64,000 bases of DNA from the NCBI GenBank assembly GCA_965243135.1, contig OZ251539.1, forward strand, positions 960,001 through 1,024,000, written 5' to 3'. Of the stretch, positions 1 to 64,000 are shown piece by piece. How positions within the stretch are numbered: position 1 is the first letter of the stretch; every line of letters begins with the position of its first letter. The notes below the pieces were generated by a model. That model was not told where the DNA came from and made no database searches. It saw only the letters and a program-made list of their open reading frames with translations. This DNA is from Alphaproteobacteria bacterium. GTDB taxonomy: Bacteria; Pseudomonadota; Alphaproteobacteria; MPNO01; UBA830. Made by a program: the position numbers and the translations under genes.

Positions 1-368
1 AGCATCGCGATCGTGTCGCGATGGGTCGTCTGTTCGTAGACGTCTTGCCGGAGGGCCGCCAGCGCCGGATGGTCGCGCCGAGCCTTCGCCGCGGTGCCCA
101 TCGGCAAGTCGTGAAGTTCGGTGATCGCCGAGACGATCTCGCGCCGCTCGTCGGGCACGTCGTGGAGCGCCATGTGCATTTCCTTGCAGCCGCAGACCGC
201 GTTGAGCTTCTCCGGCTTGCGGCGCTTCGCTTCGAAGATCCGCCAGATCGCCTCCGGGGCGCAGGCCACGATGACGTAACCGACGTCCGTCGGGACGATT
301 CCGATGCCGCCTTCCGCGAGCGCCTCGTAGACGCGGCGAGCGTCCGTTTCGTAATCGTGAAGCCGCAT
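1..368 (-). CDS. Sua5/YciO/YrdC-family protein (5' part; continues beyond window start)
   Basis: Not in the ORF track. Manual translation MRLHDYETDARRVYEALAEGGIGIVPTDVGY...IFEAKRRKPEK matches the YrdC PTDxxY and IFxxKxR pattern; GGAGG precedes the ATG. Confidence 0.7.
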   Translation of the reverse strand, partial: MRLHDYETDARRVYEALAEGGIGIVPTDVGYVIVACAPEAIWRIFEAKRRKPEKLNAVCGCKEMHMALHDVPDERREIVSAITELHDLPMGTAAKARRDHPALAALRQDVYEQTTHRDTIAM

Positions 369-430
369 CGGCACCTCCGCGTAGAGTCGCGAATCACCGT
401 CCGAACGGGAGTCGCTGACCGTCCCTCCCG

Positions 431-455
431 TCCCGGCCGCGGCGGACGGAGGCCT
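431..455. repeat. 25-bp direct repeat, copy 1
   Basis: tcccggccgcggcggacggaggcct; matches 1619-1643 at 24/25. Confidence 0.85.
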
Positions 456-498
456 TTCGTCAAATATAGTCGATTCCACGAGACGCTGCTTTCGGCGT

Positions 499-669
499 AT
501 GCAAGTCGGACTTCACCGGTTCATGCGGACAGCGTGGCTCCGAACGGCAGTCGCCGTGTCGGACGCACCCGGCGTCAGCTGGCCCACGAGCTGTGCGAGC
601 GCGAAGACTGGCGCAACGAGAAGGGCGAACTTTGCCTCGGCACGGCGGATCCTGCCGGAGCTCGCCGAG
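499..669 (+). pseudogene. Frameshifted N-terminal fragment of a DUF4338-type IS4 transposase
   Basis: Joined frames read MQVGLHRF...RRQLAHELCEREDWRNEKGELC..SARRILPELAER, resembling RGQLVDRVCAAFGFRDGRGRWQRVTCRKALTALE in the intact transposase at 13580. Confidence 0.55.
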
Positions 670-1334
670 CGCAGGTTCGGCAACTACTGGTTCCAGAGCG
701 GCACGCCGACCTTCCTGGTCGAGACGCTGACGCGCCGCGACCTGCCCACATGGACGGCATGACCGGCAGCGAGAGCCTGCTCTCGGCCTTCGACGTGGAC
801 AATGTCGAGGCGCTTCTGTTCCAGACCGGCTACCTCAGTGCGCCGGCGAGGAGGACGGGCGCTACCGGCTGGACTACCCGAACCTCGAGGTGCGCCAGAG
901 CCTGGGCGAGGTCCTGCTGGGAGAACTGCTCCCGGTCGAGGCCCGCAAGAAGACGGGGCGCCTGCGGCTGGGCGAACTGCTGGAGGCGAACGACTTCGAA
1001 CGCACCCTGTTCCGCGGCGTCTTCGCCCCGCACCAGTGGTACGCGACCAGCCCGGTCGCGAAGTACGAGGCCCACTACGCGAGCGTCCAGCTGCTTGGAG
1101 GGCTTCGAGCCGGTGGCCGAGGACAGCGGCAGCCGGGGGCGCGCCGACATGGCGATCCGCGCCGGCGGGGGCGTCTACCTGTTCGAGTTCAAGGTGGTGG
1201 AGCGCGGACGGGAGGGGACCGCGCAGTTGCGGGAGAAGGGATACGCGGACAAGTACCGCAATCTCGGACGTTCGGTCCACCTGGTGGAGTTCAGCCGCGA
1301 AGAGCGCAACGTCGTCGGGTTCGAGACCGCCTGA
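670..1334 (+). pseudogene. 3' fragment of AAA-ATPase/PD-(D/E)XK nuclease gene (copy A)
   Basis: Near-identical to 12175-12894 (FGNYWF...GRADMAIRAGGGVYLFEFK...) but with several frameshifting or in-frame 5-7-bp deletions. Confidence 0.9.
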
Positions 1335-1483
1335 AGCCGGACGAGTTCGACGTCCCGTTCGGACACGGCCGCCTCCGCGAAAGAACGCCGCCCGCGGTCC
1401 GGCCTGCGGCGGCCGCCGATTCGTCGCCTCGCGCGGCGCTCGACCGGAAAGCGCCTGAAAGGTCGCGGGAAGGCGTCCGCGGG

Positions 1484-1544
1484 GCCGGCTGCTTGTCGCG
1501 CGACGCAGCGCGAGACAGGCCTGACCTCAAGGCCTACGTTCTAC
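1484..1544. repeat. Partial copy of a dispersed palindromic repeat with an AGGCCT hairpin (REP-like)
   Basis: gccggctgcttgtcgcgcg...gacaggcctg shared with 11198-11309 and 16039-16157; AGGCCT-7nt-AGGCCT followed by CTAC (GTAG on the minus strand). Confidence 0.55.
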
Positions 1545-1618
1545 CAGGCGCCAAGGAACAACGATACGCTCAAGGACTCAACAACAATGGCGGGGGGTTG
1601 AAAGGTCGCTGGCCGCCC

Positions 1619-1659
1619 TCCCGGCCGCGGCGGACGAAGGCCTCGCCGGGACGGGAGGG
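1619..1659. repeat. 25-bp direct repeat, copy 2, plus right arm of a hairpin (probable terminator of the RiPP precursor gene)
   Basis: 1619-1643 repeats 431-455; 1645-1659 gccgggacgggaggg is the exact reverse complement of 423-437. Confidence 0.75.
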
Positions 1660-1671
1660 GCGGACGGCGCG

Positions 1672-2073
1672 CTACGCCCATGGCAAGGCGCCGCCCGAGT
1701 CCACGCTGCCGACGCAGCCTGCGGTGCTGAGCGAGCTCGCGGTCGAGGGAACGGTTCCGGCGCACGCCAGCGAGCCCGCGGTGCTCGCGGTCTTGCCGCC
1801 GCCGGAGACCACCATCAGCGCCTCGTCCTGGAGCATCTGGTTCGGGTCGGGAGGCATGGCCAGGTGGAAGATGTCGCGGGTGTTGAGGACGACCTTCACG
1901 TCCATACCCGCCGGAACGTCGTGCCCATGCTCCCGCAAAATGTCTTTCGGATGCTCCTCGACCTCGCGCAGCCGATCCTCGTCGGAGCGGCAGGCGTCGG
2001 CGAGGTCTTGGAAAGCGCGGGCGCGCTGAAGGAAGATGTCGTGGGCGCCTTCTTGGTGGATGTTATCTCGCAT
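1672..2073 (-). CDS. NHLP (nitrile-hydratase-like leader) RiPP precursor, proteusin/TOMM-like
   Basis: Leader ...HPKDILREHGHDVPAGMDVKVVLNTRDIFHLAMPPDPNQMLQDEALMVVSGG ends in a double-Gly; core GKTASTAGSLACAGTVPSTASSLSTAGCVGSVDSGGALPWA is S/T/C/G/A-rich; AGGAG RBS. Confidence 0.85.
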   Translation of the reverse strand: MRDNIHQEGAHDIFLQRARAFQDLADACRSDEDRLREVEEHPKDILREHGHDVPAGMDVKVVLNTRDIFHLAMPPDPNQMLQDEALMVVSGGGKTASTAGSLACAGTVPSTASSLSTAGCVGSVDSGGALPWA

Positions 2074-2447
2074 GATCGTCTCTCCTGCGATGTTCGGGTG
2101 AAGGTTCTGTCCAGCGGTTCGAGATACTGGAACCCAATCCCCGAGTCTTCAGCATCATCATCCACTCCGTAGCGGAGGGGGTAAACCCTAATTTCACGCC
2201 TCCCGAGCGAGGAGGCGAACCGGAGGCGCGGTCGTGGGGCGGCTTGGGGCGGAATCCGCGAAAACGGCGTTCTCGGCGTGGAAATTCGCGGTTTTCCGTA
2301 CCCGGGGCAAGGCCGCACCCGTAAAAATTGCCTGCGCTTCAGGACGTCAGGAACGACGCGGGAGTTTCGTCGGCGTTTTTTCGCGCCGGAACTCTTGGCG
2401 AAAGAGCGACTCGCCGCTATACCGCCATTTTTCCGGAGAACGTTGCC

Positions 2448-3629
2448 ATGGATGCAGACGCCCGTACGGCGAGCGGGCTTCGCCGCGCGATCGAGGAACT
2501 TCCCGAATCGCTTATCCGTCATGTAGCGGAACCCAACATGGATCGCGAGGGGTTGGTGCGCTTGTGGTTCGGCGAACCCGACGTTCCGACTCCCGAGTTC
2601 ATCAAGCGCGCCGCGGTGGCGGCTCTGGCCGACAACCGGGTCTTCTACGCCAACAACCGGGGCGTGCTCGCTCTTCGCGAGGCCATCGTCGAGTACGCGA
2701 CCCGGTTGCATGGGCGCGAGGTCGCCCTCGAGCGCATCACGGTCACCGGATCGGGCATGAACGCCATCATGATCGTCTCGGAGGCCTTGATGTCTCCGGG
2801 CGACAACATGGTTGCCGTCGGACCGGTCTGGCCCAACTGCAGGGAAACGGTCCGCATCATGGGCGCGGAACCTCGCCAGGTTTCGCTGCGGCTCGGCGCG
2901 GACGGACGCTGGCGTCTCGGCGTCGACGAACTCTTCGCCGCCTGCGACGAGCGCACTCGCGCCGTCTTCGTCAATTCGCCGGGCAACCCGACGGGATGGG
3001 TGATGTCGGCCGAGGAACAGCGGACGGTTCTCGACGAATGCCGGCGGCGCGGCATCTGGGTGGTCGCAGACGAGGTCTATATCCGGCTTGCCTACGAGCA
3101 GGAGCTCGGGCGCGCGCCTTCCTTCCTCGACGTCGCGGAGGAGGAAGATCGCGTGGTCGTGATCAATTCGTTTTCCAAATCATGGTCGATGACGGGCTGG
3201 CGGCTGGGTTGGCTCACGCATCCGGCCGCCGCGGGGGACGAATTCGCGAAGCTCATGGAATACAACATCGCCAACCCTACGACCTTCGTGCAATACGCCG
3301 GAATAACCGCGATACGCGACGGCGAGGACTTCGTCGCGGAGACGATCGCCCGCTACCGGCGCAATCGGGACATCGTGGTCCAGCGTCTCGGCTCCATGCG
3401 GCGCGTTCGGCTGTCGCGGCCCGAGGGCGCGATTTACGCGTTTTTCTCGGTCGACGGCATGACGGATTCGGTCGCCTTCGCGCAGCGGCTCATCGACGAG
3501 GCCGGCGTCGGCCTTGCGCCCGGCCGCGCCTTCGGCGAGGACGGAGAGGGCTGGATGCGCCTTTGCTTCGCCGCCGACGCGGCGACCGTCTCGGAGGCGA
3601 TGGACCGGCTGGAGTCGGCGCTGGATTGA
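2448..3629 (+). CDS. PLP-dependent aminotransferase class I/II
   Basis: GEPD, NSPGNPTG, ADEVY and SFSKSWSMTGWRLGW motifs. Confidence 0.92.
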   Translation: MDADARTASGLRRAIEELPESLIRHVAEPNMDREGLVRLWFGEPDVPTPEFIKRAAVAALADNRVFYANNRGVLALREAIVEYATRLHGREVALERITVTGSGMNAIMIVSEALMSPGDNMVAVGPVWPNCRETVRIMGAEPRQVSLRLGADGRWRLGVDELFAACDERTRAVFVNSPGNPTGWVMSAEEQRTVLDECRRRGIWVVADEVYIRLAYEQELGRAPSFLDVAEEEDRVVVINSFSKSWSMTGWRLGWLTHPAAAGDEFAKLMEYNIANPTTFVQYAGITAIRDGEDFVAETIARYRRNRDIVVQRLGSMRRVRLSRPEGAIYAFFSVDGMTDSVAFAQRLIDEAGVGLAPGRAFGEDGEGWMRLCFAADAATVSEAMDRLESALD

Positions 3630-3689
3630 GACGCCGCGCAATTTTACGAGGGGCGCGGGCGGCTATCCGGCGGATGGCCCGGAGACCGC

Positions 3690-4955
3690 TCAGGCGACTC
3701 CCGGCGCGAATTCCTCGTCGCCGCCCGGACGGCTCCGGGTCAGCAGCGCCGCGACGATCGCGAGATTGGCGGCATTCGCGGCGACGCCGATCAGAAACGG
3801 CAGAACGTAGTCGCCGGTCGCGTCGAACAGAGCCCCCGCGAACCAGCTTCCGAACCCCATGGACGCCGCGCCGAACAGAAACACCAATCCGGTGCGGCGG
3901 CCGGCCTCCATGGGCGGCATGTATTCGCGGATGAGGATGGCGTAGACCGGAAAGATGCCGCCGTAGCCGAGCCCGAAGCCGACGCCCACGATATAGAGCG
4001 CGTAAACCGTGTCGGCGAAGGTGAGCAGGCCGAGCGTTATCGCCTGGACGCCGGAAAAGAAGAACAACGCCCACAGCGCGCCGAATCGGTCCGCGAGGAG
4101 ACCGACCACGACCACGCGGCTCACGAAGGCGGCCATCAGGGTGACCGAAAGGATCTCCACCGCGTTCGTCAGAGCCAGGCCCTTGTCGGTCGCGTGCGAG
4201 ATGAGATGGGCGAGCGGCATGGCCATCGCGATGCAGCAGCCGAGGATGGCGACGCACAGGATGGTTTGCAATCTGGCGTGGCTGAACGGCATCCGGCTGC
4301 GGCGCGGACCCCGCCTCGGCTTGCTCCCGTCCTTTTCGAGGGCCTCGGCCTCGGCGAGCGTACCGGGCGGCGGCGGAGCGCGGACGAAGACGGCGGCCAG
4401 CGGCAGCATGACGCAAGCGGCGAAGATCCCGAAGCCCAGAAAGCCGTCGCGCCAGCCGACCCACGCGACGACATGGCCGAACACGGCGGGCCAGACGATG
4501 CCGGCAAGGCTCTGTCCGCTCGCGACGATGCCCACCACCATCCCGCGACGCCGCTCGTACCAGCGGGCGATGTTGGCGAGCATCGGCGCGTAGAGGCTGC
4601 CCTGGCCGAAGAAGCCGAAGAGAACGAGATAGATCGCGTAGAGTTGGACGGGAGTCTCGACGAAGACCGTCAGCACCGCGCCGGACGCGACCGAGACGGC
4701 GGCCGTCAAGGGCGGAACGACGGCGCCCAGGCGGTCGAGGGCGTATCCCATGACCATGCCGCCGCATCCGCCGCCGAGGAACTGGAGAGCGAAAGCGAGG
4801 GAGGGCACTTCGCGCGGCCAGCCGAATTCCGCCGCGAGATCCTTGAGCGTCACCGAGATCAGGAACAGGCTGCCGGAGGCGACGAAGATGAGCGTCGTGG
4901 ACGCGGCGAGCAGATAGAACCGGAATCTCAGGATGCCTCGGAGACGGTCGGCCAT
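3690..4955 (-). CDS. MFS transporter
   Basis: About 12 hydrophobic segments; GYALDRLG and GLLADRFG motif A copies. Confidence 0.9.
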   Translation of the reverse strand: MADRLRGILRFRFYLLAASTTLIFVASGSLFLISVTLKDLAAEFGWPREVPSLAFALQFLGGGCGGMVMGYALDRLGAVVPPLTAAVSVASGAVLTVFVETPVQLYAIYLVLFGFFGQGSLYAPMLANIARWYERRRGMVVGIVASGQSLAGIVWPAVFGHVVAWVGWRDGFLGFGIFAACVMLPLAAVFVRAPPPPGTLAEAEALEKDGSKPRRGPRRSRMPFSHARLQTILCVAILGCCIAMAMPLAHLISHATDKGLALTNAVEILSVTLMAAFVSRVVVVGLLADRFGALWALFFFSGVQAITLGLLTFADTVYALYIVGVGFGLGYGGIFPVYAILIREYMPPMEAGRRTGLVFLFGAASMGFGSWFAGALFDATGDYVLPFLIGVAANAANLAIVAALLTRSRPGGDEEFAPGVA

Positions 4956-4959
4956 CTCT

Positions 4960-5400
4960 CTACGCCGCGACGGGGGCGGTCGGTTCGAGGCTCGCGTATG
5001 CCCGCAGCAAGAGCCGGCGCAGCGTTTCGACCTCCGACCGGGAGAGGCCGGCGACGGCGCGGGCCTCCAGAGCGACCGCCTCGGGAATCAGTTTCTCGGT
5101 GGCGCGCTTCCCCTCGGGCGTGAGGCGAACGTTGACCGTGCGCGAATCGCCGTCGTCGCGGCTGCGAAGCGCCAGCCCCTTGGCATCCATGCGGCCGATC
5201 AGCCGGGACAGGGTCGACAGGTTGATGCTGGTGAGTTCCGAGAGCTCGCCCACCGGCAGGTCGCCGTGCCGGTGAAGGACGCTGAGCGCCCGCCACATCT
5301 GCACGTCGATGCCGGCTTCGGCGAGCGACGGGGTGAATTCGCTTACGAAGCGCTGGCCGAGCCGGTTGACGAGATAGGGGAGGTAGTTGTCGAGCTCCAT
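4960..5400 (-). CDS. MarR-family transcriptional regulator
   Basis: STLSRLIGRMDAKGL...DSRTVNVRLTPEG winged helix. Confidence 0.9.
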   Translation of the reverse strand: MELDNYLPYLVNRLGQRFVSEFTPSLAEAGIDVQMWRALSVLHRHGDLPVGELSELTSINLSTLSRLIGRMDAKGLALRSRDDGDSRTVNVRLTPEGKRATEKLIPEAVALEARAVAGLSRSEVETLRRLLLRAYASLEPTAPVAA

Positions 5401-5406
5401 GCGGCG

Positions 5407-6471
5407 TCAATCCGCCGCGGCGCGTTCGAACGCCGGCGCGACGCATTCCATGAACCGGTGCATCTGCTCCTTGACGAGCGCATGCGGCTTGTTGCCGACG
5501 TTGAAGTAGAGGATGACCTCCTCGATGCCGGCCGCTTCGACCTGCTTGAGCCTGTCCGCGATCTGCTGCGGACTGCCGATCAGGACGGAATTCGCCGACA
5601 GCTTGTCCTTCTCCATGTTGCGCAGGACCTCGTTGATCTTGAGGAAGTAATGCATCGTGGGCGGCATCTTCGCGGGGTCGTCGGGAAAGGCGCGCAGCAC
5701 GCAGTGCTTGAAATAGTCCATCATCGCCTGGCGTCCGGCGTCGTCCTCTTCCGGGGTTTCGGCGATATGAACGAAGTAGCTGCACATGGCGCGGCCGGGG
5801 GTTCCGCCGTTCTGGACGCAGGCTTCTCGGTACTTGTCCACGGCTTGTTCGATCCCGCCGTAGACCATCGTCGCGGCGAACGGGGCGTAGATCACGTTGA
5901 GCCCCCTGCGCGCCGCCATTTTCAGCGAGGTTTCGGAGAACGACGCGACGTAGAACGGTATCGGATTCTGCACGGGCTTCGGCGTGATCGACATGTCGTC
6001 GATGCGGTAGCACGCCCCGTGGTGCGACCAGAAGCCCGGCTCGGTCCAGGCCTTGAGCAGCACGTCGATGCCTTCCTCGAACATCTCGGCGGACTTCATG
6101 AAATCGGCGCCGAACGGCGCGTACTCGGCCCGGTCGTAGCCGCGTCCGGTCGCGAAATCGACGCGGCCGCCGGACAGGAGGTCGAGGGTCGCCCAGCACT
6201 CGGCGACGTGGATCGGGTGATGCAGCGGCAGCACGTTGACCGCCGGCGCGAAACGGATGTTCTTCGTTTCCGGTATGATGCTGGCGAGGAGGATGTCGGG
6301 GCGCGAATTCACTCCGAGGCGATCGAAGTGGTGCTCGCCGATCCAGGCCGAGTGATAGCCGAGCCGGTCGGCCAGGATCGCCTGCTCGCGGATTTCGAGG
6401 ACGAAGTCGCTCGCCGAGCGCGGGTTGTCCGGATAGTAGTTGTCGGAAAGGGTGAAGTAGCCGAATTCCAT
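5407..6471 (-). CDS. Luciferase-like (LLM) flavin-dependent monooxygenase
   Basis: MEFGYF, WIGEHHF, HPIHVAE..ATLDLLSGGRVDFATGRG motifs. Confidence 0.92.
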   Translation of the reverse strand: MEFGYFTLSDNYYPDNPRSASDFVLEIREQAILADRLGYHSAWIGEHHFDRLGVNSRPDILLASIIPETKNIRFAPAVNVLPLHHPIHVAECWATLDLLSGGRVDFATGRGYDRAEYAPFGADFMKSAEMFEEGIDVLLKAWTEPGFWSHHGACYRIDDMSITPKPVQNPIPFYVASFSETSLKMAARRGLNVIYAPFAATMVYGGIEQAVDKYREACVQNGGTPGRAMCSYFVHIAETPEEDDAGRQAMMDYFKHCVLRAFPDDPAKMPPTMHYFLKINEVLRNMEKDKLSANSVLIGSPQQIADRLKQVEAAGIEEVILYFNVGNKPHALVKEQMHRFMECVAPAFERAAAD

Positions 6472-6636
6472 GGCGCGGACTTCCTGCATTGGGGAGATGC
6501 GCCGGGAGGGTATCGCGCCCGCGCCTATATTTGCAAGTGCAAATTTCGCCGCGCCGGGGCCGGGAACGAAAGGCCGTTCCCCCGAACGCCGACAGCGGGT
6601 ATACTCGCGGCGGGCCCTGACGCATAGGAGGAGGAT

Positions 6637-7518
6637 ATGGGCGATCCCGTGTACCGGAACTACGACGCGGAGGCGCTCTGGGCGCAATACGATAACCGCG
6701 CCCAGATACCGGCGGAGACGTTCGACGCCATAAAGGCCGATCAGGCCGCCCGGTCGGCGGACTACCGCCGCACTGCGAGGCGCGCCTACCTAGATGTCGC
6801 CTACGATCGCCAGTGGCGGGAACGCCTGGACCTGTTCCTGCCCAGCAGCGGCAGGAGCTGGCCGCTGTTCGTCTTCATTCACGGCGGTTACTGGCAATGG
6901 AACAGGAAAGAAGGTTTCGAGTTCCTCGCCCGGGAACTCGTGGCCGCGGGCGCCGCTTTCGCCAGCGTCGAATACGCGTTGTGCCCGTCCGTGACGATGG
7001 AGGAATTGACCGATCAATGCCGCCGGGCGGCCGCTTATCTGTGGCGCGAGGCGGATTACTACGGTTACGATCGCGAGCGCTTCGTCGTGTCGGGCCATTC
7101 GGCTGGAGGGCATCTGGCGACGATGCTGCAGACCACCGTCTGGTTGAACGTCGCGGGAGATCTTCCCACTGGTTTCGTGACGGGGAGCTTGCCGATCAGC
7201 GGGATTTACGATCTCGAACCGATCCGGCTGACGCCGCTGAACGATGCGGTCCGCCTGGGGCAATCCGACGTTCCCGGCCTCAGCCCCATGTTCCTGAAAC
7301 CGACGTCGATGGGGCGGACCATCGTCGCCTACGGCGAAGCCGAATACGACGAGTTCCACCGCCAAGCGCGCGACCTCGCTTCCGCCTGGGCCGGACATGG
7401 AATGGAAACCAGCGTTCTGGAACTGCCGGGCCGCGATCACTTCACGGCGCTGAACGCGCTCGCCGAGCCCGACCACGAGTTGTTTCGGGCCGCGCTCGGG
7501 CTCCTGGGACTCGACTGA
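6637..7518 (+). CDS. Alpha/beta hydrolase, arylformamidase (kynurenine formamidase)-like
   Basis: FIHGGYW, GHSAGGHL nucleophile elbow, SGIYDLEP, DHF; AGGAGG RBS. Confidence 0.85.
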   Translation: MGDPVYRNYDAEALWAQYDNRAQIPAETFDAIKADQAARSADYRRTARRAYLDVAYDRQWRERLDLFLPSSGRSWPLFVFIHGGYWQWNRKEGFEFLARELVAAGAAFASVEYALCPSVTMEELTDQCRRAAAYLWREADYYGYDRERFVVSGHSAGGHLATMLQTTVWLNVAGDLPTGFVTGSLPISGIYDLEPIRLTPLNDAVRLGQSDVPGLSPMFLKPTSMGRTIVAYGEAEYDEFHRQARDLASAWAGHGMETSVLELPGRDHFTALNALAEPDHELFRAALGLLGLD

Positions 7519-7550
7519 ACGCCGACGGACCGTTCGGGAAATCCGGGTTC

Positions 7551-8402
7551 TCAGGCCTCGTTCACGATCGGGTTGGACAACGCGCCGATCCCGTCGAGTT
7601 CGACCTCGATCGTATCGCCTCCCTTCATGAACACCGGCGGCTTCCGGTAGTTGCCGACGCCGCCGGTGGTGCCGGTCGAGATGACGTCGCCCGGGTAGAG
7701 TTCCGTGACGGCGGTGAGGTAGGCGATGAGCTGATTGACGTCGAAAAGGAGATCGTCGGTCGTCGCGCGTTGCATTTCCTCGCCGTTGAGGCGCGTCGTC
7801 AACGTCATCTTGGTCGGATCGGGGATTTCGTCGGCGGTCACCATCCACGGTCCGAAAGCGCCCGAGCGGTAGAAGTTTTTCCCCGGCGCGAACTGGCTGG
7901 TGTGACGCTGGTAGTCGCGAACGGAGCCGTCGTTGTAGCAGGCGTATCCGGCGACGACCGAGAGCGCGTCCTCTTCCCTGACGTGGCGGCAGGTCTTGCC
8001 GATGACGACCGCCAGTTCCCCTTCGAAGTCGAACTTGTCGGAAACTCGCGGCTTGATCATCGGCTGGAGGTGGCCGACCTGGGAATTGGGGTAGCGCGTG
8101 AAGATCATCGGCCATTCGGGCGCCGGACGGTTGCCGCCCTCGAGCACGTGGCTGCGATAGTTGAGTCCGACGCACAGAATCTTGTCCGGGTTCGGAACGA
8201 CGGGCAGGAACTCCACGTCCTCGATGCGGTGATCGGGCGCCCTGTTCGCCGCGGCTTCGGCGATCTCGTCGAGGGCGTTCCGGGCGATGGCGTCGCGCAG
8301 CGTTTGCGCGCCGCCCGCCAGGGGCCGCGCGTCGACGATTCCCGCCTCGGTGACGACGCCGTAGGATTCCGTCCCGCCGACAGCGTAGCTGGTGATCCTC
8401 AT
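7551..8402 (-). CDS. Fumarylacetoacetate hydrolase family protein
   Basis: KILCVGLNY, DFEGELAVVIG, NDGSVRD, PGDVISTGT. Confidence 0.92.
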   Translation of the reverse strand: MRITSYAVGGTESYGVVTEAGIVDARPLAGGAQTLRDAIARNALDEIAEAAANRAPDHRIEDVEFLPVVPNPDKILCVGLNYRSHVLEGGNRPAPEWPMIFTRYPNSQVGHLQPMIKPRVSDKFDFEGELAVVIGKTCRHVREEDALSVVAGYACYNDGSVRDYQRHTSQFAPGKNFYRSGAFGPWMVTADEIPDPTKMTLTTRLNGEEMQRATTDDLLFDVNQLIAYLTAVTELYPGDVISTGTTGGVGNYRKPPVFMKGGDTIEVELDGIGALSNPIVNEA

Positions 8403-8720
8403 TCGATCCTCCGTTGCAATGCGCGCGCATACATAATGCCCGCCCGCATCGAGGGCAAACCGCCGCGCGTTCGGGGTCCGCGCCGGATGCGATTCGAAAA
8501 CCGGCGCCGGACGATCGAGGCCGGGCGGCCGGCTTGCGGCTGAAGCAGCGAAGACGGCGGGCGGGGCGCGGAAAATTCGCGGTTTTCCGCGCCCGAATCG
8601 GGGCGAAATTCCTTGCCCCTGAAAACCGTTTGCATTTCGAGACGTTGCGAACGGCGCGCGCGGCTCTTGACAGGGACCAGGGAGATGAATTAGGATGCCA
8701 GACTCCTATAACTGAAACGG

Positions 8721-10187
8721 GTGAACGTTGTGAATTCAAAAACGAGTCCGACCGGACCGGATGCGCAGCGGTCCATTCTCGACAGGGCGTCGCTGACGAC
8801 CGCCGCGCTCGCCTTGGCTGCTTTCGTCCTCTGCGGAGGATCGGCTTTCGTCCTCTACCCGGGAAATGCGCAGGCGTCGCACAGTTGCGGCGAAGAACAT
8901 CCACCAGTCGAACCAGGCCATCGGCAGCATAGGTGCAGGGGCCGCCTTCTAGTAGACAACAGCGGCTTAATAGAAGGGGAAGATGCTATAGATTTCGGGG
9001 AAGGTGGAGGCCAGCTCATCAACCGTGAAGGTGGGCGCATAAAGGGAGACATCGTGGTCGACGAAGACGAAGATGTCAAGGTGATCGTGGAGCTGCCGGA
9101 AGACGATCCATCGCTGGATGCGTATAAAGAGGCGGTGGAAGGCGATCTCATCGGCATTGACGAAGTGGTTGTCCGCGCCGGCGACAAGGAGAGCACGCTG
9201 CCCGTTGTGGATGGCCAGCCCGTCGGCCTGCCGCCGAGGCCGGAGGCAAAGGAAGAGGAAGAACCTTCGGACGCCGACTTCGCTTGCGACGGGGTGGATC
9301 ATTGCCGCCTCTACGAGGCGCTGCCGTCGGCGCTGCTGGCCATGAACGGGCTGCCGACCTACGGGGAGCGCATGGCGGCGGCGCGGGACGCCGCTGGCGG
9401 CTGGGCGCGGATCGACGGCGCGGGCGGCGAGTGGAAGGCGAAGAGTTCGACGCCCTCGACGCCGCCGAACGCGGCCTTCGACTACCGCCGGTACGGCGTG
9501 CAGGCGGGGGTGGATTTCGCCGTTGGCGGCGACGGGCGGTTCGGCGTGTCGGTGCGCGGGCTGCGGGGCTCGGCCGAGATGGCGGGTTCCGGCGGCGAGA
9601 TCGATCTGTCCGGGGTCGGCGCGGGCGCGCACGGGACGGCGTTCCTCGGCGGCGGCTTCCACGTGGACGCGCAGGCGATGGCGACCTGGTACGACGTCAA
9701 GCTGACTTCCGGGACGAACGAGGTTCTGAAGGACGGCGCGAAGGGGCTGGGGCTGGCTCTCGGCCTCGAGGCCGGGCGGCGGACGGAAGTGGGCCGCGGC
9801 CTGACCGTGACGCCCGGCGCCGGTCTGGCGTGGTCGGACGTGTCCCTGGACTTCACGGACGCGATGGGCACCCCGTTCTCCGTGGAAGACGCGCAAAGCC
9901 TGGAAGGCCGCGCCGGATTGCGGGTCGAGGCGCGGATGGAGGACGGCCTGCGGCTGTCCGGTTCGGTGCAAGCGACGCGCGAGTTCTCGGACGAGAAGTC
10001 GGCGAAGGCGTCCAGGGAGTCGCTGAAGACGACCGAAGCGCAAAAGACCGGCGTTCGCGTCGGGTTCGGCGGCTCGCGCAGCTGGGAGGACGGCCGGTAT
10101 ACGCTGCGGGCCGACGCGGGATACGCGGCGCGCGGCAGCGGCAACGGCGCGTTCAACGGCGGCGTCAGCTTGGCCTACCGCTTCTGA
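8721..10187 (+). CDS. Autotransporter outer-membrane beta-barrel protein with short passenger
   Basis: Extended signal peptide, CRLYEALPSALL linker, GGWAR, amphipathic beta-strands, C-terminal SLAYRF; start uncertain. Confidence 0.82.
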   Translation: MNVVNSKTSPTGPDAQRSILDRASLTTAALALAAFVLCGGSAFVLYPGNAQASHSCGEEHPPVEPGHRQHRCRGRLLVDNSGLIEGEDAIDFGEGGGQLINREGGRIKGDIVVDEDEDVKVIVELPEDDPSLDAYKEAVEGDLIGIDEVVVRAGDKESTLPVVDGQPVGLPPRPEAKEEEEPSDADFACDGVDHCRLYEALPSALLAMNGLPTYGERMAAARDAAGGWARIDGAGGEWKAKSSTPSTPPNAAFDYRRYGVQAGVDFAVGGDGRFGVSVRGLRGSAEMAGSGGEIDLSGVGAGAHGTAFLGGGFHVDAQAMATWYDVKLTSGTNEVLKDGAKGLGLALGLEAGRRTEVGRGLTVTPGAGLAWSDVSLDFTDAMGTPFSVEDAQSLEGRAGLRVEARMEDGLRLSGSVQATREFSDEKSAKASRESLKTTEAQKTGVRVGFGGSRSWEDGRYTLRADAGYAARGSGNGAFNGGVSLAYRF

Positions 10188-10629
10188 AACCGCGGCAGCG
10201 CGCCTCCCCGGTTTCGGCGCTCCGTAGCGTCAGGCGCGGTCTCGGCGGCGGGCAGGGCGGCCGCTCCGCTCGCCCGGGGATCGCAGCAGCCCGACGGTTT
10301 CGCAGCGGCAGGATCGAGCGTTTCTCGGCCGTCGGTTCGTTCGTCGGGTCCGGTGCGGCGGTTCGGTGCGCCAAGCGGCTTCGCCCGGCGGAAAGGTGCC
10401 GTCGCGAGCGTCGCCCGGCTCTTCGTGGACGGCGGCCGGGGTGCCCGCCTGACGGGACCGACGGAATGCCAGCTGCCTTCGCGACGGAGATTGCCGACCG
10501 CGCGCTTCGGCGTCGACAGGAGGAGACTCGAAGAACGGCGCGGGAAGATTGGTTTGGTTTTGAGCGTTGTCCGCCAACGTGGTCTATAGGTTTCCGGTTC
10601 GTCTCGACAACCGGGGTTTCGGGGTTCCC

Positions 10630-11142
10630 ATGCAATTTCTGAAACGCGCCGCGGTTTTCGCAGCGATGCCTTTCTTTCTTGCCGTGGCGCCGGTGGGCGC
10701 GAACGCGGACAACGAATGCGATTCCCCCGTGAACGGGGAAACTTCATGCCCGAACCGAGGTTCTTCGGTCCGGTCGGTGATCATCATCAATGGCGAGGTG
10801 ATCGGCGGCAATTCCGAGGGGGGCGCGGCCGTGAAGCTGACCGGCGGCGGCAGCGTCATCGTCGGTCCGAAGGGCCGTTTGAACGCCGACGGGGCGCCCT
10901 TCGCGATCAGGGGCGACGGCGCCGCGACCCAAGTGACCGTGCTCCAGGATCCCGATCTCGCCGACGATGGGCGCCTCACGAAGCAGGGCGTCGACGATGC
11001 GCTGGAAAGATTGGGCGCGGTCGGCGGCGTCGACGCCGTCGCCGTTCGGGCTGGCGAGGCGGGTTCGACCGGCGCCGACTACGAGAGGCGCGGGACGGTC
11101 GGCGATGACGGCAGCGTCAGCGTCGACGCCACGGGTCTTTAG
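10630..11142 (+). pseudogene. Secreted autotransporter-passenger-like fragment lacking a barrel
   Basis: Signal peptide MQFLKRAAVFAA..ANA and Gly-rich GEVIGG..AAVKLTGGGSVIVGPKGRL passenger-like strands; ends just before a repeat element. Confidence 0.5.
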
Positions 11143-11197
11143 GAAGGCCCTCCGCAGGCGACTTCCAGGTCGGGCGTCGAACGCGCTCGTCTCAGCG

Positions 11198-11309
11198 GGG
11201 CAGGATTTCTGCGGAGCGACAGGTTCGCTCGCCCCCGCGCTTTTCCCCGCCGTACCGCTGCGAAAACTGCCGGCTGCTTGCCGCGCCACAGGGGACGCGG
11301 ACAGGCCTG
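11198..11309. repeat. About 115-bp dispersed repeat, copy upstream of AAA copy B
   Basis: gggcaggattt..ggagcgacag.ttcgctcgc..ccggctgcttg..gacaggcctg also at 16039-16157. Confidence 0.75.
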
Positions 11310-11323
11310 CCGCCGCCGACTCC

Positions 11324-11352
11324 TTGACGGCTCCGGCGCGGCGGCCTACTCT
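11324..11352 (+). promoter_or_regulatory. Sigma70-type promoter, probably giving a leaderless mRNA
   Basis: TTGACG-17nt-TACTCT ending 6 nt before ATG 11359; no SD sequence. Confidence 0.6.
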
Positions 11353-11358
11353 CTTCCG

Positions 11359-12894
11359 ATGGCGAAACGCATGCTTCCGATCGGCATGACCTCCCTCCGG
11401 AAAATCCGGGGGATGGACTGCTACTACGTCGACAAGACGGACCATGTCCGCCGCCTTGTCGAGGGTGGTCAATATTATTTTCTGTCGCGTCCGCGCCGGT
11501 TCGGCAAGACCCTCCTGGTGGACACGCTGCAGAAGCTGTTCGAGGGAAGCGAGGAGTTGTTCCGGGGCCTCGCCGTGCACGGCAAGTGGGACTGGTCGAC
11601 GCGCCATCCTGTCGTGCGGATCAGCTTCGGCGGGGGCAATTTCGACTCTCCGGACCACATTCGGAGAAACGTGGAGGACCAGTTGGAGGAAACGGAGCGG
11701 CTGGCCGGCCTCGAACCGGGCCCCGCCGAGGCGTCGGTTCGTTTCCGGCGCCTGATAAGGACGCTGCACGAGCGCACCGGGCAGCGGACGGTCGTTCTGG
11801 TGGACGAGTACGACAAGCCAATTCTGGACGCGCTCGGCGACCGGGAACTGGCGCTGGCCAACCGCGATTTCCTGCGCGGCTTCTACGCGATGATCAAGGA
11901 GTGCGACGAGCAGCTCCGCTTCGTTTTCCTGACGGGGGTGAGCAAGTTCTCGAAAGCGGGCCTGTTCTCGGGCCTGAACAACCTGAACGACATCACGCTG
12001 GACGAGCGCTACGGCGCTATTTGCGGTTGTACGGACGCGGAACTGGACGCGGTCTTCGCCCCGGAACTGGAGGGCCTGGACCGGGACGAAATCCGGCACT
12101 GGTACAACGGCTACAACTGGCTCGGACCGGAGAAGGTCTACAATCCGTTCGGCCTCCTGCTGTTGTTCGACAAACGCAAGTTCGGCAACTACTGGTTCCA
12201 TAGCGGCACGCCGACCTTCCTGGTCGAGACGCTGGCGCGCCGCGACCTGCCCACTCCCGACCTGGACGGCATGACCGGCAGCGAGAGCCTGCTCTCGACC
12301 TTCGACGTGGACAATATCTCGGTCGAGGCGCTTCTGTTCCAGACCGGCTACCTCACCATCGCGGGCGAGGAGGACGGGCGCTACCGGCTGGACTACCCGA
12401 ACCTCGAAGTGCGCCAGAGCCTGGGCGAGGCCCTGCTGGAAGAACTGCTCCCGGTCGAGGCCCGCAAGAAGACGGGGCGCCTGCGGCTAGGCGAATTGCT
12501 GGAAGCGAACGACTTCGAACGCATCGGGACCTTGTTCCGCGGCGTCTTCGCCGCCATCCCGCACCAGTGGTACATGAACAGCCCGGTCGCGAAGTACGAG
12601 GCCCACTACGCGAGCGTCATCCACAGCTGCTTCCTGATGGAGGGCCTCGAGCCGGTCGCGGAGGACAGCGGCAGCCGGGGGCGCGCCGACATGGCGGTCC
12701 GCGCCGGCGGGCGCGTCTACCTGTTCGAGTTCAAGGTGGTGGAGCGCGGGCGGGAGGGAACCGCGCTCGCGCAGTTGCGGGAGAAGGGCTACGCGGACAA
12801 GTACCGCCGTCTCGGTCGTTCGGTCCACCTGATCGGGGTGGAGTTCAGTCGCGAAGAGCGCAACGTCGTCGGGTTCGATTGCGAGACCGCCTGA
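11359..12894 (+). CDS. AAA-ATPase-like plus C-terminal PD-(D/E)XK nuclease protein (intact copy B)
   Basis: LPIG, YYVDKT, SRPRRFGKT Walker A, LVDEYDKP Walker B, FLTGVSKFSK, YNGY, GRADM..YLFEFK nuclease motif. Confidence 0.92.
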   Translation: MAKRMLPIGMTSLRKIRGMDCYYVDKTDHVRRLVEGGQYYFLSRPRRFGKTLLVDTLQKLFEGSEELFRGLAVHGKWDWSTRHPVVRISFGGGNFDSPDHIRRNVEDQLEETERLAGLEPGPAEASVRFRRLIRTLHERTGQRTVVLVDEYDKPILDALGDRELALANRDFLRGFYAMIKECDEQLRFVFLTGVSKFSKAGLFSGLNNLNDITLDERYGAICGCTDAELDAVFAPELEGLDRDEIRHWYNGYNWLGPEKVYNPFGLLLLFDKRKFGNYWFHSGTPTFLVETLARRDLPTPDLDGMTGSESLLSTFDVDNISVEALLFQTGYLTIAGEEDGRYRLDYPNLEVRQSLGEALLEELLPVEARKKTGRLRLGELLEANDFERIGTLFRGVFAAIPHQWYMNSPVAKYEAHYASVIHSCFLMEGLEPVAEDSGSRGRADMAVRAGGRVYLFEFKVVERGREGTALAQLREKGYADKYRRLGRSVHLIGVEFSREERNVVGFDCETA

Positions 12895-13348
12895 AGCCGG
12901 ACGAGGTCCCGTTCGGACACGGCCGCCTCCGCGAAAGAACGCCGTCCGCGAGGCGGGTCCGGCCTGCGCTCCGTCGAAGGCGGCAGCTGGCTCGTCGCCT
13001 CGTGCGCTTGCGGCTTGACGGGACGCCCCGCCGAGGAGGCCGCCTCGGGGCCGGCGGCGTCTCCCTGCAGGCGCTCGCGGCCGGGCGCGCGCCCCTTCAA
13101 GTTTGAAGCGCAACGCGCGTGGTGGCTGACCGACCGTTTTCATGTTGCGGAGAGGTCAGGCGGATGAGTTCAAAAACGGAGGCCAACGCCTGCCATCACC
13201 GTTTCCGGTTTCGCTTTTGCGAGCCGCTTCGGTTGATGGCTTCGAACCAGCCCATGGAGGTTCGGCGGCGGAAGTCCGCTCGCTCGACCGGACGACGCTC
13301 TCGTTCGACGGAGCCGTTGCCTGACGTTCAGGCGTTTCGCCGCTTGCG

Positions 13349-13438
13349 GCGCATGTCGTCGCGCGCGCGGGTCTCCGGGCGGCACTGATGTCGATATTCC
13401 AGACATGGAGCGCATGTCGTCGCGCGCACGGGTCTCCG
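13349..13438. repeat. Two 29-bp direct repeats, 61-bp period
   Basis: gcgcatgtcgtcgcgcgc(g/a)cgggtctccg at 13349 and 13410. Confidence 0.8.
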
Positions 13439-13527
13439 TCGCCGAACCAACTGCAGGTATGGCGGCGAGGCGTGCCGCGACGATCGTCGTTGGATGCGCG
13501 CGGCTTTCCCTGGCGAGGGCGCTTGCC

Positions 13528-15882
13528 CTGCCTGTCGCCCACAAATCGGGTGTTGACACGGTGAGTCTGATTCGGTACCGTGCGGGACATGGAGGTCCAG
13601 AATCAAGTCATCCGCACTCTTCGGAGCGATCTTGTCCGGCTGCAAGGGCTGACCGGGGACGGGGGCAGTCGCGGCCAACTGGTCGACCGGGTCTGCGCGG
13701 CGTTCGGGTTTCGGGACGGGCGCGGTCGCTGGCAGCGCGTGACTTGCCGGAAAGCGCTGACCGCGCTGGAAGCGGAAGGACACATTTCGCTTCCGCCGCG
13801 CCGTACCGCTCGCTGTGGCCAGCGACGCGTCGCCGATCCGGTGCCGCCGGCGCGCGACGTGCCGGACGCGGTCTGCGCGGTCGAGGATTTGGAGCTGGTC
13901 CTGGTGACGGATGCGCGGCAGCGCGCGATCTGGGACGGGTTGATGACGCACGAGCATCCGTGCGGCGCAGGGCCTTTCGTGGGCTGCCAGGTACGTTACC
14001 TGGTGGGGTCGGCGCATGGCTGGCTGGGAGCCGTGGGGTTTGCCTCTTCCGCCCGTTGGCTGGCCTGCCGCGACCGCTGGATTGGCTGGAACGACGACAA
14101 GCGGCGCGCTTGTTTGCACCGGGTCGCGTGCCTGTCGCGTTTTCTGATCCGTCCCGGCATCGAGTGCCGGAATCTCGCCTCGCACGTCCTGGGGCAAACA
14201 GTATGCATGGCGGGAGACGATTTCGAGGTGCGCTACGGCTATCGGCCCTATTTGCTGGAGACCTTCGTCGACGAGGAGAAGCATACGGGGGCGATCTTCC
14301 GTTCCGCGAACTGGCAGCATGTGGGGAAGACCAGTGGTCGCCGAAGGGGTGCGGCGAAGGCACCGAAAGCGGTGTACATGTACGAACTGGACGCAGGATG
14401 GCGGGAACGTCTGCACATTCCCGAACCGCGTCTTGCGCCTCTGAAGGTCGGGGCCGGTCTCGATCGGGAGAGCTGGGCGGAACAGGAGTTCAGCGGCGCA
14501 CCGCTGGGGGATGCACGCCTGAGCGCACGCCTGGTGACTTGCGCCCGGCATCAGGCGGAAGCGCCGATGCGGGCGTTCACGGGCGCAGCGAGGGGAGATC
14601 AAGCCTTGATCAAGGCTTATTACCGTTTCATCGACAAGCCGGACAACGAGGCGGTGACGGTGGAGAACATCATGCAACCGCACCGTCGCCGGACGCTGCA
14701 GCGGATGCAGGGAGAGAAGACGGTGCTGTGCGTGCAGGATGGCAGCACGCTGAACTTCGCGAAGCGCGGCAAGACCGAAGGGTTGGGAATCATCGGCAGG
14801 AACCAGACCGCCGCCGCCGCCCGGGGCTTGCACTTGCATGCGACTCTTGCGGTGAACGCCGACGGGTTGCCGCTGGGAGTTCTGCGGGCGGCGTTCGACG
14901 CCCCACAGCCGGGCGCGGAGAAGGACAAGCCTCGCGAGGAGAAGAAGTCGTACCGGTGGATCGAGGGTCTTCGCGACAGCGCCGCGGCCGCTGCGGCACT
15001 CGATGGCGTGCAGGTCGTCGGCGTCATGGATCGGGAAGCAGACTTCGTCGACCTGTTCGTCGAGCGCCGCGAGCGGACGCCGGGAGTGGAACTCCTGGTG
15101 CGGGCGAAGACGAACCGCGTTCTTGGAAAGGACGACGCCGACAAGCTGTTCGACAAGGTGCGGAAAAGTCCAGCGCAAGGCAAGCTGGTCATCGAGGTCA
15201 AGCGTCTGAGCGCACGAATCAAGGCCAGCAAGCAGGCCGCAAAGGCAATGCGACCGGCCCGCCAGGCTACGGTCAGGCTGCGCTACCTCAAGGTCGAGCT
15301 GCCGGCGAAGGGCAAGGCGCCTGTCGAGATGACGATCGTGCACGTCCGCGAGGAAAACCCGCCGGCGGACGACGAACGGCTGGAATGGTTCCTGCTGACG
15401 ACGCTGCCGGTCGAGAGTGCCGTGGACGCCGAACGCATCCTGATGTGGTACGGCCTGCGCTGGCGCATCGAAGATTACTTTCGCGTCTTGAAGTCCGGCT
15501 GCAAGATCGAGGAACTCGAGAACCGGACGGCCGAGCGCCTTCAGCGCGCCGCAGCCATCAATATGGTCGTCGCCTGGCGGATTCACCTGATGGCCCGCCT
15601 CGGACGGGAACTGCCCGATCTGCCGCCCGAGATCCTGTTCTCGGACGTCGAACTCCAGGTGCTGGCGCTGTTCGCCAAATCGCGACGCAAGGACGCGCCG
15701 AAAAATCTTGGAGAGGCTGTCTTCCTGGTCGCCGCCCTCGGCGGCTACATCAAGCGCAAGCGGGACCCGCCAGGCGCGGAAGTAATGTGGAACGGCTACC
15801 TCCAACTCGCCGCAATGGCTTTTCACCAGGAACTTCGGGATGAATATTGTTAGTCTAGCATCGATTTGTGGGGGACAGGCAG
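13528..15882 (+). mobile_element. Complete IS4-family (IS50/Tn5-like) insertion sequence, 2355 bp
   Basis: TIRs ctgcctgtcgcccacaaatcg (13528-13548) and cgatttgtgggggacaggcag (15862-15882), 20/21 match; CGCTTGCC duplicated at 13520-13527 and 15883-15890. Confidence 0.93.
13580..15853 (+). CDS. IS4-family DDE transposase with N-terminal DUF4338 (DruA-like) domain
   Basis: LGDARLSARL, VLCVQDGS, VMDREAD and Y..RWRIEDYFRVLKSGC (YREK) motifs; N-terminal RDRWIGW..SRFLIRP..NLAS..LLETFVD. Confidence 0.9.
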   Translation: MRDMEVQNQVIRTLRSDLVRLQGLTGDGGSRGQLVDRVCAAFGFRDGRGRWQRVTCRKALTALEAEGHISLPPRRTARCGQRRVADPVPPARDVPDAVCAVEDLELVLVTDARQRAIWDGLMTHEHPCGAGPFVGCQVRYLVGSAHGWLGAVGFASSARWLACRDRWIGWNDDKRRACLHRVACLSRFLIRPGIECRNLASHVLGQTVCMAGDDFEVRYGYRPYLLETFVDEEKHTGAIFRSANWQHVGKTSGRRRGAAKAPKAVYMYELDAGWRERLHIPEPRLAPLKVGAGLDRESWAEQEFSGAPLGDARLSARLVTCARHQAEAPMRAFTGAARGDQALIKAYYRFIDKPDNEAVTVENIMQPHRRRTLQRMQGEKTVLCVQDGSTLNFAKRGKTEGLGIIGRNQTAAAARGLHLHATLAVNADGLPLGVLRAAFDAPQPGAEKDKPREEKKSYRWIEGLRDSAAAAAALDGVQVVGVMDREADFVDLFVERRERTPGVELLVRAKTNRVLGKDDADKLFDKVRKSPAQGKLVIEVKRLSARIKASKQAAKAMRPARQATVRLRYLKVELPAKGKAPVEMTIVHVREENPPADDERLEWFLLTTLPVESAVDAERILMWYGLRWRIEDYFRVLKSGCKIEELENRTAERLQRAAAINMVVAWRIHLMARLGRELPDLPPEILFSDVELQVLALFAKSRRKDAPKNLGEAVFLVAALGGYIKRKRDPPGAEVMWNGYLQLAAMAFHQELRDEYC

Positions 15883-16038
15883 CGCTTGCCTTCGCGTTGC
15901 GTCGGCTCTGGTTTCCGCGGCGAGGGCGTCGACCTTGCTGGCGGTGCCGGCCGTCGGCGTTCGCTTCCGCCTGACGGCCTCCTGGCCGCGCGTTGAGCGT
16001 GTCGGACGTGCTTGCAACCATGGTCGCTTACTGCGGGC

Positions 16039-16157
16039 GGGCAGGATTTCCCCGGAGCGACAGATTCGCTCGCCTCCGCGCTTTCCCCCGCCGGCCGCCT
16101 GTACCGCCGCGGAAGCTGCCGGCTGCTTGTCACGCGATACAGAGCGGGACAGGCCTG
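16039..16157. repeat. About 115-bp dispersed repeat, copy downstream of the IS
   Basis: Homologous to 11198-11309 in the same orientation. Confidence 0.75.
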
Positions 16158-16408
16158 GTCGCGAAGTGCCGCGGCGACGTTCTCTCGCCGGCCCGTGGCG
16201 CGTCCCTTTCGCCGGGCTTTCGCCCGGCGCGTCCGTTCGCCGCAGGGGCGGCGTCCGGCCCCGAGTTCCCTGCGGCCTCCTCGGAGGGGCTCCCGTCGAA
16301 CCGCTGGCGCGCAAGGCGACGAACCGGCTGCTGCCGCAGGCCGAATCCGCGTCGCGGGCGGCGTTCTTTCGCGGAGGCGGCCGTGTCCGAACGGGACCTC
16401 GTCCGGCT

Positions 16409-17890
16409 TCAGGCGGCCTCGCAGCCGACGACGTTGCGCTCCTCGCGGCTGAACTCCACCAGGTGGACCGAACGCCCGAGACGGCGGTACTTGTCCGCGT
16501 AGCCCTTCTCCCGCAACTGCGCGATCGCGATCCCCTCCCGTCCGCGCTCCACCACCTTGAGCTCGAACAGGTAGACGCGCCCGTCGGCGCGGACCGCCAT
16601 GTCGGCGCGCCCCCGGCTGCCGCTGTCCTCCGCGACCGGCTCGAAGCCCTTCAAGCAGCTGGACGCTCGCGTAGTGGGCCGCGTACTTCGCGACGGGGCT
16701 GTTCAGGTACCACTGGTGCGGGGCGAAGACGCCGCGGAACAGGGTCCCGAGGCGCTCGAAGTCGTTCGCCTCCAGCAGTTCGCCTAGCCGCAGGCGCGCC
16801 GTCTTCTTGCGCGCCTCGACCGGGAGCAGCTCTCCCAGCAGGGCCTCGCCCAGGCTCCGGCGCACCTCGAGGTTCGGGTAGTCCAGTCGGTAGCGCCCGT
16901 CCTCCTCGCCGGTGATGGTGAGGTAGCCGGTCTGGAACAGAAGCGCCTCGACATTGTCCACGTCGAAGGCCGAGAGCAGGCTCTCGCTGCCGATCATGCC
17001 GTCCAGGTCGGGCGTGGGCAGGTCGCGGCGCGTCAGCGTCTCGACCAGGAAGGTCGGCGTGCCGCTATGGAACCAGTAGTTGCCGAACTTGCGTTTGTCG
17101 AACAGCAGCAGGAGGCCGAACGGGTTGTAGACCTTCTCCGGTCCGAGCCAGTTGTAGCCGTTGTAGAAGCGCCGGACCTTCTCCCGGTCCAGGCCCTCCA
17201 GTTCCGGGGCGAAGACCGCGTCCAGCTCCGCTTCGGTGTAACCGCAGATGGCGCCGTAGCGCTCGTCCAGCGTGATGTCGTTCAGGTTGTTCAGGCCCGA
17301 GAACAGGCCCGATAACTTGCTCACCCCCGTCAGGAAAACGAAACGGAGCTGCTCGTCGCAATCCTTGATCGCCCCGTACAGGTCGCGCAGAAAGTCCCGG
17401 TTGGCCCGCGCCAGTTCCCGGTCGCCGAGCGCGGACCGGCTTGTCGTACTCGTCCACCAGCACGACCGCCCGCTGCCCGGTGCGCTCGTGCAGCGTCAGG
17501 CGCCGGAAACGGATCGCCGCCCCGGCGGGGCCCGGTTCGAGGCCGGCCTGCATCTCCGTCTTTTCCAGCTGCGCTTCCACGGTTTCCCGAACGCGGTCCG
17601 GGACGACGAAATTGCGCCCGCCGAAGCTGAGCCGCACGACGGCGCGCCGACCAGTCCCACTTGCCGTGCACGGCGAGGCCCCGGAACAACTCCTCGCTTC
17701 CCTCGAACAGCCTCTGCAGCGTGTCCACCAACAGGGTCTTGCCGAACCGGCGCGGACGCGACAGGAAATAGTAATCGCCCCCTTCGACGAGGCGGCGCAA
17801 ATGGTCCGTCTTGTCGACGTAGTAGCAGTCCCTCGTCCGGATTTTCCAGAGGGAGGTCATGCCGACCGGAAGCATGCGTTTCGTCAGAGA
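16409..17890 (-). pseudogene. Full-length degenerate AAA-ATPase/PD-(D/E)XK gene (copy C), inverted relative to copy B
   Basis: Collinear with 11359-12894 across four ORF fragments; start codon and part of the promoter spacer deleted; many 5-6-bp deletions. Confidence 0.92.
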
Positions 17891-18266
17891 GTAGGCCGCC
17901 GCGCCCGTCAAGAAGCCGACGGTCGCGAGGCAGGGCGATGGTAGCGGCGTGATTCCACATTTTTTTCGCTGCGCTACTTTCTTCTCTGACTTTCGCTAAC
18001 CGATTCGGTTACTCGCTGGTCATGGCTGAGATTCCCGCGCCGGACTGGGAAGATTTTTCGCTCGAAGGAGTGGTTACGCAACGAAATGGCGCAAAAAACC
18101 GCCGTGGCCAAGCCGCAAGCATGTCCGGTTCCCCGGTTGGGACCAGCGCGGCGCGACGCACAGAAAATAGCGTGGGATCGCCCTGCTTCGGCGAACCGCG
18201 GCGGTTCCGCTAGGCCCGAAAACCCACTAGACTTCCGCCGCGTTCGACCGTGCGCGGGAGGAAGAG

Positions 18267-18818
18267 ATGGGAAAACTACCGCAAATGCAGCTCGCCCATG
18301 TGGGCATCTGGGTGCAGGACTTCGAGCGCATGAAGAATTTCTACATGCGCATGTTCGGCTTCGGGATCTCCGACGAGGGCCTGCTCAATGGCAACAGGTA
18401 CGCCTTCATGACCCGCGATCCGAGGGACCACCACCAGGTCATCGTCGCGGAGGGCCGCAAGCCGGAAACCGAACAGACCACCGTCAACCAGATTTCGTTC
18501 CGCTGCGAAAGCCTCGCCCAACTGCGGCAGGTGCACGAGGCGGTGACTTCGGACGAGGACGTGCAGCAGGTCTTCGTGACCGATCACGGCAACGCGTGGT
18601 CGGTGTATTTCTACGATCCCGAGGGCAATCGCCTCGAAGCGTTCATGGATACGCCCTGGTACATCAACCAGCCGCATCGCCACGATCTCGACCTGACCTT
18701 GTCCGACGAAGAGATCTTCGCCCGCTCCGAGGCCCATGCGAAGGCCGATCCGTCTTTCCGCGCGATCGAGGACTGGCGCGCGCAGTTCGCGGAGGAACTG
18801 GCCGCGTCCGCCGCGTGA
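18267..18818 (+). CDS. VOC/glyoxalase family protein
   Basis: [33 protein letters not shown]. Confidence 0.88.
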
Positions 18819-18825
18819 GGCGACG

Positions 18826-19998
18826 ATGATTCCCAACGCGTTGCCGACGCTCGACTTCGATCTCGGATCGACAGCGGATCTCCTTCGGGAATCGGTCCGT
18901 GCGTTCGCCGTGGAGGAAATCGCGCCTCTGGCGGCGGAAATCGACCGGTCCAACGACTTCCCGATGGAACTCTGGCCCCGGATGGGGAAGCTCGGGTTGC
19001 TGGGCGTCACGGTGGAGGAGGAGTACGGCGGTTCCGGCATGGGCTACCTTGAGCACGTCCTCGCGATGGAGGAGATCAGCCGCGCCTCCGCGTCGGTCGG
19101 CCTGTCCTACGGCGCGCATTCCAACCTGTGCGTCAACCAGATCCGCCGCAACGGAACCGAGGCGCAGAAACGGAAGTATCTGCCGGGGCTGATCTCGGGA
19201 GAGCGGGTCGGCGCTCTCGCGATGTCGGAGCCGGGCGCGGGATCGGACGTCGTCTCCATGAAGCTGAGGGCGGAGCGCTGCGGCGGCGGATACGCGCTCG
19301 ACGGCGCCAAGATGTGGATCACCAACGGCCCGGACGCCGACGTGATCGTCGTTTACGGCAAGACGTCGCCGAAAGCGGATTCGCGCGGGATCACGGCTTT
19401 CATCGTCGAAAGCGGGTTCGAAGGCTTTTCCGCCTCCCGGAAGCTCGACAAGCTCGGCATGCGCGGCTCGAACACCGGCGAGCTCGTGTTCGAAAACTGC
19501 TTCGTGCCCGAAGAAAACGTGCTCGGCGCCGTCGACGAGGGCGTGGCCGTGCTGATGAGCGGGCTCGATTACGAGCGCGCGGTGCTGTCCGGCGGACCGC
19601 TGGGCATCATGCAAGCCTGCATGGACGTGGTGATGCCCTACGTTCACGAGCGCGAGCAGTTCGGGCGCGCCATCGGCCAGTTCCAGTTGGTCCAGGGCAA
19701 GCTGGCCGACATGTATACGAAGATGAGCGCGTCCCGGGCGTACGTCTACGCGGTCGCGCAATCCTGCGATCGCGGGGGGCTGCCGCGCAAGGACGCCGCC
19801 GGCGCGATCCTGTATTCGGCGGAGCGCGCGACGGAGATGACGCTCGACGCGATCCAGCTGCTCGGCGGAAACGGCTACGTCAACGATTATCCGACCGGAC
19901 GGCTGCTGCGCGACGCGAAACTCTACGAGATCGGCGCCGGCACGTCCGAGATCCGCCGCATGCTGATCGGCCGCGAGTTATTCGCCGAAAGCGGTTGA
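18826..19998 (+). CDS. ivd: Isovaleryl-CoA dehydrogenase
   Basis: [49 protein letters not shown]. Confidence 0.95.
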
Positions 19999-20043
19999 TT
20001 TCGGGCGCTGTCGGCCCGTTCGCCGCGCCGGCTGGAGAATCGC

Positions 20044-21651
20044 ATGCCTCGCCTTCCCACTTTCATCGACCCGGCGTCCGCGGAGTTCAGGGCGAACGAG
20101 AAGGCGATGCGCGCGCTCGTCGCCGATCTGAGGGAGGCGACCGCGGCCGCCCGGCAGGGCGGCAGCGAAGCCGCGAGGTCGCGCCACGCCGCGCGCAACA
20201 AGATGCTGGCGCGCGACCGCATAGACGCGCTGCTCGACGCAGGAGCGCCGTTTCTGGAGCTGTCGCCGCTCGCCGCGCGCGGCGTTTACGAGGACGAGGT
20301 GCCGGCGGCCGGCATCGTCACCGGGATCGGCCGCGTTCAGGGGCGGGAATGCATGATCGTCGCCAACGACGCGACGGTCAAAGGCGGCACGTATTACCCG
20401 TTGACCGTGAAGAAGCACCTGCGCGCCCAGGAGATCGCCCGCGCCAACCGGCTTCCCTGCATCTACCTCGTGGACTCCGGCGGCGCCAACCTGCCGAACC
20501 AGGACGAGGTGTTTCCCGACCGGGATCATTTCGGGCGCATCTTCTACAATCAGGCGACGATGTCGGCGGCGGGCATCCCGCAGATCGCCGCGGTGATGGG
20601 CTCCTGCACGGCGGGCGGAGCCTACGTTCCCGCGATGTCGGACGAGAGCGTGATCGTCAAGGGGCAGGGCACGATCTTTCTCGGGGGGCCTCCGCTGGTG
20701 AAGGCGGCGACGGGAGAGGTCGTCACGGCGGAAGAGCTCGGCGGCGCGGAGGTTCACGCGCGCGCGTCCGGAGTCGCCGATCACATGGCGGAGGACGACG
20801 CGCACGCGCTCGCCATCGTGCGCCGCGCGGTGGCGAATCTGGCTCCCGCCTCGCCCGCATGGCCGGCGGTCCCCGGACCGGTCGATCCCGCATACGATCC
20901 CGAAGAGTTGAACGGCATCGTTTCGCCCGATCTGCGCACGCCTTTCGAGGCGAGGGAGGTGATCGCCCGCATCGTCGACGGTTCGGAATTCGACGAGTTC
21001 AAGGCCCTGTACGGAACGACGCTGGTTTGCGGATTCGCGCGCATACACGGCTGTCCGGTCGGAATCGTCGCCAACAACGGAATCCTGTTTTCCGAATCGG
21101 CCCTCAAGGGAGCGCATTTCGTCGAATTGTGCTGTCAGCGCCGGACCCCGCTGGTGTTCCTGCAGAACGTCACCGGATTCATGGTCGGCAGGAGATACGA
21201 GGCCGGCGGCATAGCGAGGGACGGCGCCAAGCTCGTGACGGCCGTCGCCTGCGCGCGGGTTCCGAAGCTCACGGTGATCGTCGGCGGCTCGTTCGGCGCG
21301 GGCAATTACGGCATGTGCGGCCGCGCCTACGATCCGCGGTTTCTGTTCATGTGGCCGAACGCCCGGATCTCGGTGATGGGAGGCGAGCAGGCGGCCAGCG
21401 TTCTCGCGACCGTCCGCCGCGACGGAATCGAGGCCGGGGGCGGAGAGTGGACGGACGAGGAGGAGGAGGCGTTTCGGGAGCCGATCCGCCGCAAGTACGA
21501 GACCGAAGGGCATCCGTATTATGCGACGGCGCGTCTCTGGGACGACGGCATCGTCGAGCCCGCGGAGACGCGCATGGCGCTTGCCTTGTGCCTTTCGGCG
21601 GCGCTGAACGCGCCGGTGGAGGAGACGAAGTTCGGCGTGTTCCGGATGTAG
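20044..21651 (+). CDS. mccB: 3-methylcrotonyl-CoA carboxylase, carboxyltransferase subunit
   Basis: [35 protein letters not shown]; follows ivd. Confidence 0.93.
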
Positions 21652-21849
21652 CGCGCGGCTCCCGCGCATGGCGTTTCTTCGCGCGTTTCCAGGGCGCATC
21701 GCCCGGCCGTTCGGCGCGTTTCCGCCCCGATAAGTTCGTGCGGCGGCGCGACCGAACCCGGCGTTGCGCCTCCGCCGCCGTTTCGGCAGTCTCCCGCCGG
21801 GCGGCGGGCGACGGCAAGCCGCCGGCGGCGTGATTTTCGGGCTTCGTTC

Positions 21850-23811
21850 ATGTTCGACAAGATCCTCGTTGCGAACCGGGGCGAGATCGCCTGCCGGGTG
21901 CTGCGGACTTGCCGCGCTCTGGGCGTGCGGACCGTCGCCGTCTACTCTTCCGCCGACCGTCGCGCGCTGCACGTCGAACTGGCGGACGAAGCCGTCAGGA
22001 TCGGCGCCGCGCCGCCGTCGGCAAGTTATCTGAACGGAGAGGCCGTCGTCGATGCCGCCCGCCGCGCGGGAGCGCAGGCCGTTCATCCCGGTTTCGGCTT
22101 TCTTGCGGAGAACGCGGAATTCGCGGCCGCTTGCGCCCGGGCCGGAATCGCGTTCGTCGGCCCGTCGCCCGATTCGATCCGGGCCATGGGTTCGAAGTCG
22201 GCCGCCAAGCGAATCATGGCCGCGGCCGGAGTGCCGGTTCTGGATGGCGATCCCGCCGCGGCGCAGGACGACGGATCGCTGGCCGCCGCGGCCGCGGCGG
22301 TCGGATATCCCGTGATGGTGAAACCAGCGTTCGGCGGCGGCGGTCGCGGCATGCGGATCGTGGAAGCGGAGTCGGACCTTCCCGGCGCGCTCGCCGCGGC
22401 GCGCCGGGAGGCGGCTTCCTCGTTCGGGGACGACGCCCTGCTGATCGAGAAATACCTTCGGCGCGCGCGCCACGTGGAGATGCAGATATTCGGGGACCGG
22501 TACGGAAACGTCGTTCATCTCGGAGAGCGCGACTGTTCCGTGCAGCGCCGCCACCAGAAGGTCGTCGAGGAAGCGCCGGCGCCGGGCCTCGGCGCCGGCC
22601 TTCGCCGGCGGCTGGGCGACGCCGCGACGGCGGCCGCCAGGGCGGTCGACTACGCAGGAGCCGGGACCGTGGAGTTCCTGGTCGACGCCGACGGCGGCCA
22701 CTGGTTTCTGGAGATGAACACCCGCATTCAGGTCGAGCACCCGGTGACCGAAATGATCACGGGGATCGACATCGTGGAGTGGCAGCTGCGCGTCGCCGCG
22801 GGCGAGCCGCTTCCGCTTCGGCAGGAGCAGGTGAGATTTTCGGGCCATGCGATAGAGGCGCGCCTCTACGCGGAAGATCCCGCCGACGGATTTCGACCGG
22901 GGACCGGCCGGATCGCGCATCTGTCGCTGCCGGACGGAGAGCCGGGCGTGCGGATCGATACCGGCGTCCGCGAAGGAGACGAGATCACCGCGCATTACGA
23001 CCCGATGATCGCCAAGATCGTCGCCCATGGACCCGATCGGGAGGTCGCGGCCGGGCGCTTGTCGTCGGCCTTGTCGTCCGTTCGGGTGGCGGGGCCCGTC
23101 ACCAACGAGGCGTTTGTCGGAGCGATCGTGGATCATCCGGAATTCCGGTCCGGTCCGCCGGATACCGGATTTATCGCGCGGCATCTCGACGCCCTCCGCG
23201 GTTCCGCCGGTGCCGTCGACGACGACGTCTTCGCTCTCGCGGCGTTGGCCGAGCTGCGCCGACCGTCGGGCGGCGGCGAACGTTCTCCTTGGGCGGATAC
23301 GCGAGGCTGGCGGCTCGGCGGCGCTTTTCGGCGCCGGATAGCGCTTGCGTCGGGCGATGCGCGGCGCGAATACGCCCTGCGCGGCGACGGCGGGTTCGAG
23401 CGCGGCGGCGAGCTTCTCTCAGTTGTCGGGGATTGGCGTTCGGATACCGAATTCAGCGCGGTAGTGTCCGGCCGACGGCTCGATGCCGTCGTGATTCGAA
23501 ACGGCGCGGAGATCACGGTCTTCGCGAACGGGCGTCGCCACGCGCTTCTGGTGGACGATCCTCTTCTGGTCCGCCGCGGCGGGGTTGCGGACGGCGGGAC
23601 GCTTTTTGCGCGCTTGCCGGGGGTGGTCGCGGCGGTTTTCGTCCGTCCCGGCCAGGAGGTCGCCGCGGGCGCGCCGTTGCTGGTCGTCGAGGCGATGAAG
23701 GTGGAGCACACGATTCGCGCCCCTGCGGACGGCACGGTCACGGCGGTGCGTTTCGCGGCCGGCGATTCCGTGACCGAAGGCGCGGAACTGGTCGGCTTCG
23801 ATTCGACCTGA
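21850..23811 (+). CDS. mccA: 3-methylcrotonyl-CoA carboxylase, biotin carboxylase/biotin-carrier subunit
   Basis: MFDKILVANRGEIA, ERDCSVQRRHQK, EMNTRIQVEHPVTE, EAMKVE biotin site. Confidence 0.9.
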   Translation: MFDKILVANRGEIACRVLRTCRALGVRTVAVYSSADRRALHVELADEAVRIGAAPPSASYLNGEAVVDAARRAGAQAVHPGFGFLAENAEFAAACARAGIAFVGPSPDSIRAMGSKSAAKRIMAAAGVPVLDGDPAAAQDDGSLAAAAAAVGYPVMVKPAFGGGGRGMRIVEAESDLPGALAAARREAASSFGDDALLIEKYLRRARHVEMQIFGDRYGNVVHLGERDCSVQRRHQKVVEEAPAPGLGAGLRRRLGDAATAAARAVDYAGAGTVEFLVDADGGHWFLEMNTRIQVEHPVTEMITGIDIVEWQLRVAAGEPLPLRQEQVRFSGHAIEARLYAEDPADGFRPGTGRIAHLSLPDGEPGVRIDTGVREGDEITAHYDPMIAKIVAHGPDREVAAGRLSSALSSVRVAGPVTNEAFVGAIVDHPEFRSGPPDTGFIARHLDALRGSAGAVDDDVFALAALAELRRPSGGGERSPWADTRGWRLGGAFRRRIALASGDARREYALRGDGGFERGGELLSVVGDWRSDTEFSAVVSGRRLDAVVIRNGAEITVFANGRRHALLVDDPLLVRRGGVADGGTLFARLPGVVAAVFVRPGQEVAAGAPLLVVEAMKVEHTIRAPADGTVTAVRFAAGDSVTEGAELVGFDST

Positions 23812-23871
23812 CGTTTCTCCGCCTTTCCTCGACCGCCCGAGGGCCGTCTCGGCGACAGAGAAGGCGCGGCT

Positions 23872-24861
23872 TCAGAGGCCGGTCCGGCGGAGGATCTCGC
23901 GGGCGATCGTCTCGGCGTCGTTCAGCGGTCGGTAGCGCCAGCCGATCGGGTCGGCGTCGGCGCACGCGGCCGTCAGGGGCCGCGCGCAACCTCGGGCGTA
24001 AAGCCGTTCGTGCAGAAGTCGATGCTTGGCGGCGGTGGCGCCGTCCGGGGCGAATATATATACGGGACGGCCGGTAGCGCAGGCTTCGGTGCACATCGAC
24101 GTGGAATCGCCGGTTACGATCAGTATGTCGCTCAGCGCAAGGTAGGCCAGATAGGGGTTGTTCTCTTCGGTTCCCCGCCAGAGATGGCATTCGGTCCCAT
24201 TCCCGACGGCGGCCATCAGCGCTTCGCTCGCGGCGGCGCCGGTGCGCCGGCTCGTGGAAATCATCAGGGATCCACCGACCTTGCGGGCGAGGTCCGACGC
24301 CTGGCGGCCCAGTTCGCGGGCGAGAGCGGGCGTGAATCCGTGATGCCGCGTATCTCCCCCCACCAGCGCGGCGATGCGCGGCGGCGATACGCCGGCGAGG
24401 CGGTCGCGCCAGGCTTCGCGCGCGGCGGCGAGCCGTTGCGGAGTGACGTGATTCGGCGCGCCGACCGTGCGAAGCAAATTGGGGCGCGGCCGTATCCGAT
24501 CGTGAGCCGGCGTCGCGATCAAATTCAGGTCGGCGGCAGGGGCCCCCGGCCACATCAGCTGGACCAGGAACGCGCGTTCTCCGGAACGCCGTTTGATCGT
24601 CCGGGCCACCGGAACCGTGCGCCTCCCGGCGGCAATCACGATGTCCGGCCAGGGCGGCGCGACCGCCGCCGCGCTTTCCTTTTTCAAATGGGCCAGCGTT
24701 CGCCCGAGAAGAAGGTTCGGGAGGCGCGCTCTACGGTTGTAAGCGAGTCGCTTGGTTCGGTAAGGAACGTCCAGCGCTTCCGCGACTCCCAGGCATTGGT
24801 GGACATTGCCGATCCGTTCGTCGGCCAAGATCCAGACCTTGTCGCTGGGTTCACGCGCCAT
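23872..24861 (-). CDS. ELM1/GtrOC1-family (mitochondrial fission ELM1-like) protein
   Basis: QCLGVAEAL, PPWPDIVIAAGRR, PAHD, STSRRT, NPYLAYLA..VTGDSTSMCTEACATGRPV. Confidence 0.88.
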   Translation of the reverse strand: MAREPSDKVWILADERIGNVHQCLGVAEALDVPYRTKRLAYNRRARLPNLLLGRTLAHLKKESAAAVAPPWPDIVIAAGRRTVPVARTIKRRSGERAFLVQLMWPGAPAADLNLIATPAHDRIRPRPNLLRTVGAPNHVTPQRLAAAREAWRDRLAGVSPPRIAALVGGDTRHHGFTPALARELGRQASDLARKVGGSLMISTSRRTGAAASEALMAAVGNGTECHLWRGTEENNPYLAYLALSDILIVTGDSTSMCTEACATGRPVYIFAPDGATAAKHRLLHERLYARGCARPLTAACADADPIGWRYRPLNDAETIAREILRRTGL

Positions 24862-25137
24862 GTCGCGTCGTCGCGCAAGCGGTGCGCCGCAGGCGGTCCC
24901 GCATGGGTTTCGCCGGACCGCCGTTCATTTCGCCGGCCGCGTCCACCCCGGAGGACGGTTCGGCGGGGAGTTCTTGCGTGAATTCGGCGCGCGACATGGC
25001 GAACGTCGTCGCGCCGTCCGGGGCGACAGTCCTGAATCTCGCCGTCAAGCGCCCCGGAACTTGCGTTCGGAACCGCCGGCCCCCGGTGCCGGTTTTATCC
25101 TGTTTAACGGCGATATTTTTCCGGGCGGGTCCGGTCA

Positions 25138-25458
25138 CTAGACCGCGCCGGGCGAACAGGGCCGGGGATCCGTCGGAGCGATCCCGCGCAGCGATTCCGG
25201 AAGCAGCTCGAGACGGAAACGCCGCCGGTCCAGCCGCGGCAGCGCGGCGAGAAAGTCGGCCGGGCCGTGGCGCGGAACTCGCAAAGCCAACTGCTGCGCG
25301 ATGTCCCCGAAATCGACCGGCGGCGATTGCTCCAGCACGGCCCGCAATCTCTCGACGCAGCTATGGTCGCCCGCAACCGTCCCGGCTTCGTCGTCCCGGA
25401 CGATCTCGCGCAACTCGTCGCCGTAACGGGCGTCTGCGAATTCGATGCGGTGAATCAT
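25138..25458 (-). CDS. Small hypothetical protein coupled to the upstream pseudogene
   Basis: MIHRIEFADARYGDELREIVRDDEAGTVAGDH...; its ATG overlaps the upstream TGA (ATGA). Confidence 0.45.
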   Translation of the reverse strand: MIHRIEFADARYGDELREIVRDDEAGTVAGDHSCVERLRAVLEQSPPVDFGDIAQQLALRVPRHGPADFLAALPRLDRRRFRLELLPESLRGIAPTDPRPCSPGAV

Positions 25459-25890
25459 GGGTCGAAGTGTAGCAGAAGGCCGAGCGCGAGGCGCACGAGG
25501 TCCAGCGTCTCCGGGTCGTCTTTTGGAGGCTCGGGACCGTCGGTTTATCGTAGATCGAGTGGAACGCGGTCTGCAACGCCCGCGTGGCGATCTCCCGCGC
25601 CCCGTTCTGCGCTCCCGCCCGAAATAGTTGTCGATGTACTTGTCGGGCCGGCCCATTGTCCCGGCGTAGCTCCCTCCGCCGCGGGGTCCGCGGCGGCGCG
25701 GCGCCTGTGGAGTTTCTGGAACAACGCGTCGAAGCCCGGCATCGCGTCCTGCGGGCGCGTATTCGTGCAGCCGGTTCGCCGGATCCGCGGACGCGAACGC
25801 GCAGTCCTCTCCCGCCCCTCGCTCGCTCGCGGCCGTTCCGGACGTTCTGACGACGTCCTTCACGTCCGGCAAGTGTAGACGGTGCTCATC
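25455..25890 (-). pseudogene. Frameshifted fragment of a phage-like (possible MuF C-terminal) protein
   Basis: Protein-like pieces in alternating frames: LHEYA / QDAMPGFDALFQKLHRRR / GRPDKYIDNYFGRE / EIATRALQTAF / DDPETLDLVRLALGLLLHFDP; family assignment from memory only. Confidence 0.4.
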
Positions 25891-26191
25891 TTCGTTGTCG
25901 GCCGTCGGCGAAGCGCAGCGACGCGAACCCGTTTGCCCGCTCGACCCGCGAGACTGGCGGGCCCGCCGCTTTCTCGCGCATGAGACTCGCGACTGCCTTG
26001 TCGCCCGTCGCGACGCGAAACGCCGGGCGTCGGCCTGGGAGTGCGCCCAAGCCGCCTTTGCCGCGGTCCGAAGGTTGTGAAGCGGCTGCGGGAAATTGTT
26101 CCGTGGGATGCGCCCGACGGGCTCTCTGCTATAAATGACGCAAATGCGGCCGAACCCAATTCGTCCGGGATCCGGCAGGAAGGAAGACGAT

Positions 26192-27313
26192 ATGGGCAAG
26201 ATCAGGGTAGCGATCGCCGGAGTCGGGAATTGCGCGAGCGCGCTGGTGCAGGGAATCGAATACTACCGCAGCCGGACCGCCGACCCCGGGCTCATGCATC
26301 TGGATATCGGAGGGTGGAAACCTTCGGATCTGGAAATCGTGGCCGCGTTCGACGTCGATCGCCGCAAGGTGGGTTGCCCGCTCGAGGAAGCGGTGTTCGC
26401 GAAACCGAACTGCGCGCGGATCTTCCAGCCTGTCCTGCCGGCCAGCGGCGTCAGGGTTCTCATGGGACCGGTGCTGGACGGGGTGGCGGATCACATGGCG
26501 GATCACCACGAGGACGAGGCGTTCCGCCTCGCGGACGAAACGCCCGTGGACGTTGCGGCCGTTCTCGCCGAAGCCGGAGCCGAAGTGTTCGTGTGCTATC
26601 TGCCGGTCGGCGCCGAGAAGGCGGCCGGCAGTTACGCGGAAGCCTGTCTGGACGCCGGCGTCGCCATGGTGAACTGCGTGCCCGTGTTCATCGCGTCGAA
26701 CGCCGGCTGGGCCGCCAGGTTCCGGGAGGCGGGAATCCCCATCATCGGCGACGACATCAAGAGCCAGATCGGGGCGACGATCGTTCACCGAACGCTCGGC
26801 CGCCTGTTCGCCGACCGCGGCGTCAGGCTGGACAGGACGTATCAACTCAATACCGGCGGCAACACGGATTTCCTCAACATGCTGGAACGCGACCGCCTCT
26901 GCTCGAAAAAGGTATCGAAGACCGAAGCCGTCCAGAGTCAGCTCGGCCGGCGGCTGGACGGCCGCGACATTCACATCGGCCCGTCCGACTACATCCCGTG
27001 GCAGGACGACAACAAGGTGGCGTTCATCCGCATGGAAGGGCACGGATTCGGCGGCATTCCGCTCGAACTCGAGCTGCGCCTGTCGGTCCAGGATTCTCCC
27101 AACAGCGCCGGCGTCGTCGTCGATGCCGTGCGCTGCGCCAGACTCGGGCTCGAAAGGGGGCTCGCCGGTCCTCTCGAGGCGCCGAGCGCGTATTTCATGA
27201 AGAGTCCGCCGCGACAGTTCCGGGACGAGGTCGCCCGCGCCGAACTTGAAGATTTCCTCGGAGGGAAGGGCGCGGCGGCGGGCGAGGATCCGGCGGTTAC
27301 GGCGCGAGGGTGA
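26192..27313 (+). CDS. ino1: Myo-inositol-1-phosphate synthase
   Basis: GVGNCASALVQG, GDDIKSQIGAT, QLNTGGNTDFLNM, SKKVSKT, DSPNSAGV. Confidence 0.95.
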   Translation: MGKIRVAIAGVGNCASALVQGIEYYRSRTADPGLMHLDIGGWKPSDLEIVAAFDVDRRKVGCPLEEAVFAKPNCARIFQPVLPASGVRVLMGPVLDGVADHMADHHEDEAFRLADETPVDVAAVLAEAGAEVFVCYLPVGAEKAAGSYAEACLDAGVAMVNCVPVFIASNAGWAARFREAGIPIIGDDIKSQIGATIVHRTLGRLFADRGVRLDRTYQLNTGGNTDFLNMLERDRLCSKKVSKTEAVQSQLGRRLDGRDIHIGPSDYIPWQDDNKVAFIRMEGHGFGGIPLELELRLSVQDSPNSAGVVVDAVRCARLGLERGLAGPLEAPSAYFMKSPPRQFRDEVARAELEDFLGGKGAAAGEDPAVTARG

Positions 27314-27492
27314 AGGGCGCCGGTCGGCGGCGCGGGTCTCCGGTTCCGGCGTCGTCGCGTCGCGAAGCCGCGGCGACCGAATCGGCGTTTTTTTTCCATC
27401 CAATCTGCCGCGATTGTGGATCGAATCCGGGAAACTGCGTAATAACAATGCGTTATGGACGTAAATTTTTTTCGAAAATGGGTTGCAATCGG

Positions 27493-27507
27493 GAACAAAT
27501 AATGTAC
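27493..27507 (+). promoter_or_regulatory. Alphaproteobacterial LexA (SOS) box in the recA promoter
   Basis: GAAC-aaataat-GTAC (GAAC-N7-GTAC) just after a TTGCAA -35-like hexamer. Confidence 0.75.
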
Positions 27508-27558
27508 ATTTATGGTGGTTGGCGTTGATAGGCGCTATCGAACACGGAGGATGATGAT

Positions 27559-28653
27559 ATGGTCGGGCTCAAGGTGATCGGAAAGGATCGGATGGACAAA
27601 TCCGCTAGCGACAGGTCGAAAGCGCTCGAGGCGGCGCTGAGCCAGATCGAACGGGCCCACGGCAAGGGTTCGATCATGAAATTGGGAACCGCGGCCGCGA
27701 ACGCCGACATCGAAGCGATTCCGACGGGCTCCATCGGCCTCGACATCGCGCTGGGGATCGGCGGCGTGCCGCGCGGCCGCGTCACCGAAATCTACGGCCC
27801 GGAAAGCTCCGGCAAGACGACCCTGGCCCTTCACGTCATCGCGGAGGCGCAGAAGAAGGGCGGCGCCTGCGCGTTCATCGACGCCGAGCACGCGCTGGAT
27901 CCGGTCTATGCGCGAAAGCTCGACGTCAACGTGGAAGAACTGCTGATTTCCCAGCCGGACGCCGGCGAGCAGGCGCTCGAGATCGCCGACACGCTCGTGC
28001 GGTCGGGCGCGATCGACGTCATCGTCATCGATTCCGTCGCCGCCCTCGTGCCGCGGGCCGAGCTCGAAGGCGAGATGGGCGACAGCCACGTCGGCCTTCA
28101 GGCGCGGCTCATGAGTCAGGCGCTGCGCAAGCTGACGGGGTCGATCAGCAGGTCGCAGTGCCTGATCGTCTTCATCAACCAGATCCGCATGAAGATCGGC
28201 GTGATGTTCGGCAGCCCCGAAACCACTACCGGCGGCAACGCGCTCAAGTTCTACTCGTCGGTCCGCCTCGACATCCGCCGCATCGGCTCCATCAAGGACC
28301 GCGACGAAGTCGTCGGCAACCAGACCCGGGTGAAAGTCGTGAAGAACAAGGTGGCGCCGCCGTTCAAGACCATCGAGTTCGACATCATGTACGGCGAAGG
28401 CATTTCCCGGATGGGAGAACTGGTCGATCTCGGCGTCAAGGCGGGACTCGTCGAGAAGTCCGGGTCGTGGTTTTCCTACGCGGATCAGCGGATCGGACAA
28501 GGCCGCGAGAACGCCAAGGCGTTTCTCCGCGAGAATCAGGACCTGGCCGACCGGCTGAGCCGGGAGATCCTCGAGCACGCGGGCGTCCTGTCGGAGGCGG
28601 CGATGAGCGCCGATCCTCCGGGACGCGCCGAGGAGGAAGACGAAGTTCTCTGA
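27559..28653 (+). CDS. recA: Recombinase RecA
   Basis: [51 protein letters not shown]. Confidence 0.98.
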
Positions 28654-28869
28654 CGTCCGGCGCCGGGAAGCGGGACGCAGCGCTTCCCGGCCGCGCCGTT
28701 CTTTTCCTTGCCGAGGCGCGTATCGTCGGCTTCGCGACCTTTCCGGGAACCGCGCAAGACCGCCGCGCCGGCGGGAGCGCGGTAGTGCGGCGGCCGTAAA
28801 ACGGATATACAGGCTGGCGTCGCGCTCGGGGCGGCGCGGGACGATGCGGAAAACTTGCGGATATCCGTT

Positions 28870-31530
28870 GTGACTTCCGGAACGAACGACATCAGGCAGG
28901 CGTTTCTGGACTATTTCGCGGCGAACGGCCACGAGATCGTTCCGTCGTCCCCGCTTGTGCCGCGCAACGATCCGACCTTGTTGTTCACCAACGCCGGCAT
29001 GGTTCAGTTCAAGAACGTGTTCACTGGCGCGGAAACCCGCAGCTTCGGGCGCGCGGTCACTTCCCAGAAATGCGTCCGCGCGGGCGGCAAGCATAACGAC
29101 CTCGAAAACGTCGGCTATACGGCCCGCCATCACACGTTTTTCGAGATGCTGGGCAATTTCTCGTTCGGCGACTATTTCAAGGACGTCGCGATCGAACTGG
29201 CCTGGAACCTGATAACCAGGGAGTTCGAACTCCCGGCCGACCGGTTGCTGGCGACGGTGTACGCGGACGACGATCGGGCTTTCGACCTGTGGAAGAGGAT
29301 CGCCGGACTGCCCGAGAGCCGCATCGTGCGCATCGCCACGAGCGACAACTTCTGGTCGATGGGCGATACCGGGCCTTGCGGTCCGTGCTCGGAAATCTTC
29401 TACGATCACGGGGACGAGGTGCCGGGCGGCCCTCCCGGCAGTCCGGACGAGGACGGCGACCGCTTCATCGAGATCTGGAACCTCGTCTTCATGCAGTTCG
29501 AGCAGGAGGACGCGACGACCCGGCGCGATCTTCCGAAACCGTCGATAGACACGGGCATGGGGCTCGAACGCCTCGCGGCGGTTCTCCAGGGCCGCCACGA
29601 CAACTACGACATCGACCTCATGCGCGGCTTGATCGAGGCGTCGGCGTCGGCGTCCGGCGTCGGCCCGGACGGCGACCACGCCGTTTCGCATCGCGTAATC
29701 GCCGATCACCTGAGGGCCTGCAGCTTCCTGATCGCCGACGGCGTTCTTCCGTCGAACGAAGGGCGCGGCTACGTTCTCCGCCGGATCATGCGGCGCGCCA
29801 TGCGGCACGCGCACATCATGGGTTGCCGGGAACCGCTGTTGTGGAAGCTCGTTCCGGCGCTCGCGAACGAGATGGGAAAGGCGTTTCCCGAACTGGAACG
29901 CGCGGGAACGCTGATCGCGGAAACCCTGAAACTGGAGGAAAGCAGATTCAAGGAGACCCTCGGGCGGGGCCTGCGGCTGCTCGAGGAGGAAACCGCGGGG
30001 CTTGACGAAGGCGGAACGCTGGCCGGAGACGTCGCCTTCCGGCTCTACGATACTTACGGCTTTCCGCTCGATCTTACCCGGGACGTGCTGCGCGGCAAGG
30101 GGATCGCCGTGGACGCGGACGGTTTCGAAACGGCGATGGCGCGGCAACGGGCGGAGGCGCGAAAAAACTGGGTCGGAAGCGGCGCGACCGCCGACGAGAC
30201 GGTCTGGTTCGACGTTCGCGAACGGACGCCGGCGACGGAGTTTCTTGGTTACGCGATGGAAGCGGCGGAGGGCGTAGTCGTCGCGCTGGCGGTCGACGGC
30301 GCCGAAACGGATTCCGCGGGCGAGGGGGCCGAGGTCGCGCTGGTCGCCAATCAGACGCCGTTCTACGGCGAAAGCGGAGGGCAGTTGGGCGATTCAGGCC
30401 GAATCGTCGGCGACGGCTTCGAACTCCGGATCGCCGATACCGTCAAGAAGGCCGAAGATCTGCACGTCCATGTCGGCAAAGTCGTCAAAGGCGCGGTCGC
30501 CTTGGGAAGCGCTGCGGAGTTCGTCGTCGACGGCCCGCGCCGGGAAGCGCTGCGCGTTCATCATTCGGCGACTCATTTGCTGCACGAGGCGTTGCGCAGG
30601 CGTCTCGGCGATCACGTTACGCAGAAGGGTTCGCTCGTCGCGCCCGATCGCCTTCGCTTCGACATTTCCCATCCCAAGGCGATCGAAGCGGCGGAACTGG
30701 ACGATATCGAGCGCGAGGTGAATGCGCGGATCCGTCTCAATACGCCGGTCGAGACCCGTCTCATGGCGCACGGCGAAGCGATCGAGAGCGGCGCGACGGC
30801 GCTGTTCGGGGAGAAGTACGGAGACGAGGTCCGGGTGGTGACCATGGGCGGCGGCTCGGAGCGGTATTCCGTGGAACTGTGCGGCGGAACCCACGTAAGG
30901 CGGACAGGCGACATCGGGTATTTTCGCATCGTCGGCGAGAGCGCGGTCGCCGCCGGCGTGCGGAGGATCGAGGCGCATGTCGCCGCGTCGGCGGAGGGTC
31001 ATGCTCGCGACCGGGAGACGCTGCTTGCGCGCGCCGCTTCCGCATTGCGGACCGGAGCGGAAGAGGTGCCGGCGCGCGTCGCGGCCCTGTTGGAAGAGCG
31101 CCGCCAGCTGGAGCGCGAACTGACGGATCTCAGACGCCGGGTCGCGACCGGCGGCGCCGGTCCGGGCGACGACGAAGCGCGCGATATAGCCGGAATCAGG
31201 TACGTGCCGCGCAAACTCGCGGAGGTCCCACCCAGGGAACTCAAGCCGATGGCGGACGAGATCAAAAAACGAATCGGGACCGGCGTCACGGCCCTCGTAT
31301 CCGTCGCCGGCGGCAAGGCGTCGATCGTCGTCGGCGTCACCGACGATATCGCCGCCCGGCTCAGCGCGGTCGATCTGGTCCGGGTCGGTTCGGCGGTTCT
31401 CGGCGGGAAGGGCGGCGGCGGGCGCCCCGACATGGCGCAGGCGGGAGGGCCGGACGGCTCCGCCGCGGAACCGGCGCTCGAGGCCATCGCGTCCGCGATC
31501 AGGGAACGAATCGAAAAGGCGCCGCCTTAG
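28870..31530 (+). CDS. alaS: Alanine--tRNA ligase
   Basis: [61 protein letters not shown]. Confidence 0.98.
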
Positions 31531-31628
31531 ACCGGCCGCGGTTCGGCGGCCGGGCGCCGCCGACCGGATTTCCGAATCCTGTGAGCGCCCCCCGGCGGGC
31601 GAGGCATGTCGCTGCAAGAGAGGATTAC

Positions 31629-32996
31629 ATGATCGATCTGATGTCCATAGCGCGAACGGAAGCCGACGGGGGCGACTTGTTCCGCATTTTCTCCGAGATG
31701 CTCGAACCGGCCGACGTGCGGCCCGACGGCTATCCGGACGCCGTCGTCTGGAAAGGCGGCAATCACGACGGCGACGTGCGCCCGGTGGCTCACAGCCTGA
31801 CCGACGCCTACGCGCTGCTCGGCACCGTCGCGGCTTTCGACGTTCTCGGGCTTCCGTTCTACGCGGTGCCGATGTGGGCGCAGTATCGCCACGACAGGAA
31901 ACTGGAGCCTCTCGCCTGGTTCGGCAACATGCCGTGCACCTCCGTCAAGTGGTCGACGGCGGGCGACGCCTATGTCGACGACGGCAAGGGAGGCAAGGTC
32001 GTCGTGATGGGAAAATCGGGCAACGCGCCGCTTCGGACCCAGGCGGGCGTTTACTGCAATGTCCGCCCCTACGGGCCGATTACGGTCGTCCGCTGCATGC
32101 CGTGCCTTCCCTATTCCCAGAACAGAGCCGCGTTCGACGTGGACGACCAGGGGATCATTCACTCCGAAATGAACACGCCCGGCGTTCAACTCGCCTACGC
32201 CAATCGCCTGTTTCTCAGAATGGTGCACGAAACCGGGGCGCTCGGCCGCGTGGCGACGAAGCCGACGCAGGCCATGGAGGACGGGATTACGGCCGGCCTG
32301 CATTCCTGGATGCTGCGGGGAACGAAGTTCGAGGTCGGGCGGAAATACGCCGTCGATCCCTACGAGGAGCACAAGGAACGCATCGACCGGATCGTCGCGT
32401 TGCTGCCGCCGGATTTCAGGGACGGCATGGAGAACTGGGGCGGACGGATCGAACAGCACATTTCGGACACCAATTACGGCCTGCTGTTGTGGGACCTGAT
32501 CGAAGGGCGCGACTGCATCGTGCTCGCCACCGATCTCGACGGCGACCGCCTGACGGACCTTCTGGCGGACATGTCCGATCCCTTGCGCGCTTTCGCCGGC
32601 AAAGTGGCGGGGCATCTCGGCCGGGAGGCGAACGCCGCCCGGTTGTGGCGCGAGATGGGTTACGTTACCGGCAACGGACGGGACATGACTTCGGTCATGC
32701 ACCGGATGTCGGGGCCGCCGATCCACGAGCAGACCTTGGGATCGGCCGACGCGATGCTGCTGCGCCTTCTGGCGGGCGACGAATCGATGGGCGGAACCAA
32801 GCGGCCCTACGATCCCCGGATCCATTTCGTCTTGATCCGGGACGCCTATCTCGACGCCAACCGGGACAATGCGGCGCTGCGCGACTACCTCGACCGGGCT
32901 CTTGCCGCGTTCGACAAGGTCTACGGCGAAGACAGGCCGGGCTTCATCGAGGGATACCGGGCGCTCAAGGAGGCGATTCGCCCGTGGGGCGGCTGA
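31629..32996 (+). CDS. Highly divergent isocitrate/isopropylmalate dehydrogenase superfamily protein
   Basis: Motifs collinear with IDH: VKWST, KSGNAPLR, VRP, VVRC..PY, TKPT, ISD, DGDRLTD, MTSV, EQTLGSA; AGAGG RBS; sits directly after alaS. Confidence 0.72.
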   Translation: MIDLMSIARTEADGGDLFRIFSEMLEPADVRPDGYPDAVVWKGGNHDGDVRPVAHSLTDAYALLGTVAAFDVLGLPFYAVPMWAQYRHDRKLEPLAWFGNMPCTSVKWSTAGDAYVDDGKGGKVVVMGKSGNAPLRTQAGVYCNVRPYGPITVVRCMPCLPYSQNRAAFDVDDQGIIHSEMNTPGVQLAYANRLFLRMVHETGALGRVATKPTQAMEDGITAGLHSWMLRGTKFEVGRKYAVDPYEEHKERIDRIVALLPPDFRDGMENWGGRIEQHISDTNYGLLLWDLIEGRDCIVLATDLDGDRLTDLLADMSDPLRAFAGKVAGHLGREANAARLWREMGYVTGNGRDMTSVMHRMSGPPIHEQTLGSADAMLLRLLAGDESMGGTKRPYDPRIHFVLIRDAYLDANRDNAALRDYLDRALAAFDKVYGEDRPGFIEGYRALKEAIRPWGG

Positions 32997-33549
32997 GACC
33001 GGGCCGGGAGCCGAGGAGTCGAAGCGCTTCGGCGGGAGCGTCCACGACGCGAAAGAGCGCGTGAATGTCGCGGTGGGCGAACTTGTGGGAGACGATCTGG
33101 TCGATCACGCGGATGAAAGGAGCCCAGTAATCATGCGTGCTTATCAGGATGACGGGCTTGTCGTGACGTCCGAGCTGGCCCCAGGCCATCATCTCGACCG
33201 CTTCGTCGAGGGTTCCGAGTCCGCCGGGTAGAGCGACGAACGCGTCGGAAAGATCGAACATCTTTCGTTTCCGCGCATGCATGCTGTCGACGATATGCAG
33301 TTCGGACGCTTCCTGATGCGCGATTTCGATGTCGGCGAGAAACTGCGGAATGACCCCTACCGTGCGCCCGCCGTCGGCGAGAGCGGCGGAGGCGACGAAC
33401 CCCATCATGCCCTTGTTCCCGCCGCCGAAGACGAGGGTCATTCCGGCCTTCGCAAGGCCTGTTCCGAGATCCTTCGCCGCGTCCGCGAACGCCGGGTCGT
33501 CGCCCGCGGTCGCTCCGCAAAAAACGCATACCGATCGAATTACGCCCAT
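32965..33549 (-). CDS. LOG family nucleotide phosphoribohydrolase (TIGR00730)
   Basis: VCVFCG, GGGNKGMMG, MHARKRKM, LPGGLGTLDE. Confidence 0.93.
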   Translation of the reverse strand: MGVIRSVCVFCGATAGDDPAFADAAKDLGTGLAKAGMTLVFGGGNKGMMGFVASAALADGGRTVGVIPQFLADIEIAHQEASELHIVDSMHARKRKMFDLSDAFVALPGGLGTLDEAVEMMAWGQLGRHDKPVILISTHDYWAPFIRVIDQIVSHKFAHRDIHALFRVVDAPAEALRLLGSRPGLSRPTGESPP

Positions 33550-33603
33550 CGTCCGAAACGCCCGCCGTTGAAGATGGAGAAACGCCCCATTCTATCAGGC
33601 GCG

Positions 33604-34482
33604 ATGCCGTCGGACAGGGCGTTTCGCGGAACTCTTGCGCTGGCCTTCTGCGCGGCCGTGGCGGTCGGCGGGGCGGCCGCCGAAAACGGCGAGATCGCGA
33701 GGGGCGAGTATCTGGTCGCCATCGGCGGTTGCGCGAGTTGCCATACCGTCCGGGGCGGCGAACCGTTCGCCGGCGGCGGCGCCATAAGGACCCGGTTCGG
33801 CGACTTCTATCCGCCCAACATCACGCCGCACTTGGACCGCGGCATCGGCCGATGGTCGGACCGGGACTTCGTCCGGGCGATGCGGGAAGGCGTGAGGCCG
33901 GACGGCGCGCATTATTTTCCGGCGTTTCCCTACACGTCCTACGTCCTGCTCTCGGAGGCCGACGCGCTGGCGATGAAAGCCTACCTGTTCTCTCTTCCTG
34001 CGGTCGATCGCGCCTCGCGGCCGCACGAGATCCCGTTTCCGTTGAACTGGCGTTTTCTCCAGGCGATCTGGAAGCTGTTCTTTTTCCGGCGCGAAGGGCC
34101 CGGCCCGGCCCGGTCTTCGGAGGCGGATCGGGGAACCTATCTCGTCGAGGCGCTTGCGCATTGCGGCGAATGCCACACGCCGAGAAACGGTCTCGGCGGG
34201 CTCGAGCGGGACCTGTGGATGGCCGGGACCGTCGACGGACCCGAAGGGGAGGCGGTGCCGAACGTCACTCCCGATTCCGGGACGGGTCTGACCTGGAGCG
34301 TCGACGAAATCGTCAACTATCTCCGAATGGGCATGAATCCGGATGGAGACTTCGCGGGTTCCGTCATGGCCGACGTGATCGAGAACGGCACGTCGCGGCT
34401 GACGGACGAGGACCTTGCGGCGATCGCAGGCTATCTGAAGTCGCTCGAACCGATTCGCAATCCCGTCGGGTCCGGAAGTTGA
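33604..34482 (+). CDS. Diheme c-type cytochrome
   Basis: Signal peptide; CASCH and CGECH; PNITP..GIG.WS..DF..AMREG, PAFPYTSY. Confidence 0.92.
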   Translation: MPSDRAFRGTLALAFCAAVAVGGAAAENGEIARGEYLVAIGGCASCHTVRGGEPFAGGGAIRTRFGDFYPPNITPHLDRGIGRWSDRDFVRAMREGVRPDGAHYFPAFPYTSYVLLSEADALAMKAYLFSLPAVDRASRPHEIPFPLNWRFLQAIWKLFFFRREGPGPARSSEADRGTYLVEALAHCGECHTPRNGLGGLERDLWMAGTVDGPEGEAVPNVTPDSGTGLTWSVDEIVNYLRMGMNPDGDFAGSVMADVIENGTSRLTDEDLAAIAGYLKSLEPIRNPVGSGS

Positions 34483-34595
34483 ACTACCCGCTCGGCAGGC
34501 GACGAATTACCTTTCGGCGGCGAAGGCGAAAAAGATTGCCGAACCGGCTCGGAGGGGTTAGTTTCCCGTCATGTCTTCTTGCATGCCGAGGTTCG

Positions 34596-35939
34596 ATGAA
34601 TAGGCCTCTACTGGTCGGCATCGCGAGCGCGGTCATCGTGTTGGCGGCGATCGTGCTGGCGGTTTTCATTGATCGCGATCCGGATCGGCCGATTCGCGAA
34701 GCATCCGTGCTCGTGGAGGAAGGCGACAATGCCTCCGCGGCTCGGTCGCCGTCCAGGGACGCTGCGACGGCCGGGACGTCGGACGCGTCGCCTCCGGAAC
34801 GGGCCGCGGAAAATCCCGCGTCTCCGCCGGACGCGAAGCGGTCCGGCGGCGCAGGGGACGAGACCGGCGGTCGAACGCAGTCGGAGCGGGCCGCGAAAGC
34901 TCTCGTTCCGGGTGCGGCGTCTTCGCCCGGCGCGCGGCAGTCCGGCGTCGCAGGGGACGAAACCGGCGGTCGAACGCAGTCGGAGCGGGCCGCGAAGGCT
35001 CTCGCTCCGGGCGCGGCGTCTTCGCCCGGGACCGCACCGTCTAAAGCGGAAAACGGAACGCCTGCAGCCAAACCGCCGGAAGCGGCCGCGTCCGGCGGCA
35101 CGGTCGGAAACGCTTCCCCCTCGTTCGATGTCGTGCGCGCCGGGCCGGACGGTCAGGCCGTGTTCGCGGGCCGCGCGGCTGCGGGATCGACGGTCACGAT
35201 CAAGAGCGGCGGCAAGGCCGTCGGCAGCGCGCGGGCCGGCAAGCAGGGCGGATGGGTGGTCATCGTCCCGAAGCCGCTCCCTCCCGGGGCGCACGAGTTG
35301 TCCGTGTCCTCGAAGCTCGACGGCAAACCCGGCGTTGCGGGCAAGCGGGACGTCGTGGTCGTCATTCCTGAGCGCGGACGCGATATTGCAGGTCGCGCCG
35401 CCGAGGAGACGAGCGGGGCCCTTGCTGTCGCGGTGCCGAAGGCGGCGGACGAAGCGCCTGCCGTGCTGCAGACCCCGAAAGGCGGCGGCGACAAACGCCT
35501 CGCGCTCGACGCCATCGACTACGGAGAGAAGGGCGACGATTTTTCCATGGCGGGCCGCGCGCCGCCCTCGGGAGAGGTGCGCATGTACGTCGAGAACGAG
35601 TTCGTCGGACGCGCGACGGCCGACGAGAAGGGACGCTGGGACCTTAAGCCCGCGAAGGAAATAAAGCCGGGGAAGCACCAGTTGCGGGTGGATCAGGTCG
35701 AGCCCGGCGGCAAGGTCGTCGCTCGTCTCGAATTGTCGTTCGTCCGCGCTCCTCCCGTCAAGGAACTCGCCCCGGATTCGGTGATCTTCGTGCAGCCGGG
35801 CAGCAACCTGTGGCGCATCGCGCGAAAGACCTACGGCGCGGGCATTCGATACACCGTGATTTACGAAGCGAACCGGGACCAGATTCGCGATCCCCACCTG
35901 ATATACCCCGGTCAGGTATTCCTGCTTCCGAAGGGCTGA
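34596..35939 (+). CDS. Membrane-anchored LysM peptidoglycan-binding protein with Ig-like domains
   Basis: N-terminal TM, PSFDVVR, C-terminal VQPGSNLWRIARKTYG.G.RYTVIYEANRDQIRDPHLIYPGQVF. Confidence 0.92.
   Translation: MNRPLLVGIASAVIVLAAIVLAVFIDRDPDRPIREASVLVEEGDNASAARSPSRDAATAGTSDASPPERAAENPASPPDAKRSGGAGDETGGRTQSERAAKALVPGAASSPGARQSGVAGDETGGRTQSERAAKALAPGAASSPGTAPSKAENGTPAAKPPEAAASGGTVGNASPSFDVVRAGPDGQAVFAGRAAAGSTVTIKSGGKAVGSARAGKQGGWVVIVPKPLPPGAHELSVSSKLDGKPGVAGKRDVVVVIPERGRDIAGRAAEETSGALAVAVPKAADEAPAVLQTPKGGGDKRLALDAIDYGEKGDDFSMAGRAPPSGEVRMYVENEFVGRATADEKGRWDLKPAKEIKPGKHQLRVDQVEPGGKVVARLELSFVRAPPVKELAPDSVIFVQPGSNLWRIARKTYGAGIRYTVIYEANRDQIRDPHLIYPGQVFLLPKG
34841..35029 (+). repeat. In-frame tandem duplication, 99-bp period
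   Basis: SG.AGDETGGRTQSERAAKAL.PGAASSPG occurs twice. Confidence 0.9.
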
Positions 35940-35957
35940 CCGGCGGGTCCGCGCCGT

Positions 35958-37298
35958 TCAGGCGCGGGACAGGGCGCGCTCGACGGCGAGCGCGATTCTT
36001 TTCAGCCAGTCGTCGTGGCCGGTGGCCGCCATTACCGTCAACCCGACCGGACCCGTGGATCTCTCGTGACAGGGTATCGAGAACGCGCAGCGGTCGAGAA
36101 AATTGCCCACGGTCGTATTGCGAAGCATGAGAAAATTCGCCTTCCCGTAGGCTTCGTCGTCGTTGTCGAGCGCCGCGACGGGCGGCGCCACGACAGGGCA
36201 CGTCGGCATCAGCAGGGCGTCGAACGGCATGTCGGCGGCGCGGGCCATTATGTCCCGCCGCAGGCGGTGACAGTCCAGAAGATCCGCGGCCGAAAGGTTT
36301 TCGCCGCGCCGAATGCGGGACCAGACCCGCGAATCGTAGAGATGCTTCTTCTCGTCCATCTGTTTCCGATGATGGGCGAAGGCTTCGGCGCCGAGAATCC
36401 CGCCATGGGGCATCGCTTTGGGAATTTCCTCGAAAACCCGGGAATCGACGTCGGTTATGCGCGCGCCTGCCTCCGACAACCTGTTCAAGGCGGCATCGAA
36501 CGTCTCCGCGACATGGTCGTCGAGATCGTCGAGCACGTAGTGGCGCGGAACGCCGAACGAGAGATTCGCGATCGGCAGCGCTTTGGGAACGGCGGGCGCA
36601 CGGGCGGCCATCACGGCTTCGGCCACGACGCAGCAGGCGACCGTCGGCGCCAGCGGTCCGACGCTGTCGAGCGTTGCGGAGAGAGGATATACGCCGTCGA
36701 GGGGTATGCGTCCGGTCGTGGTCTTGAAGCCGGTCACGCCGGAGAGCGCCGCCGGTATTCTCACCGAGCCGCCGGTATCGGTGCCGATCGCGACCGCGGC
36801 CATTCCGTCGGAGACCGATACGCCCGCTCCCGACGACGAACCGCCGGGAATGCGTCCGGTTTCGCGATCCCACGGATTGCGCGGGGTATCGAAGTGCCGA
36901 TTCAGACCGAGGCCGGAATACGCGAACTCCGTCAGGTTGGTGCGCCCGACCAGCACGGCTCCGGCGGCGCGAAGGCGGGCCGTCACGGTCGAATCTCCGG
37001 CCGCCGGCGGCGCGTCGTCGAGCGCCCTCGAGGCCGCTCTGGTCCGTTGGCCCTGTTCGTTGAAGAGGTCCTTCAACGACACGGGCAGCCCCGCGAGCGG
37101 CGACGGCACGACGCCGTGGGCGCGCATCGCGTCCGAGGCGTCGGCTGCGGAAAGCGCAGACTCCTCGTGCACCGCGAGAAACGCCCGGCTCCCTTCGCCG
37201 TCGGGATCGGCGATGCGCGCCAGCGCTTTTTCCGTCAGTTCGCGGCTCGTCGTCTTGCCGCTCCAGAGCGCGGCCTGGAGTTCCAGAACCGGCGTCAT
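35958..37298 (-). CDS. Amidase (amidase-signature family)
   Basis: SLKDLF, GRTNLTEFAYSG, PGGSSSG, GTDTGGSVRIPAA. Confidence 0.93.
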   Translation of the reverse strand: MTPVLELQAALWSGKTTSRELTEKALARIADPDGEGSRAFLAVHEESALSAADASDAMRAHGVVPSPLAGLPVSLKDLFNEQGQRTRAASRALDDAPPAAGDSTVTARLRAAGAVLVGRTNLTEFAYSGLGLNRHFDTPRNPWDRETGRIPGGSSSGAGVSVSDGMAAVAIGTDTGGSVRIPAALSGVTGFKTTTGRIPLDGVYPLSATLDSVGPLAPTVACCVVAEAVMAARAPAVPKALPIANLSFGVPRHYVLDDLDDHVAETFDAALNRLSEAGARITDVDSRVFEEIPKAMPHGGILGAEAFAHHRKQMDEKKHLYDSRVWSRIRRGENLSAADLLDCHRLRRDIMARAADMPFDALLMPTCPVVAPPVAALDNDDEAYGKANFLMLRNTTVGNFLDRCAFSIPCHERSTGPVGLTVMAATGHDDWLKRIALAVERALSRA

Positions 37299-37332
37299 CG
37301 CGCGGTCGTCCAGCGCTTTCCCGGCCGCGCGG

Positions 37333-37716
37333 TCACGCGGACTCGTCGTAATAGTGGCTTTCCAGGAGCAAGCACCCGCCGTCGGACTTGAACGGGCCGT
37401 GCGGCGTTCCCGGCGGGCGGCAGGCGTAGGTGTCGGGATCGAACCTGCGGCCGCCCCGGCCGTCGCTGTCGTTGCCCACGGTGAGATCGCCCTTGAGCAG
37501 ATAGACCTCTTCCCAGTAGTCGTGCGTGAAAGGCTCCGTCGTGAAGACGCCCGGATCGAACCGCAACAGCCGGGTGCGGCAACCCGTCTTGTTCCGCTCG
37601 TCGAGATGACCGACGAGGATCTTCTGCTTGATCCCTTCCGGATAGCCTTCCGGAACGTCCCAGCGGCCTCCCATGTCGACGGCGTAGAATTCCTTGTGTT
37701 CCTTGTTTATCGGCAT
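37333..37716 (-). CDS. Cupin-domain protein
   Basis: HDYWEEVYLLKGDL, YACRPPGTPHGPF. Confidence 0.85.
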   Translation of the reverse strand: MPINKEHKEFYAVDMGGRWDVPEGYPEGIKQKILVGHLDERNKTGCRTRLLRFDPGVFTTEPFTHDYWEEVYLLKGDLTVGNDSDGRGGRRFDPDTYACRPPGTPHGPFKSDGGCLLLESHYYDESA

Positions 37717-37728
37717 GGCATGCCTCCT

Positions 37729-38415
37729 TCACGTAACCACGGGCAGAGTCTCGACGCTGTACCCGAACGAGATTTTTCGTTTCAGAACCGGATCCTCGAT
37801 CTCGCCTTCGAACCGGTCCGCCGGCCGGACGCCGCCGACCGCGGCGAGCGTTCCGCAGAACATGGCCGTTCCCGCGGGCAGCTCGGCGGCTCCGTCGAAG
37901 CGCAGGCCGATCAATTCCTCGGGGCGCCGCATCGCCGCGACCGATCCTTCCTGGTAAAGCGTTTCGACGCCGTTTTCGGATATCCGGGACCGCAGCAGCA
38001 GTTCGTCGAAATGCTCCGCCACTTCGTCGTAACGCCACGCCTTCGACGAAACCGGCTTGGCGCACATCTGTTTCGACACCGCGACGGAATAGGTTTCGAC
38101 CTTGCGGTCGGTATGGTCGGAGCCGACGCCGATCAACATGCCGTTTTCGGTTCCGTACAGGACGAATTCGACCTCTCCCGACGATTCGTTTCCGAGAAAC
38201 TGGACTCCGGCGGCCGTCGAAATCAGATCCGCGGAGACGCGATAGAAGCATGGAACCGAGGCGGGCCTCGGGACGCCCACCTCTTCGAGTTCGCGGATAT
38301 GCTTCTCGAGCGATTCGACGTCGCGCCCGGTCCAGCCGGCGATGACGAGGTCGTTCACGACCACCGAGCATCGTCCATGGCCCGGCTCCACGTCCAAGCC
38401 GAGTTCGACAGCCAT
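37729..38415 (-). CDS. DUF2848 family protein
   Basis: VIAGWTGRD..HIRELEEVGV..P, SSGEVE, GSDHTDR.VE, SKQMCAKP, YQEG, MFCGT. Confidence 0.85.
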   Translation of the reverse strand: MAVELGLDVEPGHGRCSVVVNDLVIAGWTGRDVESLEKHIRELEEVGVPRPASVPCFYRVSADLISTAAGVQFLGNESSGEVEFVLYGTENGMLIGVGSDHTDRKVETYSVAVSKQMCAKPVSSKAWRYDEVAEHFDELLLRSRISENGVETLYQEGSVAAMRRPEELIGLRFDGAAELPAGTAMFCGTLAAVGGVRPADRFEGEIEDPVLKRKISFGYSVETLPVVT

Positions 38416-38605
38416 TCGCGCCTCCCGATCCGACGAAAGCAGCCTACCGGGAAGGGAGGCGCCGCGCAAGATCGACCGCGTTCTGCTATTATCGCGCTCC
38501 CGATGCGGGGGGCCGCATCAAGGATCGAGAAATTCTGCCGATGATGCACTTCCTGCGGCGCCCCGCCCAGTTCGCTGCGCCGTCGATCGTTCCGGGAGAC
38601 GGTCG

Positions 38606-39847
38606 ATGAACGATTCCGAAAGGCGTCGGACCGTCCGGCTGATCTTGACGGTTTTTCTGCCTTTCGGCTGCGGCTATTACCTGTCCTATCTATTCCGCAC
38701 CGTCAATGCGGTGATCTCCCAGAATCTGGCGACGGAGCTCTCCATAGGGCCGGCCGATCTGGGCTTGCTGACCAGCATCTATCTAATCGCGTTCGCTTCT
38801 TCCCAGTTTCCTCTCGGCGTCGCGCTGGATCGCTACGGGCCTCGCCGAGTGGGCGCGGCGCTGCTGCCGTTCGCTGCGGCGGGCGCCGCGGTGTTCGCGT
38901 TCGCCGAGGAATTCGAGCTGCTTCTTCTCGGCCGCGCGCTCATCGGGTTCGGCGTATCGGCGGCCCTGATGGGAGCGTTCAAGGCGAACGCGATCTGGTT
39001 TCCGGCGGATCGAATCCCGTTGATGAACAACCTGACGGGCGCGTTCGGCGCGTTCGGCGCGTTGTCCGCCACCCGTCCGGTCGAGATGCTTCTTCATGTC
39101 GTGGAATGGCGGGACATATTCGCGGGGCTGGCCGTCGCGACCGTCGCCGCGTCGCTTTGCATTCTGTTCGTGGTGCCGGAAAAGCGGAAGGACCGGCCGG
39201 AAGAGGAGAGTTTCGCCAGGCAATTTTCCGGCTACCGCGAGGTTATGCGCGACAGCTTTTTCTGGCGCGTATGCCTGCTTTACTCCCTGTCCTACACTGC
39301 GTTCGTCTCCTATCAGACGTTGTGGGCCGACCCTTGGCTTCGCGACATCGCGGGGCTCGAACAGACCGCGCGCGCCAACTACCTGTTCGTGATGCAGATC
39401 GGCTTCCTGATCGGCTTGCCCGTTACGGGCGTGTTCGTGGACTGGTTGCGGCGAACGCGCATAAAGGTCGTTCAGGTGTTCGGCGCCGGCCTCCTCGTGA
39501 TGATAGGCGTGCAGACGCTGCTCGCGCTCGGGGTCACCTCGCATCTGGGGATGATCTGGGGCGCGTTCGGCCTGCTGTCCTCCGCGAACTATCTGGCCTA
39601 TTCCATCCTGACGGCGCATTTTCCGGAAGCGCTGACCGGCCGCGCCATTACGGCCCTGAATTTCATCATGTTCGTGGCGGCTTTCGTCGGCCAGTGGGGG
39701 ATTGGCGGCATCATCGAGGCCTTTCCCCGGCAGCCCGACGGCGGTTACGCGCCGCTCGGCCACGCAGTGGCGCTGTGGGCGCTGATCGCTCTTCAGGTCG
39801 CGGCCTTCGTGAATCTGGTCCGGCCGGAGAGGATGCGTGCCGGTTGA
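38606..39847 (+). CDS. MFS transporter (paralog 1)
   Basis: PFGCGYYLSYLFRTVNAVI, GVALDRYGPRR; multiple TM helices. Confidence 0.9.
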   Translation: MNDSERRRTVRLILTVFLPFGCGYYLSYLFRTVNAVISQNLATELSIGPADLGLLTSIYLIAFASSQFPLGVALDRYGPRRVGAALLPFAAAGAAVFAFAEEFELLLLGRALIGFGVSAALMGAFKANAIWFPADRIPLMNNLTGAFGAFGALSATRPVEMLLHVVEWRDIFAGLAVATVAASLCILFVVPEKRKDRPEEESFARQFSGYREVMRDSFFWRVCLLYSLSYTAFVSYQTLWADPWLRDIAGLEQTARANYLFVMQIGFLIGLPVTGVFVDWLRRTRIKVVQVFGAGLLVMIGVQTLLALGVTSHLGMIWGAFGLLSSANYLAYSILTAHFPEALTGRAITALNFIMFVAAFVGQWGIGGIIEAFPRQPDGGYAPLGHAVALWALIALQVAAFVNLVRPERMRAG

Positions 39848-41078
39848 AAACGTCCGGGGCCGGCCGGTCGTCCTGCTGATCCTGACCGTCCTGCTGCCGT
39901 TCGGAATCGGTTACTACATTTCGTATCTGTTCCGGACGGTGAACGCGATCATTTCGCCGCAGCTCGCCCGAGACGTCGGCCTCTCGCCCTCCGATCTCGG
40001 GCTGATGACGAGCGCCTATTTCATCGCTTTCGCCGCCACCCAGATTCCGCTCGGCATCGTTCTCGACAAGTACGGTCCGAAACGCGTGCAGGCCGCGCTC
40101 GTCATGGTGGCGGCCGCGGGCGCCGCCCTGTTCGCGACGGGAACCGACGCCGCGACCCTGGTCGCGGGACGAGCGCTGGTGGGAATCGGGGTTTCCGCCT
40201 GCCTTATGGCTTCTCTGAAGGCGAACGTGCTGTGGTTTCCGCAAGAGAAGCTGCCGCTCGTCAACGGCGTCATTTTCGCTTTCGGCACGTTCGGAGCCTT
40301 GTCGACGACCATCCCGCTCGAAATCCTGATCCAGACCGTCGACTGGCGAACCGTCTTCTGGTGGCTGGCGGGCGTGTCGGTGCTCTCCGGATTGTTGATC
40401 CAGTTCGCCGTGCCCGAGCGACGGATGCAGCGCGCGGACGCCGGTCGAGGCCAATTGGCGGAACTGAAGCTGGTCTACGGAAGCCGTTTCTTCTGGCGAT
40501 TGTCGTGCATGATGTTCCTCCACAACGGCGTCTTTCTTTCCTATCAGGCGCTGTGGGCGGCTCCGTGGCTCAGGGACGTCGCGGCGCTCGACCGTTCGGG
40601 CGTCGCGGACGCGATGTTCATGTTCAACGCCGGCATGTTCGCGGGCGTGCTTTCCATCGGCTTTCTCGCCGAACGGTTGCAGCGCGTGGGCGTCGCGACC
40701 GTCGTTCCGGCCACGACCGGCATCGCGGCGTCGATCGGCGTCCAGCTGGCGTTCGCCCTGGAGTGGACGGCCTTTCCGGCGACGTTGTGCCTGTTGTTCG
40801 GCTATTTCGGCTCGTCGTCGACGCTGGGATACGCGGTGCTCAATCAGCGCTTTTCCGGAAATCTCACCGGGCGCGTCAACACGGCGCAGAACATGCTGAC
40901 CTTCATCGCCGCCTTCGCGACCCAGTGGCTCGTCGGCGTGATCATCGGGCTGTATCCGTCGCCGGGCGAGGGGATCTACGATCCCCGCGGCCATCAGGCG
41001 GCGCTGTTTTGCTTCATCGCCCTCGAGGTCGCCGGCCTCCTCTACTTCGTCTGGCCGCGCCGGAGGGGCGCGTCGTGA
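39837..41078 (+). CDS. MFS transporter (paralog 2)
   Basis: PFGIGYYISYLFRTVNAII, GIVLDKYGPKR. Confidence 0.9.
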   Translation: MPVENVRGRPVVLLILTVLLPFGIGYYISYLFRTVNAIISPQLARDVGLSPSDLGLMTSAYFIAFAATQIPLGIVLDKYGPKRVQAALVMVAAAGAALFATGTDAATLVAGRALVGIGVSACLMASLKANVLWFPQEKLPLVNGVIFAFGTFGALSTTIPLEILIQTVDWRTVFWWLAGVSVLSGLLIQFAVPERRMQRADAGRGQLAELKLVYGSRFFWRLSCMMFLHNGVFLSYQALWAAPWLRDVAALDRSGVADAMFMFNAGMFAGVLSIGFLAERLQRVGVATVVPATTGIAASIGVQLAFALEWTAFPATLCLLFGYFGSSSTLGYAVLNQRFSGNLTGRVNTAQNMLTFIAAFATQWLVGVIIGLYPSPGEGIYDPRGHQAALFCFIALEVAGLLYFVWPRRRGAS

Positions 41079-41503
41079 GCGATCGGGAATATCCCGCGCG
41101 TCCGGTTTGCGCCGTCGGGGTCGTCTGCTTCAGGGGCGACAGCGTTCTGCTCGTCAAACGCAGGAGGCCGCCGGTCTCATGGTCGATACCGGGCGGCGGC
41201 CAGGAGCTCGGCGAGACGGCCCGCGAGGCGGCGCTGCGCGAATTGAAGGAGGAGACCGGCGTCGACGCCCGTCTGCTCGGCCTCGTCGACGTCGTCGACG
41301 CGGTGCGCAGGGACGGCGAGGGCAGGATACGCCACCACTACACGCTGGTGGATTTCGCGGCGGAGTGGGTGTCCGGCGAACCGGCCGCGGACGACGACGT
41401 TTCGGAGGCCGAATGGATGCCGCTCGCCGAGGTCGAGCGGCTTGGGATGTGGAGCGAGACCGTGCGCGTGATTCGGGAAGCGGAGCGGCTGCGGACGGCC
41501 TGA
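41075..41503 (+). CDS. NUDIX hydrolase
   Basis: WSIPGGGQELGETAREAALRELKEETG Nudix box; GTGA overlap with the upstream gene. Confidence 0.92.
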   Translation: MSDREYPARPVCAVGVVCFRGDSVLLVKRRRPPVSWSIPGGGQELGETAREAALRELKEETGVDARLLGLVDVVDAVRRDGEGRIRHHYTLVDFAAEWVSGEPAADDDVSEAEWMPLAEVERLGMWSETVRVIREAERLRTA

Positions 41504-41574
41504 CGCGCGAGTTCGCCGACGTTTCGCCTGCGGCGACCCTGCGGCCGGAAGCCGAAGGAAACGAGGCCGCGGCG

Positions 41575-43809
41575 TCAGTTCCGAAGCGTCATTCGATAAG
41601 GAAAGCTCCTGCGAACCGCGTCCAGGGACAACGGCATGCGGAGGTATTCGCCGTCGCGCCAGAGCGGCCATTGGTCGAGCAGCGTCGAACTGCCCAGCCA
41701 TCCGTCCTGCCCGCCGAGCAGAACGAAATAGTTGGCGTCTGGATCGGTCATGTCGGAAATATGCCGGGCATTGGAGCCGTAGTTGACCCTGTGGCGTTCG
41801 ACGGTGGCTTCATGGGCGGTCTTCATGAGGGTTTCGTTGCTTCCGCCGACGCCGTGCTCGGCGAAGACGTAACGGTCGCCGATGATCGGCAGGAACGCCA
41901 GCGGATGCGCCAGTCGCAGGCGATGCATGTCCGCCCAGTCGTCGAATTCGCCGAGGCCGGCGGCGGCCGCTTCGATGCCTGCCGCAAGCGCCTTGCGAAT
42001 CGTCTCGTCGTCCGCGGCTTCGATGTCTTCGCGCAGGAGCGCCGCGATGCGTCCGGATTCGGCGAAAGCGGATGCGTCGCCGAACGCGAGCGCGTAGAAC
42101 CGGGAGACGAAACCCTCGCGGAACTGTTCGAAACTGACCGCGCCGACGGAATCGGGACGATAATGCCCGTCCCAGCCCCGCATCCTGAGAAGCGCTTCGG
42201 CGCCTCTATCGTCCACGGCGATGTCCGCCGCGTCGAGTTTCGCGACGAACGAGTCGCGCAACGCCGCCGCCGAGGCGGCCCGAACGTCGCGTTGCAGCGC
42301 CGACAGCGTATCGATGCCGACCGGGGTCGCCGCTTCGACCACTTCGGCCATGCGCCGCACTCTGTCTTCGCCGGAAAAGAAGAAGCCGACAGGCATGTCG
42401 GTCGCGGCGGGCCGATTGTTGGCGGAGGCGAGATAGCCTGTCTCGGGGTTGAAGCTGAACGGCAATCGGGAGGCGGGCAGCAAGTCCGTCCATACGGCGT
42501 CGTATTCGTCGGTATCGGCTACCAGATCGGCCGGCGGTCCCCGGCGCGCCGGCAATCGCGCGGCCATGACCTGCCCGATGTTTCCTTCCGCGTCGGCGTA
42601 AAGCATGTTCTGGCCGGGCACGGCGAAGCGGTCGAACGCTTTCCGGAAATCGTGGAAGTTCCGCGCCCGGCTTGCCTCCAGCATGGCGCCGATTTCGTCG
42701 CTCGCCTGGTGGCCCGTCCATTTCAGCGCAACCGGGGGCAATCCCGACTCCGCGAGCAGGGGCGCGTCGGACAGGATCGGACCGTAGGGCGTGTCGCGCA
42801 CGGTCGTTTCGCTGTCGAACCACCAGCGCACTGCGATCCGCTCCTTGCGTTCCGAAATGTTCGACGCGGGCAGGGCGCTCACGTCGTAGAGATCGCTCGA
42901 CGCCGCGCGCATGTTGGTGCCGCCCCAGGCGACATGCGGATTCCGCCCGATCGCGAAAATCGGCAAGCCCGGCCCCATCAGTCCGACCGCGTGAAAGGAC
43001 GGAGACTTGATCCCCGCGATCAGCCAGACGTTCGGGACGAATATCCCGAGATGCGGATCGTTGGCGAGGACCGCGCCGCCGGTGCTGGTCCGGCGCGGCG
43101 CCAACGCCAGGCTGTTGCTGCCGGAGCGGGAAAGGCTGGCGAGTTTCGCGGCGCCGTCGAAGCTCGGCGGGGACGTCCGGCCTTTTTCGAGCAGTCGCGT
43201 CCAGATCTCCGGCCAGTCGGGGCGCTTGCGAAGCGGGAGCAAGTCGAGCCAGACCAGCCAGTTGACGTCGGTGCCGGCGAGGCGGCCGATGGTCACGACG
43301 TCGGCGATCGTCCATGGTTCGCGTTCGAGGTTCAGCACGCGAAATTCGTGCGGCAGTTCGGTCGCCGCATTCTGATAATGATTGATCCCCTCGACGAAAC
43401 GCGCGACCCAATCGCGCGTCGCGCGGTCCATCTCGCGCTCGATTTCGCCGGCGGCTCGGGAGAAGGACAGAATCCGAAGGCCCCTGTCGATATCCATGGC
43501 GGCGGGACCGGCCATTTCCGACAGGCGGCCGCGGGCGACCATGCGCGCCATCGCCATCTGGCCGAGCCGAAGATGGGCATGCGCCAGGCCGAGCGCGAAA
43601 GCGGCATCCCCGTCGTATTCCGCTTCGATGAAGGGGATCTGCCGCTCGTTCCAGTGCACGGTCACGGCGCCGCGCAGCGGCAGGCCGGCGATCGGGAACG
43701 CCGCGAGCCTTTCGGTCAGACTTGCCGGTTCCGGCAAAGGAGACAGCAGAGAGCAACCGGCCATCAGACCGGCCGCTATCCCGAGTCCGAGCGTCTTCAG
43801 GGGAGGCAT
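41575..43809 (-). CDS. Penicillin acylase family Ntn-hydrolase, probable lipoprotein
   Basis: LMAGC lipobox, GSNS autoproteolysis site, LANDPHL, WGGTN, QNMLYAD, SANN. Confidence 0.9.
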   Translation of the reverse strand: MPPLKTLGLGIAAGLMAGCSLLSPLPEPASLTERLAAFPIAGLPLRGAVTVHWNERQIPFIEAEYDGDAAFALGLAHAHLRLGQMAMARMVARGRLSEMAGPAAMDIDRGLRILSFSRAAGEIEREMDRATRDWVARFVEGINHYQNAATELPHEFRVLNLEREPWTIADVVTIGRLAGTDVNWLVWLDLLPLRKRPDWPEIWTRLLEKGRTSPPSFDGAAKLASLSRSGSNSLALAPRRTSTGGAVLANDPHLGIFVPNVWLIAGIKSPSFHAVGLMGPGLPIFAIGRNPHVAWGGTNMRAASSDLYDVSALPASNISERKERIAVRWWFDSETTVRDTPYGPILSDAPLLAESGLPPVALKWTGHQASDEIGAMLEASRARNFHDFRKAFDRFAVPGQNMLYADAEGNIGQVMAARLPARRGPPADLVADTDEYDAVWTDLLPASRLPFSFNPETGYLASANNRPAATDMPVGFFFSGEDRVRRMAEVVEAATPVGIDTLSALQRDVRAASAAALRDSFVAKLDAADIAVDDRGAEALLRMRGWDGHYRPDSVGAVSFEQFREGFVSRFYALAFGDASAFAESGRIAALLREDIEAADDETIRKALAAGIEAAAAGLGEFDDWADMHRLRLAHPLAFLPIIGDRYVFAEHGVGGSNETLMKTAHEATVERHRVNYGSNARHISDMTDPDANYFVLLGGQDGWLGSSTLLDQWPLWRDGEYLRMPLSLDAVRRSFPYRMTLRN

Positions 43810-43911
43810 GCGACGTTCTCAGGCCGACGATTCGCTTGCATGTAGGGCGTTGCGGCGCATGCTGCAAGGGGCGCTCCGCGCGTCCGCCCGCCGACGGGGC
43901 AGCAGCGCCGG

Positions 43912-45351
43912 TTACGTCCGTCCGGGCGCCGGAGTAGCGCCCGGGGTGCCTGTCTCGAACGCCTTTTCGGGGCCGCCGAACCTGTCCACCAAGGCGTTCT
44001 GATCGTTCTTGGCCGCGCGGTCAGTGGCTTCGGGATCGCAGATCCCGCGCAGAAGACGGTCGTACTCCGCCGCTGTCGGCGCTTCCTTCGCCGCCAGATT
44101 GACGGTTTCTTCCGGATCGCTTTCGAGGTCGAAAAATTCCGGTTCGTAGCCGACATAGTGGATCAGTTTGCGTTTGCCGCGCCGCAACATGAAAGCGCCG
44201 CTCGGAGACGCGGCGGCGTGGTATTCGCTGAATACGGCGCGCTCCGGATCGTAATTCGCGGCCGCGATGTCGAACCACGACGCGCCCTTCAACTCCGCCT
44301 CGCGTTCGTCCGGCTCAAGGCCGGTTGCGGCGAGAACGCTCCGGTAAGCGTCAAGCAGGGAAACCGGGGTGTCGCAGACGGCGCCTGCGGCGACGCCGTC
44401 GCCGACGACGATCAGTGGAATTCCGGCAGCTTCCTCGTACATGTTGGACTTGCCCCACATGCCGCGCGCACCGACGTTGTCGCCATGATCGCTCGCGTAG
44501 ACCACGCGGGTCGCGCCTGCGAGTCCCGTTTCTTCCAAAGCGTCGAGCACTTCCCCGATCAGGGAATCCACGTAGGAGCACAATCCGAAATACGCCGCCG
44601 TCGCCTTTCTGCGCTCTTCGGCCGAGAGGTTGCCGTCCACCTGGTGAAAATCGGCCATGCGCTGCAGCCATGGGTGCCGGGCGTGCCCGTTGTCGGGATG
44701 GAGTTTCGGTTCCGGAAGATCGTCGAGAGGATAGAGTCGCCAGAACGGTTCGGGCACCTCGAGCGGAAAATGGGGCGCGACGAAACCGACATAAAGAACC
44801 CACGGCTTGCCGTCGTCGCGCGAGGCGGCATTCCCGATCCATGCCTTCGCTTCGTTTGCGATGTTGCGGTCATAGCGGTTGTAGCTGGATTCGCCCGGGC
44901 CGATCCGGCCGAGCATTCGCGAAGAAGAGGATCGGCCGGGTGGCAGAGGGTCGCGCACGGACCCCCAGACCTGGCCGATTCCGTCCATTACGTGCATCGG
45001 AATGATTTCGCGGTCGAAGCCGGTATCGAGGCCGTCGCCCCGGTAGTGAAGCTTGCCGATCGATTCCACCCGGATTCCCTCGCGCTGCAGCCGGTGCCCC
45101 CAGCTCTCGACCGCGCCGTCATAGGGCATGGCGTTGTCCCAGTAGCGGGTTTCGTGCGCGTACCGGCCAGTGGCGAAAGCCGCGCGGGCCGGGATGCAAA
45201 TCGGGGAGTTGGTGTAGGCTGCGCTGAACCGCGTGCCGCGTTCGGCGAGACGATCGAGATTGGGAGTGCGCACTTGGCTGTGGCCGTAACAGCCGAGCAT
45301 TTTGGGGCTGTGTTCGTCGGACATGATGAACAACAGGTTGCGAGCGTCCAT
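43912..45351 (-). CDS. Sulfatase (choline-sulfatase-like)
   Basis: IMSDEH, CIPAR formylglycine motif, GKLH, APHFP, SDHG, WGKSNMYE. Confidence 0.9.
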   Translation of the reverse strand: MDARNLLFIMSDEHSPKMLGCYGHSQVRTPNLDRLAERGTRFSAAYTNSPICIPARAAFATGRYAHETRYWDNAMPYDGAVESWGHRLQREGIRVESIGKLHYRGDGLDTGFDREIIPMHVMDGIGQVWGSVRDPLPPGRSSSSRMLGRIGPGESSYNRYDRNIANEAKAWIGNAASRDDGKPWVLYVGFVAPHFPLEVPEPFWRLYPLDDLPEPKLHPDNGHARHPWLQRMADFHQVDGNLSAEERRKATAAYFGLCSYVDSLIGEVLDALEETGLAGATRVVYASDHGDNVGARGMWGKSNMYEEAAGIPLIVVGDGVAAGAVCDTPVSLLDAYRSVLAATGLEPDEREAELKGASWFDIAAANYDPERAVFSEYHAAASPSGAFMLRRGKRKLIHYVGYEPEFFDLESDPEETVNLAAKEAPTAAEYDRLLRGICDPEATDRAAKNDQNALVDRFGGPEKAFETGTPGATPAPGRT

Positions 45352-45486
45352 GCGCCTCTCTTTCGGAAATCGCTCGCGCGGCCCCGGCCGCCGAAGGGAG
45401 CGCGCCGGGGCAGGGGGCGCCGGAGCGGAAGCTCCGCCGGCAAAACCCGGCGAAGCCCCGCGACGACGCTTGCAGGGCGTTCGCCG

Positions 45487-46440
45487 TTATTTGGTTGCGG
45501 CCATCAGCTCCTTGGAATTCGCAATGCCGCCGACAATCATTTCGTCGAGAGCGTCCCCCGAAATCAGCTTCGGTCCGCCGAATGCCCGCTGGACGAATTG
45601 CGCGGCCTTGGTCGACTTGTCGTTCAGCACTTCCGCGATTCCGTTCGCGATGCCCTTGCGCGCAGCGTCGGGAATGCCTTTCGGCGCCACGACGACAAAG
45701 TTGGCGCCGGCGTCGAAGGGAATGCCGAGTTCGCGGAGCGTGGGGGCGTCGGGCGACAGGGAGAGCCGTTTCCGTTCGCCGGACAGGAGATTTACGAGAT
45801 CGCCGGCCTTGACCGCCTTGGCCTGGATTCCGGCTCCCCAACCCATGTCGACGTCGCCCGCGGTGACCGCATTCACGACCGCCCGGCCGCCCTTGAGCAT
45901 GACGACGTTGAAACGCACGCCGAATTTTTGTTCGATGGCATAGGCGATGTCCGCGAGTTTCTGACTCATCGCGCCGACCCTGATCGCCTTGCCGGATTTG
46001 GCGTCGGCGATGGTGTCCCTGATCGTTTTCCAGCCGCGGTCCGCCTTTGCGACAAGGCCCATTTGCGAACCCGCCGTCGTGGTGACGTAGGTGAAATCGT
46101 CGACGCCATAAGACTGCTTCTTGGCGGCGAGGATATTGTAGCCGAAGGTCTCGGTGACCGCGATTCCGATCGTGAGGCCGTCGTTGGGCTGCGACTTCAG
46201 CTTGGCCGCCATCACCCCGCCGCCTTTCCCGGTGACGTTCTGGGGCACGATCTTCCAGCCCTTGCGCTTTTCGAGTTCGGCCGCGATGAGGCGGGCCTGC
46301 GTGTCGGCGCCGCCGCCGGCCGTGAAGGCGATCATCAGGTTGATCGGTCCCGAGGGCTTCCAGTCCGCCGCTGCCGGCGAGGTTGCGGCCGCCGCGAGGC
46401 CGACCGCGACCGCTGCCGTGGCGAAATGCTTCGAATTCAT
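45487..46440 (-). CDS. Tripartite tricarboxylate transporter substrate-binding protein (TctC/Bug)
   Basis: Signal peptide, FTAGGGAD.QAR, NVTGKGG, DAPTLRELG, APKGIP. Confidence 0.9.
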   Translation of the reverse strand: MNSKHFATAAVAVGLAAAATSPAAADWKPSGPINLMIAFTAGGGADTQARLIAAELEKRKGWKIVPQNVTGKGGGVMAAKLKSQPNDGLTIGIAVTETFGYNILAAKKQSYGVDDFTYVTTTAGSQMGLVAKADRGWKTIRDTIADAKSGKAIRVGAMSQKLADIAYAIEQKFGVRFNVVMLKGGRAVVNAVTAGDVDMGWGAGIQAKAVKAGDLVNLLSGERKRLSLSPDAPTLRELGIPFDAGANFVVVAPKGIPDAARKGIANGIAEVLNDKSTKAAQFVQRAFGGPKLISGDALDEMIVGGIANSKELMAATK

Positions 46441-46660
46441 GCGTTTTCTCCTTCGGCGACATGCTTCCCCAAGGAACCATATAGCGGAATATCGCGGCGG
46501 GCAAACAGCGCGCGGATCCGCGAGGGCCGCCGGAAGGCAGATCTGCGCCGCAGCTCGCGCAAGTCCCCGGGAGGAAGCCGCGGAACATCTGGATAGAATT
46601 TTTGCCGATTGGAACCATAACCGGTAAAATTCGTTACCGGATCCAGGGGACACAGGTAAC

Positions 46661-47984
46661 GTGCTCGACTTGTTGAAGGAAATTATCCTTGATTTTCAAG
46701 AGACCGAGCTCTCTACCGGCGTCCCGCGGCGCACGGAGGCGACCATGATCTCCGGCAAGGCGACCGTCTGCATCGGTCCCCGCCGAGCCGGGAAATCCAC
46801 CTTTCTGTTTCAACTGGTTCGAAAAATTCTGGATGGCGGCGCGCGCCGCGACGACATCCTCTATCTCAGTTTCTTCGACGACCGCCTTCGCCAACTGCAG
46901 CGCGACGGGCTCGCCCTCATTCCGGAAGCGTATTTTTCTCTCTTTCCGGAAAAGAAAAACGCGCGGAAAATCTACTGCTTCTTCGACGAAATGCAGGTCG
47001 TTCCCGGCTGGGAGTCTTTCGTCGACCGCTTGATGCGGACCGAGAAATGCGAGGTCTGCGTCGCCGGTTCGTCGGCCAATCTGCTGTCCCGGGAGATCGC
47101 GACGCAGATGCGCGGACGCGCTCTCGCATGGGAAATTTTTCCCTTTTCGTTCCGGGAATTCCTCGATTTCGAGGGCATCGACGGCGGCGGCAGGTTGTCG
47201 GCGCGGCGGCGGCTGCTTGTCCGGAGCGCTTTCGATCGCTTTTGGGAGGCGGGCGGCTTTCCGGAGGTTGCGGGGTTGGACCCCGCGCCGAGGATCGGAA
47301 TTCATCAGGAACGCTGGGGCACCACGCTGTTTCGCGATCGAGCGCCATGACGTCTCCCATCCCCGCGCGGTCTCGGATCTCGCCCACAGGCTGGCGGACA
47401 ACGTCGCCTCCCTCCATACCGTCAACCGGCTGACGGGGTATCTCAAGTCGCTCGATCACCGCGCGCCGAAATCCGCGGTTTCCGATTATCTGCACTGGTT
47501 GGAGGACGCCTTCTTCATGTTCGGCGTACGCATCTTCGATCCGTCCCGGGCGCGCGCCAACGCCAATCCAAGAAAGATCTACTGCATCGATCATTCGCTC
47601 GTCAGATCCGTATCTTCCGGCATCCTGGTCAACGCCGGGCATCTGCTCGAAAATCTCGTGTTTACGGCGCTTCGCCGCGTCACCTCCCGGATCTTTTATT
47701 ACAGATCCGCAACTGGCCGCGAAGTGGACTTCCTTGCGCTGATGCCCGACGGTTCGCGCATTTTGGCGCAGGTCTGCGAATCCCTTGCGGATCCCCGGAC
47801 TCTGCGCCGGGAGACGGCGGCGCTTCGCGACGCCATGGCCGAACTGGGCCAGCGGGAGAGCCTGATCGTGACCCGGGATGTCGCTCCGGGCGCGGAAAAC
47901 CGGATTACGGTCGACTCCGGCGTGATCGAAATCGTCGCCGCATGGCGCTTTCTTCTCGATCAGGCAGGCGATCACCCCGTGTGA
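46661..47984 (+). pseudogene. AAA_14 plus DUF4143 ATP-binding protein with one frameshift near 47336
   Basis: GPRRAGKST, FFDEMQ, GSSANLLS.EIAT.MRGR and GGFPE in one frame; IERHD..NPRKIYCIDH..LLENLV..EVDF..QVC in another. Confidence 0.88.
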
Positions 47985-48859
47985 CGCTTCGGGACCGGGT
48001 CGCCAAGAGGAACCTCCATGAGATCCTCGCCCCAGACGATGTTCCCGTCGTAGATCGTGGCCATTTCGGCGATCAGGCGCTCGCGGATGCCTGCCGTTTC
48101 CATTTGTCCGGACACGTGGCTGACCACGAGGGTGCCGGCCTTCGCCTCGGCGGCGATTTCCGCCGCTTCGCGGTGGCCGGCGGCGCCGCGAATCCACTCC
48201 GGCCCGGGCTCCGTCCCCGAAATCTGGTACGTCATGTGAACGAGTACGTCGCATCCCTGAATCAGGCGTGCGAAGGACCGCGACGGTCCCGCGTCCCCGG
48301 AATAGGCGAAGGAACCCGAGGGCGCGTCGAGACGGAAGCCGAGGCATTCGAGGTACGGTTGCGCATGCGGGACGCTGATGGCGCGGAGGAGCCAGCCGTT
48401 CCGCTCCACCGCGTCGCCGCTCGCCAGTTCCGTGACGCCGGGCGCGGGGCCAGGGCGCGGAAGCGTGCCGCCTCGCGCTTCGTAGACCTGCAGGCTCGGT
48501 TTCAGCTTCGTTCGCGCGGCGATGTCGGGTCCGAACACGCCGTCGTCGTCGAACAGCAGGCGGGTCATGCGCCCGGTATGTCCCGGGCCGTAGACGCGAA
48601 GTTCCGGGATCGTGCCCGATCCCTCGTTCCATCTGGTCAGAACCAGCCGCGCGTAATCGCAGCAATGATCGTAATGCAAATGAGACAGAACGAGATCGGT
48701 GACGTCCGTCGCCTGATGTCCCGCTTCCATCAAACGGTGGCAGACCCCCGGTCCGACGTCGAAGAGCAAGCGATCGTCGCCGAGATCGACGAGATACCCC
48801 GAACCCGCTCGCTTGAGCGAGGGCGTGGGGGTCCCGGTTCCGAGGAGCGTGATCTTCAT
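47972..48859 (-). CDS. MBL-fold metallohydrolase (RNase Z/arylsulfatase-like)
   Basis: MKITLLGTGTP, SHLHYDH, AYSGD, LVVSH. Confidence 0.9.
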   Translation of the reverse strand: MKITLLGTGTPTPSLKRAGSGYLVDLGDDRLLFDVGPGVCHRLMEAGHQATDVTDLVLSHLHYDHCCDYARLVLTRWNEGSGTIPELRVYGPGHTGRMTRLLFDDDGVFGPDIAARTKLKPSLQVYEARGGTLPRPGPAPGVTELASGDAVERNGWLLRAISVPHAQPYLECLGFRLDAPSGSFAYSGDAGPSRSFARLIQGCDVLVHMTYQISGTEPGPEWIRGAAGHREAAEIAAEAKAGTLVVSHVSGQMETAGIRERLIAEMATIYDGNIVWGEDLMEVPLGDPVPKRHTG

Positions 48860-49182
48860 CCGGTCTCTTCCGTCGCTTTCAGGGCGTGGCCGTGCGGGCA
48901 CCGTAGCGAATCGGCTCCCAAAAGTTCAGTTGCGGGGCGCAGGCAGCGTCAGGCAAGTCGGCAGGACGGAACCGAGAACTGGAATGCGCGACCGGGACCG
49001 CAGCTTTTTCCGGCGGGCGGACGCATACGACTCCGGGCGAGACGCTGTCCGCCGCTTCCCTTTCGGGATCCCGCTTTTCGCGCCGGAGGTTTCCGTCATG
49101 GTCCGGCGAAGGCGGGGCGTGTCGGCAAGGGACTTCTCCGGCGCGTCAGGCCGCCCGCGTCGGGGACGGGCGTAACGAGCCT

Positions 49183-51618
49183 TCACGTTCGCAACCTCAG
49201 ATTCCCGGGATCGTACGGGCTTTCCGGGATCACCGTGACGCGATGCCGGCGGTCCAGAACGGTCATCGTCAGTTCAGTCCCGACTGCGGCGTATTCAGGC
49301 TGCACCATGGCCAGGGCTAGCGACTTGCCGACGCGGAATCCGTAGTTGCCGCCGGTGGCGCGCCCGACCAGGACGCCGTCATGGCGGATCGGATTGTTGC
49401 CCAGAGCGTCGGCGTCCTCGACGTCGCGCACTTCAAGCGTGACGAAGGCGTTGGCGAAGCCCTTCTCCTTCCATCGCAACAGCGCGTCGCGACCGACGAA
49501 GTCGCCCTTGTCGGGATGAACGAAGCGGTCCAGGCCGGACTCCCAGGCCGCGTACTCGATCGACAGCTCGGCGCCGACCGCCCGGTACGATTTCTCGGTG
49601 CGCAGGGATTCCATGGCCCGGATGCCGAAGGGCTTGAGGTCCAGGTCCTTTCCGGCCGCCGTCAGGGCGTCGAAGATATGGTTCTGGTATTCGATCGGGT
49701 GATGCAGTTCCCAGCCCATCTCGCCGACGAAATTGACCCTGGCGGCCAACGTCGGCGCCATGCCGATCTCGACCTGCCGCGCCGACAGCCAGGGAAAGGC
49801 GGCGTTCGAGTAATCCGCCTCCGACACCCGCTGCAGCAGTTCTCGCGACCTCGGGCCGGCCACGACCAGCACGCCGGTCGCGTTCGTCAGCGGTTCGAAC
49901 CGGACCGAACCGTCGTCGGGCATCCATCGCCGGAGCCAGTCGTGGTCGAGGCGTTGCAGCGCGCCGGCGGAGACCAGGTAGAAGCTGTCCTCGGCCTCGC
50001 GCAAGACGGTGAATTCGGAGTGGACGCCGCCGCGCGCGTTCAGCGCGTGGCACAGACGGAGCCAGCCCGCGCCGCGGGGCAGGCGGTTGGCCAATAGCCG
50101 GTCGAGGAAGGCTTCGGCGCCGGGGCCCGAGACGCGGCACTTGGCGAAGGCCGTCATGTCCAGCAGGCCGACGTTGGCGGCGACGTTGCGGCATTCGTCG
50201 CCTACCGGACCGAACCACGGCGAACGGCGGAACGACCAGCGGTCTTCCCGCGGCGCGCCCTCGGGCGCGAACCAGTTGGGCCGCTCCCAGCCGAATTTCT
50301 GGCCGAACACGGCGCCCAGCGCCTTCATCCGGTCGTGGCACGGCGATTGGCGCAGAGGGCGCGCCGCGGGACGCTCCTCGTCGGGATAGTGAACGGTAAA
50401 GACGTTGGCGTAAGCCTCCCGGTTCTTCGCCCGCAAATAGGACTTTCCGGCGTAGTCGCCGAAACGCCGGGGATCCACGCCAAGCATGTCGATCGTCGGC
50501 TCGCCCTCGACGATCCATTCCGCGAGCTGCCAACCCGCGCCGCCCGCCGCGGTGACGCCGAAGCTGTGGCCCTCGTTCAGCCAGAAGTTGCGGAGGCCCC
50601 AGGCCGGGCCGACGATCGGGTTCCCGTCGGGGGTGTAGGCGATCGCGCCGTTGTAGACCTGCTTCACGCCGACTTCGCCCATGGCCGGCACCCGGTTGAT
50701 CGCGGATTCGATATGCGGCTGCAACCGCTCCAGATCTTCGGGAAACAGTTCGTACTCGGCGTCGGGCCGCGGTCCGTCGAGATAGCAACAGGGCGCGCCC
50801 TGCTCGTAGGGTCCCAGAAGCAGGCCGCCCGCCTCTTCGCGCATGTACCACGAGCCGTCGGACTCGCGCAGCACGCCCATCTCCGGAAGTCCCCGTTCGC
50901 GCCGTTCGACGATCGCGGGATGCGGTTCGGTGACGATGTACTGGTGCTCGACCGGGACGACCGGCACGTCGAGGCCGACCATGGCGCCGGTGCGGCGGGC
51001 GAAACAGCCTGAAGCGGACACCACGTGCTCGCAAAGGATGTCTCCCCGGTCCGTGCGCACCAGCCAGTCTCCGCCGGACGTCCTTTCGATGCCGGTGACC
51101 GCGGTCCGGCGATAGATGGCGGCGCCCGCCTCGCGGGCGCCTCGAGCGAGAGCCTGGGTAAGTTCGGCGGGCTGGACGTAACCGTCGCCGGGATGGCGGA
51201 TCGCTCCGAGAAGGCCGTCGACGTTGCAAATCGGCCAGAGTTCCTTGACTTCCTCCGGAGCGAGAAAGCGCAGTTCGACGCCGATGGTTTCGGCGACGCC
51301 CGCGTATTGCCGGTACTCGTCCATGCGGTCCGTCGTCGTCGCGAGGCGGATGTTGCCGACTCGGCGGAAATCCACGTCCTGGCCGGTGTCCTCCTGGAGG
51401 CGGCCGTACAACTCCACCGAGTACTTGTGGATCTGTCCGACCGAGTAGCTCATGTTGAAGAGCGGAAGCAGTCCGGCCGCATGCCAGGTCGAGCCGGAGG
51501 TGAGCTCGTTGCGCTCGCACAGCACGACGTCGTCCCAGCCTTTCGCGGCCAGATGATACAGGGTCGAAACCCCGACCACGCCGCCGCCGATGACGACCGC
51601 GCGCGCCCGATTCTTCAT
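49183..51618 (-). CDS. Dimethylglycine/sarcosine dehydrogenase-like FAD oxidoreductase with GcvT domain
   Basis: VIGGGVVG, LTSGSTWHAAG, YTPDGNP, GWERPNWF, SLRTEKSY. Confidence 0.9.
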   Translation of the reverse strand: MKNRARAVVIGGGVVGVSTLYHLAAKGWDDVVLCERNELTSGSTWHAAGLLPLFNMSYSVGQIHKYSVELYGRLQEDTGQDVDFRRVGNIRLATTTDRMDEYRQYAGVAETIGVELRFLAPEEVKELWPICNVDGLLGAIRHPGDGYVQPAELTQALARGAREAGAAIYRRTAVTGIERTSGGDWLVRTDRGDILCEHVVSASGCFARRTGAMVGLDVPVVPVEHQYIVTEPHPAIVERRERGLPEMGVLRESDGSWYMREEAGGLLLGPYEQGAPCCYLDGPRPDAEYELFPEDLERLQPHIESAINRVPAMGEVGVKQVYNGAIAYTPDGNPIVGPAWGLRNFWLNEGHSFGVTAAGGAGWQLAEWIVEGEPTIDMLGVDPRRFGDYAGKSYLRAKNREAYANVFTVHYPDEERPAARPLRQSPCHDRMKALGAVFGQKFGWERPNWFAPEGAPREDRWSFRRSPWFGPVGDECRNVAANVGLLDMTAFAKCRVSGPGAEAFLDRLLANRLPRGAGWLRLCHALNARGGVHSEFTVLREAEDSFYLVSAGALQRLDHDWLRRWMPDDGSVRFEPLTNATGVLVVAGPRSRELLQRVSEADYSNAAFPWLSARQVEIGMAPTLAARVNFVGEMGWELHHPIEYQNHIFDALTAAGKDLDLKPFGIRAMESLRTEKSYRAVGAELSIEYAAWESGLDRFVHPDKGDFVGRDALLRWKEKGFANAFVTLEVRDVEDADALGNNPIRHDGVLVGRATGGNYGFRVGKSLALAMVQPEYAAVGTELTMTVLDRRHRVTVIPESPYDPGNLRLRT

Positions 51619-51662
51619 CGCGCCCTCCCGTTCATTCGCAGGTCCGCGCGCCCGACCGGATC

Positions 51663-52931
51663 CTACAGTTTGCTGCCCGTCTTCAGGAGGCCGGTGCCGG
51701 GGCACTCCGGCTTTTTGAACGGCGTGGCCACCACTTCGGCCGCTACGGGAGCGTCGGCGTAGCTTGCGGGCAAAGCGACCCTCAGCCGGGTTCCGAGCTC
51801 GGTCAACTCCACCGGAAGCATGGCGAGCGCGATATTGGATTCCTGCGTCGGGGAATACCAGGCCGAAGTGACGTAACCGACCAGTTCGTCGCCTTCGAGC
51901 ACATGATAGAAGTCGGCGGGATACCATGTGATCGGCCGGCCGCCCATGCGCATGCCGGCGAGCTTGTGGGTCACCCCTTCGTCGCGAATCCGCTGCAGCG
52001 CCTCCTTGCCGATAAAGAACTCCTTGCTCAGGTCGACCTGCCAGCCGAGTCCGCATTCGTAGGGGTTCGTTTCCAGATCGATGTCCTGGCCGTAAGACAG
52101 GATGCCGGCCTCGATGCGGCGGTGATGCCCCGGCGCGATCACCCGAAGGCCGTGCGGACGGCCCGCCTCCATAACCGCGTTCCACAGCTTGTCGGCATCC
52201 CGATGCGCGTCGTGGAGATATATCTCGTAGCCCGCTTCGGCCGAGAATCCGGTGCGGGAGATTACGGTGCGGCAGCCGCCGATCTCCGATCTCGTCATGC
52301 CGTAATAGGGTATGTCCGGAATGCGGGGTCCGGCGAGGTCGCGCATTAGCGCCGTGGACTTGGGACCTTGAATCTGCAGCGGAGCCACGTCGATTTCGCG
52401 CACCGTCGCGTCGAAACGGCCGAAGGCGTTGACGCCCTGCAGGTAGAGGCCAACGTCGCTGTCGGCCAGCGAAAACCAGAATTCGTCGTCCGCCGGCCGA
52501 AGCAATACCGGGTCGTTGATGATGCCTCCCTCCGCGTTGCAGAGGATGACGTAGCGGCACTTGCCGGTCTCGCACTTCGCGGCGCGGCGCGTGATCACCG
52601 CGTCGACGAAGCGTTCGGCGTCCGGCCCCTTGACCTGGATCTGGCGTTCGACGGCGACGTTCCACATCGTCACCGCCTGGGTGAGATATTCGTACTCCTT
52701 CATCAGTCCGCCGTCCTCGGGCCTGACGTAGGCGCGGGGATGGTAGACGTGATTGTAGACCGAATGGCACCATGCGCCGGCTTGTTGGCTCAGATGCCAG
52801 AACGGTCCCTTGCGAACGCGGGTGTCGATAAGAATTCTGCTGCCCGCGGCGTCCTGGCCCTCGGGGCCGTTGTCGCCGCTCTGCCGCAGCTGCACGGGGA
52901 TGCGCCGCGGCTTGAGGCGCGAAGCGTCCAT
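51663..52931 (-). CDS. GcvT-family THF-dependent demethylase, DmdA-like
   Basis: YNHVYHPR, MWNVAVERQ, INDPVLLR..FWFSLADSD, RRIEAGILSYGQD; AGGAGGT RBS. Confidence 0.8.
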   Translation of the reverse strand: MDASRLKPRRIPVQLRQSGDNGPEGQDAAGSRILIDTRVRKGPFWHLSQQAGAWCHSVYNHVYHPRAYVRPEDGGLMKEYEYLTQAVTMWNVAVERQIQVKGPDAERFVDAVITRRAAKCETGKCRYVILCNAEGGIINDPVLLRPADDEFWFSLADSDVGLYLQGVNAFGRFDATVREIDVAPLQIQGPKSTALMRDLAGPRIPDIPYYGMTRSEIGGCRTVISRTGFSAEAGYEIYLHDAHRDADKLWNAVMEAGRPHGLRVIAPGHHRRIEAGILSYGQDIDLETNPYECGLGWQVDLSKEFFIGKEALQRIRDEGVTHKLAGMRMGGRPITWYPADFYHVLEGDELVGYVTSAWYSPTQESNIALAMLPVELTELGTRLRVALPASYADAPVAAEVVATPFKKPECPGTGLLKTGSKL

Positions 52932-53050
52932 GACCGACCTCCTTTCGGCGATTGTCGCCGGGGGACGATTGGACATTTCCGGGTATTTGGAAAACGAAAA
53001 TAATTGATGTTTCATATCGAATTCTTCGATAGCGAGAGGGATGCGGCCAA

Positions 53051-53902
53051 ATGCAGGTGGACCAGATCAGGACGTTCCTCGAGGTGGCGCGGGTCGGCAG
53101 CTTCCAGCGCGCGGCGGAGATCCTCAACGTCACCCAATCGACGGTCAGCGCCCGCATCAAGGCCTTGGAGGACGAGATGAACCAGGTTCTTTTCCGGCGC
53201 ACCCGGCAGGGCGCCGAGCCGAACCATGCGGGCCAGCGATTCCATCGCTACGCGCTGGTCATCGGACGCGCCTGGGAAAACGCTCGCGCGGAAGCGAAGC
53301 TGCCGCAACGGTTCCGCACGACCTTCGGGATTTCCGCCCAGGTTTCCCTGTGGGAGCGATTGGTTCTCGCATGGCTGCCGTGGATGCGGGAGCAGGCGCC
53401 GGACGTGGCCATCCGCGCCGAGGCGAATCAATCCGACGCCATAATGCGCCGGCTATTCGACGGCCTGCTCGATATCGGCGTTCTTTACGAGCCGCGTCAG
53501 GTGGCGGGTCTCGTGTTCGAACCGCTGTTGCAGGAACGGTTGATTCTCGTCGCCACCGGCGACCGTCGGCAGGACTGGCGCGACGGATACGTTTATGTCG
53601 ATTGGGGCGGCGGCTTCGCGACGGATCACGCCGCGGTCTGGCCGGATTTGGCCACCCCGGCGCTTACCTTCAGCCTCGGCGACATGGGATTGCGGTACAT
53701 TCTCGATCAGGGCGGCGCGGGGTATTTTCCGCTGCGCGTGGTGCGTCCATTGCTGCAGCAAGGCCAGTTGCGCCGGATCCGGGGCGCGCCGGCGATGCAG
53801 CGGTCGGCCTACGTCGTCTATCCGGCGGTCTGGGCGGACGAGGAAGTCCAGCGCCTCGCGCTGCGGGGGCTTAAGGAAGTCGTTCGCCGCGAAGAGGCCT
53901 GA
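53051..53902 (+). CDS. LysR-family transcriptional regulator
   Basis: GSFQRAAEILNVTQSTVSARIKALE; divergent from the DmdA-like gene. Confidence 0.93.
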   Translation: MQVDQIRTFLEVARVGSFQRAAEILNVTQSTVSARIKALEDEMNQVLFRRTRQGAEPNHAGQRFHRYALVIGRAWENARAEAKLPQRFRTTFGISAQVSLWERLVLAWLPWMREQAPDVAIRAEANQSDAIMRRLFDGLLDIGVLYEPRQVAGLVFEPLLQERLILVATGDRRQDWRDGYVYVDWGGGFATDHAAVWPDLATPALTFSLGDMGLRYILDQGGAGYFPLRVVRPLLQQGQLRRIRGAPAMQRSAYVVYPAVWADEEVQRLALRGLKEVVRREEA

Positions 53903-53908
53903 CTGCGT

Positions 53909-54451
53909 TCAGAGCGCGAAGAAATGTTCGCGGTAATGGCGCAATTCGCCGATGGATTCGCGGATGTCGTCCAGAGCCCGGTGCGCATTCTTCTTCTTGA
54001 AGCCGTCCGCCAGCTGCGGCCTCCAGCGCAGGGCGAGCTCCTTCACGGTGGAGACGTCGACGATCCGGTAGTGAAGGTGGCTTTCCAGAGCCGGCATGTA
54101 GCGCGCCAGGAAACGGCGGTCCTGCCATACCGAATTGCCGCAAAGCGGCGAGGTTCGAGGCGGACAGTGAAGCTCGACGAACGAAAGCGTCGCCGCCTCC
54201 GCCTCCGCCAGGGTGGTCTTGGATTGCCGCACGCGGTCGACGAGGCCGGACGCGGTGTGGTGCTCGACGCACCATTCGTCCATCGCCGCCAGCGCGCGCT
54301 CCCCCTGGCGGATCGCGAGCGCCGGCCCTTCGGCGATCACGGCGAGGTCGGCGTCGGTCACGACCGACGCGATCTCCAGAATGACGTCGGTTTCGACGTT
54401 CAGTCCCGTCATTTCCAGATCGATCCAGACAAGGTTGGTCTGCGGATCCAT
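53909..54451 (-). CDS. orn: Oligoribonuclease
   Basis: [54 protein letters not shown]. Confidence 0.95.
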
Positions 54452-54507
54452 GCGATTGCTCCCGGTGGACAGGCGGGGCGCAGAATATCGCGCGAGGCCG
54501 GCTTTCG

Positions 54508-55161
54508 TCATGCGCCCGGCGTGGCGTTCGCGCCATGCTGTCGGCTGCCGTCCGCCCGGCGCCCCGTTCCGGCCTTCCGCGGCGGGCCGCCGGGCGGGGG
54601 AGCCGCTTCCTCCGCCAGCCCGTGCTCCTTTCCGGCGTCGATGATCAAGTCGTACAGATATTCCGCGACGGACCGGCGAACGAGCAACCGCAGCCCGGAA
54701 CTCGTGCGCGCCAGCACCGCCTCGATCCGGCCGAACAGGGAACCCGCCGCGCTGCCGTCCGGAAACTTCCGTTCGTGCAGATCGAGGGTGGTCAGCCTGG
54801 AAAGGACGTCGCCGGCGGCGGAACCCGACAGCGCGACCGCCGTATATTGATCGCTCACGTCGACGAGCTGGTGCGAGGTCGCGTCGAGTTTTCGCCGCAG
54901 GGCGTCCGCGAGCGCGGTTTCTTCGCCCGGCGGGCAAAGCAGGAACCACTCTTCGGGGCCGCGCCACAGGATCTCGACCCGGCCGTCGGCGGCGATCCGG
55001 CCGGCTTCGGGCAACGGCAGGCCCGTCGCCTTCCGCAGGGCCGCCGCGTCTCCTTGCAGGATCAGCTTTCCCGTGAACGGCGTTTCGGAAACGCGAAGCG
55101 CGCCGCCGGGCGCCGCGGCGGCCCGGCGATGGCCAAGAGGCGAGCGGCGGCCGGTCGTCAC
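54508..55161 (-). CDS. soxG: Sarcosine oxidase gamma subunit
   Basis: [31 protein letters not shown]; GTGA overlap with soxA. Confidence 0.85.
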
Positions 55162-58106
55162 AGGAAATTCGTCTCGCAGACGGTGACGGGCGCCGGATTC
55201 TTTCCGGGCCGCGCGACGTAGAGGCGGTCTCCCATGCGGTCGCCGCCGGCGGCGACCAAAGCCATGGCGATCGAGCGCCCGAGATTGGGGCTGAAATAAC
55301 TCGAGGTGACGTGTCCCAGCGTCGGCACGGGCGGCGCCGGCTCGGCCGCGGTCGCGATTACGTGCGCGCCCTCCGCCGGAACGGTCTCGGGATCCTGCGG
55401 AAGAAGGCCGACGAGTTGCTTGCGGTCGGGCCGTTTCATGTCCTCCCTGAACAAGGATCGGCGGCCGATGAACTCCCCCTTGTCGAGATCGACCATGCGG
55501 TCCATGCGCAGGTCGAACGGCGTCACCGTGCCGTCTGTGTCCTGTCCGACGATTATGAAACCCTTCTCGGCCCGCAGCAGATGCATCGCGTCCGTGCCGT
55601 AGGGCGTGATGCCGAAGCGCTCGCCGGCCTCCATCGCGCGCTCCCAGAGCCAGTGCCCCCAAGAGGCGGGAACGTTGAGCTCGAACGACAGTTCGCCGGT
55701 GAAGGAAATGCGGAAGACGCGCGCCGGAACGCCGTCGATGCGGGCCGGGCGCCAGGTCATGAACGGAAGCGCAGCGTCCGGAAGGTCCTCGATCAGTTCC
55801 GCCGCCAGCGCGGCCGATAGCGGTCCGCACAACGCTACCACCGCCCACTGTTCGGTGACGCCGGTCAGAAAAACGTCGAGCTCTGGCCACTCGGTCTGCC
55901 GGCACTCCTCCAGCCATGCCAGCACGCGGGCGGCGCCGCCCGTGGTCGTGGTCATGTGAAAGTGGTCGTCCGCGATGCAGGCGGTGACGCCGTCGTCCAT
56001 GACCATGCCGTCCTCGCCCAGCATGAGGCCGTACTTGCAATGACCGGGGGCGAGTTTCGACCAGGAGTTGGTGTAGACGCGGTCGAGAAAGGCGCGGGCG
56101 CCGCTCCCGCGAAGGTCTATCTTGCCCAGCGTCGAGGCGTCCAGCGCGGCGACGCCCGTGCGCGCCGCCAGACTCTCGCGCTGGACGGCCTCCGCGACGC
56201 TCTCGCCCGGGCGCGGATAGGCGCGCGGACGCAGCCAGTCGCCGACAGGCTCGAACGCAGCGCCGCGTTCCGCGTGCCAGCGGTGAATCGGCGTGGTCCT
56301 CCGAGGCTGGAAAAGCGGGCCGACACGCCGCCCGGCGATGGCGCCGAAGGTCACCGGCTTCCAGGGCGGACGGTACGTCGTGGTCCGCGGCAGCGGTTGA
56401 CCGGTCGCTTCGGCGACGGCGGCAAAGACGTTCAGGCCGGAAGTCTTTCCCTGGTCGGTTCCCATGCCGGCGGTCGTGTAGCGTTTGACGTGCTCCACCG
56501 ACCGGTAACCTTCCGCCACGGCCATTCGCAGGTCGGCGGAGGTGACGTCGTTGTGCAGGTCGACGAACGCTCGCCGGTGCGGCCGCGCGTCCTGCGGTTC
56601 CCAAGGGCCCGCGCTCGCGCCATCGTCCGCGCGCGTCGCGGACGCCGGAAGATCTCCGGTCGGGTTCGTTGCGGCGCGACCCGCCTCGGCCCCTTCCCGC
56701 ACGGCGTCCGCCAGTTCGAAAGTGCCGTTGGCGGCGCCGACGGAGCATTCGTCTTGCCGGGATCGGCCGGGGCGGAAGGCGCCGATCGCGGGGTCGTAGC
56801 GCAGTTCGCCCCGGGATTGGGCGAAGAGCGCCGCATTGGGCGCGAAAAGCGCCGATACCGCGAGCAGATCGCATTCGATCGTGCGTTGCCCGCCGCCGCG
56901 CAGCGGACGCAGCGCGGCTTTCGCGATCCGGCGTCGGCCGCGGGTGCCGGTCACCGCATGGGCGGGAAAGACGGGGATGCCGCGTTTTTCGGCCTCCGTC
57001 ATCCGCGCGTCGGGCGGCGTTCCGCGCGGGTCGGCGATGCCGACGACTTCGGCGCCCGCGTCCTGCAGGTCGAAAGCGGCGTCCCAGGCCCAATCGTTGG
57101 CCCCGAAAATCAGCGCGCGGCGTCCCGGCAGCACGGCGAAGCGGTGCAGATAGCTGCGGACCGCGCTCGCGAGCATGATTCCCGGGCGGTCGTTCTGGGG
57201 GAACACCGGCGGCTGCTCGACGGCGCCGGCGGCCAGCACCACCCGGGCGGCGCGCACCCGCCACAGGCGCTGCCGCGGAAGCCGTTCCGGACGTTCGCTC
57301 GGCGTCAGGTGGTCGGCGACCTTCTGGCACAGTCCGACGAAGTTGTCGGCGTAATATCCGAACGCGCTGGTGCGCGTGAGGACGGTGACGTCGGGCCGGC
57401 GCTCGAGATCCGCCCGGACCGATGCGATCCAGTCGGCGGCGGGGCGCCCCTCCACGTCGGCGGCGGGCAGCGACAGGAGACGTCCGCCAAGCTGGGGAGT
57501 CTCCTCGGCCAGGATCACGCGAATTCCTCCGCGGGCCGCGGCCTGCGCCGCCGCGAGGCCCGCCGGGCCGCCTCCGACGACCAGCAGTTCGCAGTGCCGG
57601 TTGACGTGTTCGTAGCGCTCCGGGTCGCGGTCGCGCGGCGCTGCGCCGAGGCCCGCCATGCGGCGAATCGCGCCCTCGAACCGCATCCAGTTTCCGGGCG
57701 GCCCCATGAAGGTCTTGTAATAGAAGCCCGCGGGCAGCATGAACGACAACGCGTCGGCCGCGGCGGCCAGATCCAGGCGCAGCGACGGCCAGCAATTCTG
57801 CGGCCGCGCCTCCAGCCCAGCGTAGAGTTCCTGTTCCGTGACGGGCGTGTTGGGCGCCGTCCACTGGCTGCCGGGATGCATCTGCACCAGCGCCGCTGGA
57901 TCCTCCGCGCCGGCGCCGAAGATGCCGCGCGGCCGGTGGTACTTGAAGCTGCGGGCGACCATGTGCCGACCGTTCGCAAGCAAGGCCGAAGCCAGCGTGT
58001 CCCCGGCGTAGCCCCGGTAAGCGCGGCCGTCGAAGCGGAATTCCAGAGGGCGGTCGCGATCGATCGCGTTGCCGCCCGTCGGCTTGCGCCAGTCCTGCCC
58101 GTTCAT
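55158..58106 (-). CDS. soxA: Sarcosine oxidase alpha subunit
   Basis: [46 protein letters not shown]. Confidence 0.95.
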
Positions 58107-58414
58107 GCCGGTCGCCCGTCGGCGGACGTTCCGGCCCCTTCGGCGGAGGGGACGGTTTCCCCCGGCTTGCGCGCGCCGATGACGCGGTCGTCGGTGGTGT
58201 CGCGCACGAGTTCGAACCAGCGTCCGCAACCGGCGGAGTGAACCCACCGTTCCGCGAACGGACCCTTGGGATTGGAGCGCATGAACAGATAGTCCGCCCA
58301 TTCGTCGTCGCCGAGGCCTCGGCTGTCGACCGGGCGCGCGATATGAGCCTCGCCTCCCCAGGAGAACTCCGACTGGTCTCGCGGGCCGCACCAGGGGCAG
58401 GGGATGAGAAGCAT
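58103..58414 (-). CDS. soxD: Sarcosine oxidase delta subunit
   Basis: MLLIPCPWCGPR..EF..GGEAHIARP..HSAGC Zn motif. Confidence 0.95.
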   Translation of the reverse strand: MLLIPCPWCGPRDQSEFSWGGEAHIARPVDSRGLGDDEWADYLFMRSNPKGPFAERWVHSAGCGRWFELVRDTTDDRVIGARKPGETVPSAEGAGTSADGRPA

Positions 58415-58417
58415 CGC

Positions 58418-59668
58418 TCAGTGCGCCACGGCGGCGGCGCCGTGTTCGGCGACCAGAGCGCCGCTCGAAAAGCGTTCGAGCGAGAACGGCGCCGCCAGCG
58501 GATGCGGTTCGTCGCGCGCGATCGTCCAGGCGAATACGTGGCCCGAGCCGGGCGTCGCCTTCCAGCCGCCGGTGCCCCAGCCGCCGTTGACGTAGAAGCC
58601 CTCGATCGGCGTGAGGGAAACGATCGGACTGGCGTCGGGGCAGATGTCGACGATGCCGGCCCAGTGCCGCAGCATGCGCAGGCGGGACAGGATCGGAAAC
58701 AGCTCTAGGAGCGCCGCCACCTGATCCTCGATGACGGCGAAGCCGCCGCGCTGGCTGTAGGAAATATGCGGATCGATGCCGCCGCCGATCACGAGTTCGC
58801 CCTTGTCCGACTGGCTGCAATAGACATGGACCGCGTTCGACATGACGACGCACGGGTTGATCGGCTTGACCGGTTCGGAGACCAGCGCCTGCAGCGGGTG
58901 GCTCTCGATCGGCAGCCGCAGCCCCGCCATGGCCGCGATCACGCTGGTATGGCCGGCGGCGACGCTGGCGACCTTGGGGGTCCGGATCGTCCCGCGGGTG
59001 GTTTCGACGCCGGCGACGGCTCCGGCCTCGACGCGGATCCCGGTGACCTCGCAGTTCTGCACGATGTCGACGCCCAGGGCGTCGGCCTTGCGGGCGAAAC
59101 CCCAGACCACGGCGTCGTGCCGGTTGATTCCGCCGCTACGCTGCAGGGTGGCGCCGAGCACCGGGTAGCGGGCGCCGGCGGAGGTATCGAGGATGGGGCA
59201 GAACTCTTTCGCCTGTTGCGGGTCCAGCCATTCCGCATCCACTCCGTTCAGCCGGTTGGCCTCCACGCGGCGCCTGAGCTCGCGCGCCTCGTGGTCGTCG
59301 TGCGCCAGATTCAGCACGCCGCGGTGGCTCATCATGATGTTGTAGTTGAGTTCCCGGCCCAGCCCTCGCCACAGGTCGAGAGCGTGGTCGTAGATCGCGG
59401 CGCTGGCGTCGAAAAGATAGTTGGACCGGATGATCGTGGTGTTGCGTCCGGAATTGCCGCCGCCGATCCAGCCCTTTTCGAGCACGGCGATGTCGCGCAT
59501 TCCGTGTTCCCGGGCCAGGTAGTAGGCGGTGGCGAGACCGTGGCCGCCGCCCCCGATGATTACGGCGTCGTAAGCGGGTTTCGGGTCGGGATGGCGCCAG
59601 ACCTGCGGCCAGTCGCGGTGACCGGTCAACCCGTGGCGCAACAGCGACAGCCACGAATATTTCTTCAT
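58418..59668 (-). CDS. soxB: Sarcosine oxidase beta subunit
   Basis: [53 protein letters not shown]. Confidence 0.95.
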
Positions 59669-59801
59669 CCTCGGCCCCGCTTCGATCGAGAAGGTGATGA
59701 TGCCATTTTCGGCTTCCTCCGGCCGCGGAACGCGCGCTTCGGGCGCGGTCCGCCGGGCCGTCTCGCGCCGCGGGAAATCCGCCGCCCGCCGCGGGCCGGC
59801 G

Positions 59802-60224
59802 TCAGACGACGGCGACGGCGTTGACTTCGATCAGGCAGCGCGGGTCGGTGGCGAGCCGGACCACCTGGACCGTCGTCGTCGCGGGTTTCGCGTCGCCGAA
59901 GAATTCGGCCCAGACCTCGTTCATCGCGTCCTGGTCCGCGAGGTCCGTCACGAAGCGCGTCGCGGTGACGACGTCGGAAAACGCGGCCCCCGCGGCTTCG
60001 AGGCCCCGCTGCAGGTTGAGCAGCGCCGCCCGGGTCTGGCCGCGCATGTCGTCCGGCATCGAATCGAACTCTTCCGGCCGATGCGGATGATGGTGATAGA
60101 CCGGAGCGGCCGTCACCCCGGCGAGATGCACGGTCGTTCCGCCCGCGACCTTTATCGCCGGCGCGTAGGGCATCCACATGTCCGGCGCGCCGGGCCAGTG
60201 AACGTGCTCGACTGTCTTGTTCAT
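59802..60224 (-). CDS. RidA/YjgF family protein
   Basis: QTRAALLNL...MNEVWAEFF...[16 protein letters not shown]. Confidence 0.85.
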
Positions 60225-61492
60225 GTCGCCGCCTCCCTTCCGGGCTTCCGGGCGACCGCCTTCGAGCGGGGCGTTCGATGCGCCTCGGCGTAATGCAGCC
60301 GGAGCAGATCGACGCCGTAATCGTTGCCGTTCGGCGTTCGCACGATAGTGTGGACATGGAACTTCGCCGGCTCCCGGTTGGTGAGGAAAACGCCCGAATG
60401 GTGGTCGAACTCGATGAAGATCACCGGGCTTTGAATCCGGTAGTAGAACGGACTTTCCTCTTCGAGGCCGCCGATCCAGCAGAAATGCGTTTCGTCGAGA
60501 CGGCGTTCGACCTGTTCGATCCGCGCCGCCAGCGGACCCGGCGGCAACGGAGCGAGGTAGGTCGCGACCAGGTCGACAAGATCGCGTTTTTCGGTCGCTG
60601 ACATGCGCGTCCCGGGCAGGCCTTCGTAGGGAACGACGCGGTTGTCGCGGGCGGTGCCGCCGAGATGGAGATGGTCGGCGAAATGCCAGCGTCCCTCCGG
60701 CAGGTCTCCGCCCTTCATGGAGCGCGACACGGTCGCCCGGCGGCGCTTTTCGGCCGAAAGCGAGCGCATCAGGGCGAGGCCGGCGCGCTCCTCGTCCTCG
60801 AACGCGGAGACGCCGGCGAACGGCCCGCTGTCGGCGCGGGTCGCCTCGGCGCCGAGGAAGCTCGGCGTCAGCGTCATCTGTCCGCCGATCACGAAGCAGT
60901 TCAGGCTCAAATGGTGGCCGAACAACTGCCATCCCCACGGCTCCGAAAGCGACGGCTCGCCGAACAGGCTGAACGTGTAGCTCCACTCGCCGAGCACCTC
61001 GGGACATTCGACGAGATCGCCGAGAAAGCGGTTGAGCCGCATCACGTTTCTCGAAACCTCGTAACCTTTCTCGCTCAGACTGGCCCGCACCACCTCCATG
61101 ACCGCTTCGCGGACGCCGGGCCGGACGTCGTCGAGGCGGATCCCGTGCTCCTCGACATGGAGCTCCGTGTTCTGCCACCGCCGCCACAAATCGGAATCGA
61201 CGGGAAAGGCGGCGGCGGCGCGAAGGCCGGGCGGCAGCGTCGCCAGCAGGGCGGCGGCGGCTTCGACCATCGTTCGGGTCGGCGCGCCCTCCGGGCGCAG
61301 CGAGAACAGGCCGGGTTCCACGGCGCCGTCGGTCGTTATTCCGCGGAACGGCTCTTTCATCAGTTCTTCCCATTCCGCGAACAATTTCGGCGCGCGCGGC
61401 CCCTGCATGTGCGCCTTGGCGTGCTCGCGGGCCGTCCTGCCCGCGACCCGCGATTCGGAGGGGGAGGGAACGTGGGGGCGGTATTGGCTCAT
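60221..61492 (-). CDS. DUF3500 domain protein
   Basis: FRGITTDG, WRRWQN, PWGWQLFGHHL, FYYRIQSPVIFIEFDHH, HVHTIVRTPNGNDYG. Confidence 0.85.
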   Translation of the reverse strand: MSQYRPHVPSPSESRVAGRTAREHAKAHMQGPRAPKLFAEWEELMKEPFRGITTDGAVEPGLFSLRPEGAPTRTMVEAAAALLATLPPGLRAAAAFPVDSDLWRRWQNTELHVEEHGIRLDDVRPGVREAVMEVVRASLSEKGYEVSRNVMRLNRFLGDLVECPEVLGEWSYTFSLFGEPSLSEPWGWQLFGHHLSLNCFVIGGQMTLTPSFLGAEATRADSGPFAGVSAFEDEERAGLALMRSLSAEKRRRATVSRSMKGGDLPEGRWHFADHLHLGGTARDNRVVPYEGLPGTRMSATEKRDLVDLVATYLAPLPPGPLAARIEQVERRLDETHFCWIGGLEEESPFYYRIQSPVIFIEFDHHSGVFLTNREPAKFHVHTIVRTPNGNDYGVDLLRLHYAEAHRTPRSKAVARKPGREAAT

Positions 61493-62379
61493 GTCTTCTC
61501 TCCGCCGAACCATTTGACGGCCGTGACCGCGGCGAGGACGATCGCCGCGCCGAGGAGCTGCCGCGCCGTCAGGACCTGTGCGAGCAAGACGAAGCCGAGA
61601 GCGATGGTGGCGACCGGCTCCAGGTTCATGACGAGCGAGGCCCTTACGCCGCCGATCTTCGAGATGGCGGCGAAGAAGCACGCGACCGCGATGGTATAGA
61701 AGACGGCGACGGCGAGAAAGCCCGTCCATCCCCGGGCGGTTTCCGGCAGGACGAACTCTCCCGCGGCCAGCGAGAGCGCGATGAACATGACGGACGCGGA
61801 AACGTGCATGTGGACCGTGACGGCCAGGGAATTGCCGGCTTCGAGGACGCGGGCGCTCACAAGGATGACGGTCGCCATGAAGATCGACGCGGCGGCGGCG
61901 AGCGCCAGGCCCGGGCCCGAGCCGCCGGGGCCGGCGAACTCCAGCGCCAGCGCCAGTCCCGCGAACCCGCCGGCGAGACCGACGATCAGCCCTCGGCTCA
62001 ATTTTTCTTGGCCGATCGCCCACGCGCCGAGACCCGTGACGATCGGGTAGAGATAGAAGATCAGGACGGCGAGGCCGACCGCGATGAGGTCGAACGCCGA
62101 CATCAGGCAGTACGCGACGCCCCCGGTGAGGATGCCGATTCCCATGGCGGTCCACCGTTCGCGCCGGGGAAGGACGATCTTTCCGCGGCTGGCCTTCACC
62201 AGCAGGGTCAGCGCCGCGAGCGCGACGACGTTGCGGACCGTGACCGTGGTGAGGGGAGTCGCGCCGCCGTCGAAGGCCAGGACGGCGAAGGCGTTGTTGC
62301 AGGCGAAAGCGACCGCCGAGGCCACGACGATCGCGTAGCCGGCGACGGCGGGAGAGAACGACGGCACCCGGTCAGACAA
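61489..62379 (-). CDS. DMT/EamA family transporter
   Basis: About 10 TM helices; IFYLYP and MNLEPV motifs. Confidence 0.88.
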   Translation of the reverse strand: MSDRVPSFSPAVAGYAIVVASAVAFACNNAFAVLAFDGGATPLTTVTVRNVVALAALTLLVKASRGKIVLPRRERWTAMGIGILTGGVAYCLMSAFDLIAVGLAVLIFYLYPIVTGLGAWAIGQEKLSRGLIVGLAGGFAGLALALEFAGPGGSGPGLALAAAASIFMATVILVSARVLEAGNSLAVTVHMHVSASVMFIALSLAAGEFVLPETARGWTGFLAVAVFYTIAVACFFAAISKIGGVRASLVMNLEPVATIALGFVLLAQVLTARQLLGAAIVLAAVTAVKWFGGEKT

Positions 62380-63058
62380 TCTCGATTCGAAGACGCCCTA
62401 TGCCCTCGATCCGTCCTTCGAGAAGGTCTCCGCGCGAGACGGGCGCGGGGCCTTTCGGCGTTCCCGCATAAACGATGTCGCCGGGCTCCAGGCGGCTGTA
62501 GGCCGACAGCCGCGCGACGATCTCCGCCGGCCCCCAAATCATTTGCGAGATGTCGCCGCGCTGGCGCCGCCGGCCGTTCACCGTCATGGCGATTTCGCCT
62601 CGCGCGGGATGGCCGATTTCCGAGGCCGGGCGGATGGCGCTCACCGGCGAGGCGCCGTCGAAGCTCTTGCACAGGTCCCAGGAATGGCGGTTGGCGATGC
62701 ATTCGCGCATGACGTCGCGGCGAATGAGGTCGAAGCCCACGGCGTATCCGAAGACGTGGTCGGGCGCCCGGTTCGCGGGGACGTTCGCGCCGCCCTTGCC
62801 GATCGCGATCACCAATTCGATTTCGGGGTCGAGCTCCGAGGTCGCGGGCGGGTAGGGCACGTTCGAATCGCCCGGAACGATCGAATCCGCCGGCTTCAGG
62901 GATATTCCGGGCGTCGCGTCGCCCGCGTCGAGTCCCGTCTCGGCCGCATGGTCGGCGTAGTTGCGTCCGATCGCGTAGATCCTGCGCACCGGGAACGAGG
63001 CGTCGGAGCCGGCGACGGGAACGGCCGGGCGCGGCCACTCGGGAACTGCCCAGGTCAT
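62372..63058 (-). CDS. Fumarylacetoacetate hydrolase family protein (short type)
   Basis: VRRIYAIGRNYADHAAE, EIELVIAIG, KSFD, PGDIVYAGTP. Confidence 0.9.
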   Translation of the reverse strand: MTWAVPEWPRPAVPVAGSDASFPVRRIYAIGRNYADHAAETGLDAGDATPGISLKPADSIVPGDSNVPYPPATSELDPEIELVIAIGKGGANVPANRAPDHVFGYAVGFDLIRRDVMRECIANRHSWDLCKSFDGASPVSAIRPASEIGHPARGEIAMTVNGRRRQRGDISQMIWGPAEIVARLSAYSRLEPGDIVYAGTPKGPAPVSRGDLLEGRIEGIGRLRIEIV

Positions 63059-64000
63059 GAACGGCTTTTTCCGAGGGCGCTCTTGACGATCTTGCGGGTG
63101 GGCGTCATCGGCATCCGGTCGACGAATTCCAGCGCCTCCGGCCACTTCATTTTCGCCACTTCGTGTTTCCGCAGCCATTCGCGGACGTCGTCGAGCGTCA
63201 GCGCCGCGCCGGGCGCGAGCTGGACGTAGGCGCATGCGCGTTCGCCGAGCACGGGGTCGGGAACCGGCGCGACGGCGGACATCGCCACCGCCGGATGGCG
63301 ATCGATGAGCGTCTCGATGTCCGTCGGATTTATCTTGACGCCGCCGCGATTGATCAGATCCTTCAACCGTCCGGTGATGCGCACGTCGTCGGGCGCGCGT
63401 CGGACCGCGAGATCGCCGGTGCGGAACCATCCCTCGCCGGCGAAAGCGGCGCGGTTCGCCTCTTCGTTGCCGACATAGCCCGCGATCACCGAACAACCGC
63501 GGATCTCCAGTTCGCCTTCTTCGCCGTCGCCGGCCGGGCCGCCGTCCGTCCGCATTATCCGGATTTCGAAGCCGGGCGTCGGACTCCCGAGACTCTCCCG
63601 GCGCAGGGCCGCGGAGGCTTCGAACGGGGTATGAAGGCCCATGAAGCACTCGCTCATGCCCCACATCTGGCCTACCGCGCCGTTCGGCATCGCGTCGTCG
63701 AGCGCGCGCGCCACTTCCGGCGGACAGGCGGATCCCGAAATCGTCGCGAGCCGCAGCGACGACAGGTCGCGCGACGCAAGCAAGCCGGCGCAGGCGGCGA
63801 CATGAGCGGGCGCCGCGAACAACACCGACGGCTTGCCGCCTTCGATCGCCTCCATCAGCGCCGCCGGCTCGAAAGCCGGCATCAGCAGGGAAGCCGCTCC
63901 CGCCATCAGGCTGAAGTTGAGAACGCAGAGGCCGAAAGCGTGGGTGAACGGCGGCAGGCCCAGCACGACGTCGTCTTGCGCGAGGCGGTAGATCGGGGCT
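63055..64000 (-). CDS. AMP-dependent acyl/aryl-CoA ligase (3' part; starts beyond window end)
   Basis: PFTHAFG, WGMSE, GWFRTGD, GRLKDLINRGG.K, PMTPTRKIVK. Confidence 0.88.
   Translation of the reverse strand, partial: APIYRLAQDDVVLGLPPFTHAFGLCVLNFSLMAGAASLLMPAFEPAALMEAIEGGKPSVLFAAPAHVAACAGLLASRDLSSLRLATISGSACPPEVARALDDAMPNGAVGQMWGMSECFMGLHTPFEASAALRRESLGSPTPGFEIRIMRTDGGPAGDGEEGELEIRGCSVIAGYVGNEEANRAAFAGEGWFRTGDLAVRRAPDDVRITGRLKDLINRGGVKINPTDIETLIDRHPAVAMSAVAPVPDPVLGERACAYVQLAPGAALTLDDVREWLRKHEVAKMKWPEALEFVDRMPMTPTRKIVKSALGKSRS

Follow-up and report, generated by a model that had tools for sequence, protein, structure and literature searches.

Recurrent 5-6-bp deletions anchored at ATC in pseudogenes and repeats of a sponge-associated alphaproteobacterium

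An intact gene and its eroded copies

The window, i.e., the whole stretch of 64,000 nucleotides that was analysed, derives from a sponge-associated alphaproteobacterium with a genome of 6.1 Mb on one contig (98.8% complete; hereafter G000). Three copies of a gene of the AAA-ATPase_like and PDDEXK_9 family are considered here. Copy B (11278-12894, plus strand) retains an intact frame of 538 codons, likely starting at the ATG at position 11359, and both Pfam domains score above their cut-offs (PF09820, 205.4 bits; PF08011, 59 bits). Copy A (670-1334, plus strand) is a pseudogene that corresponds to a 3′ fragment of the family, and copy C (16409-17915, minus strand) is a nearly full-length pseudogene. 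The three copies were aligned with MAFFT, and the undeleted copy B served as reference for the deletion calls.

Over 715 aligned bases, copy A differs from B by 45 mismatches, nine deletions of 5-6 bp, one of 7 bp and one of 1 bp, and over 1569 aligned bases copy C differs by 137 mismatches and twelve 5-6-bp deletions. Together, both copies display 16 distinct 5-6-bp events. An AT can be placed at one end of eight of the nine deletions in A (ATC or GAT in six of nine), and eight of the twelve deletions in C are anchored in the same way, or nine if one mismatch is accepted and the loss at B 12873 is taken as TTCGAT.

Five deletions are common to A and C. They removed ATCTCG (B 12316; junctions at 803-804 in A and 16952-16953 in C), CGCCAT, which in A can also be written GCCATC (B 12552; 1026-1027 and 16722-16723), the five bases ATCCA (B 12619; 1087-1088 and 16661-16662), CCTGAT (B 12632; 1095-1096 and 16653-16654), and ATCGGG, alternatively GATCGG in A (B 12831; 1282-1283 and 16460-16461). 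Only A lost ATCGGG at B 12523 (1003-1004). Moreover, A lacks six bases at about B 12762 that are not AT-anchored on the sequence of B and where C reads GATCGCGATCGC (1219-1220), as well as ATTGCG (B 12876-12881; 1321-1322); its 7-bp loss (B 12253; 747-748) is not AT-anchored. On the minus strand, C lost TCCGAT together with the start-codon region (B 11354; 17886-17887), the five bases ATCCT (B 11606; 17640-17641), and ATAAGG or GATAAG (B 11754; 17497-17498). Three further losses in C are not AT-anchored, namely the five bases GCTCC in the leader (B 11330; 17905-17906), the five bases TGGAC or CTGGA (B 11824; 17433-17434), and CTCGAA (B 11949; 17313-17314). The remaining 6-bp loss in C (B 12873; 16424-16425) appears as GTTCGA in the alignment. 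Read as TTCGAT, it uses the same AT as the ATTGCG loss in A in the opposite direction, so that the sequence TTCG-AT-TGCG (B 12873-12881) suffered two different deletions at one AT. Individual sites are also hit in further members of the family: five copies of this genome have lost the site at B 11606, which is also absent from three aligned copies of the same-genus genome G002, and seventeen copies lack 6 bp around B 11949, in one or another of three registers.

The segment B 12181-12894 comprises nine ATC/GAT trinucleotide positions, which correspond to eight sites when GATC is counted once. None of them is left in A; seven were lost to 5-6-bp deletion, and at the eighth (B 12358), where B has CCATCGCG, A instead reads GTGCGCC (838-844, plus strand), which is left over from the 5′ end of a group II intron-like insert. 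At B 12523, C reads CTC instead of ATC and carries no deletion. The original prediction had been made by hand alignment, and the MAFFT alignment recovers the deletions of A and C at the places it gave, the approximate number of 16 indels, the loss of all eight sites in A with seven removed by deletion, and the undeleted CTC site of C.

Group II introns carry the consensus GUGYG at the 5′ end and AY at the 3′ end. The insert whose remnant is found in A is present in at least six other copies of the family, and all six copies examined (inserted at B position 1078) start with GTGCG and end with CTAC. In addition, RVT_1 matches at 2,665,984-2,666,223 and 2,667,885-2,668,076 lie inside a 3.5-kb copy of the insert. 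Judged by its sequence, the insert thus qualifies as a predicted group II intron, both by its ends and by the reverse-transcriptase reading frame of the full-length copy. Truncation and the intron remnant are further features of the decayed copies.

Size, anchor and rate of the deletions across the genome

Among all repeats of the genome, deletions private to single copies amount to 843, 216, 132, 59, 242, 222 and 25 events at lengths of 1, 2, 3, 4, 5, 6 and 7 bp, respectively. In the alignment of the B family (61 copies) the corresponding numbers are 12, 8, 7, 0, 21, 77 and 4. As 5-bp events are as common as 6-bp events genome-wide, the peak does not reflect a selection filter. An AT is found at a deletion end in 60.6% of the genome-wide cases, compared with 8.2% in a null of 40,000 random windows drawn from the same repeats. 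It is the only enriched dinucleotide, every other one reaching at most 1.9-fold, and about 20-40% of the events have no AT at either end. In near-identical repeat pairs, 67 of 84 5-6-bp events are AT-anchored and 54 of 84 are anchored at ATC/GAT (38/50 and 32/50 for 5 bp, 29/34 and 22/34 for 6 bp, respectively), as are, for ATC/GAT, two of five 7-bp and all three 9-bp events. Relative to AT sites that escaped deletion, there is a preference for C and against G at position 3; moreover, the deleted stretch seldom ends with C, and the retained sequence seldom resumes with T. This pattern is far beyond chance.

The junctions themselves are clean. Microhomology was seen neither in the genome-wide repeats nor in the near-identical pairs, and no distant motif was found within 30 bp on either side. 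Since the base preceding the deletion (Y) and the last deleted base (R) are unlike, there is no homology for realignment. Tandem-like events account for 3 of 50 deletions of 5 bp and 1 of 34 of 6 bp in the near-identical pairs, and for 11 of 183 non-AT events. No tandem duplication was seen among 139 apparent 5-6-bp insertions, and 85 of these are AT-ended, indicating that they represent deletions whose polarity was misassigned. The events are distributed over both strands (125 versus 144) without replication bias and in proportion to the available sites (strand-coherence chi-square p = 0.41, 7 clusters), identical sites were deleted repeatedly, and the event density varies 25-fold along the chromosome. 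The AT odds ratio follows decay: it is 1.31 in unique DNA, which is under selection, 1.00 in repeats, and 0.77, 0.55 and 0.43 in copies B, C and A, respectively.

In the youngest repeats, 5-6-bp deletions are about as frequent as point mutations: 192 near-identical pairs (354,595 aligned bp) contain 160 mismatches and 166 gaps of this size (5 bp, 106; 6 bp, 60). In one insertion sequence, six copies differ by 0-1 substitutions and carry 0, 2, 2, 12, 17 and 18 gaps, mostly deletions of 5-7 bp. Two of its loci, 60 kb apart, have 17 deletions in common. The deletions in these copies nest in a partly tree-like way; their sharing across the family is not tree-like. The number of deletions does not track that of substitutions (r = 0.04), so that the process may act in episodes or on particular targets and not uniformly.

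Two strain differences extend the observation to DNA that has no paralogue at 85% identity or more. The hexamer ATCCGG at 7541-7546 is present in this genome, but a single contig of run X4 lacks it (depth 18.5 of 18.5), and ATCGAG at 15191-15196 is likewise missing from a single contig of run X1 (depth 32.1 of 32.1). X1 and X4 are two other public runs from two studies and were compared as assembled contigs.

Taken together, aligning the repeats of the whole genome against a null, as the original prediction had proposed, yields both the 5-6-bp peak and the AT anchor. The size peak, the anchor and the repeatedly hit sites bear out its view of a recurrent, sequence-specific process of fixed length with a strong deletion bias and ATC/GAT as target, and the low share of tandem-like events in the cleanest set (4/84) along with the absence of tandem duplications upholds its argument against slippage. 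A restriction of the decay to these pseudogenes is not supported, as 382 of the 464 private 5-6-bp events lie outside the B family and two events affect non-repeated DNA of other strains.

Origin of the deletions

With slightly more than even confidence, we attribute the pattern to a real, lineage-specific process at the DNA level that cleanly removes 5-6 bp at ATC through loss of a tract from one strand and resealing, or through skipping. The deletions would comprise 5 or 6, rarely 7 or 9 bp, with one edge fixed directly 5′ of the A in 5′-ATC, less often in ATT or ATA and rarely in ATG, and the other edge 5-6 nucleotides downstream, after a purine and before a base other than T. Either a nick or a blocking lesion on one strand, at the AT(C) step, would initiate the process, as suggested by the fixed and the variable edge and by the failure to find canonical end-joining genes. 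Next, a tract of 5-6 nucleotides of the nicked or blocked strand may be lost and the strand resealed without resynthesis, or a polymerase may skip the tract, and the change would become fixed at the next replication. We know of no bacterial pathway that explains sealing of a 5-6-nucleotide gap without resynthesis. As selection would purge such events from working genes, they would pile up in dead insertion sequences and pseudogenes. Duplication and gene conversion of paralogues likely contribute to the sharing of deletions among copies. Less probable, and yet a possibility worth naming, is a dedicated enzyme system of this bacterium, perhaps of the genus, that inactivates repeats and mobile elements through consecutive, precise 5-6-bp excisions at ATC. 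Such a system would account for the insertion-sequence copies in which up to 18 gaps accompany no more than one substitution.

The original prediction favoured a staggered double-strand cut by an endonuclease at an ATC-containing or modified site, followed by loss of the 5-6-nucleotide overhangs and end joining. The narrow size class fits a fixed stagger, and clean junctions without microhomology and the restriction to deletions are consistent with this model. However, the genome yielded no match to Ku (PF02735; 5 candidates scored, control Bacillus subtilis detected) or to the ATP-dependent DNA ligase domain (PF01068; detected in 6 of 14 control genomes), the strong motif is confined to one edge, and fill-in of 5′ overhangs should give duplications, which were seen in none of the 139 apparent insertions; we thus judge the model unlikely. 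A polymerase that skips a blocking adduct or cross-link at ApT, caused for instance by an aldehyde or a sponge natural-product genotoxin, and resumes 5-6 nucleotides further on is hardly more probable. Formaldehyde cross-links adenines at 5′-d(AT), and an anchor at the palindromic ApT that is used in either direction, with one fixed edge and another that varies between 5, 6, 7 and 9 bp, would suit such skipping. As a precedent, the available portion of a study in a yeast ssDNA system reports that acetaldehyde raised deletions of at least 5 bp without microhomology, while formaldehyde gave no excess of indels (PMC9635668), the latter arguing against the model. Likewise, a simple ApT cross-link predicts neither the preference for C nor the avoidance of G after AT, and the lack of homology for realignment and the 25-fold variation in event density speak against it.

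We consider it improbable that the missing hexamers are present in the cells and were merely dropped from the consensus during sequencing or assembly, although the junctions in A and C are known from the consensus of one assembly, some nanopores sense a stretch of about 5-6 nucleotides, and the combination of zero substitutions with many gaps looks unnatural. Such an artefact is at odds with hexamers that are kept in copies of identical local sequence, the 17 deletions common to two distant loci together with their partly tree-like nesting, and the truncation and intron remnant of the decayed copies. Moreover, ATC-initiated 6-bp losses in non-repeated DNA are also seen in contigs from two further runs that stem from two other studies, and none of the best 12 of 19 indel rows from the public-run contigs puts in 5-6 letters at A or C. 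Slightly more doubtful still is a route via RNA, in which the transcripts of multicopy elements, having lost short stretches, are turned back into DNA by group II intron reverse transcriptases. Intron copies do lie within the affected gene family, and reverse-transcriptase matches are found in G000 (6) and G002 (19) but not in G003 and G004, the latter being without a 5-6-bp peak. This phyletic pattern of three related genomes would fit any mobile-element gene, however, both strands of the same gene are anchored in proportion to site availability, and non-repeated DNA is affected as well. Finally, a few old indels, in-frame or frameshifting, spread among paralogues by duplication and gene conversion would account for deletions common to several copies and for the sharing among insertion sequences that is not tree-like. 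Without any special process, this account is very improbable: the size peak and the ATC anchor need a cause of their own, and two different deletions fell on one AT. As a full explanation it is contradicted by the 464 private deletions, the AT enrichment and the near-identical pairs.

A divergent DarT-like DNA ADP-ribosyltransferase, accompanied by an ADP-ribosylglycohydrolase, is the sole concrete candidate that emerged as trigger of the favoured one-strand process, a link that we put forward tentatively and with low confidence. The 206-residue reading frame (G000 3,076,482-3,077,102) matches PF14487 with 50.1 bits (cut-off 22.5), covering only residues 85-200 of the 201-residue model, and the PADLOC DarT model with 27.6 bits. 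The adjoining frame matches ADP_ribosyl_GH (PF03747) with 97.9 bits and lacks a match to DarG in PADLOC. G002 possesses a canonical DarTG pair (DarG, 452.8 bits), and none of its five 5-6-bp indel sites is AT-anchored except for one tandem case. Argonaute was not found in the genome.

If real, the process would be a fixed-length mutational force with a three-base anchor whose frequency in neutral DNA equals that of all point mutations combined. As a new force in bacterial genome evolution, it would make non-functional DNA shorter and richer in GC, knock out insertion sequences and paralogues very rapidly, and burden every ATC in coding DNA. Moreover, it would imply an undiscovered DNA-processing activity, be it a lesion, a nickase or an excision-resealing enzyme, that requires neither a template nor end joining to produce clean deletions of predictable size and would be of interest to DNA-repair research and genome engineering. 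A 5-6-bp peak in paralogue alignments offers a simple screen for other genomes.

Relation to known systems

In the literature searched, no bacterial counterpart of a 5-6-bp ATC-anchored erosion was found. Topoisomerase 1-dependent deletions of eukaryotes (ID4) span 2-5 bp in short tandem repeats and arise by two nearby cleavages on one strand and religation without end joining. They share the defined short length with the events described here, which differ in their size of 5-6 bp, their position outside such tandem repeats and the ATC; no type IB topoisomerase matched in the genome (PF01028; control Deinococcus detected). Bacterial NHEJ by Ku/LigD and alternative end joining can likewise produce deletions of a few base pairs at breaks, but with broad size ranges, microhomology or templated additions, and neither Ku nor the ATP-dependent ligase was found here. 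The deletional bias of bacterial pseudogenes is similar in that small deletions erode non-functional DNA and Ku/LigD is often absent, the canonical genes lacking in six of the eight genomes studied (PMC6054270). As far as the accessible part of that study goes, its indels follow power-law sizes with an excess at 3, 6, 9 and 12, and microhomology accompanies 171 of 396 deletions (PMC6054270), whereas here 5 bp is about as common as 6 bp, both exceed 3 and 4 bp, the ATC anchor is fixed, microhomology is absent, and the rate is comparable to that of all substitutions.

DarT/DarG-type ADP-ribosylation of DNA, the bulky base adduct of which is handled by excision repair and recombination (PMC13368585; PMC7003065), resembles our process in that DarT2 modifies a T in a four-nucleotide ssDNA motif with the following base biased against G, and its adduct blocks a polymerase (PMC13368585). 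[quoted passage not shown] The DarT-like protein of G000 covers only half of the model, and its partner belongs to another family of hydrolases. Fungal repeat-induced point mutation (RIP) introduces C-to-T transitions and requires duplication. It is reminiscent of the present findings in that repeated and mobile DNA carries many context-specific mutations per copy beyond ordinary divergence. Here, the mutations are deletions, at least two events lie in non-repeated DNA, and targeting of repeats is only a possibility. If the dedicated excision system exists, it would be a prokaryotic counterpart of RIP that acts by deletion instead of base change.

Short deletions in the B gene family

The window spans bases 960,001-1,024,000 of G000, a single contig of 6.10 Mb with a G+C content of ~67%. 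Copy B (window 11278-12894, + strand) is an open frame of 538 codons with the Pfam domains AAA-ATPase_like and PDDEXK_9, copy A (670-1334, + strand) represents a 3′ fragment of a B paralogue, and copy C (16409-17915, - strand) is a nearly full-length B paralogue. Alignment of A and C to B bore out the hand alignment of the original prediction almost item by item. A displays nine 5-6-bp deletions and one 7-bp deletion and C twelve 5-6-bp deletions, corresponding to 16 distinct 5-6-bp events, five of which are common to both copies, as had been described. An AT can be placed at one end of the deleted block (hereafter AT-anchored) in 8/9 cases in A and 8/12 in C. All eight ATC/GAT sites of the B segment 12181-12894 are indeed absent from A, seven of them removed by these deletions and the eighth replaced by GTGCGCC, which is left over from the 5′-end of a group II intron-like insert. 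The site at which C carries CTC in place of ATC remained undeleted. Moreover, in the sequence TTCG-AT-TGCG the block TTCGAT is gone in C and ATTGCG in A, and one AT therefore anchors deletions in opposite directions. Elsewhere in the window, positions 8721-10187 hold an ORF with an autotransporter beta-domain (PF03797, 111 bits), and the gene between B and C (13328-16021) yielded no Pfam match on the frame tested and belongs to another multicopy family with at least 10 copies at 70-84% identity.

The B family comprises ~102 near full-length relatives in G000, most with intact frames, and spans 211 kb or ~3.5% of the genome; many fragments exist besides the full-length copies, which often occur in tandem runs. 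An alignment of the 61 copies with 87% or more identity to B revealed, relative to the consensus, 12, 8, 7, 0, 21, 77 and 4 deletions of 1 to 7 bp, respectively. Identical sites recur, namely ATCCA in 5 copies, GATCGG in 8, TTCGAT in 6 and ATCCG in 5. The group II intron-like insert, which starts with GTGCG and ends with CTAC, is found at one identical site (B, window ~12355) in at least six other family copies. It measures ~800-870 bp and lacks an ORF, except in one copy, which is 3.5 kb long and contains reverse-transcriptase matches (G000 1,934,091-1,934,959, 3,618,446-3,619,308, 1,150,703-1,151,572, 4,119,186-4,120,048, 2,889,577-2,890,375 and 2,665,260-2,668,832). Copy A retains a 7-nt remnant of the insert at window 838-844.

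Genome-wide deletion spectrum and its sequence signature

Self-comparison of G000 showed that paralogous matches of at least 80% identity cover 1.32 Mb, or 21.6% of what is an unusually repetitive chromosome for a bacterium. When paralogues were aligned genome-wide, the check proposed with the original prediction, a peak at 5-6 bp was present. Considering matches no shorter than 300 bp with a minimum identity of 85%, and counting a gap as private when one copy shows it against at least 60% of at least three partners, we obtained 843, 216, 132, 59, 242, 222, 25 and 3 private deletions of 1 to 8 bp, and 571, 130, 77, 27, 83, 56 and 9 apparent insertions of 1 to 7 bp, respectively. The 139 apparent insertions of 5-6 bp include no tandem duplication, and 85 of them are AT-ended, indicating that they are deletions common to most partners, with their polarity misread. 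The majority of the 5-6-bp deletions (382/464) fall outside the B family, in ORFs that unite an IS66 transposase with a DruA-like domain, a 1553-codon helicase-like gene and other families. Thus, the observation of 5-6-bp deletions is confirmed and extends beyond the window. IS66-family transposase and DruA (Druantia) domains are joined in long multicopy frames that are heavily hit by these deletions (G000 4,531,667-4,534,195, 3,599,909-3,602,494 and 2,837,721-2,839,583); these frames were taken from stop to stop and may each comprise two genes.

Allowing for equivalent placements, AT stands at the end of the deleted block in 143/242 5-bp and 138/222 6-bp events, compared with 7.7% and 8.7% of 20,000 random windows per length drawn from the same repeats. 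The enrichment for AT over a random null therefore holds genome-wide, and among all 16 dinucleotides tested AT alone stands out (7.4-fold; next TA, 1.9-fold). In the cleanest set, repeat pairs with at most 0.5% mismatches in which the ancestral sequence can be read directly from the partner, unique events of 1 to 7 bp number 39, 13, 4, 1, 50, 34 and 5, followed by three of 9 bp. Here, 38/50 5-bp and 29/34 6-bp events are AT-anchored, and 32/50 and 22/34, respectively, are anchored at ATC/GAT, as are 2/5 of the 7-bp and 3/3 of the 9-bp events. This persistence of the anchor across lengths indicates that one edge is fixed and the other variable. When compared with undeleted AT sites, the deletions prefer C and avoid G at position 3, seldom have C as their last base and seldom leave T as the first base retained. 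ATC events lie within GATC in 55 of 161 cases, microhomology is not enriched at the deletions, and either strand is used in proportion to the available sites.

The frequency of these events is high relative to substitutions: 192 near-identical pairs (354,595 aligned bp) contain 160 mismatches, 106 5-bp gaps and 60 6-bp gaps, all being pairwise and hence not independent counts. Correspondingly, six copies of a 1.63-kb insertion sequence differ by 0-1 real substitutions vs 0, 2, 2, 12, 17 and 18 gaps. Among the deleted blocks are ATCGCCGTT, ATCGAT, ATCGCG, ATCTC and ATCGA, as well as ATGCA, ATCGACA, CGGCAT, CTGAT and ATCCAG. Sharing of these deletions is not tree-like, since one copy has seven deletions in common with two others and yet is the sole keeper of ATCCAG, and CTGAT is absent from the copy with the fewest deletions as well as from the two with the most. 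This pattern implies either that the same events happened repeatedly or that copies converted one another. The hypermutated insertion sequence also generates ~7-8-bp duplications of its own, which lack the AT motif, and a poly-G tract near the left end of the 1.63-kb element varies from ~12 to 18 G among otherwise identical copies (e.g., in the 5,759,300 region). Two inverted copies (G000 5,407,677-5,409,306 and 5,424,277-5,425,909) have swapped flanking repeats, as expected if recombination inverted the intervening 15 kb.

Counted per 1.5-kb window, 5-6-bp deletions do not correlate in number with private substitutions (r = 0.04). Along the chromosome, event density per kb of repeat lies between 0.08 and 2.0, a ~25-fold variation (4.5-5.75 Mb vs 0.25-0.5 and 2.75-3.0 Mb), and is lowest around the GC-skew minimum. 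The segment of highest density, 250-500 kb, also contains a dndC match (391,524-392,492) that covers model positions 10-338 of 447 and may be truncated. Unique DNA has an AT odds ratio of 1.31 and repeats one of 1.00, while copies B, C and A reach 0.77, 0.55 and 0.43, respectively; in 50-kb windows the ratio falls with repeat content (r = -0.77).

Relatives, strain variation and the artefact question

Public runs in which the stretch is present bear either the label sponge metagenome or a coded organism name, and for a housekeeping protein the closest relatives with a name come from uncultured Alphaproteobacteria. Our searches returned no relative close enough for whole-genome alignment, same-genus matches being ~65-70% identical. 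G004, a genome of the same genus with ~20 B-family copies, shows 392, 66, 10, 9, 5 and 0 gaps of 1 to 6 bp at a minimum of 90% identity, and thus has no 5-6-bp peak. In G002, likewise of the same genus, four copies at only four loci gave 49, 5 and 2 gaps of 1 to 3 bp, 2 of 5 bp and 9 of 6 bp. With the exception of one tandem case, its five indel sites are not AT-anchored, so that G002 was not taken as a further example of the signature. Its three aligned copies are missing the CATCC site which C and four other G000 copies have lost by deletion.

Several observations argue against an assembly artefact. The hexamers are kept in copies with identical local sequence, two loci 60 kb apart have 17 deletions in common, and the decayed copies additionally carry a truncation and an intron remnant. 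The same holds for omissions found in other runs. We compared assembled contigs of four public runs, each from a different study, with window 1-18500, where uncovered parts provide no evidence either way. Among the 12 best-supported of 19 indel rows there is no 5-6-letter insertion at A or C, which at contig level neither proves nor disproves the junctions. However, relative to G000 one contig of run X4 omits ATCCGG at 7541 and one contig of run X1 omits ATCGAG at 15191, each at full local depth and at positions without a paralogue at 85% identity or more. The same signature thus also distinguishes strains in other data sets and affects DNA that is not repeated, and at contig level this supports, but does not prove, a real process.

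Candidate mechanisms and known systems

The original prediction invoked a staggered cut at ATC followed by overhang loss and end joining. A sequence-directed, recurrent and non-slippage process is upheld by our data; the end-joining step is unsupported, and gene content speaks against it, as neither Ku nor an ATP-dependent ligase domain was matched in G000 in searches whose positive controls matched. Under the same conditions, Piwi (Argonaute) and type IB topoisomerase gave no match in G000. The fixed left and variable right edge, the use of either strand and the clean junctions point away from both a symmetric double-strand cut and slippage, and the rarity of tandem-like events likewise led us to reject the latter. 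A distant, type IIS-like recognition site was dismissed because no information is found within 30 bp on either side, and a target-site duplication or transposon footprint because no apparent insertion (0/139) is a tandem duplication. Neither a replication-strand bias (125 vs 144) nor strand-coherent bursts (chi-square p = 0.41, only 7 clusters) could be sustained. Among enzymatic and chemical causes, loss of RNase HII is argued against by the presence of the gene in all four genomes, NucS by matches that are weak and partial only, and formaldehyde by the lack of excess indels in the accessible text of PMC9635668. Phosphorothioation fails as a correlate, because G000 has a partial dndC and G004, which is devoid of the signature, a full one, and the gene was not found in G002.

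We infer that an event would begin at the AT(C) step of one strand and remove the next few nucleotides, either by excision and direct resealing or by a polymerase skipping them. On the 3′ side of a lesion, the bacterial excision nuclease incises at the 4th or 5th bond. A lesion at the T of ATC would presumably place this 3′ cut precisely at the end of a deleted block of 5 or 6 nt; the 5′ deletion edge does not fit the canonical 5′ excision cut.

One candidate source of such a lesion is a DarT-like ADP-ribosyltransferase ORF (206 aa) that adjoins an ADP-ribosylglycohydrolase ORF (G000 3,076,482-3,078,596; L136:1234-3347). The DarT-like ORF is divergent and overlaps the start of the glycohydrolase-domain ORF, which stands in place of a macro-domain DarG; judged by domain content, this may be a new toxin-antitoxin pairing. 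G002 encodes a canonical DarT/DarG pair, and no DarT-like/DarTG pair was found in G003, G004 or 14 control genomes. According to the accessible sections of PMC13368585, DarT2 modifies the third base of 5′-TYTN-3′ in ssDNA with a bias against G at the fourth motif base, and its adduct blocks a polymerase, which favours the link. [quoted passage not shown] Moreover, the phyletic pattern is drawn from three or four related genomes; it also applies to reverse transcriptases and would probably hold for any mobile-element gene. We consider it unlikely that the DarT-like gene triggers the deletions.

As far as the accessible text of PMC6054270 describes them, deletions in bacterial pseudogenes have sizes that obey a power law, with lengths divisible by three in excess, and often show microhomology, unlike the pattern in G000. 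Full-text literature searches, which covered articles without their supplements, returned no description of ATC-anchored 5-6-bp deletions. If the junctions hold in raw reads, they would represent a new kind of bacterial mutational process. The nearest analogues are the deletions caused by topoisomerase 1 in eukaryotes, which comprise 2-5 bp, and repeat-induced point mutation, a fungal process, and both differ from the events in G000 in size, context or chemistry.
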